64,000 bases of DNA from Acidobacteriota bacterium. GTDB taxonomy: Bacteria > Acidobacteriota > Thermoanaerobaculia > Multivoradales > J023. The notes below the pieces were generated by a model that made no database searches, had not been told where the DNA came from, and worked only from the letters and a program-made list of their open reading frames with translations. The stretch spans positions 30,437 through 94,436 of the forward strand of contig JBCDIS010000003.1 of NCBI GenBank assembly GCA_038748685.1, written 5' to 3'. This document shows, piece after piece, positions 1 to 64,000 of the stretch (position 1 is the first letter of the stretch; the number at the start of each line of letters is the position of its first letter). Made by a program: the position numbers and the translations under genes.

Positions 1-201
1 CTCGACTCCGCTTCCCGACCGCAGGAACAGCGGGTCCCCGAGAACCTCCCGGAGCCGCTCCAGGGCATGGCTCACGGCGGACTGGGTGACCCCCAACCGG
101 GCTGCCGCGCGGGTGACCGATCGCTCTTCGAGCACCGCGAGGAGCGTCCTCAACGTCTTTCCGCTAAGGCTCATGTAATCGATTTCTTTCATATCGAACA
201 T
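1..201 (-). CDS. LysR-family transcriptional regulator, N-terminal HTH (5' part only; gene runs off the window)
   Basis: Not in the ORF track. Manual translation of the reverse complement gives [67 protein letters not shown], a typical LysR HTH. Start could be 201, 192 or 174. Confidence 0.9.
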
Positions 202-204
202 GAA
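188..204. promoter_or_regulatory. Dyad TTCAT-N7-ATGAA overlapping the LysR start; candidate autoregulatory site
   Basis: Perfect 5-bp inverted repeat at the LysR 5' end, in the divergent LysR/SnoaL region. It is not a centred T-N11-A box. Confidence 0.35.
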
Positions 205-409
205 CTTACCACTATTGCCCTCATACCTTGCACCTCAGGATACTTGCGCCGCGGCGCCGCCCCAACCCATTCCCAGGATGGGAGAGCTTTCCTGAGGTCC
301 ATCTTCGCCGGTCCTCGGGGGGCCCCATCTGCCGGGGCCGGACCGCGTCGATTCGCGTCGAACCCGCCACAAGAACTGAATAGAGACATCCTCGGAAAGA
401 GAGCTTGCG

Positions 410-949
410 ATGAATGAAACGAGAAAGAGCGACTCAGCCGGCATTTGGAGGCTTCAAGCGCTGGCCGCCGTGATCCTGCTGACGTGTGCCGCAAACCCCA
501 CACAGCTCGTCGCCGAGACCCAAGCTTCCGACGCAACGGCCCTCCAAGTCGCCCAGGCCTTCATGGGCGCTCTCGGCGACGGCGATATGGAGACCCTGCG
601 AGGGCTGATGGCCGACGACATGGTCTGGCACAACGAAGGGGACTCCAGAATTCCTTGGATTGGGCCTTGGCTAGGAAAACAGGCCATCCTCGAAGAGTTT
701 CTGCCGGCCTTCGGCTCAGGTGCCCAAGCCAAGATGTGGAGCGTCGAACATGCTTCGGAGACCGACGACGAAGCCGCCATGACCGGACGGATGTCACTGC
801 TCCTGACGAACTCGGGGGTCGAGACCGGTCCGACGAGTTGGGCGGTCAGGGTCAGGGTCCGGAACGGTCAGGTCACCCTCTGGCATTGGTTCGAAGACAG
901 CCTTCTCATCTCCCGCGCCTTCCACGGCGAGAACGGCTCCAAGGAGTAG
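410..949 (+). CDS. Secreted SnoaL-like / NTF2-fold protein
   Basis: 179 aa. N-terminal hydrophobic signal, then FMGALGDGDMETLRGLMADDMVWHNEG...W and a C-terminal VRNGQVTLWHWFEDS, typical of SnoaL-like domains. Divergent from LysR. Confidence 0.8.
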   Translation: MNETRKSDSAGIWRLQALAAVILLTCAANPTQLVAETQASDATALQVAQAFMGALGDGDMETLRGLMADDMVWHNEGDSRIPWIGPWLGKQAILEEFLPAFGSGAQAKMWSVEHASETDDEAAMTGRMSLLLTNSGVETGPTSWAVRVRVRNGQVTLWHWFEDSLLISRAFHGENGSKE

Positions 950-1107
950 GCGCGCCGCAGACGGCCGAGCCGCTTTCACGGCCCGTCTCCGAGTTTTCCG
1001 CCGGAGGGCGAACCCGTCCCAGATACCTGAGACCTCCGTGCCGACCGGAGCCACACGCTACAGACGTTCCCATCCCTCCCCTTGAACCGAAATGGAGACC
1101 ATCGGTG

Positions 1108-1845
1108 ATGAGAAACCCTGCCCTCCAATATCTGATTGTTCTCTCCCTCGCTTTGCTGATGCCCAGCGTCGGCGCGGCGGAAAGTACCTGGTACGGATCC
1201 GTTGGCTTCGGCTATCAGTTTGTCGACGCGGACGTGGTCCCCCTCGGCAGCAACATCGCCGTCGACCCCGACTTTCCTCAGACCTGGGACCTCGACGACG
1301 TCCCGAGCCTCGACCTCGGCCTCGGCTACGTAGTCCACGATCGCCTGAGAATCGAGCTGAGCTACACGGTGACGGAGTACGAGGCCGACGCGACCAATAT
1401 CGGCACCGGGGCCCGCGACGGCTTCGCCTACAACGTGCGATTCGAGTCGGACATCGAAACCTTGATGCTCGAAGCCCATTGGGACCTCACCACCGGTTAT
1501 TCGTTTCGTCCGTTTCTCAAAGTCGGAGCCGGCTCGTCCTCCGCGGACAGCACGGCGTCGATCGACAGCAGCAACGACCCACTGTTCGAAGAGATTCTCG
1601 GGCCCGCCGGTTTTCTGAACGCCGAAGGACGCTACCCATACGATGGAAACTCCACCGACGACTTCTCATGGCTGGTCGGCATCGGCGTACGCTGGACCCT
1701 CACCGAGCGCCTACAGCTCGGAGCCGTGGCCCAGCGGGTGGAGTTGGGGGACCCAGCCACCGCGAGTGATCCGTTCACCGATGCCTTCGGCGTCCCGGAC
1801 CTCAGCAGCAACGAAGTCCGACTCTCTCTCGAGATAGGTTTCTGA
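1108..1845 (+). CDS. Outer-membrane beta-barrel protein (OmpA/opacity-like 8-strand family)
   Basis: Real start MRNPALQYLIVLSL at ATG 1108 inside ORF 445..1845. Signal peptide, WYGSVGFG, LGLGYVV..RLRIELSY, RPFLKVGAG, and a terminal Phe (LEIGF). Confidence 0.85.
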   Translation: MRNPALQYLIVLSLALLMPSVGAAESTWYGSVGFGYQFVDADVVPLGSNIAVDPDFPQTWDLDDVPSLDLGLGYVVHDRLRIELSYTVTEYEADATNIGTGARDGFAYNVRFESDIETLMLEAHWDLTTGYSFRPFLKVGAGSSSADSTASIDSSNDPLFEEILGPAGFLNAEGRYPYDGNSTDDFSWLVGIGVRWTLTERLQLGAVAQRVELGDPATASDPFTDAFGVPDLSSNEVRLSLEIGF

Positions 1846-1913
1846 GCCACTCCCGGTAAGTCCGCGTCACGGCGGACAGGCCAGGTCACAGCCGTCGGCG
1901 GCGGTCCCTCGCT

Positions 1914-4900
1914 CTATCCTCCGAGTCGCGTGGCGAAGGCGCGGTCGCCGCCTTCGTGGGCAAGCTCCCGGGCGCGGCGGAAGTGACCTTGGGCAGCGTC
2001 GTCCCCCTGGGCTCGGAGCACCTCCCCCGCCAACCGCTCCAGCTCCGCCCGCCAGTAGCCTTCGTCGCTCGATTCCGCCGCCCCGCGGGCCTTCTCCAGC
2101 CATTCCCCAGCGGCCTGGGGGTCGCCGTCCCACAGCTCCAGCTCCGCCCGCTGGGCCAGCATGTAGGTGATCGAGAGCCGGGCTCCGGCGGCGCGGTAGG
2201 CGCCCAGCCCCTCGTCCATCAGCCGCCGCGCCTCCTGGAACGCGCCGCGGTCGGTGGCTTTTCCGTCCTCACCCAGCGAGCCCTGGGCGAGGGCCGCCCC
2301 CTCGAAGAAGCGTCCCTGGGCTAGCCAGAAGAAGCCTTTGCGGGTCGACAGCTCGATCACTTTCTGCGCGTGATGACGGGTCCAGGGAACGTCCCCGCGG
2401 CTCTGGTGCAGGCGGGCGGCGTAGACGTGGGCGAAGGCCAGGCTGTAGCTGTGGCCGACCCGGTGGGCCAGCTCCACGGCCCGTTCGCTGCAGCGGACCG
2501 CGCCGTCGTCCTCGCCGAGGTGCCAAAGCACCAGGGACAGGGCCGCCAGCACCACCACCCCCACGTCCTGGCCCGAGGCCGACGCCAGGGGGGTGCTGCG
2601 ACCGGGGTCGTCGAGGGCGGCGGCCCGCGCCAGGCTGCTCCGCGCCTCGGCCAGATCCCCCCGAAAGTAATAGGCCTGGCCGACGGTGCTGAGGGCGACG
2701 ATCCGCAGTCCGTCGTCCCCCGACGCCTCCGCCAGGCGCACCAGGCGCTCCCCCAGCTCGAGGGCACGCCCCAGCTCGGAGCGCACCAGGTGGAAGGCCC
2801 AAAGGCCCCAGACCACCCAAAACAGCTGCGGGCTCTCCCCCAGGGCGTCGCAGCGGCGACGGGCGCTGGCGAAGCACTCCTCCACCTCCGGGAATGAATA
2901 TCCCCGGGTGACGGAGAGGGCCGCACCCAGGCGGGTATAGAGGGCCAGCTCCCGGGAGCTGCGTACCCCACCGGCTTCCATCTTCCCCGCCGCCGCAAGG
3001 CCCCGACGGAGGTGCTCGATGCCCGCCACGTTGGCGGAACGGGCGATCGCCAACTCCCCCGCCGCCAGCCAGTAGCGGCTGGCGGGGCCCGGGAGCCCGG
3101 CGGCGTCGAAGTGGTGGGCTAGGAGACCCGGATGCCTGGCCGCCACGGCTTGCCGGAGCTCCAGTTGCCGACCGATGCGGGCGTGCAGATCTCGACGCTC
3201 CCGCACCAGGAGGGATTCGTAGGCCGTATCGCGAACCAGGGCGTGCTTGAAGGAGTAGCGGATCTCCTCGCCAGAGCTGCTGCGCAGCAGCAGGCCCGCA
3301 GCCACCAGCCGCTCCAGCTGGGCCCGCAGCTCCCCACCGGTCGTGGAGGACACCTCCGCCAGCAGGTGGATGTCCACCTCCCGGCCCAGCACCGCAGCTT
3401 CCTGGGCCACCCCCTTCGCCGGTCCCATCCGATCGAGGCGGGCCGTCAAAGACTCCCGCAATGTCGCGGGAAGGGCCAATGGGCGCAGGGGCTCCGCCAG
3501 CTCGTACCGTCCTTCCCACGCCACCAGTTGACCGGATTCGAGCAGGGCGCGGGTCAGCTCTTCGACGAAGAGGGGCACGCCATCGGTTTGGGTGACGATC
3601 TGCTCGATCACACCCGACGGCAGCGGACGCCCCTCACCGATCGAAGCGATCAGGCCCTTGACGTCGTCCGGCTCCAGGCCAGCCAGCTCCAGCCGCAGCA
3701 AGTTCGGGCCGTCGGACCAGGGCGGCCGGGCCTCGGGACGGTGGGTGGTCAACAGCAGCAGCGGCGCTTCCGGAACCCGCTCCGCGAGGTCCCCGAGCAC
3801 CTCCAGGCTCATCGGATCGAGCCAGTGCAGGTCTTCCACCAGCAACACGAGCGGCGACCGGTGGGCCGACGCCAGCAGCAGCTCGACAATCAGCTCCCGG
3901 GTCCTGCGTCGCCGCATCTCGGGGGCCAGATCGGAGGGCGGGTAGCGCCCCGCGGCGTCGATCCCCAGCTGCTCCGCCAGGAGTGGGATACCTTCCGCCA
4001 GGGTGGCTTCACCTCCGTCCAGCAGCGTCTCCAGATGCTCCAAACGCTGGGACTCGGGAACCCCGTCATCGAGACCGGCGGCCCGGGCCACCAGCTCCGC
4101 CACGGGCTGAAGCGGGGCGCCCGTTTCGAAGGGGGAGCCCTGCGAGGTCACCCAGCGCGCGCGGGAGGACAGGCTGCCGCGGATCTCGGCGACGAGCCGC
4201 GACTTGCCGATGCCCGGCTCGCCGCCGATCACCACCGCCTGGCCCGCCCCGGCTAGGGCCGATCGGAACCGTTCCTCCACCGCCGCCAGCTCCCGTCCGC
4301 GCGCCAGCAGGGGCCGACGCCGGGAACCGACGGAGCGCGCCCCCTGGACCTCCGCCAACCCGAAGGATTCGGTCTCCCCCGGCAGCCGCACCGGTTCCAT
4401 GGGGCGTAGCATGAAGGTCCGCGCCACCATCTGGGCCGCGGTGTCGCTGGCCACCAAGCTCCCCACGGGGGCGAAGCCCTGCACCGCGATGGCCCGATCC
4501 AGGGTCGCCCCGAGGACCAGCTCGTCCCGATTCGCCACGGCGAGCACGATCCCCTGGCCGGCGTGGAGCCCCGCCCGCATCGCCACCGGTTCGAGGATCC
4601 CGGCGGGCAGAACGTCGTCGATTCGGGCCAGGAGCTCGAGGGCCGCCAACACCGCCCGCTGGGCGTCCTGCTCGTGACTCCGCGGATATCCGAAGCAAAC
4701 CACGACCCGATGCTCCCGCAGGCTCACCAGGTGGCCGCCGTAGCGGTCCACCACCTCCTCCGCCAGGGCACCGTACGCGGGGGCCGCGTCGAGCACCGTC
4801 TCGGCGTCGAGGGGAGCTCCGCCGGGACTGACGAGATCGCAGCACACGACCGAAACCTGTCGCCGTTCCCGCCGGCGCCCGGTGGTGGACGAAGACCCCG

Positions 4901-5975
4901 CCTCCCCGGGGACACTCCTCACCGCTCCATCGAAGGAGCCCGGAACCTTCGTCACGGACGTCGCGGCCGAGGGAAGAACGTCCTGGGCAGAGACCGCGGC
5001 CCCCGGCAGGGTTTCCTCCATTTCGGCGGTGGACTGGAGCTTGGGGACCGAGGCTGTCTGCGCCACCGGAACGGGATAGGCACCGGTGCCGCCGCCCACC
5101 CACCCTTCCGCCACCAACAGCGCCTCCAGCCGCGCCTGCACGGTGGTCGCGTCCGCCGGACGATGCTCAGGCTGCTTCGCCAGGAGATCGTCGATCAGCG
5201 CGGAGAGATCACCAGGGATCCCCGGCGCCACGAGGTGGGCCGGGGGGTGGGGCTCCGTACAGATCCGCTGCAGGGTCCGCACCACCGTCGAACCGCTGAA
5301 GGGCGCGCGGCCGGTCACCATGCGATACAGCAGAGACCCGAGGGAGAAGAGATCGGAGCGGTGATCCAGACGCCCGCCCATCGCCTGTTCGGGGGAGAGG
5401 GCCGAAAGGGTGCCCATGATCTTGCCGTCGACGGTCAGCGAAGGCTCGCTTTCATCGCCGAAGATCCGCTTGGCGAGGCCGAAGTCCAGCAGCTTCGCCC
5501 GCTTCTCCTCCGTCACCATAACGTTCTCGGGCTTGAGGTCCCGATGCAGGATGCCGGCGCCGTGGGCGGTGGCCAGGCCGGCGGCGATCTCCGACGCCAT
5601 CGCGACGGCTTCCCGGGGCGAGAGGGGCCCCTCCTCGAGGAGGTCGTAGAGGGTCCGCCCCACCACCAGCTCCATCACCGACCAGTCGCCGGTCTCGGTC
5701 TCCACCCAGTCGTAGATCTGGACGATGGCGGGGTGGTTCAAACGGGCCACCGCTTTCGCCTCGCGGCGAAACCGCTCGCGGGTGGCGGGATTGGCGATCT
5801 CCGTACGAATGTTCTTGAGGGCGACGTGACGTTCCAGCCGCTCGTCGAACCCGCGGTAGACCTGCCCCATGCCGCCGGCCCCGAGCTGCTTCTCGAGACG
5901 GTAGGGGCCGACCCGGTCTGGCCGCGAGAACAATCCGGTTGAAGAACCTGTGCTGGAATCGGCAGTAGAGCTCAC
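1914..5975 (-). CDS. Ser/Thr protein kinase - adenylate/guanylate cyclase-like - AAA/STAND ATPase - TPR fusion
   Basis: 1353 aa. Kinase motifs GAGGMGQVY, VALK, HRDLKPEN, DFG, SPE. Cyclase-like RRQVSVVCCDLV...CFGYP. Walker A GEPGIGKS, Walker B LLVEDLHW. Helical TPR-like C-terminus. GTG start. Confidence 0.92.
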   Translation of the reverse strand: MSSTADSSTGSSTGLFSRPDRVGPYRLEKQLGAGGMGQVYRGFDERLERHVALKNIRTEIANPATRERFRREAKAVARLNHPAIVQIYDWVETETGDWSVMELVVGRTLYDLLEEGPLSPREAVAMASEIAAGLATAHGAGILHRDLKPENVMVTEEKRAKLLDFGLAKRIFGDESEPSLTVDGKIMGTLSALSPEQAMGGRLDHRSDLFSLGSLLYRMVTGRAPFSGSTVVRTLQRICTEPHPPAHLVAPGIPGDLSALIDDLLAKQPEHRPADATTVQARLEALLVAEGWVGGGTGAYPVPVAQTASVPKLQSTAEMEETLPGAAVSAQDVLPSAATSVTKVPGSFDGAVRSVPGEAGSSSTTGRRRERRQVSVVCCDLVSPGGAPLDAETVLDAAPAYGALAEEVVDRYGGHLVSLREHRVVVCFGYPRSHEQDAQRAVLAALELLARIDDVLPAGILEPVAMRAGLHAGQGIVLAVANRDELVLGATLDRAIAVQGFAPVGSLVASDTAAQMVARTFMLRPMEPVRLPGETESFGLAEVQGARSVGSRRRPLLARGRELAAVEERFRSALAGAGQAVVIGGEPGIGKSRLVAEIRGSLSSRARWVTSQGSPFETGAPLQPVAELVARAAGLDDGVPESQRLEHLETLLDGGEATLAEGIPLLAEQLGIDAAGRYPPSDLAPEMRRRRTRELIVELLLASAHRSPLVLLVEDLHWLDPMSLEVLGDLAERVPEAPLLLLTTHRPEARPPWSDGPNLLRLELAGLEPDDVKGLIASIGEGRPLPSGVIEQIVTQTDGVPLFVEELTRALLESGQLVAWEGRYELAEPLRPLALPATLRESLTARLDRMGPAKGVAQEAAVLGREVDIHLLAEVSSTTGGELRAQLERLVAAGLLLRSSSGEEIRYSFKHALVRDTAYESLLVRERRDLHARIGRQLELRQAVAARHPGLLAHHFDAAGLPGPASRYWLAAGELAIARSANVAGIEHLRRGLAAAGKMEAGGVRSSRELALYTRLGAALSVTRGYSFPEVEECFASARRRCDALGESPQLFWVVWGLWAFHLVRSELGRALELGERLVRLAEASGDDGLRIVALSTVGQAYYFRGDLAEARSSLARAAALDDPGRSTPLASASGQDVGVVVLAALSLVLWHLGEDDGAVRCSERAVELAHRVGHSYSLAFAHVYAARLHQSRGDVPWTRHHAQKVIELSTRKGFFWLAQGRFFEGAALAQGSLGEDGKATDRGAFQEARRLMDEGLGAYRAAGARLSITYMLAQRAELELWDGDPQAAGEWLEKARGAAESSDEGYWRAELERLAGEVLRAQGDDAAQGHFRRARELAHEGGDRAFATRLGG

Positions 5976-6151
5976 CGGCAGAGTCTAGCAGCGGGTCCCC
6001 TCCGGCGGCGGCGCAACCGCCCGTTCATCTACCAGGCACCTGGCGGTTTTCTCTTCAAACCGAATCCCCTGAGCCCACCGCCGCCACGCCCCTTCCCCCG
6101 AACCTCAGGTCCTCCACCCGAGACTTCGTGCCGATAGACTCCCGACGCGCC

Positions 6152-8908
6152 ATGGACGAGACAGCCCCCCCATCCCGCAGCTTCCGTCTGGACGACTGGA
6201 TCGTCCACCCCGCTTTGCACCGCATCGAACGCGGCGACGAGACGGTGCGGCTCGAACCTAAGGTCATGCAGGTGCTCCAAAGCCTGGCGGAGCGCCCCAG
6301 GACTCTAAGGCCCAAGGCCGAGCTCATCCGGTGTGTGTGGGGGAACGCCCACGTCTCGAAGGAGGTGCTGACGAACGCCGTCTGGGAGCTCCGGCGGGCC
6401 CTCGGGGACAAGGCGAAGGCTCCGAAGTACATCGAGACGATTCCCCGTCGAGGGTACCGACTGCTGGTGGACATCGAGGTTCTAGACGAAGACGCCCCGG
6501 CGAACGCTGGGTCAGCGGAGGCTGGTCCGGCGGAGGACCCCGCGTCCAAACCCGGCGAGCCCGAGCCCGGCGAGCCCGAGCCTGAGGAGCCCGAGCCCGA
6601 GGAGCCCGAGCTCAAGGAGACCGAGCCCGAGGTCGAGCAGCCTGAAATCGACGAGCCCGAAACCGACGAGCCCGAGCCCGAGACGCAGGCCGTAGACCCG
6701 GCGGAGCCACCGAAGGATCTACGCGGGGTCTGGATCGCCTCTGCGTTGGTGCTGGCGGGGTTGGCCCTGGGGGCGTCGATATGGCTCGGTCGCTCCCCTG
6801 AAGACAAGGCCCCTGGTGGCCCCGTCGCCGGCACCACCGTCGGCGAGACGGTGGCCCCCCTCCGGCCCGAGGCCGTGACGCCGGAGGAGGACCCGGAGCC
6901 CGGGGAGCCGCCGCCGTTCTGGCGCTTCAAGACCGGCGGCGAGATCTGGTCGTCCCCCGCCGTGGCCGACGGACGGGTAGTCTTCGGCAGCGACGATCAC
7001 CGCCTCTACGCCCTCGACGCGGTGGACGGCCGTGAGCTCTGGCGCTTCGACACCGACGGCCGCATCCGCACCGCCCCGGCGATCCACGACGGCACCGTCT
7101 ACGCTGGTAGCGAGGACGGACACCTCTATGCCTTGGGCGCCGAGGACGGAATCCAGCGCTGGCGGGCGAGGACCCGGATCCGCTCGTCCCCCGTCGTCAA
7201 CGGGGCCGGCACGCGGATCTACTTCGGCGGCTTCGGGGAAAAGATCGGCTGCCTCGACGCCGCCACGGGTGAACTGCTCTGGGCCGTCCCCACCAACGGC
7301 CGGGTCCGCGCCTCGCCGCTGCTCGACGGCCCCCGACTCTACGTCGGCAGCGACGACGGCCACCTCTATGCCCTCGACGCCGGCAGCGGACGGGAGCTCT
7401 GGCGGTTCGAGACCGGCGCCGAGATCGACACCTCCCCCCGCCTCGACGGCGGAGTGGTCTACGTCGGTAGCCACGACGGATACCTATACGCCTTGGACGC
7501 CGGCAACGGGCGGGAGCTGTGGCGCTCCCAGACCGACGAATTCGTCGGCAGCGCCCCCTCGGTCTCCGGTGGCCGGGTCCTCGTCGGCAGCGGCGGCGGC
7601 GGCCTGTACGCCTTCGACGCCCGCAGCGGTATCGAGCTGTGGCGTCTCCAGACCGGGGACTTCGTCCGCTCGACGCCGGTGGTGGACGGCGACGCCGTCT
7701 ACGTGGGTTCCGGCGACCATCACCTCTACGCCGTCGACGCCGCCGACGGCCGGGGCCGCTGGCGCTTCGAGACCGACAGCTGGATCACCGGCTCCCCCGC
7801 CGTCGCCGGGGACATGGTCTACTTCGGCAGTATCGACGGCACCTTCTACGCCGTGCGCACCGACCTGCCGCCGGACGACCCTCCCCCATCGACCCCGCCA
7901 CCCGCCTTCGGGGTGGTGACGGCCCCCTCCTTCCACGACGGCGAGCCAAAGGTACGGTGGCGGTTCGACGTCGGCGGCGGGCTCTACCCTCCGGCCCGGG
8001 TGGCCGGGGACAGGATCTACGTGGGGGGCTCCCGCGATCTCGTGGCCTTGGACGCCGCCGGCGGCCGGGAGCTGTGGCGCTTCAAAACCGGGGATTCGGT
8101 GGACACGCGGCCGGCGGTGGACGGGGAAAGCGTGTACGTCGGCAGCCGCGACCACAACGTCTACGCCGTCGGCGTCGACGATGGCCGGGAGCGCTGGCGC
8201 TTCAAGACCGGCGGCGACGTGATTTCGTTCCCGGCCCTCCACCGGGGCGACGGCCAGCAGGTGATCTTCGGCAGCGGCGACGGCCACGTGTACTCCGTGG
8301 ACACCCACGACGGCCGCGAGCGCTGGCGCTTCGAAACCCACGGCGTGGTCAACGCCGCCCCGGTGATCGACCGCGGGGTCGTGTTCGTGGGCAGCTGCGA
8401 TGAGCATCTCTACGCCCTATCCGCCGACGACGGCCGGGAGCTGTGGCGCTTCCACGCCGACGACTGCATCGTCGCCTCGGCGCTGGTGGACGGCGACGTC
8501 GTCTACGTCGGCGACTCCCGGGGGACGTTCTACGCCGTCGACGGAGCGGTCGGCGGCGTCCGCTGGCGTTTCGAGACCGGCGGCGCCATCTGGTTCTATC
8601 CGGCGCTGGATTTCGGCATGGTCTACTTCGGCAGCGCCGACTACCACCTCTATGCGGTCGACACCACCACCGGCCTCGAACGGTGGCGGTTCGAAACAGG
8701 CAACCGGGTCCTCAGCTCCCCCGCGATCGACCTCGGGGTGCTCTACTTCGGCAGCTACGACCGGCACCTCTACGCGGTGAACGCCGTCAACGGCGAAGAG
8801 CTGTGGCGCCTGCGGACCGGAAGCGCGGTCCACAACGTCGCCCTCGGGGACGGTGTCGTCTACGGCTCGTCGGGGGACAGGCACCTCTACGCCGTCGACA
8901 TCCCCTGA
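6152..8908 (+). CDS. Membrane-anchored one-component regulator: OmpR/PhoB-type wHTH + acidic Pro-Glu linker + TM helix + two 8-bladed PQQ-like (BamB-like) beta-propellers
   Basis: CadC/ToxR-type wHTH (RLEPKVMQVL...LRRALGDKAKAPKYIETIPRRGYRL), a TM segment (VWIASALVLAGLALGASIWLG), and 16 W-x-F-x-T...SSP...GSxDxxLYA repeats counted in two sets of 8. Start ATG 6152 (GTG 6128 alternative). Confidence 0.88.
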   Translation: MDETAPPSRSFRLDDWIVHPALHRIERGDETVRLEPKVMQVLQSLAERPRTLRPKAELIRCVWGNAHVSKEVLTNAVWELRRALGDKAKAPKYIETIPRRGYRLLVDIEVLDEDAPANAGSAEAGPAEDPASKPGEPEPGEPEPEEPEPEEPELKETEPEVEQPEIDEPETDEPEPETQAVDPAEPPKDLRGVWIASALVLAGLALGASIWLGRSPEDKAPGGPVAGTTVGETVAPLRPEAVTPEEDPEPGEPPPFWRFKTGGEIWSSPAVADGRVVFGSDDHRLYALDAVDGRELWRFDTDGRIRTAPAIHDGTVYAGSEDGHLYALGAEDGIQRWRARTRIRSSPVVNGAGTRIYFGGFGEKIGCLDAATGELLWAVPTNGRVRASPLLDGPRLYVGSDDGHLYALDAGSGRELWRFETGAEIDTSPRLDGGVVYVGSHDGYLYALDAGNGRELWRSQTDEFVGSAPSVSGGRVLVGSGGGGLYAFDARSGIELWRLQTGDFVRSTPVVDGDAVYVGSGDHHLYAVDAADGRGRWRFETDSWITGSPAVAGDMVYFGSIDGTFYAVRTDLPPDDPPPSTPPPAFGVVTAPSFHDGEPKVRWRFDVGGGLYPPARVAGDRIYVGGSRDLVALDAAGGRELWRFKTGDSVDTRPAVDGESVYVGSRDHNVYAVGVDDGRERWRFKTGGDVISFPALHRGDGQQVIFGSGDGHVYSVDTHDGRERWRFETHGVVNAAPVIDRGVVFVGSCDEHLYALSADDGRELWRFHADDCIVASALVDGDVVYVGDSRGTFYAVDGAVGGVRWRFETGGAIWFYPALDFGMVYFGSADYHLYAVDTTTGLERWRFETGNRVLSSPAIDLGVLYFGSYDRHLYAVNAVNGEELWRLRTGSAVHNVALGDGVVYGSSGDRHLYAVDIP
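6551..6682 (+). repeat. Imperfect 15-bp coding tandem repeat (about 9 units, PxEPE-type)
   Basis: cccggcgagcccgag x2, cctgaggagcccgag, cccgaggagcccgag, then degenerating units, encoding PGEPE PGEPE PEEPE PEEPE LKETE PEVEQ PEIDE PETDE PEPE. Confidence 0.85.
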
Positions 8909-9106
8909 AAGCCCCGGAGCGGATTGGGGCTCGGCTCGAACCCCGACGGAGCGGCACTTATAGCCAGCGAGCTATGTGTCGAGATCAGGCCACCGCCCCG
9001 TCCCTCGCCATCGGCGCCCGGGGGACGCTCTGACGGGCTCGTCCCTCCGGGAGCAAATCGTCCGCGGCCATCCGTTCGGCGGCCGCGGACGATTCATGCT
9101 GCAAGC

Positions 9107-9448
9107 TCAGATGCAAATCCGCGGGCAGTAGACGCCCGGTGACGGGTTGACCGGCACGCAGCAGAAGTTCTGCCTGTCGAATCGGTAGGTGCACCAAGAC
9201 GAGTTGAAGCTGGAGCAGTCGAGGAGGCGCTGCTCCGGCTGGAAGCCACCGGCCTCCGAGAGGATCTCGACCATCGGGAAGCCGAAGAGGGCGTCGAGGT
9301 CGACCTCCGGCTGGATGAGCTCGGCCTGGGGCTCTATCCACTCGAGCAGGTCGGAGGGCTCGACGGCCTCAGGGCCGTCTTCCGTCGGTTGGGCACCGAC
9401 GGTCATCGGGACGATCAGCAGCAAGAGGACGAGGGCGTAGCGGGTCAT
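9107..9448 (-). CDS. Small secreted precursor: signal peptide + acidic pro-region + C-terminal 6-Cys peptide
   Basis: Start MTRYALVLLLLIVPMTVGA with a strong AAGGAGGT RBS. 113 aa. C-terminal core CSSFNSSWCTYRFDRQNFCCVPVNPSPGVYCPRICI. Confidence 0.8.
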   Translation of the reverse strand: MTRYALVLLLLIVPMTVGAQPTEDGPEAVEPSDLLEWIEPQAELIQPEVDLDALFGFPMVEILSEAGGFQPEQRLLDCSSFNSSWCTYRFDRQNFCCVPVNPSPGVYCPRICI

Positions 9449-9479
9449 GGGACCTCCTTGGTGGTGAGTGCAGCGCTCG

Positions 9480-9560
9480 CGGGATTCCATAATTCGCGAT
9501 ACGACTGGTGTTTCCAAGACATTGCACACCATGTTAATTTTTTTATCTTTCATCAAGCGG
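9480..9560 (-). promoter_or_regulatory. AT-rich putative promoter region of the Cys-rich peptide gene
   Basis: AT-rich patch (ttaatttttttatctttcatcaag) in a GC-rich context. On the minus strand TTGGAA-17 nt-AATTAT is a loose sigma70-like pair. Confidence 0.4.
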
Positions 9561-9815
9561 CTGGAGCGTGTCAACACGGGGCGGCACACCGAAGACGGAT
9601 CGCGTGTTCACGACCTCGGTGGGTTTCGGGCGTGGGGGCGGAGCTTGCCCCCGCCCGTCTCGGCGAGATCGCCGATACTTCAAATCCGCGGGAAGCTGGA
9701 CCACCGCTCCGCTGACCTTGGAAAGCCACCACACGGTTCAGGTTCGAGGAACCCGCCGCGTCCCGGCGTCGTCCCGCCGCCCTGCCCGGTCGGTCCGACG
9801 CTGCTCCTATCGGGT

Positions 9816-11012
9816 TTAAACGAGGCGCTGCTCAACGTCGGCGAAGGCCCGCGCCATCCGCTCGGCGCCGCCGTCCGCCGCCAGCTCATCGAGGCGAAGG
9901 GTCGCTAGGGCGGCGATCGCCGCCCCCTGGAGGCGGGGTTCCCGCGCCGGGGCGTCGCCGCCGGTTGGTGCGCCGAAGCGCCCGTCGTCGAAGGCCTGCA
10001 GCGACTCCGCCGCCCGCTTCACCAGGGTTTGGAGGACCCGGAACGCCCCGTCCGACAGCGGCGGGTCGCCGCGGTAGAGATCGAGGCGGCCGCCGGCGCG
10101 GTAGGTCGGATAGTCCTCGAGGCCGATGAAACGGAGGAACCAGTCGGCCCGGTAGTGGCCCAGGGCGGCGACGATGCCGGCGTAGTCGGCGATGAGCTCG
10201 TCGAGGAGATTGTTGCGCATGGAGCCGAAGAGACGACGGGTGAAGTAGTGGGCACACTCGTGATCCCGCCGGATCTTGAGGGACGCCTCCCGCCAGGCCC
10301 CGTCGTCGAGCCCCAGGTCTTCTGCCCGAACCGCGCTGTAGGGGCCGTCGCTGAGTAGCACGAACCGGTCCTGGAACAGCTCCTTGCGCTGGCGGATTGC
10401 GGCGAACGCCTCCCGCCAGGTGGGGGCATCCCGTTCCTCCTCGGGCTGCGCCTCGTACCGTTCCCGCAGCTCCCGGATTCGGAACCAGTTGTTGTATCCG
10501 GAGACCATCAGGGCCCCCATCGAGTCCGGGATCTCCGCCGGCTCGTTGCGACGGCCGAGGGCCCGCGCCAGGGTGACGAAGTCCTCCCTCCGGCGCATCA
10601 CCAGCACCGGCACGTGGCCCGCGAGGCTCCGGTAGAGGAATAGCTCGACCCGATCCGGGTCTTCGAGGTCGAGCCCCGTGGCGCTCTCCAGGGTGGACGG
10701 ATCCGCGCCGCTCAGGGTCGCCGCGAGGTAGCCGTCGGAACGGCTGATGCCTTCGCGGATCGGAAAGCTGAGCTGGGGCAAATGGCGTCGCAGGACTCCG
10801 TAGGCGCCCTCCGCGTCCCCCTCCTCCACCCACCGGCGCCAGGTGTCGACGAAGGGCTCGTCGTCCAGGGGCAGATCCGGCTGCCCGTCGAGGGCCTTCA
10901 GGTCGAAGTGGTTGCGGTTGTACTCCAGCAGCTCGTCGACCTCGTCGCCGACGGCGCCGGCCGCGGCGATCTCCGCCGCCCAGGACGCTTCTTCTGATGT
11001 GGACGTCATCAT
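9816..11012 (-). CDS. Cytoplasmic HExxH-motif protein (gluzincin-like putative metalloprotein, uncharacterised family)
   Basis: 398 aa, GAGGGAG RBS. RDHECAHYF followed about 17 residues later by DELIADY. No signal peptide. Confidence 0.75.
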   Translation of the reverse strand: MMTSTSEEASWAAEIAAAGAVGDEVDELLEYNRNHFDLKALDGQPDLPLDDEPFVDTWRRWVEEGDAEGAYGVLRRHLPQLSFPIREGISRSDGYLAATLSGADPSTLESATGLDLEDPDRVELFLYRSLAGHVPVLVMRRREDFVTLARALGRRNEPAEIPDSMGALMVSGYNNWFRIRELRERYEAQPEEERDAPTWREAFAAIRQRKELFQDRFVLLSDGPYSAVRAEDLGLDDGAWREASLKIRRDHECAHYFTRRLFGSMRNNLLDELIADYAGIVAALGHYRADWFLRFIGLEDYPTYRAGGRLDLYRGDPPLSDGAFRVLQTLVKRAAESLQAFDDGRFGAPTGGDAPAREPRLQGAAIAALATLRLDELAADGGAERMARAFADVEQRLV

Positions 11013-11026
11013 GCTCCCTCAACGGA

Positions 11027-11052
11027 TCGACCCCCGCCGAGGCGGGGGTCGA
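11027..11052. terminator. 12-bp perfect inverted repeat between abgT and the HExxH gene
   Basis: tcgacccccgcc-ga-ggcgggggtcga. No U-tract, so it may be a stabilising or REP-like hairpin rather than a true terminator. Confidence 0.55.
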
Positions 11053-11058
11053 CGTGGA

Positions 11059-12624
11059 TCAGGGGGTCGGCGCGGGGTAGACGTACGACGCCTGGAGCCC
11101 CAGCGGCAAACCGAGGTTCCAGTAGATCAGCAGGAAGATCGTCCAGCTGATCAGCAGCGCGACCGAATACGGCAACATGAGGGATGTCACCGTGCCGATC
11201 CCGGTGCCCTTCACGTACCGCTGGCAGAACACCACCACCAGGGGGAAGTACGGCATCAGCGGAGTGATGATGTTGGTGGTCGAATCGCCGACCCGGTAGG
11301 CCGCCTGGGTCAGCTCCGGCGAGTAACCGAGCTGCATCAGCATCGGCACGAAGATCGGCGCCAGGAGGGCCCACTTGGCCGACGCCGAGCCCACCAGCAG
11401 GTTGACCCCCGCCGTCAGCAGGATGATGCCGACGATGGTGACGCCGCCGCCGAGGCCCGCCCCTTCGAGGAAGTTGGCGCCCTTGACCGCCAGCAGGATG
11501 CCGACGTTCGACTGGCCGAAGGCGGCGATGAACTGGGCGGCGAAGAACGCCATCACCAGGTAGTAGCCCATGGTGCTCATGGAGTGGGACATGCCGTCGA
11601 TGATGTCCTTCGACGTCTTCACCGTCCCCGCCACGAGGCCGTAGACGATCCCGGGGAAGAGGAAGAAGAGGAAGATCAGCGGCACGATGGACTGCATCAG
11701 GGGCGCCGAAAAGGCGGTGATCTCACCGTCCGGCGAACGCAGGGCCGAGTCCGTCGGCAGGGTGGCGAGGACCAGCAGGCCGATGCACACGACGGTGGCG
11801 ATCAGCCCCGCCCACATGCCCATCCGCTCCTTGGGTCCGAGCTCCTGCATCTTCGGCATCTCTTCGGGGTCGCCGTCGATCTCGGTGTCCGCAAGGCGGG
11901 GCTCGATCACCTTGTCAGTGAGCCACCAGCCGACGCCGATCACCAGGATGCTGGAGGCGCCGGTGAAGAACCAGTTGCACAGGGGGTTCACCTGGAGATT
12001 TGGGTCGACGATGTTGGCCCCGGCCTGGGTCAGACCCTGGAGCAGCGGATCGATGCCGGAGGGGATGAAATTGGCCGAGAATCCCCCGGAGACCCCCGCA
12101 AAGGCCGCCGCGATACCCGCCAGTGGATGTCTACCGGCGGCGTAGAAAATGACGCCGCCGAGGGGAATCACCAGCACATAGCCGGCGTCCGCCGCGGTGT
12201 GGCTGACCACCGCCACGAGGATCAGCATCGGGGTCAGGAGGGTCTTGGGGGTGAAGCCCAACATCCACTTGAGGACGGCGTTGATGAAGCCGGTGTGCTC
12301 CGCCACGCCGACACCGAGGAGCGCCACCAGCACCACGCCGAGGGGGTGGAAGCCGGTGAAGGTCGTGACCATGTTCGACAGGAAGGCGGCGATCGCCGGT
12401 CCGGTGAGCTGGTTGAGCACCCGGATCGGCTCCTGGGTGGCGGGGTGGATCTCCTTGAACTCGATGCCCGACAGCAAGGCCGAAAGGACCCACGTGAACA
12501 TCAAGAGCAGGAAAAAGAGAATCGCGGGATCGGGTAGCTTGTTGCCCGCCACCTCGATGGCGTTCAGGGCGCGGTTGACCCAACCCTTTTGGGCCCCCGA
12601 CGCCTGGTTCTTCGCTTCGGCCAT
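11059..12624 (-). CDS. abgT: AbgT-family transporter (p-aminobenzoyl-glutamate / MtrF-YdaH family)
   Basis: Start MAEAKNQ with CAGGAGG RBS. 521 aa. IEVAGNKLPDPAILF, FTGFHPLGVVLVALLGVGVAEHTG, AFAGVSGGFSAN, AYRVGDSTTNIITPLMPYFPLVV. Confidence 0.93.
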   Translation of the reverse strand: MAEAKNQASGAQKGWVNRALNAIEVAGNKLPDPAILFFLLLMFTWVLSALLSGIEFKEIHPATQEPIRVLNQLTGPAIAAFLSNMVTTFTGFHPLGVVLVALLGVGVAEHTGFINAVLKWMLGFTPKTLLTPMLILVAVVSHTAADAGYVLVIPLGGVIFYAAGRHPLAGIAAAFAGVSGGFSANFIPSGIDPLLQGLTQAGANIVDPNLQVNPLCNWFFTGASSILVIGVGWWLTDKVIEPRLADTEIDGDPEEMPKMQELGPKERMGMWAGLIATVVCIGLLVLATLPTDSALRSPDGEITAFSAPLMQSIVPLIFLFFLFPGIVYGLVAGTVKTSKDIIDGMSHSMSTMGYYLVMAFFAAQFIAAFGQSNVGILLAVKGANFLEGAGLGGGVTIVGIILLTAGVNLLVGSASAKWALLAPIFVPMLMQLGYSPELTQAAYRVGDSTTNIITPLMPYFPLVVVFCQRYVKGTGIGTVTSLMLPYSVALLISWTIFLLIYWNLGLPLGLQASYVYPAPTP

Positions 12625-12692
12625 GTCGCCACACCTCCTGTGCGTGGTTTGCTGAGCTCGAGCTCGAAAATTGGACCAGATAGAGCGGCGAG

Positions 12693-12701
12693 AGCATACC
12701 A
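12693..12701 (-). promoter_or_regulatory. Extended -10 element (TG-G-TATGCT) upstream of abgT
   Basis: Minus strand reads tggtatgct about 70 nt upstream of the abgT start. Confidence 0.45.
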
Positions 12702-12790
12702 GGAACCCCCTCCGCAACCCGGGACGGAGGGACGGTTCCCCCAGGCGAAGGGCCGAAGGCTCCGGGCGGGCCTCGGATCGGGGAGAAATA

Positions 12791-12799
12791 TGCTATAAA
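12791..12799 (+). promoter_or_regulatory. Extended -10 element (TG-C-TATAAA) 8 nt before ATG 12808
   Basis: tgctataaa in an AT-rich patch, with no SD before the ATG. Confidence 0.5.
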
Positions 12800-12807
12800 A
12801 GCAAATC

Positions 12808-14610
12808 ATGAGCTCCACATCCCGCTCCCCTTTCCCCCCGACGTCTTCGGTGACCCGAAGCTTGCCCGCCTCCTCCCGGCGCGCCTCCGTCCGTTCCATC
12901 CTCAACCGGCCCACGGCCGGCCTGCTCGTCTCTGGACTGCTCGCCCTCGCGCTCCTGACCAGCGGCTGCGGCGCGGGGACGGCCTCCGAGCCGTCCAGCC
13001 CCGGTCCGCCCCGCCCCGACGACGCCCCCCGGGTGGAGGCGGAGCTGCGGGCGTCCTTGGAGCGGGAACCCGACTCCGTCCCCCACCTGCGCCGCCTCGC
13101 GGCCCTGCTCGAAGCCCAGGGACGCCGGGACGAAGCCGCGGCGGTCTTCGGGCGTCTGCTCCGGGCGGATCCAGAGGCGGAGGGGGTCCACCTCCGCCTC
13201 GCCAGCCTCGCGCTCCTCGCTGGTGACGACGAAGGCGCCCGCCGCCACCTCGATCTGGCCCACTCCGGAGCTCCGCTGCCGGGGACCCTTGCGGCGGCAT
13301 TCTCGGAGGTCGAACCCGTCCTCGTCTCACCGATTCGGGGCCTCGGCGATCCGCCGGTCCGGGTCGACGCCGGCGGCGGTGCCCAGGCGGCGGAGACTTC
13401 CATCTCCGGCCGCGGTCCGGTACTGGTGGCGGCCTGGAACGACCAGCGGGAGCCGGGATCCAACGGCTATTGGCGCCTCGGCGGCGCCCTGAGCCGCGAC
13501 GGCGGCGCCACCTGGTCCGAAGGGCTGATCCGGCCGGGGAACAACATCCCGGACATCCACGAGGGGGACCCGATGTCGGCCTACGACCCGCGGACCGGCA
13601 ATCTCTGGGTCGGCGGGGTTCGATTCTTCGGCGGCGGCAACGTCTATGTCGCCCGCCTGCGCCCCGGGGCCTCCGCCTTCGATACTGCGGTGGTGGCGGC
13701 GACGCCGAACATTGTGGTGGACAAACCCCTGATGACCGCCGGTCCCGCCCCCGGAAACCCGAACGCCACCCGCCTCTACATCGCCTACTCCGGCGGCCTC
13801 GAAGCCTCCGCCAACCTGGGGACCACCTGGAACCACCTGGACGACCTCGCCGGTATCGACGAGGCCTCGTACCACCCGCGGGTGAACGCAGACGGCGCCC
13901 TCTTCCTCACCTCCTGGGACTGGACCGACGGCATCTGGCTGAGGCGCAGCTTCGACGGCATCAACCTCGAAGCCCGCCGCCGCATCGCCACCCGCACCGA
14001 CTATTGGAGCACCCAGGACGCCACCCGGGTCCCCGGCAACTTCCGGGCGCCGCCCCTCCCGGTCCTCGCCATCGACCCCGACGGCGACCTCGTGGTGGTC
14101 TACTGCGACACCGCGTCCATCTTCGGCGGCGAGACGGACCTCGACCTTTACCTGATCCGCTCGTCCGACGACGGACTCACCTGGACGGCGCCGCGGTCCC
14201 TCCATCCGTCGGACAGCGGCGACCAGGTGGCCCCGTGGCTCGAGATCGACGACGGCGGCCGGCTGCACCTCGTGTACTACGACACCCGCTACCACCCCCA
14301 ATCCGACGCCGACCCCGTGGGGCTGGTGGACGTCACCTACGCCTACTCCGACGACGGCGGCGTCACCTGGTTCGAGAGCCGGCTCACCGACACCCCCACC
14401 GCCACCGACGACACCGACTGGGGCGGCTACGAGTTCCTCGGCGACTACCTCGGCCTCACCACCCTGGGGGACGGGGGTGCCATGGCCCTCTATGCCGCGG
14501 CGCCGGGGGGCGGCGACCTCGATGTCTACGCCCAGCGGGTGGGCCCGGGCCTGTTCCGCGACGGCTTCGAGAGCGGCGGCACCGGCGCCTGGTCGTCGGT
14601 CCTACCCTGA
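12808..14610 (+). CDS. Lipoprotein with TPR-like region and BNR/Asp-box (sialidase-like) beta-propeller; C-terminal F-x-DGFE-x-G motif
   Basis: 600 aa. Lipobox LLTSGC, helical TPR-like segment, Asp-boxes SRDGGATW, SSDDGLTW and SDDGGVTW, and FLGDYLGL. Ends LFRDGFESGGTGAWSSVLP. Confidence 0.8.
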   Translation: MSSTSRSPFPPTSSVTRSLPASSRRASVRSILNRPTAGLLVSGLLALALLTSGCGAGTASEPSSPGPPRPDDAPRVEAELRASLEREPDSVPHLRRLAALLEAQGRRDEAAAVFGRLLRADPEAEGVHLRLASLALLAGDDEGARRHLDLAHSGAPLPGTLAAAFSEVEPVLVSPIRGLGDPPVRVDAGGGAQAAETSISGRGPVLVAAWNDQREPGSNGYWRLGGALSRDGGATWSEGLIRPGNNIPDIHEGDPMSAYDPRTGNLWVGGVRFFGGGNVYVARLRPGASAFDTAVVAATPNIVVDKPLMTAGPAPGNPNATRLYIAYSGGLEASANLGTTWNHLDDLAGIDEASYHPRVNADGALFLTSWDWTDGIWLRRSFDGINLEARRRIATRTDYWSTQDATRVPGNFRAPPLPVLAIDPDGDLVVVYCDTASIFGGETDLDLYLIRSSDDGLTWTAPRSLHPSDSGDQVAPWLEIDDGGRLHLVYYDTRYHPQSDADPVGLVDVTYAYSDDGGVTWFESRLTDTPTATDDTDWGGYEFLGDYLGLTTLGDGGAMALYAAAPGGGDLDVYAQRVGPGLFRDGFESGGTGAWSSVLP

Positions 14611-14631
14611 GGTTCGCCGCGACAGGGGGCT

Positions 14632-15342
14632 TCAGAGGTCGATGGGCAGGCGCTCACGCAGCTCGATCCGCCGGCGGGTGAACCGCATGCCGTAGGCGAG
14701 GGGTTCCACCCCCGCGGCCACCACCCGGCGAAAGGTGTCGGACCAGGCGGCGTCCACCTCGTCCGCCGGTCGCATGCGCCGGCAGTCGGCGCGGCCGACG
14801 AAGAAGACGATCACCCCCCGGTGCCCCTGGGCCACCACCTCCTCCAACTCCACCAGGTGCTTGAGCCCCCGCGCGGTGACGGCGTCGGGGAAGGTGACGT
14901 GCTCGCCGACGCGGTAGGTCGTGTTCTTCACCTCGACGTAGCAAGACGGCCGCTCCCCCGCCGAGTCCGTCAGCAAAAGGTCGATACGGCTTCGCCCCTC
15001 GGCGCCGTAGGGCACCTCCCGCCGGATCCCGTCGTACCCCGCCAGCTCGGGGATCCGGCCCCGGGCGACGAAGCCCTCCACCGCGCGGTTCGGGTTCATG
15101 GTGTTCACCCCCACCCACGTCCGCCCCATCTTGATCATCTCCAGGGTGTGCCGCAGCTTGCGTTTCGGGTTGTGGGAATCCGAAACCAGCACCGGACGCC
15201 CCGGCTCGCTGCAGGTAGACATGGTTCCCGAATTCGGGCAGTGGACGGTGACGACCTCCCCGCCGGGGAACCGCACGTCCGCCAAGAAGCGCTTGTAGCG
15301 GCGAATCAAGACGCCTTCGATCAGATCCTCGGGGAATCGCAT
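14632..15342 (-). CDS. sfsA: Sugar fermentation stimulation protein A (SfsA, PD-(D/E)xK nuclease family)
   Basis: Start MRFPEDLIEG with GAAGGAG RBS. LIRRYKRFLADV, HCPNSGTM, SRIDLLL, YVEVKNTT, FPDAVTARGLKHL. Confidence 0.95.
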   Translation of the reverse strand: MRFPEDLIEGVLIRRYKRFLADVRFPGGEVVTVHCPNSGTMSTCSEPGRPVLVSDSHNPKRKLRHTLEMIKMGRTWVGVNTMNPNRAVEGFVARGRIPELAGYDGIRREVPYGAEGRSRIDLLLTDSAGERPSCYVEVKNTTYRVGEHVTFPDAVTARGLKHLVELEEVVAQGHRGVIVFFVGRADCRRMRPADEVDAAWSDTFRRVVAAGVEPLAYGMRFTRRRIELRERLPIDL

Positions 15343-15566
15343 GGCTTCGGCTCCTTCGTCGACGGGCGGGGTGGGTCGCCCGTCCGGGGGGATGGGTTTG
15401 ACAGGGTCCGCAGCATACCGACTCTCGGCCGCCGGGCGACACCGTCGTCGACGGGGCAACCCATCGGCGGCCCATCGTCGCCGTCGGCTCCCACCGTCGT
15501 CGCCGACCGTTGTATGCTCAGCCGCGCATATCCGGTGACGTACGACCCCCGATCCCCAAGGCCCCC

Positions 15567-16991
15567 ATGCCCTCCCTCCTCCGGCTCCTCGGCCTCGGCC
15601 TTCTCCTTCTCCACGCCCCGACCGTCCTCGCCGAGGACGCTCCGGGGACTGTGGCGTCCACCGGAACCGTCGAGTGGATCCTGCGGGAGGGCCCCGAACG
15701 GCGAGGGGTCCTGGCGCCGGCCCTGCGGAAGCGGCTCGCCCGCCTCACCGCGGACGACGCCGCCGGCCGCCACCGCGAGATGGCCAAGGATCCGCTGCGC
15801 TTCTTCCGCGCCACCGCCCACGTCTACCACCAAGACCTTGCGTCGAACGACTGGCTGCGCCGAAGCGAATTCTTCAGCGACGACCTCTTCACCTGGGTCC
15901 AGGGGGACGCCCGCAGCGACAACGTCGGCATCTTCGCCGACGGCGCGGGGGAGGTCATCTTCGACCTCGACGACTTCGGCGACGCCTGGATCGCCAGCTA
16001 CCTGGTGGACCTGTGGCGCTTCGGGGTGTCGATCCACTTGGTCTGCCGCGAAGCCGGCTTCGACGCCCAAACCGCCGACGCCGCGGTGCTCGCCTTCGCC
16101 GACGCCTACCTAGAGCACATCGCCCGTCTCCGCGACGGGGTCGGCGGCGCCAACGCCCCCATCTCATCCGAGACCACCCAGGACCCCCTTGCCAAGTTCA
16201 TCGGCCAGATCGCCACCAAGCGAACCCGCGAGCGCCTGCTCGACAAGTGGACCCAACTCGGTGAGACCGGCCGCCGCTTCGGCGACGACAAGAGGCTGTC
16301 CCCCGTCGACAACCTCACCCGCCGGCGCTTCGGCGCCGCCTTCGACGCCTACCGGCGTCACCTCCCCACGGCCTCGACCCTGGGGCGGAGCCACTTCCGG
16401 GTCCTCGACCTGGTGCGGCGACTCGGCGCCGGGCTCAGCTCCGCCGAAGCCCTCCGCTTCTACGTGTTGATCGAGGGCCCCACCGAACGCCCCGAGGACG
16501 ACCGTATCCTCGACGTCGTGGCGCGGATCCGACCCTCCACCGCCGAGGTCGCCGAGGATCCCCCCGGCCCCGCCAAGCTAGGCCACCTGGCGGACGCCGG
16601 ATGCCGAGCCGCCCTCGCGGAGCGGGCCCTCCTGACACGCCCGGACCCCCACCTCGGCTGCCTGGTGATGAAGGGTGAAGCCTTCTCCGTGCGGGAGCTC
16701 TCCCCCGCCAAGGCCCAATTCCCCGCCGTCGGCCTGCGGGACTATGAAGCTCTATGGGTGCTCGTCGACGCCTGGGGCCGGGTCCTGGCGTCGGCCCACG
16801 CCCGGGCCGACCGGGATTTCGATCCGGAGCTGGTTCCCCACCCCTTCGAAGAGGTCCTGCTGGAACGGGTCGGCGACCGGGGCAAAACCTTCGGCCACGA
16901 GCTACGCCGCTTCGCCCGCTCCTACGCCCGCCAGGTGGAGACAGACCACGCCATCTTCCTCCGCGCCCGCCGTCAGGGGGCGTTGCCCTGA
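15567..16991 (+). CDS. DUF2252-family (kinase-like fold) protein with signal peptide
   Basis: MPSLLRLLGLGLLLLHAPTVLA signal, MAKDPLRFFRATAHVY, WVQGDARSDNVG, FDLDDFGDA, and YARQVETDH at the C-terminus. Confidence 0.8.
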   Translation: MPSLLRLLGLGLLLLHAPTVLAEDAPGTVASTGTVEWILREGPERRGVLAPALRKRLARLTADDAAGRHREMAKDPLRFFRATAHVYHQDLASNDWLRRSEFFSDDLFTWVQGDARSDNVGIFADGAGEVIFDLDDFGDAWIASYLVDLWRFGVSIHLVCREAGFDAQTADAAVLAFADAYLEHIARLRDGVGGANAPISSETTQDPLAKFIGQIATKRTRERLLDKWTQLGETGRRFGDDKRLSPVDNLTRRRFGAAFDAYRRHLPTASTLGRSHFRVLDLVRRLGAGLSSAEALRFYVLIEGPTERPEDDRILDVVARIRPSTAEVAEDPPGPAKLGHLADAGCRAALAERALLTRPDPHLGCLVMKGEAFSVRELSPAKAQFPAVGLRDYEALWVLVDAWGRVLASAHARADRDFDPELVPHPFEEVLLERVGDRGKTFGHELRRFARSYARQVETDHAIFLRARRQGALP

Positions 16992-17236
16992 TCTTCAGCC
17001 TGACGGCGAATGCTGCGAGCGTGGGCCTGACTGTCTTCGATCTCGGGCCGGGAACCGATCACGCCTTCGCGACGCCAGAACGCGACCAGTTCTGGCCCGC
17101 TGGCGTGCCGATGATCGGATTCCGGAACGCCGCCTAGGAGGCGTAAAGCGTACTGCTCTACTGGCAGTCCGAGGCGCAGGGCCTCAGCGGTGAGTCGGTG
17201 CTCCAGGTCTTTAGGAAGGTCTAGGGTAAGGGTCAT
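16973..17236 (-). CDS. Small RHH/antitoxin-like protein (87 aa)
   Basis: MTLTLDLPKDLEHRLTAEALRLGLPVEQYALRLL is an RHH-like N-terminus. Lower GC than its neighbours. Overlaps the convergent DUF2252 stop by 19 nt. Confidence 0.65.
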   Translation of the reverse strand: MTLTLDLPKDLEHRLTAEALRLGLPVEQYALRLLGGVPESDHRHASGPELVAFWRREGVIGSRPEIEDSQAHARSIRRQAEDQGNAP

Positions 17237-17422
17237 ATCGATGCTGCTCTCTTCGTGAGACGATCATGGCTCATTGCTGGCCTCGGCCCAGGTCATTCCC
17301 TATGCTACTAGCCGCACAAGCAGGGTTCGATCACTCTCAGAACCATAGTTGTGACAGTTCTGCCACGACCGCTCGCGCTAAGCTCATCCCCAAGTCCTCG
17401 ACCGCACCCCCAAGGAGGTCCG

Positions 17423-18223
17423 ATGTCCCTCCCGACGCCCCCCGTATCCCCACGATTCCCCCGCTGGGGATGGATCGCCGTTCTGACCTTGATGCCGCTC
17501 GCGGCGGTGCATCCCACGATGGCCGAGGAACCGGCGACGGCCGAGGCTCCTGCGGCGGACGAGGTCCCCGCAGAGGCCAACGACGCGGCGGCGCCGACCT
17601 TGGAAGAGGCCCTGGCTACCTTCGACGCCGAGGTTCGTTCCCTGCGTTCGACGTTTCTGAAGGAGCACGGGGATCCGGAAGACCCCGACTGGGTGAAGCG
17701 GAAGCTGGCCCACATGGTGGAGGTGGACCAGTACATGCGGACCTACTCCCGCCTGCCCCACGAGCACGGCTACGACGACGCGCAGCAGGAAGCGTTCCGC
17801 GAGGTCTTCATGACCCGCTGGTCGCTGATCGACGCCCAGCACACCGAGACGCTGAAGATGCTGCTGTCGATCCACGGCTGGTTCACCATCGGCAAGTTCG
17901 GCGAGCAAGCCGACAAGGACGGCTGGCTCCTCGTACAACACGCCGACCTCGACCCCGACTTCCAGCGCCGGGTCCTCGGCATGCTCGAGAAGCTCCTCCC
18001 CAGCGGCGAAACCCGCAAACGTAGCTACGCCTACCTCTACGACCGGGTGGCGGTGGCGGACAACCGTCCCCAGCGCTTCGGCACCCAGGGGCGATGCGTC
18101 AGCAAGGGCACCTGGGAGCCACGGGAGATGGAAGAACCCGAGCGCATCGACGCGATCCGCGCCGAGGTGGACCTCGGCCCCATGGCGGAGTACATCGAAC
18201 GGTTCGTCGACATCTGCCCCTGA
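17423..18223 (+). CDS. Secreted DUF6624-family protein
   Basis: ATG 17423 with AAGGAGGT RBS. Signal-like segment, MVEVDQYMR, HGWFTIGKFG, GWLLVQHAD, YAYLYDRVAV...PQRFGTQG. Confidence 0.8.
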   Translation: MSLPTPPVSPRFPRWGWIAVLTLMPLAAVHPTMAEEPATAEAPAADEVPAEANDAAAPTLEEALATFDAEVRSLRSTFLKEHGDPEDPDWVKRKLAHMVEVDQYMRTYSRLPHEHGYDDAQQEAFREVFMTRWSLIDAQHTETLKMLLSIHGWFTIGKFGEQADKDGWLLVQHADLDPDFQRRVLGMLEKLLPSGETRKRSYAYLYDRVAVADNRPQRFGTQGRCVSKGTWEPREMEEPERIDAIRAEVDLGPMAEYIERFVDICP

Positions 18224-18246
18224 CGGGGCCACAGGAGATCGCTGAG

Positions 18247-19722
18247 GTGACCCGCCCCACGCCGTTTTTCCTCACCCGCGCCGAGGCTGGAAGCCTGGCG
18301 ATCCGCTACGACGAGATCCTGCCGGGGCCTGAAACCCCGGAGTCGATTCGCCAGACGGCAGTCTACCGCTTCTACGCCGAGGCGATCGTCGCCCGGGGGC
18401 TCGACGGCGACCTACGCCGCTTTCGCCACCGGGCCCTGGGGGGCCTACTCACCCGCCGCGACCACGTCGCCCTCGACGACCTCTTCGAAGGGGTCAAAGG
18501 CCACGCCCTCCAGGGGGGCTACATGCTGCCGAGGCGCGACCCTTCCATGCCCGGCACCTTCGCCGCCTACGGTCGCACCAACAGCTACGCCATGCTCCTC
18601 GCCCAGATCCTTTTCGTCGACAACGCCGTGAAGGAAGGGCTCGCGGCGCTCCTCGACGACGGCACCCAGGCGCAGGTGCTGCCCCGCGTCGCCCGCTTCC
18701 TGGAGGGCCGGTCGAGGGAGAACGGCCGCCCCATCGGCGCCGACGACGCCCGCTTCTTCGCCACCCTCTTCGTGCTCCAGACCGCCTTCGACCGGCTCTT
18801 CATCACCGACGAAAAGCCCGTGGAATACGACCCCGCCACCGGCCGACGCACGCGGATGGCGGGCTACGACGCCTGCACCGCCTACCTCGAGATAACCAAC
18901 CGTCGACTGGTGACGGCGACCCGCGCCGAGCGCCGGCTGTGCGAAAACCTCACCACCGGCTGGGGCGACGGCATCGACCGCGCTACCTGGGACTACCTGA
19001 ACCGTTGCTACTACGGCAGCATCTCCCCCACCACCGGCAAGACGGTCATGTTCACCGAGAACTACGACCGCCTGCTGGAGAAGATGCTGCCCCAGTTCGC
19101 CTGGGCCAAGGTCCGCCTTTCGCAGGAAATCATCGCCGCAAAGCGCGCCGGCGAGCGTCTAAACGTCCTAGAAATCGGCGCCGGCACCGGCGCCTTCGCC
19201 ATCGAGCTGTGGATGTCCTGCAAAGAGGCCGGGATCCCCCCCGAGACGATCACCTACCGCGGCGTCGAGCCCAGCGACCTCATGCGCAGCCAGCTCGCCA
19301 AGAACGTGGCCTCCCGCATGGGGGCGGACTCCCTGCCGGAGGGCTGGGGGGTGGTGGAAGGCGACCTAGAGACCTTCACCGAACACCCCGCCCGCTACCT
19401 CACCGCCGGAGCCCACAACCTGGTGGTGCTCTGCTTCTGCATCCACCACTGCTACCCCCCCAGCGTCGACGACTTCCTCACCTCCGAGCCCGTACAAGAT
19501 CTCGCCTCAGCCATCTACGTACTCGACGGCGTCCGCGAGCACGGCTGGACCAAGCCGTACTACATGTGGGCCGACTGCGAGAGCCCGGAGTGTTTCGACA
19601 ACGTCACGAAACAGGGCATCTGGCGCTCGGAGACCCTCTGGACCGAACCCGCGAAACCCATCGACGGGCACGCCGTCACCACTGCTTGGTGTGCGTTGCG
19701 GCGGTTGACCGTGAAGCTTTGA
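18247..19722 (+). CDS. Class I SAM-dependent methyltransferase with long uncharacterised N-terminal region
   Basis: GTG 18247 with AGGAG upstream. Motif I VLEIGAGTG, motif II YRGVEPSDLM, then VVEGDLE. Confidence 0.75.
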   Translation: MTRPTPFFLTRAEAGSLAIRYDEILPGPETPESIRQTAVYRFYAEAIVARGLDGDLRRFRHRALGGLLTRRDHVALDDLFEGVKGHALQGGYMLPRRDPSMPGTFAAYGRTNSYAMLLAQILFVDNAVKEGLAALLDDGTQAQVLPRVARFLEGRSRENGRPIGADDARFFATLFVLQTAFDRLFITDEKPVEYDPATGRRTRMAGYDACTAYLEITNRRLVTATRAERRLCENLTTGWGDGIDRATWDYLNRCYYGSISPTTGKTVMFTENYDRLLEKMLPQFAWAKVRLSQEIIAAKRAGERLNVLEIGAGTGAFAIELWMSCKEAGIPPETITYRGVEPSDLMRSQLAKNVASRMGADSLPEGWGVVEGDLETFTEHPARYLTAGAHNLVVLCFCIHHCYPPSVDDFLTSEPVQDLASAIYVLDGVREHGWTKPYYMWADCESPECFDNVTKQGIWRSETLWTEPAKPIDGHAVTTAWCALRRLTVKL

Positions 19723-19951
19723 GTCGGGAATCTCTCAGGTCGTGACCTTAGGCCTCCAAGCTGCTGCCCGCTTTCCAAAGGCGGAATGCCACAGCTTGTC
19801 ACAGCTCGGTGTCACAGATTCCCGAGAACGTAGAATCGAATGGAATCTATCGAACCTTTTGTCGCTCCCTTGAAGAGTCGTCTTTGCTCGAACCGCTCGC
19901 GCTCCCAAGGCTGGAGATCAGTTCCGGATCGCCTGATGATGAAACCCTCAT

Positions 19952-20554
19952 TCAGGAGAAGATTGCCTTCAGCGCGCCCAGGACGGCCTGCTTCATGGTC
20001 TTGTAAAATGTGTTCGCGCAATTCTCGTAGCCTGTCGAGCTGAAGCAGCTCAACACGTCTGAGAAGAACTTTATGATCATTGACAGAATTTGCTTGAAGA
20101 AATCTAAGACCGCTTTCGCCGCAACTACTAGCAAGTCTCCTACCTTGATCCAGAAGGAATCTCCGTATTTCTTAACTTCGGCGAGAGCCCTTTGCATGTT
20201 TTGATTCGACCTCTCTAACGCCGAAACCTTTCGCTCTTCCAACCTACGTCTAAAGTCTTGACGCCCGTTTGATCCATTTCTCGCCGTGAGAGCATCTTCC
20301 TGGATTGTGGCAAGGTTCTTTAACTCACCTGCCTGGTAACGCTCAAAGATTTCCTCAAGCTCCCTGGTTCGAAAAATGGAGAAATTTGCTTCTAGTGGCT
20401 GAACCGCACCCGTTGGCTTCAAGTCGACGTCGTGGAACGGATCTGTCGCATCTGCATCACCTTCTACAATGGCATCGCCATAGGCAATACATCGATCGAT
20501 CAGTTTCCCAAAGTCTTCGATGGATTCAACTCGCGTCAATGGTTCCTCCTTCAT
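19952..20554 (-). CDS. AT-rich orphan protein (200 aa), helical with amphipathic C-terminus
   Basis: Open for 200 codons in a ~47% GC patch, with an ATG and a plausible GAGGAGG RBS. No family recognised. Confidence 0.6.
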   Translation of the reverse strand: MKEEPLTRVESIEDFGKLIDRCIAYGDAIVEGDADATDPFHDVDLKPTGAVQPLEANFSIFRTRELEEIFERYQAGELKNLATIQEDALTARNGSNGRQDFRRRLEERKVSALERSNQNMQRALAEVKKYGDSFWIKVGDLLVVAAKAVLDFFKQILSMIIKFFSDVLSCFSSTGYENCANTFYKTMKQAVLGALKAIFS

Positions 20555-20619
20555 CGAGGACGGATTGAGTCAATAGAACCTCCGGTGTCTCGAGTCAAAG
20601 CCGTTGGGTCGGCGTCTGA

Positions 20620-22290
20620 CTACCCCGGCTTTACCGAGAACGCATCCGCGATCCAGAGACCGTCGGGATCGAGGGCCGCTTTGATCCGGCGCAGCCTCCG
20701 ATACTTCTCCTCGTGGTCGTAGTAGTGCTGCCAGACCGTGTCCAGGTCGCGCTCGCCGAAGGTGTAGGCGAACATCCGCATGTCGGCGTTGGCGTAGGTT
20801 TGCTGGCCGATGAAGACCTCGTCGTTCTCCCGCTGCCAGGCCTGGGCCTTCTCGAAAGCGTCGCCGCTTAACCAGCCCACCGAGTAGAACGAATCGTGGC
20901 TCATGGCGAGGGCCTGATCGCGCCAGGAGTAGGAGGTGAGGCCGTTCTTGCCGTACTCGGCGACGGCGCCGCCGGCGTAGACCTGCTGCTGGGAGACGAG
21001 GTGCTGGTGGTGGCGGGTGCCGATGGGGCCCATGATCTCGTACATGCGCTCGGTGTAGGTCTCGGGGAAGCCCTCCAGAACGTCCATCGTGACGCGGGAG
21101 CGCTTGACGAAGGGATACTCCATCTCCCGGTCCTGCTTCATGATGAAGTGGTGCGCAAGCCCCTCGGAGACGGGGGTGTTCTGGAGACGGCAGGCGATGA
21201 GGGGATCGCCGCAGACGTCGTCGTCGGTGAAGGATTCGAACCACTGATCGTCGAACGCTTCGGCCTCTCCGCCCTTGTTGGTGAAGCACAGCCACATCTG
21301 AATCAGGGCCGGGACGGGCACCGCGTCGATCTTGATGTCGAGCTTCCGTAGCTCTTCGTCCACCGGCTCGGGAATCAGGTCCATCATGCCGGTGCCGGTG
21401 ATGGTCAGCATGAACTCGTAGTCCGAAGGCACGGTGCCGTCGGCGCAGAGCTTGGAGAGTTGCTGCATCCGGCGCACGACGCCCTCCATCTTGTCCTTAG
21501 ACCACAGCCAGGCGAAGGTGTAGCAGGCCGAATTGGGGTAGTCGGCGTCGCGGAGGGGGCTGAACTCCCAATGGGTGACGATGCCGAAATCCCCGCCTTT
21601 GCCGCCGCCGAGGACGGCGTAGTACACGTCGTCGTTGTGCTGGCTCGTCTGCCCGGCGACGGGCCGGACGATGCGCGCTTGATGACCGCTGGCCAGGATG
21701 ATGTCGAAGGCCAGCACGTGGTCGGCGAGGAGGCCGTGGCTACGGGCCACGATGCCCCAGCCGCCGGTGTGCACGTGACCGCCGAGGTGGACGTGGGCGC
21801 AGACCCCCATGGGCAGGTAGATTCCGTGCTCCTGGTTCTTCTCCGCCCAATCCCCGAGCCCGAAGCTCACGCCGCAACGCAGCACGTTCGCCGCCGCGTC
21901 GTACTCGTACCCCTGGAAGGTCTCGCTCAGGTCGATCTGCATGTTCACCGGCGAGGTCGACGAGTAGCCGCAGTACTGGTGACCCCCGGTGCGCACGGCG
22001 ATGGCCATACCCAGTACCCGGCACAGGCCGATGGCTTTGAGGATGTCCGGCTCGCCGGTGGGGTACAGGATGATTCGCGGCGAGACGTCGCCTTCCTCGA
22101 AGGAGGTCGTGGCGTATTGCAGACGCTTCTGGGGGTAATCGTCGTCACCGATGATGAACCAAACTCCTTCGAAATCCGCTGCCTGCGCCGCGACCCTCAG
22201 GGCCTCCAGCTCTTCCCGGTGTTCAGCAACATATTTCTCGATGAAATCTGAATCATCCATGTTGCGTACGGCCAGATCTTCTTGGTCCAT
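20620..22290 (-). CDS. FAD-binding oxidoreductase, berberine-bridge-enzyme-like (FAD_binding_4 + BBE)
   Basis: AVRTGGHQY (flavinylation His), GVCAHVHLGGH, FYAVLGGGKGGDFGIVT-type motif, C-terminal YRRLRRIKAALDPDGLW. Confidence 0.9.
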   Translation of the reverse strand: MDQEDLAVRNMDDSDFIEKYVAEHREELEALRVAAQAADFEGVWFIIGDDDYPQKRLQYATTSFEEGDVSPRIILYPTGEPDILKAIGLCRVLGMAIAVRTGGHQYCGYSSTSPVNMQIDLSETFQGYEYDAAANVLRCGVSFGLGDWAEKNQEHGIYLPMGVCAHVHLGGHVHTGGWGIVARSHGLLADHVLAFDIILASGHQARIVRPVAGQTSQHNDDVYYAVLGGGKGGDFGIVTHWEFSPLRDADYPNSACYTFAWLWSKDKMEGVVRRMQQLSKLCADGTVPSDYEFMLTITGTGMMDLIPEPVDEELRKLDIKIDAVPVPALIQMWLCFTNKGGEAEAFDDQWFESFTDDDVCGDPLIACRLQNTPVSEGLAHHFIMKQDREMEYPFVKRSRVTMDVLEGFPETYTERMYEIMGPIGTRHHQHLVSQQQVYAGGAVAEYGKNGLTSYSWRDQALAMSHDSFYSVGWLSGDAFEKAQAWQRENDEVFIGQQTYANADMRMFAYTFGERDLDTVWQHYYDHEEKYRRLRRIKAALDPDGLWIADAFSVKPG

Positions 22291-22583
22291 GTCACCCTCC
22301 GTATTTCAGTCATCACGTCTTCAGGCCGAGGGTCTCGGCGGCGAGCCGCCGAGGCCGATCCGGCCGGTACGACAACGATTCGATGGCCGGCTAGGTCGCC
22401 TCGCACGCGCGCCGCGGCCGCCGAGCCTTCTGCTTCAGAAAGACGCGATAAGTCTGACAGAACTGGACCAGGCGTGCCACGACCGACGGGCTATCGGCCG
22501 GCCCGACGCCCTCGGCGGTGCATGGAACCGTCGCCTTGGCTTGACGGTGTCGCCGGCGAGGAACTCGGAGTCGGTGGTCTCGG

Positions 22584-23039
22584 CTAAGGAGTGCCTTCCA
22601 GGCCGGACGAGGCCAGCATCTTGGCCAGGATGGCCGAAAACCGCCGACGCTCCACCTCCTCGAGGCCGCTGGTCAGGCCGTTCACGATGTCCGCCAGGAG
22701 CTCTTGGTATCCCGCAACATGGGCGCGGCCCTCGTCGGTCAGGCTGACGAGCCAGACCCGGCCATCGGTCGAGCTCCGGGATCGCCGGATCAAGCCAACC
22801 TCTTCGAGCACCTTCACCGTACGGGTAATCTGCCCTTTGTCCCTGGAGAGTTGTCGGGCGAGGTTCTGAATCGGCAGCGGCTCCAGATCTGCGATGGTCA
22901 CCAGGGTCATCGCCCCAAACGGCCCGATCCGAGCTCGGTCGACGACCTCGGCCCGCTGACGCATGTTGCAGTGAAGCAGCCGCATCAGACGATCCAGGTC
23001 CAAGGCGAGCGCCAAGACATCTCTGCTAGACGGCGTCAT
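22584..23039 (-). CDS. MarR-family transcriptional regulator
   Basis: 151 aa from ATG 23039. LARQLSRDKGQITRTVKVLEEVGLIRR...DGRVWLVSLTDEGR. Confidence 0.92.
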   Translation of the reverse strand: MTPSSRDVLALALDLDRLMRLLHCNMRQRAEVVDRARIGPFGAMTLVTIADLEPLPIQNLARQLSRDKGQITRTVKVLEEVGLIRRSRSSTDGRVWLVSLTDEGRAHVAGYQELLADIVNGLTSGLEEVERRRFSAILAKMLASSGLEGTP

Positions 23040-23044
23040 TTTTT

Positions 23045-23089
23045 GTTGACTCAAATCAACTACTTATCTAAGGTTGACTTCTGTCAACC
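23045..23089. promoter_or_regulatory. Two palindromic operator-like sites GTTGA(C)-N4-(G/A)TCAAC in the divergent MarR promoter
   Basis: Perfect ggttgac-ttct-gtcaacc at 23072-23089 and near-perfect gttgac-tcaa-atcaac at 23045-23060. Confidence 0.75.
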
Positions 23090-23135
23090 AAGACGCCAGG
23101 TGTACACGACGCACGCCACCGTGGGAGAACGCTAG

Positions 23136-23432
23136 ATGTCACGAACACACGAACTGGCCCTCAAAGCCGCGACCATCCTCTGGGTCGTCTGGGGAATCGA
23201 CCACATTCTCGGCGGCATCGTGACGATGGCCGACGATGCGACCGGCGGATTCCAAGGTATCGCCGCTGCTGTCGAGCCCGACGACTTGGGGGCAGAGTAC
23301 CACCCAGCCGTGGAAGCGATGCTCAACCAGCACGGATGGAACCTCCCCTGGGTCGGCGTACCCTCGAAACTGCAGCGGCCCCCGCAGGATCTCCAAACGC
23401 CACGATCCCGAAACAAGGAAACCCGCCCATGA
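23136..23432 (+). pseudogene. Probably truncated membrane-protein gene
   Basis: N-terminal TM helix and a ...NQHGWNL stretch typical of a multi-TM family, then an abrupt switch to low-complexity sequence (PSKLQRPPQDLQTPRSRNKETRP). Stop overlaps the SDR start (ATGA). Confidence 0.5.
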
Positions 23433-24253
23433 CTTCGAAACCCCTGGTGGCCATCACCGGTGCGTCGAGTGGTATTGGCGCTGCGCTAGCCAGCCTCCAC
23501 GCCGCCGATGGCTGGGACGTCATCATGGTCAACCGGAGCGTTGAGCGCTCCCAGCCCGTTGTCGATCGGATCCGGGGCGAGAGTCCCGACGCTTCCGTCG
23601 AGGTGATCCAGGCGGACCTGGCACGACTCGACTCGATCGCCCGTGCGGCGGAAACGCTCCGCGAGCGCGACCGCATCGACCGCTTCATCAACAATGCAGG
23701 CGTGCTCCTGGGCGAGAAAGTCATGTCGGAACACGGCGTAGAGATGCACGCCCAGGTGAACACGCTCGCTCCTTACCTCTTCGGACGATGGCTGAGTCCT
23801 GTGATGGAGGGCGTAGTGATGGCACTCGTCACGACCAGCGCCATCAGCCGCGCAAAGACGCTGGCAGTCGAGGAGCTGGCTGATCCGTCTTCCTTCAGAA
23901 AGCTCTTTGGACCCTACGTGCAGTCGAAGCTAGCAGCGACCGCGATCATGGACGCGTTCGCTCGCGAGTACCCCGCCATCACGTTCCGGTCCACCGAACC
24001 GGGTGCCGTCAAGACCTCGATGACCCGTGGTGACGGCATGCCGCGATGGCTCGCGCCAATCCGGAACCTCTTCTTCGCTTCCCCCGAGAAAGGGGCCAGG
24101 AGGATCTTCGACAGCGTCAACGCCCCCCGGGCCGACTACCCGAGCGGGGCCTTCGTCCAAGGCGGCAAGCGACGGGCTCTGCCAGCCGACGCGGGCGATC
24201 CGGCCGTGCAGAAAGCCCTACTCGCCTGGTGCCAGGAGATCACCGGCGTTTGA
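23429..24253 (+). CDS. Short-chain dehydrogenase/reductase (SDR)
   Basis: MTSKPLVAITGASSGIG, NNAG, catalytic YVQSK. 274 aa. Confidence 0.92.
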   Translation: MTSKPLVAITGASSGIGAALASLHAADGWDVIMVNRSVERSQPVVDRIRGESPDASVEVIQADLARLDSIARAAETLRERDRIDRFINNAGVLLGEKVMSEHGVEMHAQVNTLAPYLFGRWLSPVMEGVVMALVTTSAISRAKTLAVEELADPSSFRKLFGPYVQSKLAATAIMDAFAREYPAITFRSTEPGAVKTSMTRGDGMPRWLAPIRNLFFASPEKGARRIFDSVNAPRADYPSGAFVQGGKRRALPADAGDPAVQKALLAWCQEITGV

Positions 24254-24353
24254 GCCAGCGCCGTCGCTCCCCCGGCCTTGATGGGTCGAACGGGCATTCA
24301 GTCTGGGAACAGACCTGCAAGGGCATGCGCGACCGTGCGGGGGCGGGACGCCT

Positions 24354-25400
24354 CTAGGACCGAAATTGCGCCGGTGTTTTTCCTGTCCAGCGCTTGAAGG
24401 CCCGGCGGAAGGCCCTTTCGTCGGAGTAGTCCAGTAGACGCGCCACCCGGCCGATGGTGATTCGAGGGTCCCCCAGCAGCTCTTCGGCGTAGATGGCCCG
24501 GACTTGATCGATCAATCCGCTCAGCGTATAGCCGTGGGCGGCGGCCAACCGCTGCGCCGATCGTAGACTCAAGAAGGCACGCTCAGCGGCGGCTCGGCCG
24601 CTGAACTCGCCATTCGAAGCATTGTCGGTGATCGCTTGGCGAAGCTGGGCCAGCTGGGCCGGAAACCCTTCACGCCGGACGCGCTCCGTCGCCTGCGCAA
24701 AGTGTTGCACGACAAAGGCGAACAGCTCCGTATTGGCGTGGCTGATGGCCGAGTCCAGGCTTCCTGGGCGAAACACGATCTCGTTACTCGGCAGGTCGAA
24801 TTCAATCGGTACCCTAAAGTAATCCTCATAAGCCTCGATGGGCCCCCACTGGCTGCAGACGAACCCTACTCTCTCGAGCGCATCCTCGACCCCGAGGGCT
24901 TCACGGATCAGGCGAACCGTAAGCGCGCCGGCCATGGCGGCCGATCGCCCCTGATCGATTCTGTCCGAGGGATGCTCACCCCGCAGCTGAGGGACCCCGT
25001 CGACTTCGAGCAGCTCCAGCTCCAATCGGTCGCCGAGCAGCATTCGGTTCTGGGTCAGCAGTTCCAGCGCTTGCCGCAGGTTCTCCGCGAACTGCATACC
25101 CTCCGCGAGCCCGGCCATGCAGGCGAGGGGGGCGGCGCGGGCCATCTGCAGCGGGAGCGCTTCATCGGGCCATTCTTGCCACAGGGCCAGCCACAGCCGC
25201 GGCAGAACATCGTCGGGTAGGCGGTCGTTCGGGTTGACCAGATCCAGGCCCGAGACACCGCAGGCCGCGTTGATGCGCTCCATGCTCCAGCCGCGGGAAA
25301 GCGCGAAGGCGGCGGTGGTAGAAGCGATGCTCGCGTGGGCCTTCGGCCGACTCACGTTGGCGTGGGTTGTCCATTGCTGTTTCGCCACGGTCCTTGGCAT
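24354..25400 (-). CDS. AraC-family transcriptional regulator (N-terminal ligand-binding domain + HTH)
   Basis: 348 aa. C-terminal LSLRSAQRL...VARLLDYSDERAFRRAFKRWTGKTPAQFR. Divergent from the RND operon. Confidence 0.92.
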   Translation of the reverse strand: MPRTVAKQQWTTHANVSRPKAHASIASTTAAFALSRGWSMERINAACGVSGLDLVNPNDRLPDDVLPRLWLALWQEWPDEALPLQMARAAPLACMAGLAEGMQFAENLRQALELLTQNRMLLGDRLELELLEVDGVPQLRGEHPSDRIDQGRSAAMAGALTVRLIREALGVEDALERVGFVCSQWGPIEAYEDYFRVPIEFDLPSNEIVFRPGSLDSAISHANTELFAFVVQHFAQATERVRREGFPAQLAQLRQAITDNASNGEFSGRAAAERAFLSLRSAQRLAAAHGYTLSGLIDQVRAIYAEELLGDPRITIGRVARLLDYSDERAFRRAFKRWTGKTPAQFRS

Positions 25401-25685
25401 TCTTCCTTGCTTGCCTCCCTGTGTCCGTTTGGGCGAGGTGTCTCACGGTCCTGTCGACGAGAACCCGGATCATACACAGTCGAGAACGGCGCCGGCTGGG
25501 AAGGGTCGAGTCTCCAGGACCACCTTTCGTTCTGATCGATCGCCCCAGCGGCCGATCTTTGGGGGTAGGGACGACGCGTTGATGTTCTGGCCGGAGAGCC
25601 GGCTGATTCACATTGGCGCGAATTGTCCCTTTAAGGACCGCTGCTGTCCTTCACGCCCTCGGGTCGCTTGTTCAGAATCTACTCA

Positions 25686-28121
25686 ATGTTACAGATTCGA
25701 GCGTGCGATACCTGCAGGCGAGACGTATCTCGGCTAGCGACGGTGCCCCTTGCTGCGACGGCCCTAGCGGTCGTTCTGAGTACCCCCACGGCTATCACCG
25801 TCGGGGCGCAAACCGACCCGTCCCCCGGGGTCGGCAACCCCTCGGCGGTCGACATCGCAATCATCGAGGACGGCGAAACGCAGCTGACCCTCGAGACCAA
25901 AGCCGCGCTCTTGGAGCAGCTCAAGGGCCTCAGCGATTTCGAGTACACGTTCCGATTCCCCGAAGCGTGGCAGCGGGTCCACGGCTGGCGCACGGGCAAT
26001 GCCAAGGACGCCATCGAGGCGGCGCTGGCCGAGGAATCCATCGAGATCGTCGTCGCGCTCGACATCCTCTCGAGCAGCGTCGCCGCCGGGCTCGAGCCCG
26101 GGAAGCCCTTGATCGCGACGGCTGTTCCGCTACCGGAGCTCCAAGGCTTCTCGACGGCGGCGGACGGCACCAGCGGCACCGAGAACCTCCACTTCTTGAC
26201 CGCCGACTTCGACCTGGCCGGCGCTCTGGAGGACTTCCAGCGCCACACCGGCGCCAAGAACATCGGCCTGGTGGTGGACGGCAGCCTTCTCGAGGCCATT
26301 CCGTCCCTGCCGCAGGAAGTCCAACGGGTCCTGTCCGAGCTCGCCTTTGAGGTCACCCCCGTCGAGGCGCCTTCGGGGGACCGTGCCGCAGACCTGGCGC
26401 GCTGGCGCGACTCGGTTCCGGCTGGGGTCGATGCGCTCTTCCTGACTCCGCTGCCGCGACTCACCGATGGACATTCGAAGGGCATCCTGGAGCTCGCCGG
26501 GGAGAGGCGTTGGCCCACCTTCACCACGCTCGGCCGCGAACAGGTGGACGCGGGGTTCCTGATGGGCCAAGGCTTGGTGACCTCACCCGAGCAGGTGGCC
26601 CGGCGCCTCGCGATCGACATCCGGGACATCGCCCTCGGGCGCTCCGCATCAGACCTGCCGGTCAAGATGGAGGTGCGCGGACGTTTGGCGATCAATCGGC
26701 GAACGGCAGACGCCATCGGCTATCGGCCCACCTTCGAGCTTCTCTTCGACGCCGACGTGCTCCAAGAAGGGGCCGTCGAAGGGCGGTCCCTGAGCCTGCG
26801 CACGGCCACCGAGGAGGCCCTCGAACACAACCTCAGCCTCGCCGTGGCTCAGCGCGAATTCGAGATCGCCGAGCAGGATACGGCCATCGCCCGCGGCGCG
26901 CTGCTCCCGCAGGCCGCCGGCGACGTCAACTGGACCCGCCAGGATCGCGACTTGGTGGGCACGGGCCCGACTCGCACCCTCGACGCCGCGCTCACGCTTT
27001 CGCAATCGATTTACTCCGAGACGCTGCGCAGCAATTTCAGGGCGACGGCGCTGGCCGAAACCGCCGAGGCGGCGGACCGCGCAGCCACCGAGCTCGACGT
27101 GATCGAGACCGTGGCGCTGACCTATTTGCGCGTGCTGGTCGCCAAGACCGAGCGCGACATCCGGCTGGAGAACCTCAATTTGACCCGGGCCAACCTCGAG
27201 CGGGCACAGTTCCGCTCCGACGTCGGCTCGGCGAACCGCTCGGAGGTGCTGCGCTTCGAGGCCGAGCTGGGAACGGATCGACAGAACGTCACCACCGCGG
27301 TGGCGGCCTACGAACGACTGCGCTTCGAACTGAACCGCGTTCTGCGAAGGCCAATCGACGAAGTCTTCCAGACCGAAGAGCCGGGCATCGACTCCGCCGA
27401 GCTCCTGGCCGACGAGCGCCTGAAGAAACTGCTGGAGAGCCCCGACGGCGTCGAGACCCTCGGCGCCTTCGTGGCTGAAGAGTCGCTTCGAAACTCGCCC
27501 GAGCTGGCCGGGCTACGCGCCCGGATCGAGGCCCAGGAGCGGCTGCTGGGTGCCGCCAAGAGGCAGCGCTATGTTCCGCGAATCGACGGCGTCTCACGGG
27601 TGAACCGCATCGTCGACGACGGGGGTGCGCGGTTCGAAACGGATTTCGACAGCGACTGGAGCATCGGCGTCGAGCTGACCTGGAGCCTCTTCGAAGGCGG
27701 TGGCATCGCGGCGCGGAAGACACAGGCCGCACTTCAAGTGGACCAGCTCGAGCTGGTCCTTCAGCAGACGTCCGACGCCGTCGAAGCGGAAGCCCGGGCA
27801 CGGCTGGTGGAGGCGGCGTCCACCCGGCTCAACATCGCGTTCGCCAACGCCTCAGCGGAGGCGGCGCGCAAGACCCTCGACCTTGTGACCGATTCCTATG
27901 AACGCGGAACCGCCAGCTACATCGATCTGATCGACGCCCAGAACACCTACCTGAACGCTCGGCTGGCGGCCGCCAACGCGGTGTATCAGCACCTGCAAGA
28001 TCTAGTGGAGCTGCAGCGATCGATCGCCTTCTTCGACTTTGCCGCCTCCCCCGCGAGCGAGCGGGCCTGGCTCGATCGCCTGAGCCGTTTTCTTCTGAAC
28101 ACCGAGGACGCCCCCCGATGA
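25686..28121 (+). CDS. TolC-family outer-membrane efflux protein with N-terminal substrate-binding-protein-like extension
   Basis: About 810 aa. C-terminal ~440 aa are TolC-like (ALEHNLSL, ALLPQ, YERGTASYIDLIDAQNTY). N-terminal ~370 aa resemble ABC substrate-binding domains (LAINRRTADAIG). Exact start uncertain. Confidence 0.85.
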   Translation: MLQIRACDTCRRDVSRLATVPLAATALAVVLSTPTAITVGAQTDPSPGVGNPSAVDIAIIEDGETQLTLETKAALLEQLKGLSDFEYTFRFPEAWQRVHGWRTGNAKDAIEAALAEESIEIVVALDILSSSVAAGLEPGKPLIATAVPLPELQGFSTAADGTSGTENLHFLTADFDLAGALEDFQRHTGAKNIGLVVDGSLLEAIPSLPQEVQRVLSELAFEVTPVEAPSGDRAADLARWRDSVPAGVDALFLTPLPRLTDGHSKGILELAGERRWPTFTTLGREQVDAGFLMGQGLVTSPEQVARRLAIDIRDIALGRSASDLPVKMEVRGRLAINRRTADAIGYRPTFELLFDADVLQEGAVEGRSLSLRTATEEALEHNLSLAVAQREFEIAEQDTAIARGALLPQAAGDVNWTRQDRDLVGTGPTRTLDAALTLSQSIYSETLRSNFRATALAETAEAADRAATELDVIETVALTYLRVLVAKTERDIRLENLNLTRANLERAQFRSDVGSANRSEVLRFEAELGTDRQNVTTAVAAYERLRFELNRVLRRPIDEVFQTEEPGIDSAELLADERLKKLLESPDGVETLGAFVAEESLRNSPELAGLRARIEAQERLLGAAKRQRYVPRIDGVSRVNRIVDDGGARFETDFDSDWSIGVELTWSLFEGGGIAARKTQAALQVDQLELVLQQTSDAVEAEARARLVEAASTRLNIAFANASAEAARKTLDLVTDSYERGTASYIDLIDAQNTYLNARLAAANAVYQHLQDLVELQRSIAFFDFAASPASERAWLDRLSRFLLNTEDAPR

Positions 28122-29239
28122 GCTCACGCCCTTTGTCCTTCACACTGGCGCCCTGGATCCTCGCCGCCGGGGCCGCCCTGCTAGCCGCCTGCGGCGAAGA
28201 GGCGCCGCCCCCGGAACCCGCCCTGAGGCCGGTGAAATCCGTCGTCGTCGAGAGCGGCTCGGCGTCGATCCGGGATCGCGTCTTCAGCGGTACGGCCCAG
28301 TCCGCCGAGGAGGCGGCGCTCAGCTTCAAAGTGTCGGGTACGGTGGCGCAGGTGCCCGTCGAAGTGGGTGACCAGCTGAGGCGCGGCGAGCTGATCGCCG
28401 CCCTCGACCGGGATCTCTTCAATGTCGAGCTGGAGCAGGCCCTGGCCGAGGAAGCGCGCACCAAGGCCACCCGGCGCAGCGCCGAGGCCGAATACCAGCG
28501 GGTCCGTCTGCTCTTCACCAACGACAACGCGTCGCGCAACGAGCTAGACACCGCGCTGGCCAACGCCGAAGCCGCCAAGGCGTCGTTCAACGCCGCAGTT
28601 CAGACGGTCCGCCTCGCAAGGCTGAATCTGGGCTATACACGGCTGACCGCGGCCGAAGACTGTTCGGTTGCCGAGCTCGGCGCCGAGGTCAGTGAGAATG
28701 TCTCGGCCGGCCAGACCGTCGCCCGGGTTAATTGCGGCAAGAACTGGGAAGTCCTCTTGGCCGTGCCGGAGAGTCTGATCGCCTCCTTCACGGACGGCAT
28801 GGCTGGCGTCGCGCGGTTCCCGTCGGTGCCCGGTCAATCCTTCGAGGGCGTGGTCAGCGAAGTGGGTGTCGGCACCGGGGACGCCCGGACCTTCCCGGTG
28901 ACGCTCTCCCTGGCCACCGTACCAACGGACATCCGATCCAACCTCGCAGCCGAGGTGACGTTCCGCTTCCCGCAGGGGTCGAGCTCGGACGGGGCCGGCT
29001 CCGACCGTCTCTACGTGCCTCCGTCGGCGGCCCTAAAGGACGAGCTAGGCACCTTTGTCTTCGTCGTCGGAGCCGGCGAACAGGGCGCCGCCGTGCTCGA
29101 ACGGCGAACCGTCAAGGCCGGCGAGATCTCCGAGCTGGGGCTCGAGGTGCTCTCCGGCCTCGAGGTTGGCGAACGCATCGTGACGGCCGGCCAGATCCAC
29201 GCCCGCGACGGCATGTTGGTGCGCGAGCCAGCGCAGTAA
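28118..29239 (+). CDS. RND efflux periplasmic adaptor (membrane fusion protein)
   Basis: Lipobox LLAAC, LSFKVSGTVAQVPVEVGDQLRRGELIAALD, VLSGLEVGERIVTAG. ATGA overlap with the upstream gene. Confidence 0.93.
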   Translation: MSSRPLSFTLAPWILAAGAALLAACGEEAPPPEPALRPVKSVVVESGSASIRDRVFSGTAQSAEEAALSFKVSGTVAQVPVEVGDQLRRGELIAALDRDLFNVELEQALAEEARTKATRRSAEAEYQRVRLLFTNDNASRNELDTALANAEAAKASFNAAVQTVRLARLNLGYTRLTAAEDCSVAELGAEVSENVSAGQTVARVNCGKNWEVLLAVPESLIASFTDGMAGVARFPSVPGQSFEGVVSEVGVGTGDARTFPVTLSLATVPTDIRSNLAAEVTFRFPQGSSSDGAGSDRLYVPPSAALKDELGTFVFVVGAGEQGAAVLERRTVKAGEISELGLEVLSGLEVGERIVTAGQIHARDGMLVREPAQ

Positions 29240-29253
29240 ACCCAGGGCACGCG

Positions 29254-32200
29254 ATGAACATCACAGCCGCCGCCATCCGCTACAACCGCGTGACGCTCGT
29301 GGCCGTCCTGGCCCTCTTCGTCAGCGGACTTTCCGCCTACGTCCAGCTGCCCAAAGCTCAGGATCCGGGATTCACCATCCGCACCGCCACGGTGACAACG
29401 ATTTTCCTGGGCGCAAGCCCAGAACGGGTCGAACAGCTGGTGACGGACGCGATCGAAGAAAAGATCCAGGAGATGCCGGAGGTCGACGAGATCACCAGCG
29501 AGTCGATCAGCGGTGTTTCCGTAGTCACGGTGACCTTCAAAGACAGCTACGACGACATGCGGCCGATCTTCGACGATCTGCGCCAGAAGGTCGAAGACGT
29601 CATCCCCGAGCTGCCTTCGGGCGCCGTCACGCCAACGGTAAATGACGACTACGGCGATACCTACGGTCACCTCTACAGCCTCGTCGGCGCCGGCTTCACC
29701 CCGAAGGAGCTGCGCGATGCTGCCCTCGATGTGCGCGACGTGCTGCTCAAGGAGCCGGACATCGCCAAGGTGAACCTCTTCGGCGATATCGAAGACGCGA
29801 TCTACATCGAATACGACAACCCCCGCCTCACCGAGCTCGGCGTCTCGCCCCAGCAGCTCGAAGGCGCGCTGCAATCGCTGAACATCCTGGCGTCGGGGGG
29901 CGACATCACCATCGGTCGCGAGCTGATCGTGCTCGAACCGACGGGCAACCTCGACACCGTCGAAGACCTGCGCCAGGCGATCGTCGAGATCCCCGGCAGC
30001 CGGGCGTTGATCCGCCTCCAGGACATCGCCGACATCTACCGCGCTTACGAAGATCCGATCCACCAGAAGGTGCGCATCGACGGCGAAGAGGGCATCTCCC
30101 TCGCCATCTCGATGCGCGAGGGCGGCAACATCCTGACCCTGGGGGAGCGCCTGGGGACCCTGATTCGCGAGCTGGAATCGGGTCTGCCGCTGGGCATGGA
30201 GCTGAAGCCCATGTTCCTGCAGTCGAAGCTCACCGGCGCCAGCGTCGACGCCTTCGTGAGCAATCTCGTGCAGGCGGTTCTCATCGTGATCCTGGTGATG
30301 ATCGTCTCACTCGGCGTCCGCACCGGCCTGGTCGTCGCTTCGCTGATCCCAGTGGTGATGGTCTCGACCTTCGTCATGATGTCGATCTTTTCCATCGGCA
30401 TCGACCAGATCTCCCTCGCCGCCCTGATCATCTCCCTCGGCCTGCTGGTCGACAACGCCATCGTCGTGGTCGAGGCGACGATCGTGCGCCGTCAGAACGG
30501 TGAGGAACCGATCGAGGCGGCGATCCACGCCGCGGGGGAGATGATGGTGCCCCTCATCATCTCCTCGTTGACGACGGCCGCGGCGTTCACGCCGATCGCC
30601 CTTGCCGAATCGGCGGTGGGGGAGTTCACCGCCTCGATCTTCTACGTCGTGACCATCGCGTTGCTGCTGTCGTGGACCATGGCGATGACCTTCATTCCCA
30701 TGCTGACGCCGTTCATCAAGGTGTCGCCGAGGGAGGCGAGCGACGACGACATCAAGTTCGAGGGGGCCTTCTATCGGGTCTACCGGCGCCTGCTGTCGAC
30801 CGTGATCCGCTTTCCGCTGGGCTTTTGCGCCCTGGTGGTGGCGGCCTTCGTCCTGTCCATGGTCGGCATGGGCTACGTTCCCCAAGTCTTCATTCCGCCG
30901 TCCGAAGACGCCGTGCTGACCGCCAGCCTGGAATTGCCGCCGGGTTCGGACATCGAGGCTACGGAAGCCGTGATCCAGGACCTCGACGCCTTCCTCGACT
31001 CCAAGCGGGTGGGCTCGGACGACGGGGAAGCGATCGGCACCCGGGGTTGGACCAGCTACGTTGGCTCCGGCGGCCCTCGGTTCGTGCTTTCGTTCTCACC
31101 CGAGAATCCGCGCAACTCCGTCGCCACCGTATTCCTCAACGTCAACAACAGCGCGTCCCTGGATCCGATCAAGCTGGCGATCGAGGACTACGTCTTCGAA
31201 AACCACCCGGACGCGCGGCTGCAGGTTAAGCGACTGGCGAACGGTCCGCCGGTGGCCTATCCGATCGAGATCAAGCTCTCCGGCCCCGAGTTCGACGAGC
31301 TCTTCGCCCTCCAGTCGAGAATCAAGTCGAAGCTGTGGGAATACGACGTCGTCACCGCGGTGCAGGACACCTGGGGTCCGCAGAGCAAGAAACTCGTCGT
31401 CGACGTCGACCAAGCCCGCGCTTTCCGCGCCGGTGTCTCGAGCCTCGACATCGCAACGTCCCTCAACGCCAGCCTCGCCGGCATGGAGATGACCGAATTC
31501 CGTGAGCAGGACGAGACCATTCCGGTCATCCTGCGCACCGAGGGCTCGGACCGGGACGATCTGAGCAAGCTGGAGAACCTGAGCGTCTTCTCGCAGAGCA
31601 ACGGCGCCGCGGTGCCGCTCAGCCAGGTCGCCGAGACCCGCGTGGTGTGGGAGCCGGCGCGCATCGAGCGCCTCGACCGGGTGCGCATGATCACGATCCA
31701 AGTCCAGCTGCGGATCGGCGTCACCGTGGCCGAGGTGCTCGAGACGTTCCGCCCCTGGCTGAGCGAATACGAGGCCACCTGGAAACCGGGCTACAGCTAC
31801 ATCGAAGGCGGCGAAACCGAAGAGTCCGACAAGGCGGCCGTTTCCGTGGTCGCGGCCCTACCCTTCGCGGCGATAGCCATCGTGATGCTGCTGATCCTGC
31901 AGTTCAACTCCATCCGCAAGGCGAGCATCGTGCTGATCACCATTCCGCTGGGGCTGATCGGCATCGTCGCCGGGCTGTTGATCACGGGTTCAAGCTTCGG
32001 CTTCTTCACGTTCCTGGGCCTGATCTCGCTGGCTGGAATCGTCATCAACAACGCCATCGTGCTGCTCGACCGGATCAAGCTCGAGATCGAGGAGAACGGA
32101 CTCGAACCGAGCGCCGCGATCATCGAAGCCAGCCAGCAGCGCGCGCGGCCCATCCTCTTGACCACGGCGACCACCATCGGCGGAATGATCCCGCTGTGGC

Positions 32201-32367
32201 TCGGCGGTGGGCCGATGTTCGAGACGATGGCCGTGGCGATCCTCTTCGGCCTCCTCTTCGCCACCGTGATCACGTTGCTGCTGGTGCCCGTGCTGTACTC
32301 GGTGCTCTACCGCACGGAGGCTCGGAAGCAGCCGGCCCGGGTGGAACCCAAGCCGGCCGAGGCATGA
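29254..32367 (+). CDS. RND efflux permease (AcrB/AcrD/AcrF family)
   Basis: Start MNITAAAIRYNRV at 29254, 1037 aa. LGLLVDNAIVVVE, GIVINNAIVLLD, RARPILLTT. Confidence 0.95.
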   Translation: MNITAAAIRYNRVTLVAVLALFVSGLSAYVQLPKAQDPGFTIRTATVTTIFLGASPERVEQLVTDAIEEKIQEMPEVDEITSESISGVSVVTVTFKDSYDDMRPIFDDLRQKVEDVIPELPSGAVTPTVNDDYGDTYGHLYSLVGAGFTPKELRDAALDVRDVLLKEPDIAKVNLFGDIEDAIYIEYDNPRLTELGVSPQQLEGALQSLNILASGGDITIGRELIVLEPTGNLDTVEDLRQAIVEIPGSRALIRLQDIADIYRAYEDPIHQKVRIDGEEGISLAISMREGGNILTLGERLGTLIRELESGLPLGMELKPMFLQSKLTGASVDAFVSNLVQAVLIVILVMIVSLGVRTGLVVASLIPVVMVSTFVMMSIFSIGIDQISLAALIISLGLLVDNAIVVVEATIVRRQNGEEPIEAAIHAAGEMMVPLIISSLTTAAAFTPIALAESAVGEFTASIFYVVTIALLLSWTMAMTFIPMLTPFIKVSPREASDDDIKFEGAFYRVYRRLLSTVIRFPLGFCALVVAAFVLSMVGMGYVPQVFIPPSEDAVLTASLELPPGSDIEATEAVIQDLDAFLDSKRVGSDDGEAIGTRGWTSYVGSGGPRFVLSFSPENPRNSVATVFLNVNNSASLDPIKLAIEDYVFENHPDARLQVKRLANGPPVAYPIEIKLSGPEFDELFALQSRIKSKLWEYDVVTAVQDTWGPQSKKLVVDVDQARAFRAGVSSLDIATSLNASLAGMEMTEFREQDETIPVILRTEGSDRDDLSKLENLSVFSQSNGAAVPLSQVAETRVVWEPARIERLDRVRMITIQVQLRIGVTVAEVLETFRPWLSEYEATWKPGYSYIEGGETEESDKAAVSVVAALPFAAIAIVMLLILQFNSIRKASIVLITIPLGLIGIVAGLLITGSSFGFFTFLGLISLAGIVINNAIVLLDRIKLEIEENGLEPSAAIIEASQQRARPILLTTATTIGGMIPLWLGGGPMFETMAVAILFGLLFATVITLLLVPVLYSVLYRTEARKQPARVEPKPAEA

Positions 32368-32810
32368 TCGAGCCGTTCGTTGGGGGCGTCCTCCTCACGC
32401 TGTTCACCGTCGCCGTACACATCATCGGTTTGGTACACCTGGGGAAGCTCCTCGGCATCCTGATGTCGCCCCAGCTCTTGACCCGGGACCTCCTGCACCG
32501 CGCCGCCTTCCTGAGCGTGGCCGTGCTCCTGATGATTCTCCTCCATCTCGTCGGAGCCGGGTTCTGGGCGCTCTACTACTGCTGGATCGGCGAGTTCGAC
32601 GTCTTCCAGTCGGCTCTCTATTTCTCGGTGGTCACCGCCACCTCCCTCGGCTACGGCGACATCACCCTCTCGGAGGGTTGGCGAATGCTGGCGGTCTTCG
32701 AGGCCATGTCGGGGCTTCTGCTCTTCGGCGCCAGCACCGCCGCGATCTTTCAGCTGATGGTCAAGACGCTGCCGGACCCCCTCGAATCCCAGGCCGAATC
32801 CGCTGAGTAG
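32364..32810 (+). CDS. Small potassium-channel-family protein (Ion_trans_2)
   Basis: 148 aa, ATGA-coupled to the RND permease. Pore signature YFSVVTATSLGYGD. Confidence 0.88.
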   Translation: MIEPFVGGVLLTLFTVAVHIIGLVHLGKLLGILMSPQLLTRDLLHRAAFLSVAVLLMILLHLVGAGFWALYYCWIGEFDVFQSALYFSVVTATSLGYGDITLSEGWRMLAVFEAMSGLLLFGASTAAIFQLMVKTLPDPLESQAESAE

Positions 32811-32891
32811 CGGCTGCGGGGCCGCTAGCTCCGCGGGCGCCGCGTTCAACCCGCCATCGACGGTGCCGGCCCGCCGGCCGTACAACGGTTG

Positions 32892-33623
32892 ATGTGGAAA
32901 CGCGCTCCAACCTACCGAGCACTGTGGTTTCTCTTGCTGGGGTCCGGCGCCATCCTGGCGGTCCCTTCCCTCGCCTGTAGCCGCTCGCCGGAGGTATTCG
33001 TGGGGCCGACCCCCTGTCGCCTCTTCGGTCAGGCCCAGAAGGTGTTCGAAGCGCGGGTGCTCCGGGGCGCGGAGATGCCGTTCGCCGAGCCGTCGCTGCT
33101 GGAGGTGGAGCGCACCCACAAGGGAGAGCCCGCCCCCAGGGTCGAGGTCCGCTCCGGGATGTGTGACCCCATGCTGGTGGAGGGGCATCGCTACCTCGTC
33201 TACGCCGTCGATCGGGACGGGGAGCTCCGGCTATGGACGGCGATTCCGCGGACGGATCCGGGCCGGTTCGAGCGGCACCGAAGCTTTCTCGCCGCGAGGG
33301 ACGACGGGGGGAGCGTGATGCTCGACGGTCTCGTGTCGAGCTTCCCCACGAGTCCGGTCGCCGGGGTGCGGATCGGAGTCTCGCTGGACGGGCAGGACGT
33401 CATCGCCAGAACCAGGCCCGGCGGTGGAACGACCCTCACCCGGGTCGAGCTCGAATCGGACCGCCAGGGGCACTTCTACGCCTACGGCCTACCCCCAGGA
33501 GAGCTAGCCCTGAAGCTCGATGATCCCCGCGACCGGCGCTCGTTTCCAGAAATACGGGCCGAGGGGAAAGCGGGGAAATGCCTCGAGGTGGACGCGCGGG
33601 CGCTGCGGTCAGCTCCCTTCTGA
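32892..33623 (+). CDS. Secreted protein with TIMP/NTR-like N-terminal domain and carboxypeptidase-regulatory-like C-terminal domain
   Basis: Signal ending AVPSLA|CS. VFEARV...GMCDPMLVEGHRYLVYA, then VAGVRI...DRQGHFYAYGLPPG. Confidence 0.6.
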   Translation: MWKRAPTYRALWFLLLGSGAILAVPSLACSRSPEVFVGPTPCRLFGQAQKVFEARVLRGAEMPFAEPSLLEVERTHKGEPAPRVEVRSGMCDPMLVEGHRYLVYAVDRDGELRLWTAIPRTDPGRFERHRSFLAARDDGGSVMLDGLVSSFPTSPVAGVRIGVSLDGQDVIARTRPGGGTTLTRVELESDRQGHFYAYGLPPGELALKLDDPRDRRSFPEIRAEGKAGKCLEVDARALRSAPF

Positions 33624-33667
33624 GCTGCCCCCCGCCGTCCAGAGCCCCCAGACCCTTCGGTCCCACG

Positions 33668-33714
33668 AAAAAGGGCGCTTCGAGGACCCGCGGATCCGCG
33701 GGCTCTGAAGCGCC
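33668..33714 (-). terminator. Rho-independent terminator downstream of the TonB receptor
   Basis: ggcgcttc...cccgcgg-at-ccgcggg...gaagcgcc hairpin with an A5 tract on the + strand (U-tract on -). Confidence 0.75.
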
Positions 33715-33788
33715 GTTTCTCGACGACCCCGCCCCGGACGTCCAAACGCCGGGACGGAGCAGCCTTGCTGCCTGTGAATACCTAGAGC

Positions 33789-35969
33789 TTAGAACCGACC
33801 CCGGACCGACAGGCGGGCGTTGAAGGGCGCCCCCACGGTGGCCTGGTGGGTGCTGTGGGAGTTCGGGAAGTAGAGCTCGTCGGTGAGGTTCTCGATGTTG
33901 AGCTGGACCCGCAGCGTGTCGGACACGTCGTAGTGGGCCGCCGCGTCAATGCGGGTGTAGCTCGGCAGAGTCGCGCTGTTGCTGTTGTTGATGAAGCTCT
34001 CATCCTGGTAGGTCAGCCCGATGCCGAGGTTGAACAGCTCCGTCACCTGGAAGCTGTTCCAGATGGAGAACATGTTCTCCGGCAGCTCCCGGGGACGGCG
34101 GACGCCGTCCGCCTGCTTGCCGTCGAGGTAGCTGTAACCCGCCGAGAGGAACCAGCGATCCGAGGCCTGGCCCTGGAGTTGCACCTCGAAGCCGTCCACC
34201 GTGGTCTCGATCACGTCGAAGGTGCCGGCGTCCGAATCCGAAACCACCGGCGACTCCTGCTCAATCTCGAAGATCGCGGCGGTGAGGCTCATGCGATCGC
34301 TGAAGTCCCACTTCACGCCGGCCTCGAGGTTGGCGAAGGTGTTCGGGTCGAGGCGGTTGTTGTCGCCGTTGATGTTGGCGAACTGCTCGCCGCTGCGGGG
34401 CAGGAACGACTCGCTGTAGCTGGCGTAGAGGGAGACCTCCTCCTTCGGCTTGTAGACCAGGCCGAGGCGGGGGGAGACCTCTTCGTCCTTCCGCGTCCGG
34501 GTTTCGTTCGCCTTGACGTTGAACACCTCGATGTCGAAGCTGTCGAAGCGGGCGCCGAGGGTGACGTCGAACTTTTCGGAAAGTTCGATCTCGTCCTGGA
34601 CGTAGAGGGAAAAGACCTCGATGCCCACCCGGGTGTCGTCGTTGAGGTCGGTGCTGAAACTGTTGGTGGTGGTGCGACCGTCCGCTAGCGTGCCGACGCC
34701 GTTGATCAGATCGATGGGTCGGCCGGCGAAGAACTTCGCCCGGTCCGTCGACGTGCCGTCGGCGGCGGAGGTGTCGAAGAACGAGTTGAAGCGGTCCTGA
34801 TCCGACGAGGTGTCGATGTACTCGGTGCCGAAGATCAGGGTGTGACGAACGTTGCCGGCGTCGACCTCGCTGATCAGATCACCGGAGAGGATGGTGTTCT
34901 GACGCTGGGTGGTGTCGATGTAGCCGTCGAGCTCGACGATGTTGGTGGCCTCGTCGTATCCACTGGCGTAGAAGTTCTGGTAGAGCTTGTCGTAATCGCC
35001 GTAGAAGGCGCTGAAGTTACCCTTGAGGCGGTCGGAGAAGTTGTGGGCCAGCCGCGCGCGGAAAAGGTGGGCTTCGAGCTCCGTGGTGTTGAGCTCGCGG
35101 TCCCCGAAGACCACGTCTTCGAGGGCTTCCACCGGCCGGCCGTTGGATCCGGTGGGGATGCCGCGGTCGACGAAGCGCTCGTGGTCGGCGTACTCGTAGG
35201 AGAGGTCGAGGGACGTCTCCGGCGCCAGCTGGAACTTGACCGTCGGGTTGATGCCGATCCGGTCGCCGTCGTAGAAGTCGCGGTGGTTGTCGAGGCCCTC
35301 GTAGAAGGCGTTGACCCGCACCGCGCGGTTGTCGCTGGACCCGAAGTTGCTGTCCACTGCGACCCCCAGCTCCCCGAGGGAGTCGAAGCCCACATGGTAG
35401 GTGGAGAAGCTCTGGCCGAGGATGCCCTTCTTGGTCACCCGGTTGAGGATGCCGCCGGTACCGCCGCGTCCGAAGAGGAGGGCGTTGGGACCCCGGAGGA
35501 TCTCCACCTGCTCCAGGTTGTAGAGGGGACGGTAGTACTGGACATCGTCGCGGACGCCGTCGATGAAGAAGTCCGCCGTGGAACGAACGCCGCGGAAGAC
35601 GATCGCGTCGCGGTGCCCTTCACCCTGGGACGTGTTCACGCCGGGGGTGTAGTTGATGATTTCGCCGATGCTGGTGAAGCCCTGCTCGTCGAGCTGGCTG
35701 GAGGTGGTGATCGACAGGCTCTGGGGCACATCGATGATGGGGGTCGGCGTCCTGAGGGCGTTGACCTGGTCGGCGTACAGGTACTTGCCAACGACGACGA
35801 TCTCGTCCTTGGTGACCTCGTCGGTGGCGACCTCGTCTTTCTTCTCGGACGAAGCGTCTTCCTTGGCTTCGTCGGTCTGAGCAAGAACAGCGGGAGTGGC
35901 GAGTGCCATAGCGAGCATGGCACAGGCGAGCAGGTAGAAAGCAAAGCGTGGCATTCTGTTGACTTCCAT
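33789..35969 (-). CDS. TonB-dependent (siderophore-type) outer-membrane receptor
   Basis: Signal peptide, TonB-box-like DEIVVVG, plug DVPQSLS...YNLEQVEILRGPNALLFGRGGTGGILNRVTK, NIENLTDELY, terminal Phe. Confidence 0.95.
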   Translation of the reverse strand: MEVNRMPRFAFYLLACAMLAMALATPAVLAQTDEAKEDASSEKKDEVATDEVTKDEIVVVGKYLYADQVNALRTPTPIIDVPQSLSITTSSQLDEQGFTSIGEIINYTPGVNTSQGEGHRDAIVFRGVRSTADFFIDGVRDDVQYYRPLYNLEQVEILRGPNALLFGRGGTGGILNRVTKKGILGQSFSTYHVGFDSLGELGVAVDSNFGSSDNRAVRVNAFYEGLDNHRDFYDGDRIGINPTVKFQLAPETSLDLSYEYADHERFVDRGIPTGSNGRPVEALEDVVFGDRELNTTELEAHLFRARLAHNFSDRLKGNFSAFYGDYDKLYQNFYASGYDEATNIVELDGYIDTTQRQNTILSGDLISEVDAGNVRHTLIFGTEYIDTSSDQDRFNSFFDTSAADGTSTDRAKFFAGRPIDLINGVGTLADGRTTTNSFSTDLNDDTRVGIEVFSLYVQDEIELSEKFDVTLGARFDSFDIEVFNVKANETRTRKDEEVSPRLGLVYKPKEEVSLYASYSESFLPRSGEQFANINGDNNRLDPNTFANLEAGVKWDFSDRMSLTAAIFEIEQESPVVSDSDAGTFDVIETTVDGFEVQLQGQASDRWFLSAGYSYLDGKQADGVRRPRELPENMFSIWNSFQVTELFNLGIGLTYQDESFINNSNSATLPSYTRIDAAAHYDVSDTLRVQLNIENLTDELYFPNSHSTHQATVGAPFNARLSVRGRF

Positions 35970-36220
35970 TTACGGTAAACAGCGGTTGGATGGGTAAGGG
36001 TGCTGCCGTCGGCGGGCGGTGGTGTGCCGAGCTCAGTTCGACGGCTGGGATCCCGCAGATTCCGCGCCGGTGGGTTGTGTTCCTCGAAATCGCCCGCCAT
36101 ACGGTCGGTCGATTCTGAGGACGAAAACCAGGGGGGCGGAGCCGTCGTTGCGATGCCGAAATTCGCCTTAGGGACTCTGGCATCCCCGTCTATAGGGACG
36201 CGGAGGAGAGGCGAAATGGC

Positions 36221-36283
36221 TTATTGAGAATGGATCCCGTCTGAGCTGCTGGTATTCTGGACTTCATCGGTCCTCATTGTCAA
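36221..36283 (-). promoter_or_regulatory. Candidate sigma70 promoter (TTGACA-18-CAGAAT) with a downstream partial Fur-like box
   Basis: -35 at 36278-36283, -10 at 36254-36259. attgagaatggatccc at 36223-36238 matches only one half of a Fur box. Confidence 0.4.
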
Positions 36284-36343
36284 CAACAATCCACGGCAGG
36301 GCTCCAGATCTTTGGCTTTCTGCCTGACAGAGGTCTGAAAGAG

Positions 36344-36368
36344 CAAACCCCCGCCGGGCGGGGGTTTG
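36344..36368. terminator. Hairpin downstream of the haloperoxidase
   Basis: caaacccccgcc-g-ggcgggggtttg, a perfect 12-bp inverted repeat. Confidence 0.65.
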
Positions 36369-36471
36369 TGCTGAGCCTAGGCCCGGGGCAGGCCACGGAC
36401 GCCATCCACGGCGCCCCGGGCTGCCTGCGGGCCGAGGCCGGGGTCCCCACGGCGATACCCGTGGGGTGTCC

Positions 36472-38454
36472 CTAGATCTGGACCGCGCCGCCGTCGAACA
36501 GGGGGACGGTCATGGTGAAGTCCTCCGGGTAGGTAAGCTTCTGCTCCTCCAAAAGCCCGAGGGCGATCTGCTCCCCCATCCGCATCGACTCGATGTAGTC
36601 GGTGTAGAAGTGAACGCCGGCCCAGTTGCGGCCGATGGCGATGTTGGCGGCGAGCTTGTTGAGCTCCCCCTCCACCGTCAGCGGCTCCGCCAGGTCCATT
36701 TGCAGCAGCTTACTGCCGTCCGCCGACGCCTCGTAGGCCACCGGCTGAGTTCGAGCGGCATCCTTGAAGAACTCCCCCGGGGTCCAACCGTGGTCGAAGT
36801 AGGCCTTGAGGATCGTGACGCAGGCTCCGGCGACGGTGGCGTGGCCGGCGCCGTAAGCAGGGTGCATCGGCGATCCCTCCGGGAAGGCCATGGGCAAGAG
36901 ATAGCTATCTTTCTTCCCCGACGGCTCGCCTGGGAAATGGGTGCTGTTGTTCTTGTGATTGTGCTTGCAGATCTTGCTGAGGAAGTCCCTTGCCGCGTCC
37001 CAAGGGAGACCTTCGAATTCGTCCATCAGCGGCTTCAGGGGAGCCAGCGGACCGGTCTGCAGGCCCGGCGTGTTCCGCCAGCGGTCGATGCGGGCTCCGA
37101 GGGCCTCCGGACGCAGACGCCGGTGGACATTGAACTTCTGATAGCGCACCGCTTTGAGTGCCCGGGTCGCGACCTCGGTGACCAGAGTGAGGACGTGGGG
37201 GCCGCCGAAGTGGGCGAAGCCCTGCTGGTGGTCGAAGACGTCGGCCTCGAGGAAGGGGATGCCGCGGTCGAAGGGGGCCTTCGCCGCCAGGAGGAACAGA
37301 CAGGCGTTGAGGTACGCCTCGTAGAGGGCGTCGAGGTGGACGTAGGTCGCCAGATCCCGGGGCGTCGTGATGAAGCGGTGTCCCTGGTCGCCGACCTTGC
37401 CGGGCTCGTAGGTCTCGGAATTGCGCAGGTCGGCGCCGTTCTGCACGTCGACGTAGGGATACCAGGCGGTGAGGTAGTCCTTGCAGGGGGTGGCGATCCG
37501 CACCTTCTGCTGGATGCCAATGGCGCCATATTGGATGAAGCCGTCGGTCTTCACTCGGGCCGGAGACCCGGGGTTCCCACCCTCCACCGAGGGGTTGCCG
37601 AGGAGCAGGAACTGCGACAGATAGGGCCCTACTCGCTCCCCGGGGGTAACGCCCCGGAAGAGGTCCGAGTCGTCCTCCGCCGGGAAGCGGCGACGGGCCC
37701 GGGCGTCGGCGTCGAGATCGAGGTCGACGTTCTTCTGGAACCAATCCATGCCGCGGAGCATCTCCCCGGCGTTGCCGAACGCGTCGGCGTGGAAGCAGTC
37801 AGCCTTCTTCGTTCTGTCGCGGGGCCGCTTCACCGGCTTGCCGCCGGAGGGTGGTAGGGGAAAGGTGTTGAAGGGGTGATCCCGCAGCAGGGCCATGGCA
37901 TAGACCTCGGCGATCTCCGCCACCAGCTCTTTGCTGTCGAACCGCGGCGCCGGCGGCATGGTGACCGCCTGGGCGTCGGGACCCTCCAGGTCGAGGACGT
38001 TGCCGGCGCCGGCGCTCTCCCAAGCCCGCACCCGCGCCCCTTTCTCCGTCGGCAAGGCATCTGACAGTGGATGCTTCTGGGCCACCTGAGATTTCCAGAT
38101 GCCGCTGCGGTCGTCGGTGTCGACGGTGATCTGCTCCCGGCTTGGGACGTTGGGCACGGAACGCAGCTCTCCCGGGCCGAGGGGGGTGCGCTGGAAATCG
38201 ATGGGATCGCCGGTCTGGATCCCGTGGACGAAGAGCTTGTAGTCCACCGCGTTGAGCAGCAGGCCGGTCTCCTCGTCGTGGGGCAGTCCCTTGGTGAAGT
38301 TGGCCACCATGCTGGGGGGGCGACCGGGCTTCGTGGGATCCCGGTAGGTCTGCTCTTCGTTGTTGTTGCGATGGCGGGGATGGGGACGGTCGGCGGCGAG
38401 TTGAGCCGCCCCTTCTCGGACATCCTGGGCCAGGTCTTTGCGTGCTCGATGCAT
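36472..38454 (-). CDS. Vanadium-dependent haloperoxidase (bromo/iodoperoxidase type, PAP2 superfamily)
   Basis: Start MHRARKD with GGAGGGAG RBS, 660 aa. Vanadate-site motifs KFNVHRRLRPE, HPAYGAGHATVAG, ELNKLAANIAIGRNWAGVHFYTD. Confidence 0.92.
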   Translation of the reverse strand: MHRARKDLAQDVREGAAQLAADRPHPRHRNNNEEQTYRDPTKPGRPPSMVANFTKGLPHDEETGLLLNAVDYKLFVHGIQTGDPIDFQRTPLGPGELRSVPNVPSREQITVDTDDRSGIWKSQVAQKHPLSDALPTEKGARVRAWESAGAGNVLDLEGPDAQAVTMPPAPRFDSKELVAEIAEVYAMALLRDHPFNTFPLPPSGGKPVKRPRDRTKKADCFHADAFGNAGEMLRGMDWFQKNVDLDLDADARARRRFPAEDDSDLFRGVTPGERVGPYLSQFLLLGNPSVEGGNPGSPARVKTDGFIQYGAIGIQQKVRIATPCKDYLTAWYPYVDVQNGADLRNSETYEPGKVGDQGHRFITTPRDLATYVHLDALYEAYLNACLFLLAAKAPFDRGIPFLEADVFDHQQGFAHFGGPHVLTLVTEVATRALKAVRYQKFNVHRRLRPEALGARIDRWRNTPGLQTGPLAPLKPLMDEFEGLPWDAARDFLSKICKHNHKNNSTHFPGEPSGKKDSYLLPMAFPEGSPMHPAYGAGHATVAGACVTILKAYFDHGWTPGEFFKDAARTQPVAYEASADGSKLLQMDLAEPLTVEGELNKLAANIAIGRNWAGVHFYTDYIESMRMGEQIALGLLEEQKLTYPEDFTMTVPLFDGGAVQI

Positions 38455-38674
38455 GGTACTCCCTCCGAGGTCGAGGCTGGGTGACGGCCGGCGGACGGTC
38501 CGACGGCCGGCTGGGCACGGGCGACCGCCCACGGGCGACCGCCGAGGGATCCGTCGCCCTCCGTGGGCGCGGTTCCCCTATCGCCCGGGTAGACGGACTC
38601 CTCCAGCGGTTTCCCGCCATCCCATCTCCCCGACCGCGACGAAGGAGCCGGAGCCCCGACCCGCGGGGAGGTAC

Positions 38675-40258
38675 CTACTCGGCCGCGGCCTCCCTCGCGG
38701 GGGGCGCCTTCCAGTCGATCGGCGGCAGCTCGATCTGATCCGGCAGGGCCGACATGTCCCCGGTGCCGACGAACTTCAGGATCGCTTCACGGAATCCCTC
38801 GGTGTCCCGCAGCACCTCCCCCACCGCGCCGTGGCTACCGCCGTCGACCTGGATCAGCTTGCCGGCCTTGAAGTAGGGCGCGAGCTCCAGGGCATTTTCC
38901 AAGGGGGTCGACACGTCCCAATTGCCGTGGACGAGGACCGTCGGGATGTGGGTCTCGAAGTTCTGACGGAAGGCGTCGCCGAGGTCGGTGTCCCAGATCG
39001 GGCACGCGGCATCGTAGAACCAGCCCAGCTCGCCGACGACCTTGGCCCCCGGATCCTGGAGCACCCGCTCATGGCGGGCGGGGGTGATTCCCGAACCGCA
39101 GTCCAACATGAAGAAGCTGGCGGTGGGGGCCCGGATTCCGCTGCGCACGTGCTTGGCCGCCCTGCTGAAGTCCCCGTGGTAGAGCTCGAGGACCTCCGTC
39201 GGCCAGTCGGCGACGTCCCAGCGGGACCGCGCGCTCCCCGTGTAGCCGGACGTCATGCCCCGGAGGTCGTCGGCGTCGAGGACCACGGTGCGGGCCTCCT
39301 CGTCGTCCGTCGCCGGCACCTCGATGGTCACCGGCTCCTTCTCGGCCCGGGCGATCACGGTACGCAGCGCTTCGATCAGCCCCCCTTCAGGAACGTGGGG
39401 CGCCACCGCGGAGGACGCCTCTGCGGCGGCGGCCATCCGTTCGAGGGCCTTGAGCACGTCACCGGGCATGTCATAGGTGTGGTCAGGGCCTTCGAGGCCC
39501 CCGAGCACGGCCCGGGCCACGATCTCCGGGTGATTCCGCATCAACGTCATCGCCCAGTGGCTCCCGAAGCTGCCCCCCCACAGGGTGATCGTCTTGTAGC
39601 CGAGGGCGCGGCGGATGTCGTCGACATCGGCGGCGGCCTGGTTCACGTTGAAGCCGGTGAGGTCGAGCCCCTGCTGCTCCCAGAACGCTTTGCAATTGCG
39701 GACGGTCTCCTTCACGACCTCCACCGCCTGCGCCCGATCCATGGTGTTCTCCGAAGGCCGATCCTCCGGCAGCCGGCAGGCGGTGTCCGGTCGCGACGAG
39801 CCGATGCCCCGCTGGCCCACCACGACGAGATCCGCCACGCTCGCCAAGGACCCCAGGAGATGCTCGTAGTAGCGGGACCTCTCAAGGGCGCCGGACAGAC
39901 CCGGCCAGCCCGGGCCGCCGTGGAGCAGGAACACCGGCGGCGTGCCGGGGGTAGCTTCGGGCCCCGCCTTGAAGCGGTAGATCTCGACGGAGATCACCCC
40001 CGATTCCGGCCGTTCGCGGTTCGTGGGAACGAAGATCAGCCCCCGCTCCGCCTCGACCTGACCACCGTCTTCGAAGGTGATCCGTTCCGGCTGCAGGAAG
40101 AGGCTGCCCGGGGCGGGGGGAGCTCCGATGGCGGACGGCGGGGTCTCCGCGACGGCCACGACGGGCAGGAGAACGAAGGACGCCAGCGCGACGGACATCG
40201 ACACAAAGGACGCCAACACGAAAGACGGAGCGGGGGCTCGGTGAAGCATGGGGGGCAC
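38675..40258 (-). CDS. Secreted alpha/beta hydrolase (TAP-like peptidase/esterase)
   Basis: Signal peptide, LLHGGPG, LVVVGQRGIGSS, nucleophile WGGSFG, GNWDVSTP, GGSHG. Confidence 0.88.
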   Translation of the reverse strand: MPPMLHRAPAPSFVLASFVSMSVALASFVLLPVVAVAETPPSAIGAPPAPGSLFLQPERITFEDGGQVEAERGLIFVPTNRERPESGVISVEIYRFKAGPEATPGTPPVFLLHGGPGWPGLSGALERSRYYEHLLGSLASVADLVVVGQRGIGSSRPDTACRLPEDRPSENTMDRAQAVEVVKETVRNCKAFWEQQGLDLTGFNVNQAAADVDDIRRALGYKTITLWGGSFGSHWAMTLMRNHPEIVARAVLGGLEGPDHTYDMPGDVLKALERMAAAAEASSAVAPHVPEGGLIEALRTVIARAEKEPVTIEVPATDDEEARTVVLDADDLRGMTSGYTGSARSRWDVADWPTEVLELYHGDFSRAAKHVRSGIRAPTASFFMLDCGSGITPARHERVLQDPGAKVVGELGWFYDAACPIWDTDLGDAFRQNFETHIPTVLVHGNWDVSTPLENALELAPYFKAGKLIQVDGGSHGAVGEVLRDTEGFREAILKFVGTGDMSALPDQIELPPIDWKAPPAREAAAE

Positions 40259-40324
40259 CTCTTGGTTGAGAAGGGCGCAGATGTTATCAAAACCCCTGCG
40301 CCCGTTCCCCGCCGTGCCCCGCCG

Positions 40325-41266
40325 TCACCGGAAGCGGGTCGCCAGGGTCTCGATCAGCAGTTGGACCGCCATGTGGGGGGTCAGCTCGGCGGGGTCGAGG
40401 TACGGATTGACCTCGACGAGGTCGACCCCCACGAGCCGACCCCGCTCCCCTAGCCGGGTGAGGATGCGCTTCACTTGGGTGAAAGTCAGGCCCTCCGCCT
40501 CCGGGCTCTCGGTCCCCGGGCAAATCGACGGATCGAGGCCGTCGATGTCGATGCTGACGTAGTAGTTTCCGAGATCGTCCGGGATCTCGTCGAAGAGGGC
40601 GTCGACGCCGCGGTCGAAGACGTCGTAGTTGGAGAACACCAGATTGCCGTGCTCCCGGCTCTCCTGCAGTTCCTGCCCCGTCGACTTGATACCGCGGATG
40701 CCGAAGCTCAGGATCTGCTCCACGAATGGAAGCTCGTGGGCGCGCCGGAAGGGGCTGTTGTTGGTGTACTTGAGGCCCGCGACGTCGTATTTGTAGTCGA
40801 GGTGGGCGTCGATCAGGATGATCCGGAGGGGGCCGTACTTCTCGTAGGCCCGCAGCACGGGGTAGGAAATCGAGTGGTCGCCGCCGAGGACCATCGGCAC
40901 GGCGCCCCGGTCGAGGATGGTCCCGACGCTCTTCTTCACGAGGTCGAAGTTGCGATCCTGGCTGTAGTACAGCACGTCGACGTCCCCAACATCGACGATC
41001 CGGGTACCGGCCATGACGTTGCGGCCGCGGTTGATGTCGAAGAATCCCGTCGATTCGCGGCCCCGACCGAGGAAGCCGAAGCGGGTGGAGGCGTCGCGGA
41101 TGGCCCGGGGGGCCTGCCGCGAGCCCGGCCGCATGGCGGTGGCGCCGTCGTAGGGGATGCCGAGAACGGCGACGTCGGCGTCGAGGCGGTCCAGGTCGGG
41201 CTCGTAGGGGGATTTGCAGAAGGTGGCGATGCCGGAGTGCGGCATCGCGGTCGCTTGGTAGGCCAT
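40325..41266 (-). CDS. Agmatinase/ureohydrolase (arginase family)
   Basis: Start MAYQATAM with CCAGGAG RBS, 313 aa. GIPYDG, RPGSRQAP, GGDHSISYP, DAHLD, SIDIDGLDPSICPGT. Confidence 0.92.
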   Translation of the reverse strand: MAYQATAMPHSGIATFCKSPYEPDLDRLDADVAVLGIPYDGATAMRPGSRQAPRAIRDASTRFGFLGRGRESTGFFDINRGRNVMAGTRIVDVGDVDVLYYSQDRNFDLVKKSVGTILDRGAVPMVLGGDHSISYPVLRAYEKYGPLRIILIDAHLDYKYDVAGLKYTNNSPFRRAHELPFVEQILSFGIRGIKSTGQELQESREHGNLVFSNYDVFDRGVDALFDEIPDDLGNYYVSIDIDGLDPSICPGTESPEAEGLTFTQVKRILTRLGERGRLVGVDLVEVNPYLDPAELTPHMAVQLLIETLATRFR

Positions 41267-41378
41267 GGGGTGTCGCTCCTGGTCGTTGGATGACCAGGAT
41301 ACGGGTATCCCCCTTCGGCGGATCCACCCCGCGGTCTGGCCCGGGGCCCCGCACCCCAGGCCAGGGCCTTCCGCAGCT

Positions 41379-41834
41379 TCACTGCGTTTGCTTTTCGATC
41401 TCGGGGGCCGCGTCGCCGGGCCGTAGCTCTCGGCGCAGCCTGGCCAGTTCCGGCTCGACCTCGCCCTCCGGCACCAGAGACCCCAGGATCCGAGCGGCCG
41501 CCGCGTCCTCCCCCAGGGCGACGTGGGCCGCGACGGCTTGGTGGGGAACGGCTGAGCGTCCCTTTCGCAGACTCGTTCCCACAACCTTGCGGAAGCTTTC
41601 GAGGGCATCGCGGTCTCGACCCGCTTCGGCGTGGGCCATCCCTAGACGGTCCCAGGCCCATTGGCTGTCCGGCAGCACCTCCGTCAGCCGGCCGAAGGCC
41701 TCCAGGGCCTGCGAGACGCGGCCTTCCCGAAGGTGCCGGGTCCCATCCCGGTTAAGGGCGGCGACGCTTTCCTGTAGGTGGGGCCGCTGCGCGGCGGGGG
41801 CCTGAGCGATGTTTAAGGTCGAGTGCCGTCTCAT
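41379..41834 (-). CDS. Short TPR-like protein whose first ~21 codons are homologous to the giant-protein N-terminus
   Basis: 151 aa. TPR-like GRVSQALEAFGRLTEVLPDSQWAWDRLGMAHAEAGRDRDALESFRKVV. Starts MRRHST like the gene at 57806. Confidence 0.65.
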   Translation of the reverse strand: MRRHSTLNIAQAPAAQRPHLQESVAALNRDGTRHLREGRVSQALEAFGRLTEVLPDSQWAWDRLGMAHAEAGRDRDALESFRKVVGTSLRKGRSAVPHQAVAAHVALGEDAAAARILGSLVPEGEVEPELARLRRELRPGDAAPEIEKQTQ

Positions 41835-41929
41835 CTGCCGTCTCCCTTGGAGCCTGTCTCGGGGATGGGCCCCAATCTAGGTTGGGGTCCATTACCTTGC
41901 AGGGCGGGACTCGGCAGAAATCTCTCTCA
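41771..41929 (-). repeat. Duplicated ~160-bp leader + 5' coding segment (paralog at 57743-57900; partial copy at 48737-48757)
   Basis: aaggtcgagtg(c/t)cgtctcatctgccgtctcc matches at 30 of 31 nt between 41815-41845 and 57787-57817. Similarity extends ~95 nt upstream and 63 nt downstream of the ATG. Confidence 0.85.
41865..41892. terminator. Hairpin downstream of partner gene 1
   Basis: atgggccccaa-tctagg-ttggggtccat (11 bp, one mismatch). No clear U-tract. Confidence 0.45.
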
Positions 41930-41954
41930 AGAGCTTCGGTCGGTTTGAGCCTCC

Positions 41955-42755
41955 CTATGCAGGGCCCCCATGTCGGACGGGGTAGACGCTAAAGAAGTAA
42001 GTCTGGAGCGTCGGGTCGTAGAAGAGCACCCACGAAGTGAGTACATCGACCGCCGACATCACCTCTCCAAGAAGCTCCCGACCCGTTCGACCTTCGCCTC
42101 CCACCTCCACGAACGTATGGTGGAAAGGTTCGATCATTACCAATCCAAGGGAGAACTCGGTCGACGAGGTCCGATTGATCGCCTTCTCGATCTCATGAAT
42201 GGTTTCCATCACGGTACGGCGGGCCCTGGGAAACTCCAACGACCGATCGAGCAAAGAGACATGCTCGATCCAGTCCCCGCGCTCGTCCCGCGCCTGCTGC
42301 GGTAGCACATGGAGCATGTCGCCATCGCGACGCAGCTCGTAGGCCACACCAGTATTACCGCGCTCGTAGACCGCCAAGAGCTCCTCGACCAGATCGAACC
42401 GGGCGCCGAACCCTCCCTCGATCCGCTGCCGCGGGTAGGAAAAACGGAGGGGCTGTACCCGGGGAATCCTCAGGGGCGGATGGAGACCTTGTGCCACCCG
42501 TTCGACCGCCCCCTGCACCCCGGCCGTCTGATCCTCGAGATCGTCGGGGTGGGACCACCGCGGATCCTCGTAGGTGATCACCCAGCCGTGTCGGTCCGAC
42601 AGATCACGCAGCGCCACCGAAAGGGGCCGCGGCTCCACAATCTCCAAGGTGATCTCGTCCTTCGCCGGCTCGGCCGCTGTGCAAGGGGAGAGGACGACGA
42701 GGCAGGTAAGAGATACGGCAAAGGCTCGAATGAAAGAGGGTTTGGATCGTCCCAT
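41955..42755 (-). CDS. Secreted partner protein 1 (paralog of 50424..51311; possibly tandem STN/N0-like domains)
   Basis: ATG 42755 with AAGGAG RBS, signal peptide. Shares EPRPL...ITYED and SW-x-LFYDP...YFF motifs with the paralog. The fold assignment is inference. Confidence 0.8.
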   Translation of the reverse strand: MGRSKPSFIRAFAVSLTCLVVLSPCTAAEPAKDEITLEIVEPRPLSVALRDLSDRHGWVITYEDPRWSHPDDLEDQTAGVQGAVERVAQGLHPPLRIPRVQPLRFSYPRQRIEGGFGARFDLVEELLAVYERGNTGVAYELRRDGDMLHVLPQQARDERGDWIEHVSLLDRSLEFPRARRTVMETIHEIEKAINRTSSTEFSLGLVMIEPFHHTFVEVGGEGRTGRELLGEVMSAVDVLTSWVLFYDPTLQTYFFSVYPVRHGGPA

Positions 42756-42812
42756 CACAGGCTCCTTGTGCTTGATGAAAACCGAGGCGACTTCGCGCTA
42801 CCCGCGCTCAAG

Positions 42813-45800
42813 TCAGTGGAGGTCCGAGCATCCGAAGTTTCCCGGATCCGCATCTTCGGTATCCCGGCAGACTTGAGTCCAACTATTGCCGCCGAGCACG
42901 ACGACTCGAATGCGAACCGGGTTGGTGCGGTACTCCACGTTGTAGATCGGAGCCGGACAGGACATGCTCATCTTTTGTCTCGCACCCAACTCACAGCCGT
43001 TGGGGTGCCTCGGGCCGTAGACCGTGTTGATCTTTCGATTGATGCCGATCTTGTCGCTCCCGTAGATGTTCGGTACACCGAAGGTGTCCTCCCTTACGGT
43101 CCAGACGCCCCCGGTCACGATGTTGTTGGCATTGAACTCCGGGATGGGTGAACCGGAGTAGTGGCAGCCGTCGTAAAAGGCGCTCCACCGTTCGCTCACC
43201 GTTCGGTTGGCGTAGATCCCATCCTCGGGAAGAACGACCGCGTTGAAGATGGCGGTGTCGACCGACGGCGACTCCCAGAGCTCGTAAAGGCTCACCTCGT
43301 CATTGGCCACGGGACAGGCGATGGCGTCCGCTGAGCAGGCGGCTCCGCTGGAGGCGGTCGCCTGCACTTGGATCGACGCGGAGTCGCGAGCGCTAGTGTT
43401 TTCCGCCAGCCGGATCTCCGCCGAATAGTCCGACAACGACACCGACTCCCCCGGACCGAGGGTGACTTCCCGACTCGCCGGCGCGAAGCTCGCGTCGGGG
43501 GTCCCACCCGTCTTGCTAAGCTCAACCGTGTAGGTGCACGACTCGGTCGATTCATTCCTGATCGTCCCGGTGAGGCCTTCCGTCGCAAAGTACGACGGGT
43601 TGGTATAAGACCGGTCCGGCTGGACCTTGACGCTCTCTAGGGTGGCTGTACAGCGGCACTCGTCTGTGCACACGGGCGTCGGCGTCGTCTTGCCCACTTC
43701 GGGCTCGAAGACGCTGAAGCTCTCCTGAAAATAGAAGCCGTCGAACGTTGTCCCGGTGGCCCGCATCTCGATCGGTTGCTCGCAGCAGTCGGTCTGGGTC
43801 ACCGTCGCGGGGGTGCGGCCTTCCACCGGCGGACCTTGGGCCACCGCTTCGGCGCAGGATCCGCCTGTGATGGTAGTGGTGGTGGTCGTTCCAGAGCTGT
43901 TGGCCGCCGACCCGGCGCCGGTGCAGTAGTTGACCTGGATCGCCACACCCGGGGATCCCGGAACTTCCGCCGCAAAGACTCCTTCGAGGCAGAAGACCGG
44001 ATACGTGAAGCCGGTGAAGAAGTCGTACCACCAGGAGATCGTCAGATCGACCCGGAGGTAGAACGACAGGACCAGACCTCCGATGGGGACTTGCTGCCCC
44101 AGGTTCAGGCCCTGGAGGATGGCGTCCCCCTCCGCGCCGGTGTCCGGGTCGAAGAGGATCCCCTCCGTATGGTGGAACTCCACGAGCTGAAAGCGGAACC
44201 GGAACAGCACCAGGGCCAGTCGCTCGGCCTCGGACAGCTCCCCACCCGATTCCAGATCGGTCGAGACGCTACCGCCGGAGAGCCGCCGAAGCATGGCCTC
44301 GTCCATCTTCTGGACCGTGTCCATCGCCTGCCGCAGCTCCGCTTCGTCCAAAGACTCGATGGCGGCCAGCGCCTCCGTTACCTCCGCGTCCGGGGGATCA
44401 TCCCCCGCAGCCAGGGCCTTGAGGCGGGCCTTCAAAGCATCCCCAGGTACCCCTGATAAAGCACCTTCGCTCGGTTCACGGATATCACCCGCCGCCACCG
44501 ACCGCATCTGCATCGGCCGGCCTTGGAGGCGGCTCGCCACCTCCCGCACCGCAGGGGCCTGGAGGTAGATAGAAGGCACCGCCGCCCCCCGCTGAGCGCC
44601 GAGGCGCTCCCGGAGACCCGCCGTGACCTCACGGCTTTCGAGGGTCGAGCGCCCCGCACCCACCACCTGAATCGGTAGCCGTATCTGCTGGCCGTTCTTG
44701 CTCACCACGATCTCCGCCGGTCCGACGCTCGACGGCGCACGGTAGCGGCCGGAAAGGCGGTCGTCCGCCGTATTCACCAGGCTCAGGATCTGCCCGCGGG
44801 TGACGCTCACCGTGGCACCTTGCAGGTTATGACCCACCACCGCCAGCAGGTAGACCTTGCCTGCTTCGGGCTGGCCCGGCGACCACAGGTCCACCAAGGG
44901 CCCCTGGGGCAGCACCCGCAGCGGCTCCGCGTCGGAGCCCTGGCTGTTCTCCGCCACCAGGTTGTGGAAGTCCTCGACGTTAGTGTCCGTAGCGTCCACT
45001 TCCACCCGCATCGACGTCCCCGCGGAATTCACGCTCAGCACCCGAGCCGTCGGGAACGACCTCGGTGCCGCACCTTCCGGCGGATCCACCTGGGCGAAGG
45101 ACACCCCCGTTCCACTGAGGTTCGTGCCGGTTACCGTCACCGTGGTCCTGCGGCCATTGGTGATCCGCTCTGGGGTGATATCCGTGATGTCAGGCTCCCC
45201 CACCACCACCGTGCTCACCGTGCCCGACAGGTTCATCAGGTACGGATTCGGCACCGCCGGATCGTTGTGCCAGATCTTCAGCACCGCCGCGAAGCTGCCC
45301 TCCGTCGACGTATCCAGCCGGGCAGCAATCGTGTCCTGCTGGCCCGGGGCCAAAGGCGAGACCAGCGTCCCAGCCCAGCTGAAGGCGTTGCCCTGGGTGT
45401 TCTGCACCTCCACGTTGGTGGGGGAATGGACCAGGACCAGGTTCCCCGCCCCCGAGGCGGCGGTGTTCTTCACCTCGATGTTCCTGCCCACCAGATTGTT
45501 GGTGCCGCTGTTTGGCTCCACCGAGCCCCAGCTCAACGACCCGTTGTGGGAGATCGGGGCGCCGGAGCCCTCGGACACCGCCATCCGCGGCGGGTCGAGG
45601 GAACCGACGGTCGCCTGGAGGTTGATCCGCAGGGGCCGCGGACGCACCGGATCGCTGTGCCATAGCCTCAGCTGGGCCTCGAAGACCCCCGCCTGGGTGG
45701 TGTCCAGCCGCACCGCGAAGGAATCCTCCTCCCCCGGCTGCAGCGGCGAGTCCAGGACGCCGACGATGCTGAACTGGGCATCCCCGACGATCTCGACATT

Positions 45801-48746
45801 GGACGGCGATCCCTCCAGCACCAGAGGCGAAGCACCCGCCGACGCGCCGTTGCGCACCGTCAGCGGCTCGTCCAGGTGAATGCCGCCGGCCCCCGGGTCC
45901 ACCGTGCCCCAATCGACCACACCGTTGTGGGGAAGCCCCGAGGCTCCGTTGCGCACCTCCAGCTTGGGCAGGGGCCGGTCGGTGGTGCTGAAGTTCAGGT
46001 CGTAGTTCTGCCAGTGCGTCTTGTTGAGGGCGAAGTCCCGAACCCAAAGGGCGATGTCGTTGGCCGGGAACTCACCGAAGCTGGCTTCGGGGCGCACCGT
46101 GAAGGTGACCGTGCGCCGATCGCCGACGAGGGACGTCGCGCAGCCCACCAGGGTCACCGTGCCCGGGTTGTGGGCGGTCGGGTGCTTCGATGCGAAGCCG
46201 CCCCCCTGGCAGGGCACCCGGTCCGCCGCCCACTGGTAGCCCAGGCTCTGGTCGCGCCAGGAGAAGTAGCCCCTGCGGTTGGCGGAGTTGCTGCCTTGGT
46301 GGTTGATCAGCGCCCGCATCTCCCGAACGCCGCTGCCGGTATCCGTCGCCGCGGCGGTGATCCCGTAGCTGGTGCCATCGCCGATGGACCAGTCCAGACC
46401 AGACACCGCCAGGGAGGTTTGCACCGGCTTCGTAGGGTCGACCCGGTACGCTCCGCTCCACGTCCCCACTCGACCGGCGCGGTCGCGGCCGCAGAGATAG
46501 AGGACGTTGTCCCCTTCGGGGGTGTCCAGGCTGTCCCCCGAAGAGAACGCCGTGCCATTGGAGCAAGAGGCGTTGGTGGGGGCGTTCCAACGGTAGCGGG
46601 CCACCGCGAGGCCCGTATTGACGCCGGCCCCCTGGCCGCCGGCGTCGTCCGCGGAGAGGGTCAGGTCCCGATCCCGGTACCAGCCGCTGGAGGCGTTGGT
46701 GGCGGAGACCCGCGGATCGTGGCGATCGATGCGCACGTAGCGCGGATCGTTCCAGGCTCCCCACGTGCCGTTGGTGTTCTTGGCGCGGAACCAGTAGGCC
46801 CGGCGGAAGCCGTCGGAGGGCAGGTTCGTGCCGCTCACCGTGTACGAGGTACCGCCGTCGAGGGTCATGTTGAACTCGCAGCCGGCGAATCCACCGGTCG
46901 AATCTTCGCTGCGACAGATCTGATACCCGTCGATGCCCGAAGGATCCGTCGCCGGGGTGACCGTGGCGACGAAGGCTCCGGTCACCCAACACTGGTCCCC
47001 CTCCACCAGGCCGCAGCTCACCGAGGTGGGTCCGGGGGCTGTGGGGCCGCCGCCGTCGACCCGGTACTGGCCGCTCCACTGCGCCACCCGGCCCACCCGA
47101 TCACGGGCGCAGAGGTAGAGCACGTTGTCCCCCTGGGGGGCCTCCAGGGTCGAGCCGGCGGAAATCTCGGAACCCTGGGAGCAGCCCGAGTTGAGGGGCG
47201 TATTCCACCGGTAGCGGACCCTCAGGAGTCCCGAATTCGCCCCCGCACCGGCGGTCGTATCCGCCGCCGAGACGATCGCCGTGCTGCTGGCGAACCAGTG
47301 GCTCGATGCCCCCGACGCCGAAACGGTGGGGGGATGGCGATCCACCCGCACGAAGCTGGCCCAATTCCACGGCCCCCACTGGCCGGCGTTGTCTCGGGCG
47401 GCCCACCAATAGGAGCGCCGGAAGCCGTCCGACGGCAGATGGCTGCCGCTCACCGTGTAGGACGTCCCCGCGTCGAGGCTCATGTTGTGCTCACAGCCGG
47501 CGAAGCCGCCGCTCGAATCCTGGCTGCGGCACAGCTTGTACGCCGCGATCCCCGAGCCCGCGTCGGTGGCCGGAGTTACGGAGGCGACGAAGCCGCCACC
47601 CACCCAGCAGCTGCCGTCGGAGCTGGTGTGGGCGCAGGGCACCGAGGTGTTGCCCGGCGCGGTGGGGGGTGTGGTGTCCACCCGATATCGGCCATTCCAA
47701 TGTTGCACACGCCCCACCCGATCCCGGGCGCACAGGTACAGGCGATGGTCCCCCTCCGGCGCCGTGAGGGTGGCGCCGGGGCTGGTGACCGTACCGCCGG
47801 TGCAGGTCGAGCCGAGGGCCGAGCCCCAGCGGTAGCGCACCTCCGCGAGACCGGAGTTGGCGGCGGCGCCGGCGGTGGCGTCGGCGGCGGAGATCACCGC
47901 CGTCGAGCTGGACACCCAGTTGGAGGACGTCCCGGAGGCCGACACCGTCGGCCCGTGGCGGTCCACCCGCACGTAGCGGGGGGAATTCCAGACCCCCCAG
48001 TTGCCGACCCTGTCCCGGGCGGCGAACCAGTAGGCGCGCCGGAATCCGTCCGACGGCAGGTGGCTCCCACCAATCGTGTAGGAGGTCCCCGCGTCGTAGC
48101 TGATGTCGTGCTCGCAGCCGGCGAAGCCGCCGGCGGAGTTGTGACTACGGCACAGCCGGTAGGAGCCGACGCCGGAGCCGGCGTCGGTGGCGGGGGTCAC
48201 GGAGACGGAGAAGCTCCCCTGGACCCAGCAGTCGCCCCCCGCGGTGTAGCTGCAGCCGACTTGCGTGGCACCGGGGGCCGTGGGCCCGCGGGTGTCGCCG
48301 TAGACATAGACTTCCGGATTCGCCCCCCAGCTGGTGCAGGCGTTGGCGCCGTCGCAGGCGCTCCAGTAGTAGGCCCTGCGCAGGCCGTCGGAGGGCACGT
48401 GGGATCCGCCAACGGTGAAGGTCGACCCGGTGTTTCCGGAGAGCATGTAGTCGCAGCCCCCCCATCCCGGGGTGTCGTTGCTGCGGCAGATCCTGAAGTG
48501 GTGCGCCCCAGGGGACGACGTCGAGATCGAAAACGACGAGCCGACCCAGCATTTTCCACCCACCACGGCGCCGCAGGACGGCGTCCCCTGGGTGGGCACC
48601 GGCGGCACCGCGGCGACGACCGGGGCCGCCATGACGAGGGCTGCGGCAACGGAGGCCGCCAGCAGAAGCAGCGCCCCCGGGAGGGCCGAGGGGCGCCTTG
48701 GCGCAGGGGGATTCGATCTCGTAGAACGCTTCGGGGGTCGTCGCAT
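42813..48746 (-). CDS. Giant secreted Cys-rich repeat protein, copy 1 (1977 aa)
   Basis: Signal peptide, 3 x ~207-aa FN3-like/Ig-like modules, an Ig-like domain, 2 choice-of-anchor-D/ASH-like domains, 2 IPT/TIG-like domains, an acidic helical linker, a beta-rich core, and a variable C-terminal domain. Confidence 0.9.
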   Translation of the reverse strand: MRRPPKRSTRSNPPAPRRPSALPGALLLLAASVAAALVMAAPVVAAVPPVPTQGTPSCGAVVGGKCWVGSSFSISTSSPGAHHFRICRSNDTPGWGGCDYMLSGNTGSTFTVGGSHVPSDGLRRAYYWSACDGANACTSWGANPEVYVYGDTRGPTAPGATQVGCSYTAGGDCWVQGSFSVSVTPATDAGSGVGSYRLCRSHNSAGGFAGCEHDISYDAGTSYTIGGSHLPSDGFRRAYWFAARDRVGNWGVWNSPRYVRVDRHGPTVSASGTSSNWVSSSTAVISAADATAGAAANSGLAEVRYRWGSALGSTCTGGTVTSPGATLTAPEGDHRLYLCARDRVGRVQHWNGRYRVDTTPPTAPGNTSVPCAHTSSDGSCWVGGGFVASVTPATDAGSGIAAYKLCRSQDSSGGFAGCEHNMSLDAGTSYTVSGSHLPSDGFRRSYWWAARDNAGQWGPWNWASFVRVDRHPPTVSASGASSHWFASSTAIVSAADTTAGAGANSGLLRVRYRWNTPLNSGCSQGSEISAGSTLEAPQGDNVLYLCARDRVGRVAQWSGQYRVDGGGPTAPGPTSVSCGLVEGDQCWVTGAFVATVTPATDPSGIDGYQICRSEDSTGGFAGCEFNMTLDGGTSYTVSGTNLPSDGFRRAYWFRAKNTNGTWGAWNDPRYVRIDRHDPRVSATNASSGWYRDRDLTLSADDAGGQGAGVNTGLAVARYRWNAPTNASCSNGTAFSSGDSLDTPEGDNVLYLCGRDRAGRVGTWSGAYRVDPTKPVQTSLAVSGLDWSIGDGTSYGITAAATDTGSGVREMRALINHQGSNSANRRGYFSWRDQSLGYQWAADRVPCQGGGFASKHPTAHNPGTVTLVGCATSLVGDRRTVTFTVRPEASFGEFPANDIALWVRDFALNKTHWQNYDLNFSTTDRPLPKLEVRNGASGLPHNGVVDWGTVDPGAGGIHLDEPLTVRNGASAGASPLVLEGSPSNVEIVGDAQFSIVGVLDSPLQPGEEDSFAVRLDTTQAGVFEAQLRLWHSDPVRPRPLRINLQATVGSLDPPRMAVSEGSGAPISHNGSLSWGSVEPNSGTNNLVGRNIEVKNTAASGAGNLVLVHSPTNVEVQNTQGNAFSWAGTLVSPLAPGQQDTIAARLDTSTEGSFAAVLKIWHNDPAVPNPYLMNLSGTVSTVVVGEPDITDITPERITNGRRTTVTVTGTNLSGTGVSFAQVDPPEGAAPRSFPTARVLSVNSAGTSMRVEVDATDTNVEDFHNLVAENSQGSDAEPLRVLPQGPLVDLWSPGQPEAGKVYLLAVVGHNLQGATVSVTRGQILSLVNTADDRLSGRYRAPSSVGPAEIVVSKNGQQIRLPIQVVGAGRSTLESREVTAGLRERLGAQRGAAVPSIYLQAPAVREVASRLQGRPMQMRSVAAGDIREPSEGALSGVPGDALKARLKALAAGDDPPDAEVTEALAAIESLDEAELRQAMDTVQKMDEAMLRRLSGGSVSTDLESGGELSEAERLALVLFRFRFQLVEFHHTEGILFDPDTGAEGDAILQGLNLGQQVPIGGLVLSFYLRVDLTISWWYDFFTGFTYPVFCLEGVFAAEVPGSPGVAIQVNYCTGAGSAANSSGTTTTTTITGGSCAEAVAQGPPVEGRTPATVTQTDCCEQPIEMRATGTTFDGFYFQESFSVFEPEVGKTTPTPVCTDECRCTATLESVKVQPDRSYTNPSYFATEGLTGTIRNESTESCTYTVELSKTGGTPDASFAPASREVTLGPGESVSLSDYSAEIRLAENTSARDSASIQVQATASSGAACSADAIACPVANDEVSLYELWESPSVDTAIFNAVVLPEDGIYANRTVSERWSAFYDGCHYSGSPIPEFNANNIVTGGVWTVREDTFGVPNIYGSDKIGINRKINTVYGPRHPNGCELGARQKMSMSCPAPIYNVEYRTNPVRIRVVVLGGNSWTQVCRDTEDADPGNFGCSDLH
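46437..48293 (-). repeat. Three tandem coding repeats of 618-621 bp in giant protein 1
   Basis: Unit boundaries at 48293, 47675, 47054 and 46436. Each unit contains CRS...GGFAGC, LPSDGFRR and C(A/G)RDRxGRV. Confidence 0.92.
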
Positions 48747-48935
48747 CTGCCGTCTCCCTGGGGCTCGGGTCGACCCCGGAGAGCTAGCTGGAGCTCACCC
48801 CGGGGCCCGGACCTAGTTTCGTTTCCCCCCTATGCGGAATCCGGCGACGGGATGTCTCATCTTTGTTCAAGATCCGGCCTGGGGACCGCGGCGCACCCCG
48901 GTGGAGCAGAGGACCGAGGCGCCTTTGGGCCAAAG

Positions 48936-48960
48936 AAAAACCCGGAGCCAGGCTCCGGGT
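48936..48960 (-). terminator. Rho-independent terminator after 48992..50275
   Basis: acccggagcc-a-ggctccgggt with an A5 tract on + (U-tract on -). Confidence 0.8.
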
Positions 48961-48991
48961 CCCAATCTAAAGGCGAAGTCTGCGGACCCGG

Positions 48992-50275
48992 CTATTGCCT
49001 GGCCATAGACCAGCGGACCCAGTCGCCGCCCTCGAAGCCGTCCTGGAAGATCATCGCGTCGCGGCCGCTGTCCTCCAGCAGGACCACCATCAGGTCGATG
49101 GCCACCGGATCGGAGGTGTCGTTGGCGTAGCCCCCGAGCCAAAGGTCACCGGTGCCGGAACGGCTGAGCCGGTACCCGGCGGTGGTCACCTCGCCGACCT
49201 GGATCGGCTCTACGACGATCGTCTGGCCGCCGGCGGTGAGGGTGAGCAGCTCGGTCTCGATCACGCGGCTGCCGGCGGCGGCGTCCAGGGTCTGCAGCAG
49301 GAGCAGGGCGCCCCCCGGCAGCTCCAGCACGTCGCGGCCGAAGGAACGCCGGTCGGCGGGGTCGTCCAGCAGCCGCCGCCAGGTCACCGCCCCGGCGGCG
49401 TCGGTGCGGAGAACGACGGTATTGTTGCAGTTCGGGAGGTCGCAGCCGGTGGCCAGGTAGCCGCCGTCGGCGAGCTGCCGCACGGAGAAGCCCTCGCGGA
49501 AACCGTCGGCCCCGTAGAGCCGATCCCACTCGGGCTGACCCTGGGCGTCGAACTTCCACAGATACGCGAAGCCGAGGCCGCCGGAAACGGTGCCGGTGGC
49601 GATGAAGCCGCCGTCGGCGGTGGCCTCCAAATTGTTGACGTAGGTGGCGACGCCGAAGCCAGGAGTGCCGAGGGTACCGAACTGCTGGAAGCTGACCTGA
49701 TCGCCGACGGCGTCGGTGATCAGCACCCAGGGCTGCTCCGGATTGGTCATCGAGTTGGCGCCGCCGATCACCGCATAGCGACCGTCGCCGAGGCGGACCG
49801 CGCGGATGAGTCCGCTATCCACCGGCAGATCGGCGGTGTAGGCGTCTTCGGAGCTCCAAACCGTGTTGCCGGCGGCGTCCAGCTCCAGCAGCCAGGGCCG
49901 GTAGTTGGGCTGGTCGGGGTCGTCGGCGCTGCCCGCCACCACCACGCCGCCCGAGGCGGTGGGCAGTACGGAGTAGAAGGTCTCCGCCAGGGGGGACAGG
50001 GAGAGGGAGCGCTCCCACACGAGCTCGCCGTCGGCGTCGGTCTTGACGACGTAGCCCTCGATCAGGAGATCGGTGTTGGTGAAGCCCACCGCAAAGGCAC
50101 CGCCGTCGACGGCGGGGGCGACGTCGAAGGCCAGGTCGGCGCCGGGGCCGCCGAAGGTCTGCGACCACGGTTGGGCCGTCGCCGGGACGGCCAGAAGAAG
50201 GGCTGCGAGGCCAAGCCCGACGAGGGCTGGGCGCGGGATCGCGGGGTTCCAGGGGGGCGAGAGGGGTCGGTACAT
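48992..50275 (-). CDS. Secreted beta-propeller-like protein with C-terminal IFxDGFExG motif
   Basis: 427 aa, AAAGGAGG RBS, signal peptide. Repeats such as DVAPAVDGGAFAVG...YVVKTDADGELVWER. Ends MIFQDGFEGGDWVRWSMARQ. Confidence 0.8.
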   Translation of the reverse strand: MYRPLSPPWNPAIPRPALVGLGLAALLLAVPATAQPWSQTFGGPGADLAFDVAPAVDGGAFAVGFTNTDLLIEGYVVKTDADGELVWERSLSLSPLAETFYSVLPTASGGVVVAGSADDPDQPNYRPWLLELDAAGNTVWSSEDAYTADLPVDSGLIRAVRLGDGRYAVIGGANSMTNPEQPWVLITDAVGDQVSFQQFGTLGTPGFGVATYVNNLEATADGGFIATGTVSGGLGFAYLWKFDAQGQPEWDRLYGADGFREGFSVRQLADGGYLATGCDLPNCNNTVVLRTDAAGAVTWRRLLDDPADRRSFGRDVLELPGGALLLLQTLDAAAGSRVIETELLTLTAGGQTIVVEPIQVGEVTTAGYRLSRSGTGDLWLGGYANDTSDPVAIDLMVVLLEDSGRDAMIFQDGFEGGDWVRWSMARQ

Positions 50276-50353
50276 GGGTTCCTCCTTTGCTCAAGGCTTC
50301 GGGGCCGTCTGGGGATTGGATGCCGCGAAACGTCCGGTTTTCGACATACCGAA

Positions 50354-50391
50354 AACCCGGGAGATCCCACGATTCGGGGTTCTCCCGGGTT
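50354..50391 (-). terminator. Rho-independent terminator after partner gene 2
   Basis: aacccgggaga...tctcccgggtt stem with an inner ccc/ggg pair, followed by tttt on the minus strand. Confidence 0.75.
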
Positions 50392-50423
50392 CAGTAAACC
50401 CGCCTATTCGTTCACCTGATGCC

Positions 50424-51311
50424 CTAGTCACCGCCCTTCAGCCGAATGCCCCCTTCTCCGGCTCCGTCGCCGGCGGTCTTCTCGAGCGGATTGACCGCCT
50501 CCACCGGACGCACCGGGGACAGGTTGAAGAAGTACCCGTCCATCGAGGGGTCGTAGAAAAGGCGCCAAGACAGGGGCAACCCTGTCGATTCCAGCGTCCG
50601 GACGAGGACATCCCTAGCGGGCTCATCGGTTGCTCCGGTCACCAGCGTCACACCGACCGCCAATCTTCGGGGAATCAGGCCGAAACTAAGTTTGGCGCCG
50701 GTCTGCTGATGCACGGCGGCCAGGGTGTCCCGGAGGGTCTCCATCACTGAGCGCTCCGCCTCGGGCAGGGTCACCGGCGTATCGAGGAGAGCACCGACCT
50801 CGCCCCAGGAGGCGTCTCGCCCCCGGGTCGAAACCGGAACCACGTGGTAAAGGTCGCCTTGCCCCTCGTAGCGGAAGCGTCCGGCGTTGCCGGCGCGGTC
50901 GTGGGACTCCAGGAGCGCCTCCAGGAGCCCCGGCACGTCGCCTGGACCCAGCGCTTCGGGGAGGTCCACCGAGAGGCTCCCCGGCCGCGGGATCATCACC
51001 CTCGGGGCGCTTCCCCGGGCGTACTGATCCAGATCCTTCCGGACGCTCTCGGTGACGTCCGCCCAATCCCCCTCAAAGGTATAGGGCGCATCCTCGTAAG
51101 TGATGACGACTCCGGTCTGTTCTTGGAGGCGGTCGATGGCCGCCGCCAGGGGTCGCGGCTCGTCTTCGATGGTGAGGGCGGCGCCCGCACTCCGTCCGGA
51201 GTCGGCGGCCGAAACGGCGGCGGAGGTCAGAAGGAGGCAGGCCGCGAGGACGATGTCCCGGGTTCGCCGGAGGAATCCAGAGGGGATTCGAGTTTCGTTG
51301 AGTATCTTCAT
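50424..51311 (-). CDS. Secreted partner protein 2 (paralog of 41955..42755)
   Basis: ATG 9 nt after the giant-gene stop, with the RBS overlapping that stop. Signal peptide, EPRPLAAAIDRL...ITYED, SWRLFYDPSMDGYFF. Confidence 0.82.
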   Translation of the reverse strand: MKILNETRIPSGFLRRTRDIVLAACLLLTSAAVSAADSGRSAGAALTIEDEPRPLAAAIDRLQEQTGVVITYEDAPYTFEGDWADVTESVRKDLDQYARGSAPRVMIPRPGSLSVDLPEALGPGDVPGLLEALLESHDRAGNAGRFRYEGQGDLYHVVPVSTRGRDASWGEVGALLDTPVTLPEAERSVMETLRDTLAAVHQQTGAKLSFGLIPRRLAVGVTLVTGATDEPARDVLVRTLESTGLPLSWRLFYDPSMDGYFFNLSPVRPVEAVNPLEKTAGDGAGEGGIRLKGGD

Positions 51312-51320
51312 CACTTGCCC

Positions 51321-54300
51321 TCAGTTGCGGGTGGGTGTCGTAACGCCGTCACGGGTGACGGCCATGCCGGAAGACCTGACGTCCATGATCACAGTGTGTC
51401 TGGTGTAGATGGGATGGCCCTCCCAAGAGCAGTTCATGCCCATGGCTTGCCGTCCCCTCACCTGGCAGGGTGCCCGACCGCGGAAAACGTAGTATTCGTC
51501 GAACTCCCGACCACCCGCCGTGCCCACCGCGCCAATCTCGTCGGGGAGGTTGAAGAGGTTGGAATCCACAATCTTCCACATCCCGCCCCGGATCCAGTTA
51601 CCGTTGTGGATCCTGTCGATGGCGGATCCCTGGAACCAGCAGCCGTCGACGACATTATCCGCGGCTTCTTCGATGTCACGACCTGTGAAGTCGGGCCCGA
51701 AGGGGGTCACCGCCATGTCGAAGACCGCCAGATCGCCGACGATCTGGGCCCAGCCCCGGAACTCCGTAATCTCATCAATGGGCAGGATGCAGGCCATCTG
51801 CTCGACGTTTCCGCCCATGGTCATGGGCGGCCCACCTCCGGTCTGCTGGGGTCTGGAGGACACCTCGAGCTTGATCTTGGCGTCGTCCCGCGCCGGGGTC
51901 GACGTCGGAACCGAAACCTTGACCCCCAGGTCCTGCTGGACACCAGGTTGTAGGGTGATCTGTCCGGAGGACGGGCTGAAGCTCAGCGTTGGGCTTCCTC
52001 CGCTCTTCGAGACCTCCCAATCGTAGATGCAGGCTTTGTTGGAGGTGTTTTTGATCGTCGCGGTCAGCGCCACGTTGCTGTCACCTGGTTTCAGGATCTT
52101 TTCTTCCTCTAGAACCACTCGACCACCGCATCCGGTGCACTGCTCCGCAGGTCTCGCCGTCCCCGCTTCGGGGTTGTTGACGTTGAAGTTCTGCTGGAAG
52201 AAGAACCCCTGGAAGGTCGTCCCCAAGGCCTGGAGGCCGATGGGCTGCTCGCAGCAGTCGTTCTGGGTCACCGTGGCGAAGCCGCGGCCGTCGATCGGCG
52301 GACCGTCGTCGGCGGCCTCGGCGCAGTCCCCACCGCCGAACGTGGTGCTCGTGGTGGTGCCGGAGCTGTTGGCGCTGCCGCCGAAGCCGGTGCAGTAGTT
52401 CACCTGGATCGCCACGCCGGGGGTGCCGGGGATCTCCGAGGCGAAGATCCCTTCCAGGCAGAAGATCGGGTACGTGAACCCGCTGGTGAAGTCGTACCAC
52501 CAGGAGATCGTCAGATCGACCCGCAGGTAGAACGACAGCACCAGACCGCCGATCCGCACCTGGTCCCCCAGGCCCAGCCCCTGGAGGATCGCATCCCCCT
52601 CGGCGCCGGTGTCCGGATCGAAGAGGATCGCCTCCGTGTGATGGAACTCCACCAGTTTCCAGCGGAACTGGAACAGGATGAAGAACGCACGCTCCACAGC
52701 CGAGAGCTCTCCGTCCTCGAGGTCCGCCGCCCGGATCGCCGCGGCGTCGAGCTTCTGGACCTGCTCCAGGGCCTCCCGGAGCTCCGACTCCTCCATCGAC
52801 TCAATCACCTGGAGCGCCTCCTGGACATCCTCCGGCGGCGGCTCTTCACCCGCCGCCAGCGCCCGGAAACGCGCCTTCAGGGAATCGCCGGGGATCAACA
52901 TCCGGGCACCCTGGCTCGGTTCCTGGATCTCCCCACCCTTGAGGGCGCTCATCTGCATCGGCTGGCCATTGAGGCGGCTCGCTGCCTCCCGCACCGAAGG
53001 CGCCTGGATGTAGACCGAGGGAACCGATGCCGCCTGCTGGGCGCCGAGGCGCTCCTTGAGGCCCGCCGTCACCTCACGGGTTTCGAGGGTCGAACGGCCC
53101 GCACCCACCACCTGGATCGGTAGACGCACCTGCTGGCCGTTCTTGGTCACCACGATCTCCGCCGGGCCCGGGGTCGACGGCGCACGGTAGCGGCCGGAGA
53201 GACGGTCGTCCGCCGTGTTCACCAGGCTCAGCATCTGACCCCGGGTCACGCTCAGGGACGCCCCCTGCAGGTTGTGACCCGCCACCGCCAGCAGGTAGAC
53301 CCTGCCGGTCTCCGGCTGACCCGGCGACCACAGGTCCACCAGCGGGCCCTGGGGCAGCACCCGAAGCGGCTCCGCGTCGGCGCCCTGGCTGTTCTCCGCC
53401 ACCAGGTTGTGGAAGTCCTCGACGTTGGTGTCGGTGGCGTCCACCTCCACCTGCATCGATGTCCCCGCAGGGTTCACGCTCAGCACCCGCGCCGTCGGGA
53501 ACGACCGCGGGGCCGCGCCCTCCGGCGGATCCATCTGGGCGAACGACACCCCCGTTCCGCCGAGGTTCGTACCCCGCACCGTCACCGTGGTCTTGCGGCC
53601 GTTGGTGATCCGCTCCGGGGTGATGTCCGTGATGTCCGGCTCCCCCCCCACCACCGTGCTCACCGTGCCCGATAGGTTCATCAGGTACGGATTCGGCACC
53701 GCCGGATCGTTGTGCCAGATCTTCAGCACCGCCGCGAAGCTGCCCTCCGTCGACGTATTCAGCCGTGCGGCGAAGTTGTCCTGCTGACCCGGGGCCAGGG
53801 GAGAAACCAGCGTCCCCGCCCAGCTGAAGGCGTTGCCCTGGGTGTTCTGCACCTCCACGTTGGTGGGGGAGTGCACCAGGACCAGGTTCCCCGCCCCTGA
53901 AGCGGCGGTGTTCTTCACCACGATGTTCTTACCCACCACGTTGTTGGTGCCGCTGTTCGGCTCCACCGAACCCCAGCTCAACGAGCCGCTATGGGAAATC
54001 GGGGGATTCGACCCGTTGCGCACCTCCAGCCGCGGCGGGTCGGTGGACTCCACCGTCGCCCTCAGGTTGATGCGCAGGGGCAGCGGACGGTTCGGGTCGC
54101 TGTGCCAGATCTGGATCTGACCGTTGAAGGTCCCCGCCTGCGCGGTGTTCAGCCGCACCACAAAGGTGTCCTGCTGACCCGGCTGCAGGGGCGAGTCCAG
54201 GGTCCCGGAGAGGCTGAACCTCGAAGAGCCCGTGATCTGGACGTTGGACGGGGTTCCCACCAGGATCAGCGGCGAGGAGCCCGCCGGCGCCGCGTTGCGC

Positions 54301-57300
54301 ACCGTCAGGGTCCTCGGCACCTGGCCGCCGCCGCCGGAACCCTGCTCCACCGTCCCCCAGTTCACATTGCCGTTGTGGGGCAGGGCGGAGCCGCCGTCGA
54401 GCACCATGAGGATCGGGTCCGGCAGGTCGACGGAGCTGAAGTTCAGGTCGTAGTTCTGCCAGTTGGTGGCGTTGAGCCGGAAGTCCCGGGTCCAGAACGA
54501 GATGTCGTTGGCCGGGTGCTCCCCGAAGCTGTTCTCCGGACGGATCGTGAAGATGACCGTCCGCTGGTTGCCGGCGAGGGACGTCGTGCAGCCGACGAGG
54601 GTCGCCGTGCCCGGGTTGAAGGCGTCCGGCCGCTTCGAGGCGAAGCCGCCCCCCTGGCAGGGCACCTGGTCCGCCGACCACAGGTAGCCGAGGCTCTGGT
54701 CCTGCCACGAGTAGTTGCCCCGCGGATTGCCGGCGTTGGAGCCCTGCAGGTTGATCAGCGCCCGCAGCTCGCGGATACCGCTGCCGGTGTCCGACGCCTT
54801 GGCGGTGATCTGGTAGGTCGATCCGTCGCCGATGGACCACTGCTGGCTCGACACCGTCAGCGAATCCCGCACCGGCTGGGTGTTGTCGACCCGGTAGTTG
54901 CCGGTCCACGTGCCCACCCGGCCCGCGCGGTCGCGGCCGCAGAGGTGGAGCACGTTGCCCCCTTCGGGCACCGTCAGGCTGTCTCCGGAGTTGAAGACGG
55001 TTCCGTTGGTGCAGGTGGCGTTGGTGGGGGCGTTCCACCGGTAGCGGGCCTCCGCCAGGCCGGTGTTGGCCCCGGCGCCGGGGCCGCCGGCGTCGTCGGC
55101 GCTCATCACCAGGGTGCGCTCGGCGAACCACTGGTCCGAGGCGTTGGTGGCCGACACCCGCGGGTTGTGGCGGTCCACCCGCACGTACCGCGGCTGGTTC
55201 CAGGGCCCCCACACGCCGTTGTTGTCCTGGGCGCGGAAGAAGTAGGAGCGGCGGAAACCGTCGCTGGGCAGGTGGCTACCGCTGATGGTGATCGAGGTGC
55301 CGCCGTTCTGGGTCACCGTCGCCTGACAGCCGGCGAAGCCGCCGGCGCTATCGTTGCTACGGCAGACGTTGTAGCCGGCGATGCCGGAGGGATCCGACGA
55401 CGGGGTCACGGTGGCGACGAAGTCCCCCGTCACCCAGCACTCGAAGGGGGGGTCGGTGGTGTACGCGCAGTTCACCGTGGTGGGGCCGGGGGCCGTCGGC
55501 GCGGCGGAATCGACCCGATACTGGCCGTTCCACTGGCCGACCCTTCCGACCCGATCCCGGCCGCACAGGTAGAGGACGTTGTCCCCCGCCGGCACGTTCA
55601 GGGTGGTGCCTGCCGTCACCGCGGTGCCGTTGGTGCAGCCGCCGTTGGTGGGGGCGTTCCACCGGTAGCGCACGTCCGCCAGGCCGGAGTTGGCCCCGGC
55701 GCCGCCGGCCGTGTCGTTAGCCTGGACGGTGGCGGTGCGCTCTTCGAACCATTCCGGCGACGCGTTGGTGGCCGACACCTGGGGATCGTGGCGGTCCACC
55801 CGCACGTACCGGGGCTGGTTCCACGGCCCCCAGGCGCCGCTGTTGTCCTGGGCACGGAAGAAGTAGGAACGGCGGAAGCCGTCGCCGGGCAAATGGCTAC
55901 CGCTGATGGTGATCGAGGTGCCGCCGCTCTGGGTCACCGTCGCCTGACAGCCGGCGAAACCGCCGGCGCTGTCGTTGCTTCGGCAGATGTTGTAGCCGGC
56001 GATGCCGGAGGGATCCGACGCCGGGGTCACGGTGGCGACGAAGTCCCCAGCCACCCAACACTCGGAGGGGATCTCGGTGGAGTACGGACAGCTCACCGTG
56101 GTGGGCCCGGGGGCCGAGGGGGGACCCGCGTCCACCCGATACTGGCCGCTCCAGGAGCCCACCCTACCGGTCCGGTCGCGGGCGCAGAGGTAGAGCACGT
56201 TGTCGCCGGCGGGGGCAGTCAGGGTCGCGCCGGAACTGGTCACCGTGCCGTTGGTGCAGGCGGCGTTGGTGGCCGCGTTCCAGCGGTATCGGATCTCCGC
56301 GAGGCCGGAGTTGGCCGCCGCCCCACCGGTGAGGTCAGCCGCCGAGACCGCGGCCGTGGCGCTTGCCACCCAATCGGCGGACGCCCCCGACGCCGACACC
56401 GTCGGCGCGTTGCGGTCCACCCGCACGTAGCGGGGCTGGTTCCAGGGCCCCCAATTGCCGGCGTTGTCCTGGGCGCGGAAGAAGTAGGAACGGCGGAAGC
56501 CGTCCGACGGCAGATGGGTACCGCTGATGGCGATCGAGGTGCCGCCATCCTGGGTCACCGTCGTGTGACAGCCGGCGAAGCCGCCGGTGGAGTCGTTGCT
56601 GCGGCACACGTTGTAGCGGGCGATCCCCGAGGCGTCCGTCGCCGGGGTCACGCTGGCGGTGAAGTTGCCCGTCACCCAGCACTCGAAGGGTGGGTCGGTG
56701 GAGTACGCGCAGGCCACCGTGGTGTTTCCCGGCGCCGACGGCGGCGCCGTGTCGACCCGATATTGGCCATTCCACTGACTCACCCGGCCTACCCGGTCGC
56801 GGGCGCACACGTAGAGGCGATTGTCCCCTTCAGGAGCGGTCAGCGTGGCGCCGGGGGTGGTGACCGTGCCGTTGGTGCAGGCGCCGTTCAATGCGGCGTT
56901 CCAACGGTAGCGCACCTCCGCGAGGCCCGAATTGGCCGCCCCGCCGCCTGTGGTGTCGGCCGCGGCGATGGTCGCCGTCGCGCCGCCGGTCCACGTCGCG
57001 GACGCCCCCGACGCCGACGCCGTCGGCGCGTAGCGGTCCACCTGGACGTACTTCGGCGAGTTCCAGGGGCCCCAGTTGCCCACCCGATCCTGGGCCCGGA
57101 ACCAGTAGGCGCGGCGGAAGCCGTCGGACGGCAGGTTCGAGCCGCTCACGGTGAACGACGTGCCGCCGGTGAGGGTCATGTTGGTCTCGCAGCCGGCGAA
57201 GCCGCCGCTGGAGTTGTTGCTGCGGCAGATGTGGTAGCCGTCGACCCCGGACAGGGCGTCTACGGCCGCGTTGACGGAGACGGTGAAGTTCCCCTGAACC

Positions 57301-57806
57301 CAGCAGGTACCCCCCGCGGTGTAGCTACAGGCCACCTGGGTGTTGCCCGGCGCCGACGGTCCGCTGGCGTCACGGTAGACGTAGACCTCGGGGTTGTCGG
57401 CCCAGCCGGTGCAGGCGTTGGCGCTGTCGCAGGCGCTCCAATAGTAGGCCCGGCGGAAGCCGTCGGACGGCAGATTGGAGCCGCTCACGGTGTAGGTGGA
57501 ACCGGTGTTGCTCGACATCACCGTGTCGCAGCCCCCCCAGCCGGCGACGTCGTTGCTGCGGCAGATCTTGAAATGGTGGGCCCCAGGGGAGGAGGTGGAG
57601 ATGGAGAAATTGGAGCCGACGTAGCACTTGCCGCCGACCACGGCGCCGCAGGCGGGCGATCCCTGGGTGGGCACCGGAGGCACCGCCGCCGCCGCGGGCA
57701 GGGCCCAGAGGAAGAGCGCCAGGCTTGCGAAAAGCAGCCCGACCCGCAGGTGGGGCCACTGTGGAGCAAAGGGAAAAGCGGTGTCGAAGGTCGAGTGTCG
57801 TCTCAT
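51321..57806 (-). CDS. Giant secreted Cys-rich repeat protein, copy 2 (2161 aa)
   Basis: Start MRRHSTF at 57806 with GGAG RBS. Same domain order as copy 1 but 4 modules. Mature N-terminus nearly the same (VPPVPTQG.P.CGAVVGGKC). Confidence 0.9.
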   Translation of the reverse strand: MRRHSTFDTAFPFAPQWPHLRVGLLFASLALFLWALPAAAAVPPVPTQGSPACGAVVGGKCYVGSNFSISTSSPGAHHFKICRSNDVAGWGGCDTVMSSNTGSTYTVSGSNLPSDGFRRAYYWSACDSANACTGWADNPEVYVYRDASGPSAPGNTQVACSYTAGGTCWVQGNFTVSVNAAVDALSGVDGYHICRSNNSSGGFAGCETNMTLTGGTSFTVSGSNLPSDGFRRAYWFRAQDRVGNWGPWNSPKYVQVDRYAPTASASGASATWTGGATATIAAADTTGGGAANSGLAEVRYRWNAALNGACTNGTVTTPGATLTAPEGDNRLYVCARDRVGRVSQWNGQYRVDTAPPSAPGNTTVACAYSTDPPFECWVTGNFTASVTPATDASGIARYNVCRSNDSTGGFAGCHTTVTQDGGTSIAISGTHLPSDGFRRSYFFRAQDNAGNWGPWNQPRYVRVDRNAPTVSASGASADWVASATAAVSAADLTGGAAANSGLAEIRYRWNAATNAACTNGTVTSSGATLTAPAGDNVLYLCARDRTGRVGSWSGQYRVDAGPPSAPGPTTVSCPYSTEIPSECWVAGDFVATVTPASDPSGIAGYNICRSNDSAGGFAGCQATVTQSGGTSITISGSHLPGDGFRRSYFFRAQDNSGAWGPWNQPRYVRVDRHDPQVSATNASPEWFEERTATVQANDTAGGAGANSGLADVRYRWNAPTNGGCTNGTAVTAGTTLNVPAGDNVLYLCGRDRVGRVGQWNGQYRVDSAAPTAPGPTTVNCAYTTDPPFECWVTGDFVATVTPSSDPSGIAGYNVCRSNDSAGGFAGCQATVTQNGGTSITISGSHLPSDGFRRSYFFRAQDNNGVWGPWNQPRYVRVDRHNPRVSATNASDQWFAERTLVMSADDAGGPGAGANTGLAEARYRWNAPTNATCTNGTVFNSGDSLTVPEGGNVLHLCGRDRAGRVGTWTGNYRVDNTQPVRDSLTVSSQQWSIGDGSTYQITAKASDTGSGIRELRALINLQGSNAGNPRGNYSWQDQSLGYLWSADQVPCQGGGFASKRPDAFNPGTATLVGCTTSLAGNQRTVIFTIRPENSFGEHPANDISFWTRDFRLNATNWQNYDLNFSSVDLPDPILMVLDGGSALPHNGNVNWGTVEQGSGGGGQVPRTLTVRNAAPAGSSPLILVGTPSNVQITGSSRFSLSGTLDSPLQPGQQDTFVVRLNTAQAGTFNGQIQIWHSDPNRPLPLRINLRATVESTDPPRLEVRNGSNPPISHSGSLSWGSVEPNSGTNNVVGKNIVVKNTAASGAGNLVLVHSPTNVEVQNTQGNAFSWAGTLVSPLAPGQQDNFAARLNTSTEGSFAAVLKIWHNDPAVPNPYLMNLSGTVSTVVGGEPDITDITPERITNGRKTTVTVRGTNLGGTGVSFAQMDPPEGAAPRSFPTARVLSVNPAGTSMQVEVDATDTNVEDFHNLVAENSQGADAEPLRVLPQGPLVDLWSPGQPETGRVYLLAVAGHNLQGASLSVTRGQMLSLVNTADDRLSGRYRAPSTPGPAEIVVTKNGQQVRLPIQVVGAGRSTLETREVTAGLKERLGAQQAASVPSVYIQAPSVREAASRLNGQPMQMSALKGGEIQEPSQGARMLIPGDSLKARFRALAAGEEPPPEDVQEALQVIESMEESELREALEQVQKLDAAAIRAADLEDGELSAVERAFFILFQFRWKLVEFHHTEAILFDPDTGAEGDAILQGLGLGDQVRIGGLVLSFYLRVDLTISWWYDFTSGFTYPIFCLEGIFASEIPGTPGVAIQVNYCTGFGGSANSSGTTTSTTFGGGDCAEAADDGPPIDGRGFATVTQNDCCEQPIGLQALGTTFQGFFFQQNFNVNNPEAGTARPAEQCTGCGGRVVLEEEKILKPGDSNVALTATIKNTSNKACIYDWEVSKSGGSPTLSFSPSSGQITLQPGVQQDLGVKVSVPTSTPARDDAKIKLEVSSRPQQTGGGPPMTMGGNVEQMACILPIDEITEFRGWAQIVGDLAVFDMAVTPFGPDFTGRDIEEAADNVVDGCWFQGSAIDRIHNGNWIRGGMWKIVDSNLFNLPDEIGAVGTAGGREFDEYYVFRGRAPCQVRGRQAMGMNCSWEGHPIYTRHTVIMDVRSSGMAVTRDGVTTPTRN
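54885..57368 (-). repeat. Four tandem coding repeats of 618-624 bp in giant protein 2
   Basis: Unit boundaries at 57368, 56750, 56129, 55508 and 54884. Confidence 0.92.
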
Positions 57807-58149
57807 CTGCCGTCTCCATTGGGAGCGTGTCTTTGGGTCGCTTGGAAGCTCGGGAGGTTCTCTTATTTTCAAAGGCGGGATTCGGTGGGAATCTTTCTCA
57901 TGGAGCTCAGGCTGCTCCGGACAACGGGGAACCGCCGAAGCCCGTCGAAGCTGAGATCACCGCCTCCACGACGGAGTGCGGAGCCCTCGGGTGGGGCGCC
58001 ATCCCTACACGCGAAAAGCGGGCCCAAGGTCTCCAGACGCCGTCCCGATCGCCGCAGGGACGGACCCAGGGCACCGGGACAGAATCGAGCCGGGGCCGGG
58101 CACAGGACCTGGATGCGGCCGCCGATCACCTCGGGTAAGATCGGCCACC

Positions 58150-59043
58150 GTGAGTGAGTCACCGGAGGAGACAGGCGGACGCGGGCGCGACGAGGCGGAA
58201 CGCCTCTTCGTCGACCATCTCGCCCTGATCGAGCGCCTGATGCGCTCCGTCGCCCGCCGCAAGGGTCTGCGGGACGACGAGGCGGAAGAGTTCCAGGGCT
58301 GGGCGAAGCTCAAGCTCGTCCAGGGGGACTACCGGATCTTCCGCCGCTACCGCGGCGACAGCTCCCTCGCCGGCTACCTCACGACCGTCCTCCTACGCCT
58401 CGCCCTCGACTACGTGATCCAGGAAAAGGGCAAGTGGCGACCCTCGAAGCGGGCCCAGCGCCAAGGCCGGGTGGCGGTCCAGCTGGAGACCCTCGTGCAC
58501 CGCGACGGCGTGGAGCTGGAGCAGGCGATCGCCATCCTCCGGGGCAACCTCGGCGTCCTCGAAAGCGCCGAAGAGCTGCGCAGGATGGCGGCGGAAATCC
58601 GCCGTACGCCGCAGCGCCGCTTCGAGGGGGAGGAGACGGTGGCGCGGCTGCCCAGCGGAGACCTCGCCGATCGGCGGGTGGACGAGGGGGAGGTTGCGGC
58701 GATCGCCGAACGGGCCGCCCAAGGCCTATCCGCGGCCCTGGGGGAGCTACCCCCGGAGGACCGCCTGATCCTACGCTTGCTCTTCGAGGAGGGGATCCCC
58801 GTGTCCAAGGTCGCCCGCCAGCTGCGGGTCGACCAGCGGCGCCTCTACACCCGCCGAGACGGCATCTTCAGGACCCTACGCCGGGACCTCGAACGCCGCG
58901 GCCTGGACGCCGACGACGTCGCCCAGCTGGTGGGCTGGGGGTGCTGGGCTGACGCCGTCACACCGGCGGCGGACGAAATCGGCAGGGCTGGTCCGTCCCT
59001 TGGAACGGGGAATGGAGCGCAGACGGGAGGACTCCACCGATGA
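58150..59043 (+). CDS. ECF-type sigma-70 factor
   Basis: GTG 58150, 297 aa. Region 2-like LIERLMRSVARR...DEAEEF...YLTTVLLRLALDY and region 4-like ALGELPPEDRLILRLLFEEGIPVSKVARQL...RRLYTR. Long insertion between the two regions. Confidence 0.88.
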   Translation: MSESPEETGGRGRDEAERLFVDHLALIERLMRSVARRKGLRDDEAEEFQGWAKLKLVQGDYRIFRRYRGDSSLAGYLTTVLLRLALDYVIQEKGKWRPSKRAQRQGRVAVQLETLVHRDGVELEQAIAILRGNLGVLESAEELRRMAAEIRRTPQRRFEGEETVARLPSGDLADRRVDEGEVAAIAERAAQGLSAALGELPPEDRLILRLLFEEGIPVSKVARQLRVDQRRLYTRRDGIFRTLRRDLERRGLDADDVAQLVGWGCWADAVTPAADEIGRAGPSLGTGNGAQTGGLHR

Positions 59044-60026
59044 CACATCCGATTCCGAACCCCGACCGGCCGGATCTCGAAGACCTGGCCTCCTTCGTGG
59101 AGGGGCGCCTCGACGGGCCGATGCGCGGGGCCGTCGTCGAGCGGCTGGCGGACGACGGGGACTACTACGAACTATACGTGGAGCTGCTGCGGTTCCAGGA
59201 CGAGGAGGGCATACCGGAAACGCCGGACGCCGACGACGGGGCGGGCGCAGAGGCCGCCGATGTCCCCCAAGCGATCCTTCCCGATCCGGCGGCCCCTCAG
59301 ACCGTCGTGCCGTTCCCGCCGACCCCCGAGGCGCCCAAGCGCCGACGCTGGGCCCCCGTCGCCGGCCTGCTGGCGGCGGCGGGGCTGGCGGGGATCGTCT
59401 TCGCGCCGGCGTTCCTCGGCAGCCCGCCGGAGTTGGGGGCCCTGACCGACGGCCTAGGGGCGAGGGCTGAGGCCCTGGAGATCGGCCCTAGACAAGTGAG
59501 CCGCAGCGGAGGGGGCAGGGCCCTGCGGGACGCGCCCAAGTCCTTTCTCCTGGGAGCTCTCCTCGTCGACCTTCAGCAGGCGGAGGGCGAAGACCCCGAA
59601 ACGCTGGAAAGAGACCCCGCGAGGGATATCCGTGCCTTGGGCTTCGAGGTCGTTCCGGCCGAACCATTTATGGATCGCGAAGGCATCATCGACCCCGTGA
59701 TCGTCCGCTTCGGAATGTGGACCCGCTCCGCCTGGTTCGCCTACGACGCCGGACAGTTCGAGCTGCTCGGGAGCCCCGCCTATCAGAACAGTCTGAGGTG
59801 GCTCCGCCGCAAGCTAGACCGGGAGGACCGCGAGCCTCTGGACGATCTCGTCAACGCATTGAAGAACACCCCGGATCAGGACCTCTCTGACCTGTTCGCC
59901 GGCATTGCGAGTCGCTACGACGCCCAGCTCTACGCTTTGGATGAGGCCCTGGGCCTCCTTGAGGGCGAGCAGGCCGCAGAGGACTCCGGCACAGAAGCGG
60001 CCGGCGACGGTCCCCCCGGCCCCTGA
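59040..60026 (+). CDS. Putative membrane anti-sigma factor (degenerate ZAS-like N-terminus, one TM)
   Basis: ATGA-coupled to the ECF. DLEDLASFVEGRLDG...VVERLADDGDYYE resembles a zf-HC2 helix pair without the ligands. TM WAPVAGLLAAAGLAGIVFA. Confidence 0.7.
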   Translation: MTHPIPNPDRPDLEDLASFVEGRLDGPMRGAVVERLADDGDYYELYVELLRFQDEEGIPETPDADDGAGAEAADVPQAILPDPAAPQTVVPFPPTPEAPKRRRWAPVAGLLAAAGLAGIVFAPAFLGSPPELGALTDGLGARAEALEIGPRQVSRSGGGRALRDAPKSFLLGALLVDLQQAEGEDPETLERDPARDIRALGFEVVPAEPFMDREGIIDPVIVRFGMWTRSAWFAYDAGQFELLGSPAYQNSLRWLRRKLDREDREPLDDLVNALKNTPDQDLSDLFAGIASRYDAQLYALDEALGLLEGEQAAEDSGTEAAGDGPPGP

Positions 60027-60062
60027 CTTTCAACGCCTCCCCCTTTCCCGGGGATGTAGGCT

Positions 60063-62345
60063 TCAGGACGGCTTCTTCTTGGCCCTACCCCGAGGCCGCC
60101 TGGGCCTCGTCTTCCCCTCGGCGTGGTCTAGGGTGGCCTTGAGACGGACCTTCAGGGGCTCTGGCATCGAATCGGCCCCGAGCACCGGTTCGAGGTACTT
60201 TCGGGCTTCCCCGGGCTTGCACTTGGTCACCGTATTCTTCAGCGGGCGCTTCTGGCCCCGAAGCTCGTTGAGGCCAAGGGCCAGGCAGGCGTGCCGGCCG
60301 AAGGGATGCTCCCCGTGCTCCGACGCCACCTCTTCGAGGGCTTTCTTGCCGCCGGTGAGGTGGTCGCCGCCGGTCATGTAGAGGAAAAGGGCGGCGTCGC
60401 GGGTGAATACCTTCGAGGCGATCGCCTCGTCGGCATGGTCCGGGTAGCCGACCCAGATGGCCTTCGGGCGGGCCAGCATCAGGGTGCCGGACGACGGATC
60501 GGGAATGGCGGCGGTGATCTCGTAGCGGCCGGGGGCGTCGAAGACGAAGCCGCCGGAACCCACCGCCAGGGAGGTCACGTGGGAACGCTCACCCCGCCCC
60601 TCCAGCAGATCCTTGCTCACCTCGCATTTGTAGAGGGGCGGAACGTAGTTCTGGGTCGTGCCGTCGGGCCTGCGGATGGCGTAGCGCACGTCGCCGTAGG
60701 CGGGGCTGAGGCGCCCCACCGGCAGGGTCTCGGCGCTGTGGCTCTTCAGCTTGACCCCCACCGTCACCGGCTCGGTGAACCGGAAGTGATGCTTGGTGGG
60801 GGTCAGCTCGAGGGAGATGTTCGAACGGGTGCCGCCGGCGGCGGGGTCGCGGAACACCGACGACGGGGTCCACTCCATGAACGCCTGTCGCCCCCCGGGC
60901 ACCACCTCGTTGAAGAAGCCGTGGCAGCAGTGGAAGACCTCCTCCGGGTCGAACCGGTAATCGAAGGCCTTCCAGTAGCTCTCCACGCGCTGGGTCCCTC
61001 CGTGGGGATAGCGATGGGGATACATCATGAAGGAGGTGGTGTCCGGCCGCCCGACGAGCCAGGAATGGGCCAAGTTCAGGGCGTGGCCCAGCTCGTGGAC
61101 GATGGTGCGCAGGAATTGGCGATCTCGGTACCACTCCTCCTCGTGCGCCGGGACGAAGTCCAGCATCTCCCGCCAGAACACCGCCGCCCCCTGGCGGGCG
61201 CGGCTGTTGGCGAAGGAGCCCTCGCGGCCGAAATCGAAGAGGTGGCGGAACTGCGGGTTGTTCTGCTGGAACCACTCGAACCACGGCTGCCAGGGATCGG
61301 CGATGTTGCCGGTGGTGTGGTCGAAGATGATGCCGGTGGTGCCCACCCCGTCGTTCAGGATCTCGCCGTCGGGGCCGGTGCGGAACTGGCCGCTCCCGCG
61401 GTCGAAGGACGGACCGCCGTCGAAGCGGCTGACGATCAGCAGATAGAGCCACCACTCCCGGGCGTCGAGGCTGCGGGAGTAGTGGGTGTCCATCATCTCG
61501 TGCATCTCGCGCTCGTCCCACCGATCCTCTTCGCCGGGCCGTCCGGTGCGCCTACCGATGAAATCCGGCAGGGAGCCGTCGTTGTGCTGAACCCGCGCCT
61601 CGATGCCGGCGTCCTTGAAGATCGACGTGAGGGAGACTGGCCGGTTGCCGATGTCCGTCGGCTGACGATCGGCGGGGATGTGGGCGGTGGAGTACTCCGG
61701 CGGCCAGGGAAGCCCGTCGAGCTTGTCGACCTCGATGTTGAGGACGCGGAACGACTCCGATGCGAAGGTCGCCTCGCCGCGGTAGGTTTCCGGCAGGTTC
61801 GACGGCAGCAGGCAGGAGACCCGCACCGTCTGCTCGCCGAAGGGCGTCACCTCCAAGTTACCGCCGACGTTCGACGCGTCGTCGAGATCGAAGATGAAGC
61901 GGGGGGACTCGGCCCGCAGGACGCCGCCGTCCTCCGACAACCGCGCCCGCATCGACGCCAGGTAGATGGAGTCGCGGAAGAAATCCGCCGAAAGCACCCG
62001 ACTCCCGCGGCTGATCCGCAGATCCACCTCCAGCGCGTCGCCGCCGGCGGACTCGACCCGTCCCCGGTAGGTTCCGTCCCCCGGCGTCCCGGCGCCGGGT
62101 TCGCAGCTGCCCGGTTCCTCCCCTTCCACCACCCGAGCGGAGGCGAGCAAGCCGCCGTGGAGGTCCCCCACGAGGGTCAGCTCCTCTCCGTCGAAGGCAC
62201 GCAGGGCTTTGACGGATCGTTCCACCATCAACTCAAAGGAGATGGCGGTCTGCAGAGGCATCACCAAGACCTCGAGCGTCCTCGGCTGCGATTCGATCGT
62301 GACGCGGTCGGTGACCTTCAGCTTTCCGGAAACGTGGGTCGCCAT
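60063..62345 (-). CDS. Cytoplasmic metzincin-type zinc metalloprotease with extra N- and C-terminal domains
   Basis: 760 aa. HELGHALNLAH zinc motif, Met-turn TTSFMMYP, no signal peptide, basic C-terminal tail. Confidence 0.8.
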   Translation of the reverse strand: MATHVSGKLKVTDRVTIESQPRTLEVLVMPLQTAISFELMVERSVKALRAFDGEELTLVGDLHGGLLASARVVEGEEPGSCEPGAGTPGDGTYRGRVESAGGDALEVDLRISRGSRVLSADFFRDSIYLASMRARLSEDGGVLRAESPRFIFDLDDASNVGGNLEVTPFGEQTVRVSCLLPSNLPETYRGEATFASESFRVLNIEVDKLDGLPWPPEYSTAHIPADRQPTDIGNRPVSLTSIFKDAGIEARVQHNDGSLPDFIGRRTGRPGEEDRWDEREMHEMMDTHYSRSLDAREWWLYLLIVSRFDGGPSFDRGSGQFRTGPDGEILNDGVGTTGIIFDHTTGNIADPWQPWFEWFQQNNPQFRHLFDFGREGSFANSRARQGAAVFWREMLDFVPAHEEEWYRDRQFLRTIVHELGHALNLAHSWLVGRPDTTSFMMYPHRYPHGGTQRVESYWKAFDYRFDPEEVFHCCHGFFNEVVPGGRQAFMEWTPSSVFRDPAAGGTRSNISLELTPTKHHFRFTEPVTVGVKLKSHSAETLPVGRLSPAYGDVRYAIRRPDGTTQNYVPPLYKCEVSKDLLEGRGERSHVTSLAVGSGGFVFDAPGRYEITAAIPDPSSGTLMLARPKAIWVGYPDHADEAIASKVFTRDAALFLYMTGGDHLTGGKKALEEVASEHGEHPFGRHACLALGLNELRGQKRPLKNTVTKCKPGEARKYLEPVLGADSMPEPLKVRLKATLDHAEGKTRPRRPRGRAKKKPS

Positions 62346-62607
62346 GATCCCTCCTGGGGTGTCCTGGTGGTGCGGGCCGGGGCCGGCTCCCGTCGCGGGA
62401 ATACCGCCAACCTTTACCGGTGACGGACGCGGTCAGTCCGTTACCCCCGGCCCCGTCGGCGGGGCGCGCGGGGCCCCGCCGTCCCTACCCTTTGGACGGA
62501 CACCGGCCGTGGTTTTCCACCCACCGAAGGGACCCGGGGTCACCCTCCGCCGGACACCCCTTGGCACAGGGCCCCGCCTCAGGAGCCCTCCCGCGGGGGA
62601 TTGTCGA

Positions 62608-63240
62608 TCAGGCGGCGGGCTCCCCCAGTCGCCCCTCGATCTCGAGGCTCACCTCCACCTCTTTGGCAACCCGCAGAAAGAGCACGCTCGGATCCTCGAG
62701 GCCCCATGCCACATAGGGAACCACGAAGGTCCCCTCCGCCCGCAGCCGCTCACCCTCCACGGAGACCAGGAGCGGAATCTCGAGGGGGTGACGGGACCCC
62801 GCCAGGGTCACGGTACCCACCAGCACGGCGTCGACGGCGGAGTTGGCCCCGGGCGTCCCCCGCCAGGGCTCCCCTTTGAGGCGCTCGACTTCGAAGAGGA
62901 TGGAGGGGTGATCCTCGCTCTTGAGCACCTCACGGTGCATCTTGGCGTCCCGCTTGGTGTGGTCGGTGGTGACGCGGCGGGCGTCGAGACGCAGGGTGCC
63001 GGCGGCCTCACCGGTGGCGTCGTCGAAGGTGATCGACGCGGCCGGCACGTCGAGACGCCCATGGACCTGGTGGGCCGTGGCCTCGAGCACGAACGTGGCC
63101 GTCGAGGCCTCGGGGTCGAGGGTCAACGTTCGCTCGGCGGCGACGCCGGCCGTCGCCAAGAAGAAGGCGGCGACGAAGAGACATAGGGCGGACGGGCGGA
63201 TGGGGGCGACTGCGGTGCGGACGGGGAGCATCGGGGGCAT
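62608..63240 (-). CDS. YceI-family periplasmic protein
   Basis: ATG 63240 with GGAG RBS, signal peptide. LTLDPEASTATF...HQVHGR, VTTDHTKRDAKM, FVVPYVAWGL. Confidence 0.88.
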   Translation of the reverse strand: MPPMLPVRTAVAPIRPSALCLFVAAFFLATAGVAAERTLTLDPEASTATFVLEATAHQVHGRLDVPAASITFDDATGEAAGTLRLDARRVTTDHTKRDAKMHREVLKSEDHPSILFEVERLKGEPWRGTPGANSAVDAVLVGTVTLAGSRHPLEIPLLVSVEGERLRAEGTFVVPYVAWGLEDPSVLFLRVAKEVEVSLEIEGRLGEPAA

Positions 63241-63389
63241 GGATTTGTCTCCAGGAGTGTTGCGTGGGTTACCGAGGGGCGGCCGCGATAGGATCGACGG
63301 ATCCGCGGGGCCCTCCGTCCGTCGCCGGATCGGGGCCTTCGCGGCGTCGTCGAAATACCCGAAAGGAATATCCCAAGAGGATGCACCGT

Positions 63390-63962
63390 ATGGCAACGCT
63401 GAAGGATCGATCAGCCGCCCTTGGCTTCGGCACCCCTAGGCGCGGGTCACGTCGAGGGGCCCTTCTCCTGAGCATGCTCTGGGTCCTCGGAACGTTTCTC
63501 GCCGGCGCCGCCGGGGCCGCCGATTCCCCAACGGAGATGGACATGGACGAACGCTGCCGCCGCGAAGTGGAGGGCCTCCACGCCTTCTTCCAGGAATGGT
63601 TCAACGCCGAGGTCGACGAGACCGACCGGGTCTTCGAGCGCTTTTCGGGGGTGATGGGGGACGGCTTCGTCCTGGTCTCTCCAGACGGCTCGGTGGCGGA
63701 GCGGGCTCCGCTGACCGCCGGTCTTCGCCGTGCCTACGGTCGCTGGCGGGGTAACCCGGGTAAGATCTGGATCGAGAACTATCGGTTTCACCGGAGCGGC
63801 GAAGGCTGGGCCATGGTGACGTACGACGAGGCGCAGGAGGTCGACGGCGAGCTGAAGGTCCGCCGCTCTTCGGCCCTCTTCGGCGCCGACCCCGAGGCCC
63901 CCAACGGCGTCGTCTGGTGGCACCTCCACGAGGTCTGGCTGCCCGCCGCCGACCCCCGCTAG
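63390..63962 (+). CDS. Secreted NTF2-like (DUF4440-like) protein
   Basis: Signal-like segment, then EVEGLHAFFQEWF...FVLVSPDG...VTYDEAQ...RRSSALF...WWHLHEVW. Start 63390 or 63381. Confidence 0.72.
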   Translation: MATLKDRSAALGFGTPRRGSRRGALLLSMLWVLGTFLAGAAGAADSPTEMDMDERCRREVEGLHAFFQEWFNAEVDETDRVFERFSGVMGDGFVLVSPDGSVAERAPLTAGLRRAYGRWRGNPGKIWIENYRFHRSGEGWAMVTYDEAQEVDGELKVRRSSALFGADPEAPNGVVWWHLHEVWLPAADPR

Positions 63963-64000
63963 ACTCCATCCAAAGCTAGATCCCCCGCCCCAAAGCACAC

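Follow-up and report, generated by a model that had tools for sequence, protein, structure and literature searches.

The gene described here lies on the minus strand of the window, by which is meant the whole 64,000-nucleotide stretch of DNA that was analysed and whose source is a marine metagenome. It starts with an ATG at position 9448, stops at 9107-9109, and encodes a protein of 113 amino acids with six cysteines at its C-terminal end. The features of the gene and of its product are collected in Table 1. On the same strand, 367 nt upstream of it, a gene encodes a DUF7005 protein, and on its other side the gene converges on one for a CadC-like/PQQ-propeller protein. Genes for OEP/TolC, AcrB, a TonB-dependent receptor, and an OMP beta-barrel protein, all found in the window, indicate a diderm host.

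Table 1. Features of the six-cysteine gene and its product, in window coordinates.
Feature	Position	Strand	Details and basis
Complete CDS, exported Cys-rich mini-protein	9107..9448	minus	113 codons + TGA; translation, GC3 0.91, homologues
Shine-Dalgarno AAGGAGG	9453..9459	minus	4 nt 5' of ATG; read directly
AT-rich upstream region, candidate promoter	9500..9580	minus	perfect TTGACA at 9569-9574; GC 0.555-0.585
GC-rich stem-loop, then AUUUG	9056..9094	minus	~12 nt past stop; misses strict terminator pattern
Sec/SPase-I-type signal peptide MTRYALVLLLLIVPMTVGA, predicted cut before QP	9392..9448	minus	residues 1-19; by inspection
Acidic Pro/Glu-rich linker, predicted disordered	9227..9391	minus	residues 20-74; 14 D/E, 1 R; unconserved
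Conserved core LLD-C-x7-C-TY-x7-CC-x6-PG-x2-CP-x-I-C-I	9110..9226	minus	residues 75-113
Strict six-Cys core, C-x7-C-x9-CC-x10-C-x3-C-I	9110-9217	minus	residues 78-113, CSSFNSSWCTYRFDRQNFCCVPVNPSPGVYCPRICI

The surroundings hold several further genes of interest. The DUF7005 protein (9816-11012, minus strand) matches its Pfam family with E = 4.8e-139, contains the HExxH-like motif DHECAHYF, and has close relatives in Thermoanaerobaculia and in many cyanobacteria; it may be an uncharacterised metallohydrolase. The CadC-like gene (6128-8908, plus strand) encodes a protein of 926 aa in which a CadC-type winged-helix regulator is joined to PQQ/BamB-like beta-propeller repeats, and is arranged divergently from a gene for a 1353-aa Ser/Thr kinase-AAA_16-TPR protein (1914-5975, minus strand). 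Two giant open reading frames of 1977 and 2183 aa (42813-48746 and 51321-57872, both on the minus strand, GC3 0.85-0.89) are essentially devoid of Pfam domains, the sole match being a weak one to CIA30 in the second.

The strong ribosome-binding site and the AT-rich upstream region noted in the original prediction are both found at the gene, the former as the AAGGAGG placed just before the ATG and the latter as 200 nt with a GC content of 0.555-0.585, against 0.673 for the window as a whole. Consensus scans around the open reading frame returned no full sigma-70-like promoter and no canonical terminator. The RNA of positions 9035-9106 folds with -42.3 kcal/mol (z = -5.67), a stability that none of 200 shuffled sequences equals, and the stem-loop that it contains is probably the end of transcription or a stabiliser of the transcript. 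The GC content at the three codon positions is 0.63/0.42/0.91, with a third-position value like that of the flanking genes (0.86-0.91). The frame could be extended upstream to a GTG at 9589, but the GC3 of that extension is only 0.62, and the start is therefore placed at 9448. Stretches of 60 aa or more between two stops number 565 in the window, and just 2 of them have at least six cysteines within their last 36 residues; no paralogue of the protein is encoded within these 64 kb. The gene was found in none of the RNA runs searched. For its homologue P0002, one metatranscriptome contig covers only the last 48 nt together with the convergent msrB gene, and is ambiguous. The open reading frame is a genuine gene.

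The product consists of MTRYALVLLLLIVPMTVGA, a segment that begins with QPTEDG and ends with PEQR, the tripeptide LLD, and CSSFNSSWCTYRFDRQNFCCVPVNPSPGVYCPRICI. Three elements of this layout are as originally read from the DNA. By inspection, the first 19 residues show the basic n-region, the hydrophobic core (a 12-residue peak with a mean Kyte-Doolittle value of 2.98), and the V-G-A site of a Sec signal, and all family members have an equivalent N-terminus. The acidic region of about 55 aa spans residues 20-74, with 14 Asp/Glu against a single Arg, and the cysteine spacing of the 36-aa core matches residues 78-113 exactly. The reading of the acidic stretch as a pro-region ending in EQR-LLD, on the other hand, does not hold for the family. 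Among eight members measured, the length of the linker varies from about 14 to 56 residues, with about 56 or more reached in the family as a whole, and neither R74 nor the EQR motif is conserved in the 12-member alignment. Only a few linker residues are left in the short forms, three proteins of 66, 67, and 73 aa in which the signal peptide runs almost straight into the core. The acidic linker is best read as a dispensable spacer, predicted to be disordered, and not as a family-wide propeptide. Genes for such short forms can be easily missed or over-called by annotation: those at L107:5188-5421 and L113:23-256 are embedded in another, long open frame that continues into a gene for a phosphoketolase, and it is the frame-specific GC3 that marks the small open reading frame as the coding one.

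Relatives of this protein are few. A word-indexed protein search with the single sequence against 5.8 billion proteins returned the query alone, and an exact-sequence lookup among contigs gave no match. An exhaustive phmmer search of 1.84 billion representatives retrieved six small homologues (P0002, P0005, P0006, P0008, P0009, and P0010) of 96-117 aa, with E-values from 4e-12 to 1.6e-4. Four long proteins from the same search (P0003, P0004, P0007, and P0011) were discarded as spurious; P0003 and P0007, the two that were read in sequence, are repeat or low-complexity proteins. A scan of one genome per GTDB species with a back-translated DNA pattern gave 18 matches, seven of which were accepted by an HMM of the core, while the 11 matches from other phyla were rejected by it; the final profile search added P0012-P0015. 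A looser DNA pattern yielded, among the matches listed for genome contigs, only false positives and known members, and its five pattern matches on viral contigs included no real member.

In total, the family comprises about 14 distinct proteins of 66-146 aa, that is, the window protein and some 13 others. The homologue search for a conserved cysteine frame, which the original prediction had put forward as a check, came out in its favour, as these relatives, about 13 in number, keep all six cysteines. The window protein scores 85-86 bits with the core HMM, alongside all other members, and shows the layout that defines the family: a Sec-type signal followed by C-x7-C-[TG]-Y-x7(8)-CC-x8-10-C-P-x-[ILV]-C-x-stop. 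Six of the seven genome matches accepted by the HMM are labelled Acidobacteriota or Thermoanaerobaculia. The seventh belongs to an unclassified MAG that is, on the evidence of its DUF7005 gene (62% identity), also the closest genome to the window. One relative occurs in a salt-marsh sample. As judged from the sequences recovered, this is a rare, patchy, and fast-diverging family whose named hosts are Acidobacteriota only.

One of the members, a paralogue of 73 aa, is encoded at L086:2737-2958, in tandem just upstream of the gene for P0009 (109 aa; L086:3019-3348). The same tandem of a short and a longer form is also present in L087 and L088, so that the arrangement is kept in three independent samples; both of its members carry an extra cysteine pair, and a gene for an ECF sigma factor lies convergently downstream.

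In the 12 aligned members, C78, C86, Y88, C96, C97, C108, P109, and C112 are invariant, while T87, P104, and A106 are nearly so. The chain ends exactly one residue past the last cysteine in all members. Most pairs of cores are saturated at synonymous sites, but dN/dS is below 1 in every pair with an estimable dS, and the closest informative pair (L098 and L111) has a dS of 1.47, a dN of 0.13, and an omega of 0.09. The core is under purifying selection. Position 110 is the second most variable of the core (2.65 bits and seven residue types among the ten cores with canonical spacing), and it is flanked by the invariant C108-P109 on one side and by I/L111-C112 on the other. Across 14 members it is occupied by R, N, N, M, R, N, R, K, L, K, S, A, G, and A. 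What reads CPRI in the window protein is C-P-x-[ILV]-C for the family.

P0002, P0009, and the L086 paralogue have two extra cysteines each, at matching positions, one located 8-10 residues before Cys I and the other 3-4 residues before the CC pair. Such a coincidence is what a fourth disulfide would produce, and it speaks for an oxidised fold. P0005, P0009, P0010, and P0013 have a single, apparently unpaired linker cysteine 8-15 residues past the predicted signal cleavage site, which makes their cysteine count odd and could form an intermolecular disulfide or be the remnant of a lost module. P0014 (146 aa) and P0015 (135 aa) contain a second, N-terminal six-Cys segment (RPCCTDC...CARVCLFSC) before the linker and the core; this segment has no Pfam match, and in P0013 (L111:795-1247) it has decayed to one cysteine. 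Two additional ideas about the core were discarded. An N-glycosylation sequon, N-S-S before Cys II, is missing from that site in five of the 12 aligned members, and an inhibitor of carboxypeptidases acting through its C-terminal tail finds no support in a last residue that varies among I, V, L, A, P, E, and R.

An AlphaFold2 (AF2) model, which rests on an alignment of seven sequences, assigns a pLDDT of 87-94 to the core and of 50-58 to the N-terminal part and linker. A helical turn at residues 78-81 is followed in it by two strands, at 88-91 and 96-99, with one more, a short one, at 111-112; the first two strands lead to a predicted hairpin between Cys II and Cys III/IV. Modelling the core alone, with an alignment that left out the L086 paralogue, gives a mean pLDDT of 79 and an unchanged secondary structure. 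The structure prediction that had been proposed as a check thus returned a compact model, and the core is predicted with confidence to be compact. The loop between Cys V and Cys VI has three residues in all members.

None of the resources consulted holds a counterpart of this domain. Pfam has no family for the eight members searched at E-values up to 10, NCBIfam gave no relevant match for 12 members, and the best hit of the PDB sequence and profile search (E = 0.59) is spurious. Foldseek, a tool that is weak on domains so small, reached at best E = 5.4, with no knottin among its hits. Literature searches did not find a description of the family. The six-Cys family is new and lacks a counterpart in Pfam, NCBIfam, and the PDB, and the window protein is very probably a real, exported, disulfide-rich member of it. 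Of the original view of an undescribed disulfide-rich secreted peptide, the undescribed, signal-bearing, and disulfide-rich small protein stands, whereas the knottin assignment, the squash-type reactive loop, and the pro-region are not supported.

Besides the gene itself, its genetic context was compared across the family. At about 11 distinct loci there is no recurring neighbour gene, and no RiPP-modifying enzyme, ABC exporter, or small immunity-like gene is found at them; this argues that the family has no RiPP enzyme, transporter, or immunity partner. A link with DUF7005 was rejected because 80 other loci encoding that neighbour hold no homologue. Peptidases are also found close to some members (M36, S58, M61, S9, and DUF7005 with its HExxH), but they differ in family and in distance, which fits chance in peptidase-rich genomes. 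Directly upstream of P0002, L089:8096-9910 (plus strand) encodes a membrane protein of 604 aa with several passes, whose match to Glyco_transf_22 (GT-C-like) is weak and below threshold, an intriguing neighbour given the frequent N-S-S in the core, although the sequon is unconserved in the family. Redox- or copper-type genes lie near three members: a double SCO1/SenC gene, divergent, beside P0006 (L083:4031-5392 / L093:6280-7641), a convergent MsrB gene adjoining P0002 (L089:10344-10946), and DsbD_N and AhpC-TSA genes 5-8 kb from P0008 (L081:1700-4492). They are absent at other loci, and their presence may be due to chance.

The mechanism that is favoured here would start with the export of the pre-protein by the Sec pathway to the periplasm of a diderm, Thermoanaerobaculia-like marine bacterium, where signal peptidase would remove residues 1-19. 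The C-terminal 36 residues would then fold compactly and be locked by three disulfides made by periplasmic oxidases, with a structure predicted to consist of a short helical turn past Cys I, a beta-hairpin from Cys II to the paired cysteines, and, at the C-terminus, one short strand. Since the genes stand alone and lack partners, the mature protein would act alone, as a stable binding module on a non-self or extracytoplasmic target. That the target would be non-self is suggested by the rarity and patchy spread of the family, by its local duplication, and by its variation at a few surface positions. In the inhibitor model that follows, the rigid, invariant C-P-x-[ILV]-C loop would display the hypervariable residue 110 as the determinant of specificity.

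The specific function preferred for such a module, by analogy with pacifastin-type inhibitors, is tight-binding inhibition of a hydrolase or protease that is secreted or resides in the periplasm, an assignment that is possible but doubtful. There is no consistent link to any protease gene, and the residue that would serve as "P1" is N, S, A, or G in seven of 14 members, which is odd for inhibitors of serine proteases. In addition, a housekeeping protector of the periplasm would be expected to be less rare and less patchy than this family, and Sec export by itself leaves a protein inside the outer membrane. Taken as a whole, the exported disulfide-locked core plus the inhibitor guess is a tentative proposal, likelier to fail in some part than to hold entire. 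A bolder form of it may be entertained with due scepticism: the 36-residue core would represent an unseen, non-knottin disulfide-rich fold that arose in Acidobacteriota and works as a stand-alone inhibitor of the canonical type or as a toxin against eukaryotes or competitors, and residue 110, together with the turn of the hairpin, would determine its specificity.

A toxin or antimicrobial role has also been considered in its own right. The protein would be aimed at other organisms such as fungi, protist grazers, or competing bacteria; in the manner of the enterotoxin STa, it would leave the cell beyond the outer membrane and would thus need no immunity gene. The order of signal, spacer, and C-terminal six-Cys segment, ending one residue past the last cysteine, suits this role, as do the solitary gene, the patchy spread, the tandem duplication, the variable loops, and the TolC-like OEP gene of the window. 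However, the core has a net charge of no more than 0 to +2 and lacks an amphipathic cationic character, there is no match to Enterotoxin_ST or any other toxin family, and export partners and immunity genes are absent nearby, all of which makes a toxin rather unlikely.

By analogy with CBM1 or hevein, the core could instead be a free-standing mini-module for carbohydrate binding or adhesion. Most of the 36-residue cores contain 5 to 9 aromatics, aromatic or hydrophobic residues occupy positions 85, 88, 90, 101, and 107, and the host lineage is rich in secreted hydrolases. The short forms, however, keep only 2-3 aromatics, no CBM family is matched, and none of the members found is fused to a catalytic domain, so that such a module seems improbable.

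The knottin reading comes from the original prediction, which saw an inhibitor cystine knot in the cysteine order and the reactive loop of squash trypsin inhibitors in the CPRI tetrapeptide. In canonical knottins the core is a small sheet, with a hairpin in the Cys V-VI loop, while CPRI of the squash inhibitors, in general form CP[RKL]I, is located between Cys I and Cys II. The 12 aligned members do have the order C-C-CC-C-C within the knottin size range of about 30-50 residues, and R or K occupies position 110 in five of 14 members. The disulfides of knottins pair I-IV, II-V, and III-VI, the last one threading the ring, and the KNOTTIN database lists knottin-like bacterial sequences, none of which has an experimental structure (PMC5753296). 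Against a bacterial knottin that inhibits trypsin through a squash-type loop, there is no match in sequence or fold, with Pfam silent for eight members at E up to 10 and nothing in the PDB below E = 0.59. The V-VI loop, with its three residues, is too short for the canonical hairpin, which is predicted in II-III instead, and the CPRI motif is placed between Cys V and Cys VI, where R110 is unconserved, R being one of eight residue types in 14 members. Membership of the core in the knottins or the squash-type trypsin inhibitors cannot be demonstrated, and this reading is very unlikely. A better candidate for a knottin-like module in Acidobacteriota is found elsewhere: a Thermoanaerobaculia MAG (DASZEM010000017.1; L027:8522-10015, plus strand) encodes a 498-aa trypsin-like peptidase (Pfam Trypsin_2) that ends in CLSKGAVCKTNSQCCSHTCRKKTKTCK, a tail with the canonical ICK-type spacing C-x6-C-x5-CC-x3-C-x6-C.

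The cysteines might also serve as thiols, reduced or cycling, in a periplasmic metal or redox peptide, to which the SCO1/SenC gene at P0006, the DsbD_N and AhpC-TSA genes at P0008, and the MsrB gene at P0002 would lend a context. Such neighbours differ by locus and are absent from the window and from most other loci, the extra cysteines come in pairs, as disulfides would, no His or Met is conserved, and the model of the core is compact and confident; a thiol peptide is accordingly hard to credit. Even less can be said for a RiPP precursor with enzymatically modified cysteines, such as a Sec-signal bufferin-type peptide or a radical-SAM substrate. The layout of the protein, with a Cys-rich C-terminal core after a signal or leader, is in its favour, but neither the window nor about ten other loci hold an MNIO/DUF692, radical-SAM, cyclodehydratase, or dedicated protease or exporter gene, and no NCBIfam precursor model matches any of 12 members, which leaves this option extremely improbable. 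Finally, a chance open reading frame in GC-rich DNA, which the negative RNA search and the very small number of homologues might suggest, is contradicted by a family that is conserved in MAGs of marine, salt-marsh, and further origin, with dN/dS below 1, and also by the GC3 of 0.91, the strong RBS, and the 3' hairpin, and deserves next to no credence.

The exported, disulfide-locked binding module that is favoured here would matter for several reasons. Genetically encoded mini-proteins rich in disulfides are valued because they make ultra-stable scaffolds and yield inhibitors and toxins. To our knowledge, the characterised families are nearly all from animals, plants, and fungi, with few bacterial examples, and the secreted small proteins of Acidobacteriota, a phylum that is hard to culture, are essentially unstudied. 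The six-Cys family combines a predicted compact fold with natural variation concentrated at a few surface positions. Should the core fold as predicted and bind a target, it would provide a new scaffold that can be made in the bacterial periplasm, and would show for the first time what small secreted proteins do for Acidobacteriota; a non-knottin fold with an inhibitor or toxin role would likewise amount to a new bacterial mini-protein scaffold. If the protein is inert, the family would still offer a clean case of a lineage-restricted orphan that standard annotation misses or calls hypothetical.

The protein can be compared with several known systems. With knottins, the core has in common its roughly 36 residues, the C-C-CC-C-C order, secretion, a small beta structure, and probably three disulfides, and it departs from them in its loops of 7/9/0/10/3 residues and in the place of the predicted hairpin. 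With the squash trypsin inhibitors (PF00299), it shares the CPRI tetrapeptide, whose Pro and Ile/Val/Leu are conserved in the six-Cys family; here the motif is C-terminal, no profile is matched, and the basic or Leu P1 that squash inhibitors maintain is not kept, R being one of eight residue types. Bufferin-type precursors (DUF2282 / 6-12-Cys classes) combine a Sec signal with a Cys-rich periplasmic peptide in diderms. The six-Cys family resembles them in its signal, its conserved Cys-rich peptide, and its diderm host, and differs in having no MNIO/DUF692 or partner genes and no match to their family models.

The heat-stable enterotoxin STa of Escherichia coli (PF02048) is made with a Sec signal, a spacer, and a C-terminal six-Cys peptide that is oxidised in the periplasm, from a solitary gene without an immunity gene. 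The window protein shows the same order of segments, the same end one residue past the last cysteine, and a solitary gene without an immunity gene as well, and would likewise be oxidised in the periplasm, whereas the sequences are not similar, the cysteine frame is another one, the core is twice as long, and the short members of the family (66-73 aa) lack a pro-region. Pacifastin-type inhibitors (PF05375), in turn, are three-stranded mini-domains of about 35 residues with six cysteines, and their variable P1 is located in the short loop that connects Cys V and Cys VI. These arthropod proteins differ from the family in their cysteine spacing, with C5-T-x3-C6 where C5-P-x-I-C6 is found here, and no profile match connects the two. 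What the window protein would share with them is a six-Cys core with a variable residue in the short loop between its last two cysteines, a likeness that is an analogy of mechanism only, and not of homology.

Follow-up and report, generated by a model that had tools for sequence, protein, structure and literature searches.

The window analysed here is a 64,000-nt stretch of DNA from an Acidobacteriota bacterium (GCA_038748685.1, JBCDIS010000003.1:30437-94436). Inspection of the open reading frames at positions 41379-60026 confirmed the gene order and the gene sizes given by the original prediction. The window contains two copies of a conserved, unnamed two-gene exported cassette, in which a gene ending in a C-terminal domain (the tip) is followed by the gene of an exported partner. 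Here both tips are carried by giant secreted proteins. The features are listed below.

59040..60026, plus strand: putative anti-sigma factor, 328 aa, with one hydrophobic segment; its start overlaps the stop of the sigma gene
57976..59043, plus strand: ORF of an ECF-type sigma factor, divergent from giant 2 (TIGR02937, E=2.6e-12, above cut-off)
57807-57900, minus strand: leader copy of giant 2
51321..57806, minus strand: giant 2, 2161 aa counted from the ATG
51336..51806, minus strand: tip of giant 2, about 157 aa (hmmsearch i-E 4e-55)
50424..51314, minus strand: partner 2, 296 aa, exported, alpha/beta
48992..50275, minus strand: propeller-like secreted protein, 427 aa, with a weak PQQ_2 match
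48932..48963, minus strand: intrinsic terminator downstream of the propeller gene, with a GC stem and then UUUUUCUUU
48747-48859, minus strand: leader copy of giant 1
42813..48746, minus strand: giant 1, 1977 aa
42849..43331, minus strand: tip of giant 1, residues 1806-1966 (hmmsearch i-E 1.2e-51, the sequence itself being in the model)
41955..42758, minus strand: partner 1, 267 aa, exported
41835-41929, minus strand: leader copy of the TPR ORF
41379..41834, minus strand: TPR ORF, 151 aa, without signal peptide
33789-35969: TonB-dependent receptor, with Plug and barrel domains only
25668-32367: efflux genes, an RND-type set 9 kb distant

As had been claimed, each giant was directly followed by its own paralogous secreted partner. 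The start of partner 2 lay 6 nt after the stop of giant 2 and that of partner 1 lay 54 nt after the stop of giant 1, and the two partners shared 31% identity (E=7e-37). The partner is probably co-transcribed with the upstream tip gene. The proposed leader element was also recovered: GGAGACGGCAGATG and an upstream TGAGA.A(N8)CCG..T.CCGC block occurred in exactly three copies each, one ahead of each giant and one ahead of the TPR ORF, and the first residues of the TPR ORF (MRRHST...) were those of giant 2. Neither an Rfam family nor a tRNA was detected when the window was scanned, and the empty Rfam result indicated that the shared leader was not a known riboswitch. The predicted terminators or hairpins were found to be of unequal quality. 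The one after the propeller gene was canonical, with a stem and a U-run, but those after both partners had no U-tracts, and the hairpin after partner 1 had no folding advantage over shuffled sequence (z -0.83). A generic terminator scan showed no enrichment over shuffles (11 found vs 7.4 expected). The ECF sigma factor was divergent at the head of the locus, as expected, and its translation probably begins at the GTG at 58150. Because the putative anti-sigma factor had no Pfam match, FecR included, its role was deduced from position and topology.

The overall identity between the giants was 64%. Giant 2 had the architecture of giant 1 plus one additional repeat of ~200 aa (one repeat pair fewer in giant 1). 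Giant 2 comprised a Sec-type signal; five A-type and four B-type units with regularly spaced cysteines, four per A-type and two per B-type unit; a CIA30-like domain; choice-of-anchor D and TIG-like domains, two of each; a helical linker; a conserved domain of unknown function; a Cys-rich linker; an Ig-like domain; and the tip. The central block was 92-96% identical between the giants (giant 1 residues 1090-1340). The identity dropped to 14-30% past giant 1 residue ~1690 and giant 2 residue ~1887, and it was about 27% over the last 160 aa. The Sec signal, the Cys-patterned stalk, the conserved core and the divergent tip were thus all present as described previously. The tip (27%) and the partner (31%) were the most divergent parts inside the window, compared with 64-96% for the stalk.

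In Pfam and NCBIfam, the giants matched only choice-of-anchor D (two domains), TIG and, weakly, an OmpL47-type model. In agreement with the earlier claim, neither database gave an autotransporter, TpsB, RHS or T9SS domain. A word-indexed protein search with the C-terminal 600 aa of giant 1 gave zero matches, and giant 1 had no meaningful match among PDB sequences. A recent swap of tip-partner cassettes onto a recently duplicated stalk was considered. It was indistinguishable from an old duplication in which the tip evolved faster: the third-codon-position identity between the giants had reached saturation in the tip and was low (0.55-0.65) even in the stalk, and cassette 1 was an outlier to all relatives.

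The tip was a domain of ~155 aa, located at the extreme C-terminus of the tip proteins in every locus. Alignments, together with BLAST matches to the tips of L044, L026 and L052, showed that the giant 1 tip was a divergent member of the giant 2 tip family. Two cysteines, which probably form a disulfide, and a polar cluster of E, E, D, D, Q and Y were invariant, and one N and two R were nearly invariant. Judged from this conservation, the invariant polar residues look like a candidate active or binding site. The AF2 model of the giant 2 tip was all-beta with a pLDDT of 85.7; one structure prediction was based on an alignment of 9 sequences. Foldseek searches of PDB and BFVD gave no real fold relative (best E-value 0.047, TM about 0.3), and the modelled tip appears as a generic beta-sandwich, unlike any known toxin fold. 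The tip and the pre-tip region had no Pfam or NCBIfam match even at E<=5, and the tip profile had no meaningful match among PDB sequences. The word-indexed protein search with the tip alignment returned only 7 matches, so that estimates of the family size from it are unreliable.

It was found that the regions ahead of the tip were otherwise unrelated and ranged from 130 to 2000 aa. In most loci the tip was constant and the N-terminus variable; L004, L024, L019 and L002 had common bodies and different C-termini. Outside the window the tip-bearing proteins had 200-850 aa. The giant stalk is a peculiarity of this lineage, and the giant, although it had been proposed as part of the module, does not belong to its conserved form. 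The conserved unit is smaller: a gene with a C-terminal tip, then the gene of the exported partner. Acidobacteriota commonly encode large secreted proteins with Ig repeats.

The partner family was large, with 2272 clusters at 50% identity. A typical partner had ~230 aa and an alpha/beta composition with small N0/POTRA-like modules, and carried the near-invariant motif RP...TYED...D...H...R...W. The AF2 model of partner 1 (pLDDT 90.5) showed tandem small alpha/beta modules. Foldseek against PDB gave only partial DotD/N0-like matches of ~93 residues with E about 0.01, and the partner profiles had no meaningful match among PDB sequences. With partner 1 as the query, the word-indexed protein search returned only a near-identical copy. 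An N-terminal hydrophobic segment was observed in 58 of 62 representatives, and the partner was Sec-exported and not a lipoprotein. The lipoprotein assignment was rejected since LAAC of partner 2 places its Cys too near the start of the hydrophobic core, and a lipobox was present in only 3/62. Two proteins (P0085 and P0101) were fusions of two partners. Neither the tip nor the partner family had a match in Pfam, NCBIfam or PDB sequences, the source names were all "hypothetical protein", and literature searches yielded no description of either family.

Among the testable metagenome loci seeded with the tip, the partner gene was immediately downstream on the same strand in 32 of 34; L044 was the one case of a clear tip without a partner. 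When the genome scan was seeded with partners (a 16-sequence subset of the 62-sequence alignment), the tip was absent at about half of the loci, and many such partners stood amid housekeeping genes. The expectation that tip and partner are always adjacent was thus borne out from the side of the tip but not from that of the partner: the dependence is one-way. Over 29 cassettes, the tip and partner identities co-varied (Mantel r=0.61; reached in 0/2000 permutations). Tandem cassettes with fragments were found in L038 and L058. Together with the order kept in another metagenome-assembled genome (MAG, GCA_039196305.1) and the absence of Pfam, NCBIfam and PDB matches, the 32/34 loci upheld the proposal of an undescribed two-gene exported module that is linked well outside the window. 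The roles suggested for it, antagonism, kin recognition or sensing, are conjectural.

Compared with the related MAG, the window showed amino acid identities of 90% for the tip, 93% for the partner and 100% for the N-terminus of the neighbouring propeller. The dN/dS values of the two cassette genes (0.16 and 0.30) were both below 1, giving no sign of positive selection. No recurrent family was found among 121 neighbour genes of 35 loci, the commonest being present in 3. All-vs-all clustering at the first 25 loci gave the tip family as the sole recurrent neighbour. Without fixed neighbours, the cassette behaves as a self-contained accessory unit, and the proposed ECF control is not a conserved feature. 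A phage or plasmid origin was rejected, as viral contigs and plasmids contained no relatives of the tip or the partner.

The arrangement was compared with known secretion and signalling systems. Like the Sec/T2SS-class polymorphic toxin-immunity systems (Zhang, Aravind et al. 2012, PMC3482391), the locus encodes secreted multidomain proteins in which the stalk is conserved and the C-terminal domain of ~150 aa is divergent, and a small cognate gene lies directly downstream (6 and 54 nt in the window; 32/34 loci). Tandem paralogous cassettes, apparent orphan partners, fragments, partner-partner fusions and a variable genomic context were further similarities. Orphan immunity and poly-immunity patterns have been catalogued for those systems (PMC3482391), and the orphan partners, the two-partner fusions and the tandem cassettes with fragments described above resemble them by analogy. 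Nevertheless, the tips had no catalogued toxin, pre-toxin or releasing-peptidase domain, and the partner had no catalogued immunity domain. Classical C-termini are unrelated folds, whereas the tips here form one family and it is the N-terminus that varies across genomes; the partner here is exported and has a strongly conserved motif, and the toxicity of the tip is putative. No trafficking domain (TPS, PAAR/VgrG, LXG/WXG, MafB-N and others) was found in the giants, only a Sec-type signal peptide. Of the polymorphic-toxin grammar originally recognised at this locus, the adjacent downstream gene stood. For the variable tip the picture was mixed: in the window the stalk is conserved and the tip divergent (27% identity), but both tips are one family, with a predicted generic beta-sandwich unlike known toxins, and in most loci the tip is the constant part.

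Pairs of a secreted enzyme and a periplasmic inhibitor are represented by the serralysin pair AprA/AprI and by the lysozyme inhibitors Ivy, MliC and PliC. Their exported inhibitors have a signal peptide, are encoded beside the target gene or alone, and have a conserved contact motif matching a conserved active site, features with parallels in the cassette; they differ in that there is no sequence or fold relation and no known enzymatic activity of the tip. CdiBAI and two-partner secretion resemble the locus in having a very long stalk whose C-terminus varies, with the cognate gene next to it, but the partner here is exported while that of CDI is cytoplasmic, and no TPS domain, FHA repeats, VENN motif or TpsB/CdiB Omp85 barrel was found in the giants and neighbours with Pfam and NCBIfam. 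T9SS cargo likewise ends in a small beta-sandwich on proteins of widely differing sizes, but each cargo here has a dedicated adjacent partner, and no T9SS Por C-terminal sorting domain was matched in NCBIfam or Pfam; we know of no T9SS in Acidobacteriota. Unlike T1SS RTX/LapA-type adhesins, the giants carry an N-terminal Sec signal and gave no RTX matches, and the efflux set 9 kb away is of RND type.

With somewhat less than even confidence, we tentatively favour the explanation that the tip protein is an effector exported by Sec and that the partner is its cognate neutraliser in the periplasm. This explanation is supported by the 32/34 adjacency, the order kept in the related MAG, the co-variation, the Sec signals, the orphan-like partners, fusions and tandem cassettes with fragments, the divergence of tip and partner within the window and from the MAG, the invariant polar residues and the lack of fixed neighbours. 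It is weakened by the tip having no toxin or enzyme relative, by the C-terminal domain being constant and the N-terminus variable across loci, the reverse of classical polymorphic toxins, by L044 and by the dN/dS below 1. Moreover, the conserved motif, and a family that greatly exceeds the tip sample in size, could reflect a function of the partner on its own.

Alternatively, the partner might be a periplasmic chaperone, export or docking factor, with the tip as a handle for folding, outer-membrane passage or surface retention and the tip proteins as adhesins or other cargo. The invariably C-terminal tip on unrelated 130-2000-aa regions follows the grammar of sorting and anchoring domains, and the giants lack a recognisable outer-membrane route; but a common sorting signal is normally served by common machinery, not by one partner per cargo. 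The only modules that the partner resembles, DotD/secretin N0 and POTRA, mediate periplasmic contacts in secretion machines, but the Foldseek matches span only about 93 residues (E about 0.01). A strongly conserved partner motif would also fit such a factor. Nevertheless, about half of the partner-seeded loci had no nearby tip protein, the partner being alone among housekeeping genes, and tandem partner-partner fusions are unusual for chaperones. This reading was considered rather unlikely.

Surface sensing of the Fec type, in which the tip would detect a ligand or contact and an STN/N0-like partner would signal to the anti-sigma factor to free the ECF sigma factor, was judged quite improbable. 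The sigma and putative anti-sigma genes lie divergently beside giant 2 as part of a locus of exported proteins, one leader is common to three units, the partner contains an N0-like module, and the closest partner homologue, P0003, is also divergent from an ECF sigma factor. However, no sigma or anti-sigma family recurred among the 121 neighbours of the 35 cassettes (commonest family in 3), neighbour clustering gave nothing recurrent except the tip family, the anti-sigma factor has neither FecR nor another Pfam domain, and the cassette has no TonB-dependent transducer. Acidobacteriota carry many ECF sigma factors, so the two adjacencies may be due to chance. The simplest alternative, two tandem paralogous adhesin genes with small secreted neighbours and no functional link, would be consistent with the abundance of Ig-repeat secreted proteins in Acidobacteriota and with the adhesin-like domains of the stalks, but with 32/34 independent tip loci having an adjacent partner, and with the tip-partner co-variation, chance adjacency is untenable and this reading is hardly credible.

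For the favoured effector and neutralising partner, the families, adjacency, export signals and divergence pattern were observed, and we infer the binding, neutralisation, tip activity and regulation as follows. The partner would bind its cognate tip in the periplasm of the producer and hold it inactive, as an immunity protein or an inhibitor, and the tip would act outside the cell, the target being the envelope of a neighbour or an extracellular polymer. Within this lineage, it may have been grafted on two paralogous, disulfide-stabilised Ig-repeat stalks of ~2000 aa and would thereby be displayed far from the surface. The three units with the shared leader (giant 2, giant 1 and TPR) might be co-regulated, possibly via the adjacent ECF sigma factor.

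Acidobacteriota rank among the most abundant bacteria of soils, and to our knowledge almost nothing is known about their competition and adhesion. Two uncharacterised families are defined here, the tip domain and a partner family of >2000 clusters at 50% identity, with near-obligate linkage of the tip gene to the partner gene and confident structure models for both; the two genes occur together in many bacteria of soils. As effector and neutraliser, the pair would constitute a new system of interbacterial competition, in which the fold, enzymatic or binding, might also be new, while a partner serving as export or docking factor would imply an unknown display route for very large proteins on the diderm surface. 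The broader proposal, a widespread Sec-dependent effector/immunity (or inhibitor) family in soil Acidobacteriota and Steroidobacteraceae with a new effector fold and stalk-mounted contact-dependent antagonism without known T5, T6 or T7 machines, is more doubtful, and we consider it unlikely at present. If the antagonism reading were true, the thousands of partner-only genes would represent a soil-wide reservoir of orphan immunity.

The propeller-like gene forms a transcription unit of its own, and its link to the tip/partner cassette is conjectural. The encoded protein ends in ...FQDGFEGGDWVRW, with a DGFEGGDW tail. In GCA_039196305.1 the propeller gene was found in the same position, with the order of tip, partner and propeller kept.

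The original prediction placed, on the minus strand of the window, two giant Cys-rich surface proteins (giant 1 and giant 2), each followed by an exported partner. The same gene order and sizes were found in the ORF map and translations:

51321–57806, minus strand, giant 2 (2161 aa counted from ATG)
50424–51314, minus strand, partner 2
48992–50275, minus strand, secreted propeller-like protein (427 aa)
42813–48746, minus strand, giant 1 (1977 aa)
41955–42758, minus strand, partner 1
41379–41834, minus strand, TPR ORF (151 aa)
divergent from giant 2, ECF-type sigma factor (TIGR02937, E = 2.6e-12)

After the sigma factor gene comes one for a putative anti-sigma factor of 328 aa with a single membrane pass; its start overlaps the stop codon of the sigma gene. 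The ORFs of the locus look like real genes, given a GC content of 63–70% and a third-position GC of 0.78–0.91 in these ORFs.

The two giants were 64% identical overall. Sliding-window identity was 92–96% over giant 1 residues 1090–1340 and 14–30% in the last ~290 aa (at the nucleotide level, 0.89–0.92 in the core block and 0.41–0.50 in the C-terminal tip), bearing out the predicted conserved core and divergent tip. The near-identical block (window ~44830–45480, giant 1 residues 1090–1306, versus ~53270–53920 in giant 2) showed 89–92% nucleotide and 0.78–0.83 third-position identity, compared with 65–80% and ~0.6 for the rest of the stalk, the body ahead of the tip. Because this block was more alike than other stalk parts, gene conversion between the paralogues is suggested. 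The only domains recognised by Pfam/NCBIfam were two choice-of-anchor D, TIG, weak OmpL47-type and weak CIA30 domains, and no others appeared at lenient thresholds. Each repeat pair of the stalk had its cysteines in a regular four-plus-two arrangement, in line with the disulfide-rich stalk that had been proposed.

With the partner motif GxVITYEDP as seed, a genome scan picked up 25 loci; they belong to Pyrinomonadaceae, Blastocatellia, Vicinamibacterales, Terriglobales, Bryobacteraceae and Steroidobacteraceae. In several of them the C-terminal ~160 aa of giant 2 had a match in the gene directly upstream, and alignment of the upstream C-termini defined a ~155-aa tip domain common to both giants. 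A metagenome scan seeded by the tip gave 37 loci, each searched with tip and partner HMMs; three with no room downstream of the tip were set aside. The partner lay directly downstream on the same strand in 32 of the remaining 34, the exceptions being L055 and, clearly, L044, where a DsbB-like gene and cytochrome bd genes come after the tip gene and there is no partner gene. Conversely, only 11 of the 25 partner-seeded loci had a tip or tip fragment upstream, and the others held lone partner genes amid housekeeping genes. The expected adjacency thus held from tip to partner but not from partner to tip. Tip and partner identities co-varied (29 cassettes of tip-bearing and partner genes; Mantel r = 0.61, a value that none of 2000 permutations attained). 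Tandem arrays with fragments occurred at L038 and L058, and both families were absent from viral contigs and plasmids.

In loci searched with the tip HMM, the tip was always at the extreme C-terminus. Its carriers at the fetched loci were 200–850 aa, none of them giant-sized; some (L004, L024, L019, L002) had an N-terminal body in common and differed in the C-terminus. The model of the giant 2 tip was all-beta (pLDDT 85.7), and Foldseek found no relatives in PDB or BFVD at E ≤ 1e-3 (TM-scores ~0.3). Across 29 aligned tips, E11, E46, D53, C55, G59, D88, Y105, C113 and Q119, as well as W18, N82, R106 and R151, were invariant or nearly so; this conservation suggests that the tip has a single disulfide and a polar site for catalysis or binding. 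Of the tip proteins, that of L044 (4744–6438) is closest to giant 2: the two are 33% identical along 232 aa, a stretch that also takes in the Ig-like domain ahead of the tip. The L044 protein has a helical N-terminal part and linkers rich in Thr.

When both partners were used as queries in a full HMMER scan of 1.84 billion representative proteins, 2272 clusters scored at E ≤ 1e-3, of which 1456 reached E ≤ 1e-10; almost all the proteins are about 260 aa long. The family contained no Pfam domain, and every source name was "hypothetical protein". The partners of the window were 31% identical to each other. Partner 1 was modelled confidently (AlphaFold2, pLDDT 90.5) as small alpha/beta modules, with DotD and other N0/POTRA-type modules as best Foldseek PDB matches, over only ~93 residues at E ~0.01. 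Profile searches of tip and partner against PDB sequences gave no matches. An N-terminal hydrophobic segment was present in 58 of 62 representatives and a lipobox in only 3, and the residues of the motif RP...TYED...D...H...R...W were invariant or near-invariant. Two partners were fused in P0085 and P0101. Among P0085, P0101, P0015 and P0067, some were tandem double partners and others were fused to an uncharacterised alpha/beta region resembling the L001 upstream protein.

Apart from the tip family, all-vs-all ORF clustering of the first 25 loci revealed no recurrent neighbours. When 121 flanking genes were surveyed with Pfam, no family turned up in more than 3 of the 35 loci; therefore the ECF control originally proposed does not belong to the module itself. 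The closest partner homologue, P0003 (L065, 1240–10822), stands alone, divergent from an ECF sigma and a Ser/Thr-kinase-TPR gene, with a LanM-like lanthipeptide synthetase (DUF4135 + LANC_like) nearby.

Within the window, three ~95-nt leader copies (41832–41929, 48744–48859 and 57804–57900, minus strand) precede the TPR ORF, giant 1 and giant 2, and the exact GGAGACGGCAGATG plus TGAGA.A(N8)CCG..T.CCGC block occurred only there. The leader matched no Rfam family. Local co-regulation of the three units is plausible from these shared sequences. The TPR ORF, which begins MRRHST as does giant 2, may be what is left of the 5′ end of a third cassette, or else a co-regulated gene. Of the predicted terminators and hairpins, a canonical one was found after the propeller gene but not after the other units.

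The related MAG GCA_039196305.1 (NCBI) has the same order of giant 2 tip, partner and propeller. Identity to the window was 90% for the tip, 93% for the partner and 100% for the propeller N-terminus, with dN/dS of 0.16 (tip) and 0.30 (partner); by these values, variation is concentrated in the cassette, yet under purifying selection. The propeller-like protein (48992–50275, minus; ...FQDGFEGGDWVRWSMARQ) and an otherwise unrelated secreted TPR+BNR protein (12808–14610, plus; ...FRDGFESGGTGAWSSVLP) end in the same short tail, possibly a C-terminal motif for sorting or processing that has no name yet; a literature search on GFESGD turned up nothing relevant.

It is firmly established that the conserved unit consists of two genes, tip-bearing and partner, which form a self-contained cassette; both products are exported and belong to uncharacterised families. 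This cassette was duplicated in this lineage and fused to ~2000-aa Ig-repeat stalks. The proposed undescribed exported module thus stands as a gene pair, but not with giants as its carriers beyond this lineage. We tentatively favour the tip as an effector and the partner as its cognate periplasmic neutraliser, because the linkage is near-obligate and one-way (the tip needs the partner, the partner not the tip), both proteins are exported, partners occur lone, arrayed and fused, divergence is concentrated in the cassette, and the tip's invariant residues are enzyme-like or lectin-like. The tip is unlike any known toxin, however, and is a constant element on varied N-termini; together with the strongly conserved partner motif and the one clean tip-only locus, this speaks for the main rival, a partner acting as dedicated chaperone, export or docking factor, which we consider rather unlikely. 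ECF-linked surface sensing, whose sole basis is local adjacency to the ECF sigma gene, seems quite improbable.

In its gene grammar the cassette resembles Sec-class polymorphic toxin-immunity loci (PMC3482391) or, alternatively, secreted-enzyme/periplasmic-inhibitor pairs. It has neither recognisable toxin nor trafficking domains, and falls outside polymorphic toxin-immunity systems on both counts. On fold polymorphism the signs were mixed: the two tips of the window are divergent but of one family, some carriers elsewhere have a body in common and differing C-termini, and at most loci the tip is the constant element. The locus was also examined for the feature sets that define CDI/TPS, T9SS, T1SS-RTX and Fec-type signalling, and it showed none of these sets, as anticipated for TpsB and the T9SS CTD. 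The cassette is built from two new families.

Three further proteins of the window were recorded. A 760-aa protein without Pfam match (60063–62345, minus), convergent with the putative anti-sigma gene, carries a metzincin-like HELGHALNLAH zinc-binding motif. A 686-aa ORF (36472–38532, minus), likewise without Pfam match, has coding-like codon bias (third-position GC 0.86). In a 926-aa protein (6128–8908, plus), an OmpR-type DNA-binding domain (Trans_reg_C) is joined to a long PQQ-like beta-propeller.

Follow-up and report, generated by a model that had tools for sequence, protein, structure and literature searches.

In polymorphic toxin systems of the Sec-dependent surface class, large secreted proteins with many repeats end in a variable domain, which lies behind a conserved pre-domain recombination junction; the cognate gene is directly downstream (PMC3482391). 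One C-terminal domain is found on various scaffolds, homologous carriers bear unrelated C-termini past the conserved junction, orphan partner genes occur, strains vary, and the immunity proteins described so far are mostly small and cytoplasmic (PMC3482391). A related architecture, an N-terminal DUF4157 followed by a C-terminal toxin domain, has been described for eCIS toxins (PMC8213781).

In a 64-kb stretch of DNA from an uncultured marine Acidobacteriota bacterium, analyzed as a whole and called the window here, two giant paralogous genes (A and B) resemble the polymorphic toxin systems in these surface-class traits other than the size and location of the immunity protein, with two classes of C-terminus seen past the junction. 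Each giant protein consists of a long stalk and a terminal tip domain, and is followed in the same operon by one partner gene, the single candidate immunity gene for that candidate toxin. The tip and the partner differ from the polymorphic toxin systems in lying outside the catalogued Tox, Ntox and Imm families, and in that the partner is a two-lobed, secreted protein of ~250 aa, that partner–tip fusions exist and that no standalone cassettes occur in the window. Traits of CdiA-CT/CdiI (TPS domain, filamentous haemagglutinin repeats, VENN-type motif, CdiB) were not found in Pfam scans of A and B. Judging from sequence comparisons, we lean towards the view that tip and partner are a new effector–immunity pair of the polymorphic-toxin type, grafted via a handle at the stalk end.

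The regions 41955–43685 and 50424–52154 are two-gene modules (cassettes 1 and 2), each composed of the 3ʹ end of a giant gene and its partner gene (Table 1). Protein A has a signal-peptide-like N-terminus and four repeat modules of ~210 aa, followed by choice-of-anchor-D/HYDIN-type Ig, IPT/TIG-like, stalk-end, Ig-like and terminal tip domains. Protein B contains one additional repeat module of ~225 aa (55713–56390), and its true start is likely the ATG at 57806. The Pfam scan identified a BamB-like propeller and an arginase-family enzyme near A and B; the 427-aa open reading frames beside both cassettes, considered as possible paralogs, were rejected as such, one being the arginase-family protein and the other the BamB-like propeller. 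Just downstream of partner A sits a copy of the beginning of gene B, which either marks a border of the duplicated unit or is left over from a third one. The sequence FDPDTGAEGD in the stalk end was considered as a retropepsin-type DTG self-cleavage site and rejected, as its Asp is Q, I, L or V in homologs.

Table 1. Positions of the giant genes, their C-terminal parts and the partner genes in the window.
Feature	Position	Strand	Remarks
Leader copy of gene B	41776..41859	(-)	5ʹ leader, ribosome-binding site, first codons (MRRHST...); original 57748-57832
Partner A	41955..42758	(-)	267 aa; probable ATG at 42755; signal peptide
Giant paralog A	42813..48746	(-)	1977 aa
Terminal tip domain of A	42816..43331	(-)	aa 1806-1977
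Ig-like domain, cassette 1	43332..43670	(-)	A aa 1693-1805
Stalk-end ("pre-tip") module of A	43770..44213	(-)	aa 1512-1659; ends in DCCEQPI
Junction motif DCCEQPI	A 43770-43790, B 52239-52259	(-)	
Partner B	50424..51314	(-)	296 aa; signal peptide
Strain-hyper-divergent tract	50790..52520	(.)	5ʹ half of partner B, tip B, Ig-like domain, to junction
Giant paralog B	51321..57872	(-)	2183 aa as listed
Terminal tip domain of B	51324..51803	(-)	aa 2024-2183
Ig-like domain, cassette 2	51804..52139	(-)	B aa 1912-2023
Stalk-end module of B	52239..52682	(-)	ends in junction motif DCCEQPI

Through the stalk, A and B are 60–95% identical in 60-residue windows, and beyond about A 1690/B 1910 the identity is down to 18–38%, a drop that far exceeds chance. 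High identity persists until about 30 residues past DCCEQPI, and nucleotide homology stops at 43685 in A, about 28 codons past the motif, and at 52154 in B. The earlier note had described paralogs that are similar up to DCCEQPI and show motif-level similarity only thereafter, and its boundaries (43700 and 52170) match these breakpoints. The Ig-like domains of the two cassettes are 30–38% identical. The cysteine frame noticed earlier in the tips (AC..P..DE, DGC[HW][YF].GS, GG.W and C....RQ.M.M.C) holds throughout, each motif being an identical A/B column and coinciding with invariants of the whole tip family.

The GC content was 61.8% and 61.6% in tips A and B, 62.0% and 67.2% in partners A and B, and 69.3–69.6% in the stalks. 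The GC drop put forward earlier is real, and smaller than the claimed 55–60% against ~70%; values of 57–60% were reached only at local low points of a scan in 300-nt windows. GC3 was 0.73–0.80 in tips and partners versus 0.87–0.91 in stalks; since third codon positions fall too, the drop does not come from amino-acid composition alone, the explanation that the earlier note had set against itself. The cassette GC3 values lie in the lower quartile of the genes in the window (mean 0.83, sd 0.06) and are not outliers, and the GC signal taken alone would not convince.

The tip is an unannotated all-beta domain formed by the last ~150 residues. A word-index protein search with tip A gave no match, and the family was collected by exhaustive profile search. 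It comprises 183 clusters at 50% identity from Acidobacteriota, Planctomycetota, Actinomycetota and marine uncultured lineages, with 0 to 1800 aa of N-terminal regions before the tip. Of 141 matched proteins, nearly all have just 0–5 residues beyond the tip; the tip carriers are secreted or injected, have very different N-terminal parts and frequently include the Ig-like domain as well. Despite an overall identity of about 25%, seven polar or cysteine residues are near-invariant (D54, C56, D93, C113 and Q119 in 133/133 tips, E12 and E47 in 132/133), which suggests a predicted active or ligand-binding site. The domain also carries a covarying cysteine pair. Its structure model is confident (pLDDT 90.7) and had no match at E ≤ 0.001 in the PDB or BFVD. 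Searching 39 tip domains against Pfam at E ≤ 1 returned single-sequence noise only, and no relative was found in NCBIfam or, by sequence, in the PDB.

Scanning ~120 carriers revealed adhesin-type domains only (Ig, PKD, TIG, Big_2, dockerin) and no recognized toxin-trafficking domain, save for one eCIS case. Prompted by "choice-of-anchor" hits, we considered the tip as a sorting signal of the T9SS, PEP-CTERM or LPXTG type. This was rejected because every tip gene has its own partner, unlike in a shared sortase-type system; the tips also had no sorting match in Pfam or NCBIfam.

Partner A begins 54 nt past the stop codon of A, and partner B 6–9 nt past that of B. The two are homologs (31% identity, E 7e-37); partner A carries the motifs RP...ITYEDP and LSW.LFYDP and folds into two alpha/beta lobes. 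When its confident model was checked for a likeness to secretin N0, DotD or STN-type domains, the best Foldseek matches of the partner fold were DotD (E 0.045, probability 0.97, TM 0.4–0.5 on target) and phage Mu gp44, with nothing at E ≤ 0.001 in the PDB; Pfam gave no match. Scans for promoters and terminators near the two partner genes gave nothing above shuffled expectation.

Among 18 genome loci found by tip motifs alone in Planctomycetota, Acidobacteriota and Actinomycetota, 17 had a partner homolog directly downstream on the same strand; the same arrangement was present in two other loci (L008 and L011) and in both loci of the window, with tip-to-partner gaps of 6–57 nt. Locus comparison revealed no third conserved gene accompanying the module. 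Tip and partner distances were correlated (r = 0.58, with 1 of 2000 Mantel permutations as high), and two natural fusions (P0055 and P0065) join an N-terminal partner to the tip in a lipoprotein-like chain. Several giants (P0096, P0122, P0163, P0171 and both of L031) have the same stalk end and DCCEQPI, followed by another domain and a HEAT-like tail, and a partner gene is missing from them. The adjacency, the fusions, the missing partner where the C-terminus differs and the strain-divergent tract described below show that tip and partner move together. The orphan tip–partner cassettes that the earlier note suggested looking for were not found in the window, where tblastn recovered no copy of tip or partner beyond the known two; a tblastn search of plasmids with the same queries was empty. 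Partner homologs without an upstream tip gene were also seen. A profile search of genome contigs with the junction alignment (four sequences) found no relative. A metagenome scan with the junction returned one short locus, uninformative on tips.

The one-to-one adjacency with gaps of this size, and the compartment that tip and partner share, would also suit a partner that serves biogenesis only and helps the disulfide-containing tip as a dedicated chaperone, as a foldase akin to a pro-domain or as an export pilot; its N-terminal place in the fusions is pro-domain-like, and its fold has a weak DotD/pilotin-like likeness. A helper of this kind would have no need to diversify with its client or to be a strain-level divergence hot spot, partners without a tip gene are reminiscent of orphan immunity genes, and a cytoplasmic eCIS version without the covarying cysteines still keeps its partner. 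We therefore consider this explanation very unlikely.

In neighbour-joining (NJ) trees, the stalk ends of A and B were sisters in 100% of bootstraps (distance 0.30). Their tip domains were sisters in 0/100 bootstraps (distance 1.65), in a topology that is weakly resolved because tip distances are near saturation. Partners A and B were sisters in 11/200 bootstraps, and 30 other partners were closer to partner B than partner A was. Between A and B, dS was 0.27–0.9 in the stalk (0.27 at A 1100–1350); in the tip it exceeded 1.1 and reached saturation. The congruence of tip and stalk phylogenies named earlier as an objection was thus not observed, the stalk ends being sisters and the tips never, which shows that the evolutionary history of the module differs from that of the attached stalk. 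Repeated switching of C-terminal classes on the stalk-end tree was considered and dropped, as its deep nodes had about 20% support.

The mosaic of stalk dS values is also what patches of gene conversion would give. A and B could be old tandem duplicates with no exchange within the genome, whose stalks look young through conversion up to the junction; the internal repeats and the difference in repeat number mark an actively recombining stalk, and the deep nodes of the stalk-end tree lack resolution. We regard this history as possible and rather doubtful, for it leaves unexplained that the A and B tips and partners are nearer to those of unrelated carriers and phyla than to each other, and equally the strain-divergent tract in cassette 2. 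It concerns history only and fits any functional reading, and under it stalk and module stay separate evolutionary units.

Comparison with a related strain showed that the cassette is a hot spot at which close relatives diverge, dS being raised there. Along the hyper-divergent tract, divergence was 9.3%, then too high for alignment, then 5.8%, with flanks at 1.2–2.5%; across cassette 2, it was 9% to over 20%, with flanks at 1–2.5%. One breakpoint of the tract lies near codon 160–180 of partner B, within the gene and not at the cassette edge. Relative to the related MAG, dS was 0.056 in the BamB-like gene, and codons 181–295 of partner B were identical; dS rose to 0.22–0.32 in codons 1–150 of partner B and to 0.32 in tip B, with a peak of 0.62. 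The dN/dS over tip B alleles was 0.13–0.30, and the check proposed earlier gave, with values below 0.3 between alleles, no signal of positive selection. The strains were compared on metagenome contigs, in which chimeras are possible; Logan contigs assembled from another run and similar in depth repeat the pattern of a divergent cassette between near-identical flanks.

A tip protein of Geodermatophilus aquaeductus is composed of eCIS_core (DUF4157), PG_binding_1 and the tip, and is followed by a partner gene. Its locus (L018) holds three further DUF4157 genes (one with Peptidase_M15_4), DUF6519 and an AAA ATPase, a setting like that of eCIS-associated toxins (PMC8213781), as is this peptidoglycan peptidase domain in a neighbouring sibling protein. 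Both the tip protein and the partner lack a signal peptide here, and the tip has no covarying cysteine pair and retains its partner. Outside this locus, nearly all partners have a signal peptide, and most lack a membrane anchor. A and B are unlike the eCIS-associated toxins in being Sec-dependent giants without DUF4157 or nearby eCIS genes, and about 140 tip proteins examined include this single eCIS member. By the described architecture, the tip takes the place of the toxin in an eCIS effector, which gives independent support to the likeness with polymorphic toxins. The trees, the linkage, the strain tract and this locus together support the earlier reading of a lower-GC exchangeable unit in which tip and partner are swapped as in polymorphic toxin loci. 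The accompanying caveat, that both tips belong to one family and both partners to another, making this allelic diversification, was correct.

By far most carriers are of the adhesin kind (Ig, PKD, TIG, dockerin, choice-of-anchor D), and a non-toxic lock and key has to be weighed. In it, the tip would sit at the distal end of the stalk for docking or recognition and the partner would be its specific socket, serving surface anchoring, a two-chain binding head or kin recognition, with alleles deciding who sticks together. The natural fusions suggest that the complex is the working unit; the tip is beta-rich, has a covarying cysteine pair and matched no fold of an enzyme type, and there is a weak likeness between the partner lobes and the protein–protein interaction modules of DotD, secretin N0 and phage baseplate hubs. 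The eCIS context, the peptidoglycan-binding domain and the cytoplasmic versions of both proteins fit surface docking poorly, as does the missing membrane anchor of most partners, and a diversifying interface would not be expected to keep acidic, Cys and Gln residues invariant from phylum to phylum. We judge such docking to be unlikely.

Under the preferred pairing of effector and immunity protein, the tip would be an effector, probably an envelope-acting enzyme and possibly one acting on peptidoglycan. The partner would bind its own tip specifically, as an immunity protein or inhibitor in the same compartment of the producer; the compartments match, as both proteins have signal peptides here and neither leaves the cytoplasm by one in the eCIS locus. 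A recombination handle, similar to a pre-toxin domain, may be provided by the stalk-end module with its terminal DCCEQPI. Homologous recombination through this handle would graft new tip–partner alleles, by which strains, and the two paralogs of one genome, would gain different specificities.

Several observations speak against a toxin. Neither a catalogued fold nor a toxin family was matched, and the carriers are mostly of the adhesin type. The partner is large, two-lobed and secreted, a one-chain partner–tip fusion would be an unusual arrangement for toxin and antidote, and just two C-terminal classes were seen rather than many unrelated toxins.

Immunity proteins outside the cytoplasm are known from the T6SS, in which effectors acting in the periplasm have periplasmic immunity proteins, as in the Tse1/Tsi1 and Tge/Tgi pairs. 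The modules described here are similar in combining a predicted envelope effector with an adjacent neutralizer that bears a signal peptide; they differ in fold and family, and no T6SS genes or marker domains are present. Proteus IdsD–IdsE and Myxococcus TraA are allele-specific self-recognition systems whose variable regions define strain identity. They share with the present modules co-varying, allele-specific partner proteins and differ from them in having no sequence or domain kinship, and nothing here favours recognition over neutralization. Two further proposals, which even taken together seem to us improbable, are a portable allele-specific lock and key for kin recognition or cell coupling on fibres and, when fused, on lipoproteins, and a tip that would be a first-of-kind envelope enzyme fold with a Cys/Asp/Glu/Gln center, delivered by Sec-dependent fibres and contractile injection particles.

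For annotation, a gene with RP...ITYEDP right after a gene ending in D.C[WY]F.GS ... GG.W ... PC.....Q.M.I.C marks the module, and a cultured carrier of tip and partner exists in Geodermatophilus aquaeductus DSM 46834. If the preferred reading is true, tip and partner would each found a new family, one of effector domains and one of immunity proteins, both absent from Pfam, NCBIfam and the PDB, and the stalk-end module ending in DCCEQPI would be a recognizable junction for C-terminus exchange. Both families are sparse but widespread, in host groups with few characterized antagonism systems, and one cargo domain would connect two delivery routes, the giant surface fibres with their Ig repeats and the contractile injection particles.

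The two giant surface-protein paralogs, A and B, each end in a C-terminal tip domain and are each followed directly by a partner gene. Their contig was assembled from a marine metagenome, and the TonB-dependent receptor, TolC-like and AcrB-like genes near the loci indicate a Gram-negative host. Both giants begin with a signal-peptide-like segment, followed by repeat modules of about 210 aa (four in A, five in B) and then by choice-of-anchor-D/HYDIN-type Ig domains and IPT/TIG-like domains. The stalks, that is, everything before the DCCEQPI junction, differ in length through an extra repeat module of about 225 aa in B (B aa 495-720; window 55713-56390), and several Logan contigs join repeat copies, hinting at repeat-number variation or assembly collapse. 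The TTG start listed mechanically for gene B (57872) is probably wrong; the likelier start is an ATG at 57806, which shares its ribosome-binding site and first codons with gene A. A stretch of about 85 nt at 57748-57832 (also 48746-48800) spans a ribosome-binding site (GGGAGACGGCAG) together with the ATG and initial codons (MRRHST...) of gene B. It recurs at 41776-41859, just downstream of partner A, as the beginning of a 151-aa ORF (41379-41834) that has no relationship to the giants. This copy appears to be either what is left of the 5ʹ end of a third tandem unit or a leader that was reused. The BamB/PQQ-like gene is syntenic in a related metagenome-assembled genome (MAG; L033:1523-2001) and is not conserved beside tip-partner modules elsewhere.

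Features of the two giant-plus-partner units, divergence tracts over cassette 2 (Ig-like domain, tip B and partner B) and the tandem giants of locus L031
Feature	Position	Strand	Remark
Giant gene B	57872-51321	minus	first in minus-strand order
Partner B	51314-50424	minus	directly after B
BamB/PQQ-like beta-propeller gene	50275-48992	minus	between both giant-plus-partner units
Giant gene A	48746-42813	minus	after the BamB-like gene
Partner A	42758-41955	minus	after A
Arginase-family gene		minus	after partner A
DCCEQPI motif of A	43770-43790
DCCEQPI motif of B	52239-52259
Other run vs window	50300-50625		1.2% nucleotide divergence
Other run vs window	50788-51797		9.3% nucleotide divergence
Other run vs window	51797-52015		unalignable at 80%
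Other run vs window	52015-52517		5.8% nucleotide divergence
Other run vs window	52494-53255		2.5% nucleotide divergence
Tandem giant paralogs of L031	L031:2800-12851		1619 and 1616 aa; NCBI MAG GCA_039028635.1

The earlier note had described the paralogs as alike up to DCCEQPI and diverged beyond it, and the alignment bore this out: identity in 60-residue windows was 60-95% and fell to 18-38% beyond about A 1690/B 1910, and nucleotide homology extended about 28 codons past the motif, to 43685 and 52154. Every motif of the Cys frame that it had listed for the tips corresponded to identical alignment columns, and the partner genes, which it had assigned to one family, were homologs (31% identity, E 7e-37). 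The lower GC it ascribed to tips and partners was a real contrast but an overstated one: partner B had a GC of 67.2%, partner A and the two tips 61.6-62.0%, and the stalks 69.3-69.6%, while GC3 decreased from 0.87-0.91 to 0.73-0.80, which is in the lower quartile among the window's genes and no outlier.

When a profile of the two tips was searched against 1.84 billion representative proteins, 183 matched at E <= 0.001. The conserved unit comprises the final ~150 residues; these end at most 5 residues from the C-terminus in nearly all matches and are preceded by an N-terminal part 0 to about 1800 residues long. Among 133 tip sequences, with an overall identity of roughly 25%, D54, C56, D93, C113 and Q119 (tip A domain numbering) were invariant in all, and E12 and E47 in 132. 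The second Cys pair (positions 6 and 125) was complete in 108 sequences and wholly missing in 16, and this joint presence or absence suggests a dispensable disulfide. A confident AlphaFold2 model built from 39 sequences (pLDDT 90.7) was mostly beta, and neither PDB nor the viral models contained a structure significantly similar to it; the tip had no match in Pfam, NCBIfam or PDB sequences either. The tip thus defines a domain family of its own that lacks annotation. The partner is an unannotated family as well, and its profile retrieved 21 proteins, each about 250 aa long; nearly all start with a hydrophobic signal segment and carry the invariant motif RP...ITYEDP and a similar second motif, LSW.LFYDP. 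The partner model, also confident (pLDDT 89.4), had only weak structural resemblances: to DotD, to secretin N0 and to the baseplate hub of phage Mu (E 0.045, probability up to 0.97).

One genome per species was queried with tip motifs only, yielding 18 loci in Planctomycetota, Acidobacteriota, Geodermatophilus (Actinomycetota) and one Rariloculaceae MAG. A partner homolog (E 1e-48 to 1e-89) lay immediately downstream on the same strand in 17 of them. The exception, on the Rariloculaceae chromosome (L021:5767-6453), encodes a 228-aa protein with a TTG start and no obvious signal peptide; here the tip gene may stand alone or be decaying. Two loci found via the partner likewise had a tip-ending gene directly upstream, and no third conserved gene was found beside the module. 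In P0055 and P0065 the two domains are naturally fused in a single chain: each protein starts with a lipoprotein-like signal, the partner domain comes first and the tip last. At the fusion locus L032:1414-2706, the gene 15 nt upstream encodes 373 aa and is unannotated. Tip and partner distances were correlated over 20 pairs (r = 0.58, reached by 1 of 2000 permutations), with a contribution from shared species history. Partners without an upstream tip gene occurred at loci L001, L005 and L010; those at L005:9554-11028 and L010:3561-5033 (P0008, P0009, P0011), some about 230 aa longer in a part that again resembles the partner's own repeat motif, could be orphan or multi-module partners. We consider it highly probable that tip and partner form a co-inherited, exchangeable and specifically interacting module.

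The stalk-end module (about 190 residues, ending in DCCEQPI) was present in about a dozen further giants. Past the same junction, P0096, P0122, P0163, P0171 and both L031 giants continue with other domains, namely one of Ig type, an unrelated Cys-rich one and a HEAT-like tail; DCCEQPI marks the point at which the C-terminus switches. The L031 giants, which have the same stalk end and another C-terminus, lack a partner gene after them, indicating that the partner belongs with the tip and not with the stalk. The fused HEAT-like tail of this class could be its built-in counterpart of the partner.

That module and stalk are separate units, as the earlier note had proposed, also emerged from the trees. 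The A and B stalk ends were sisters in 100% of bootstraps (distance 0.30), whereas the tips were sisters in 0 of 100 (distance 1.65; the smallest clade with both held about 27 of 133 sequences) and the partners in 11 of 200, with 30 other partners nearer to partner B than partner A is. Between A and B, dS was 0.27-0.9 over the stalk and >1.1 to saturated in the tip, so the tip's excess divergence is more than faster amino-acid change. Two histories fit the A/B pair: the modules were imported, or the module was long excluded from the gene conversion that homogenises the stalks.

Signs of exchange between strains appeared at cassette 2. A 2-kb contig of the related MAG (L033) is syntenic with the window over tip B, partner B and the BamB-like gene. 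Relative to the window, dS was 0.056 in the BamB-like gene, 0.22-0.32 in partner B codons 1-150 and 0.32 in tip B (peak 0.62), and partner B codons 181-295 were identical; dN/dS in tip B was 0.13-0.30, giving no positive-selection signal. Contigs of another sequencing run, argued to be one genome because their depths are similar (8-11), had the same pattern over cassette 2, while cassette 1 (the counterpart in A) differed by only 0.8-1.5% in that run. A chimeric metagenome assembly is a possible explanation, but the two independent assemblies agree. The tract, covering the junction, Ig-like domain, tip and 5ʹ half of the partner gene, bears the signature of recombination between strains. In run X3, the sole contig over partner A was about 10% divergent (41700-42124) and nothing aligned at 80% over 42124-43400; cassette 1 may also have been replaced in this strain, where depth was low (about 6).

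The most informative relative was a locus in Geodermatophilus aquaeductus (L018), whose tip protein combines eCIS_core (DUF4157, E 6e-27), PG_binding_1 (E 6e-8) and the tip, with the partner directly after. Within 6 kb are three further DUF4157 genes, one with Peptidase_M15_4 (a cell-wall peptidase), a DUF6519 gene and an AAA ATPase (AAA+WHD). The four DUF4157 genes (L018:194-12428) differ at their C-termini (uncharacterised, tip, uncharacterised and Peptidase_M15_4), and a partner follows the tip gene only. An N-terminal DUF4157 with a C-terminal toxin domain is the architecture of extracellular contractile injection system (eCIS) toxins (PMC8213781), and DUF4157 had previously been catalogued among polymorphic toxins as the PVC-metallopeptidase (PMC3482391); the L018 protein shares this layout, with the tip in the toxin position. 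Signal peptides are absent from both the tip protein and the partner of L018 and present in both proteins of Sec-dependent versions, indicating that within the producer the partner is always in the tip's compartment.

We lean slightly towards a candidate effector-plus-immunity module of the polymorphic-toxin type, in which the tip would be the effector and the partner its cognate inhibitor. The invariant polar and Cys residues, C-terminal position, junction and one-to-one downstream gene fit this reading, and the adjacent peptidoglycan-binding domain in L018 and the secreted partners hint at the cell envelope as target. A non-toxic lock-and-key pair, or a partner acting as dedicated chaperone, is possible, and several observations count against effector and immunity: the tip fold matches that of no known toxin, nearly all of the carriers resemble adhesins and contain no recognised trafficking domain, the partner exceeds typical immunity proteins in size, orphan cassettes are absent from the 64-kb window, and tip B gave no positive-selection signal. 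The partner-tip fusions are odd for a toxin and its antidote, yet a pro-domain-like inhibitor would fit them. We found no description of either family, or of the two as a pair, in the libraries and literature searched. Under the effector-inhibitor explanation, which we regard as the best, the module would belong to the same kind as polymorphic toxins, and would be unusual among them in its giant Ig-repeat carriers, its secreted two-lobed partner and its dual Sec/eCIS deployment.
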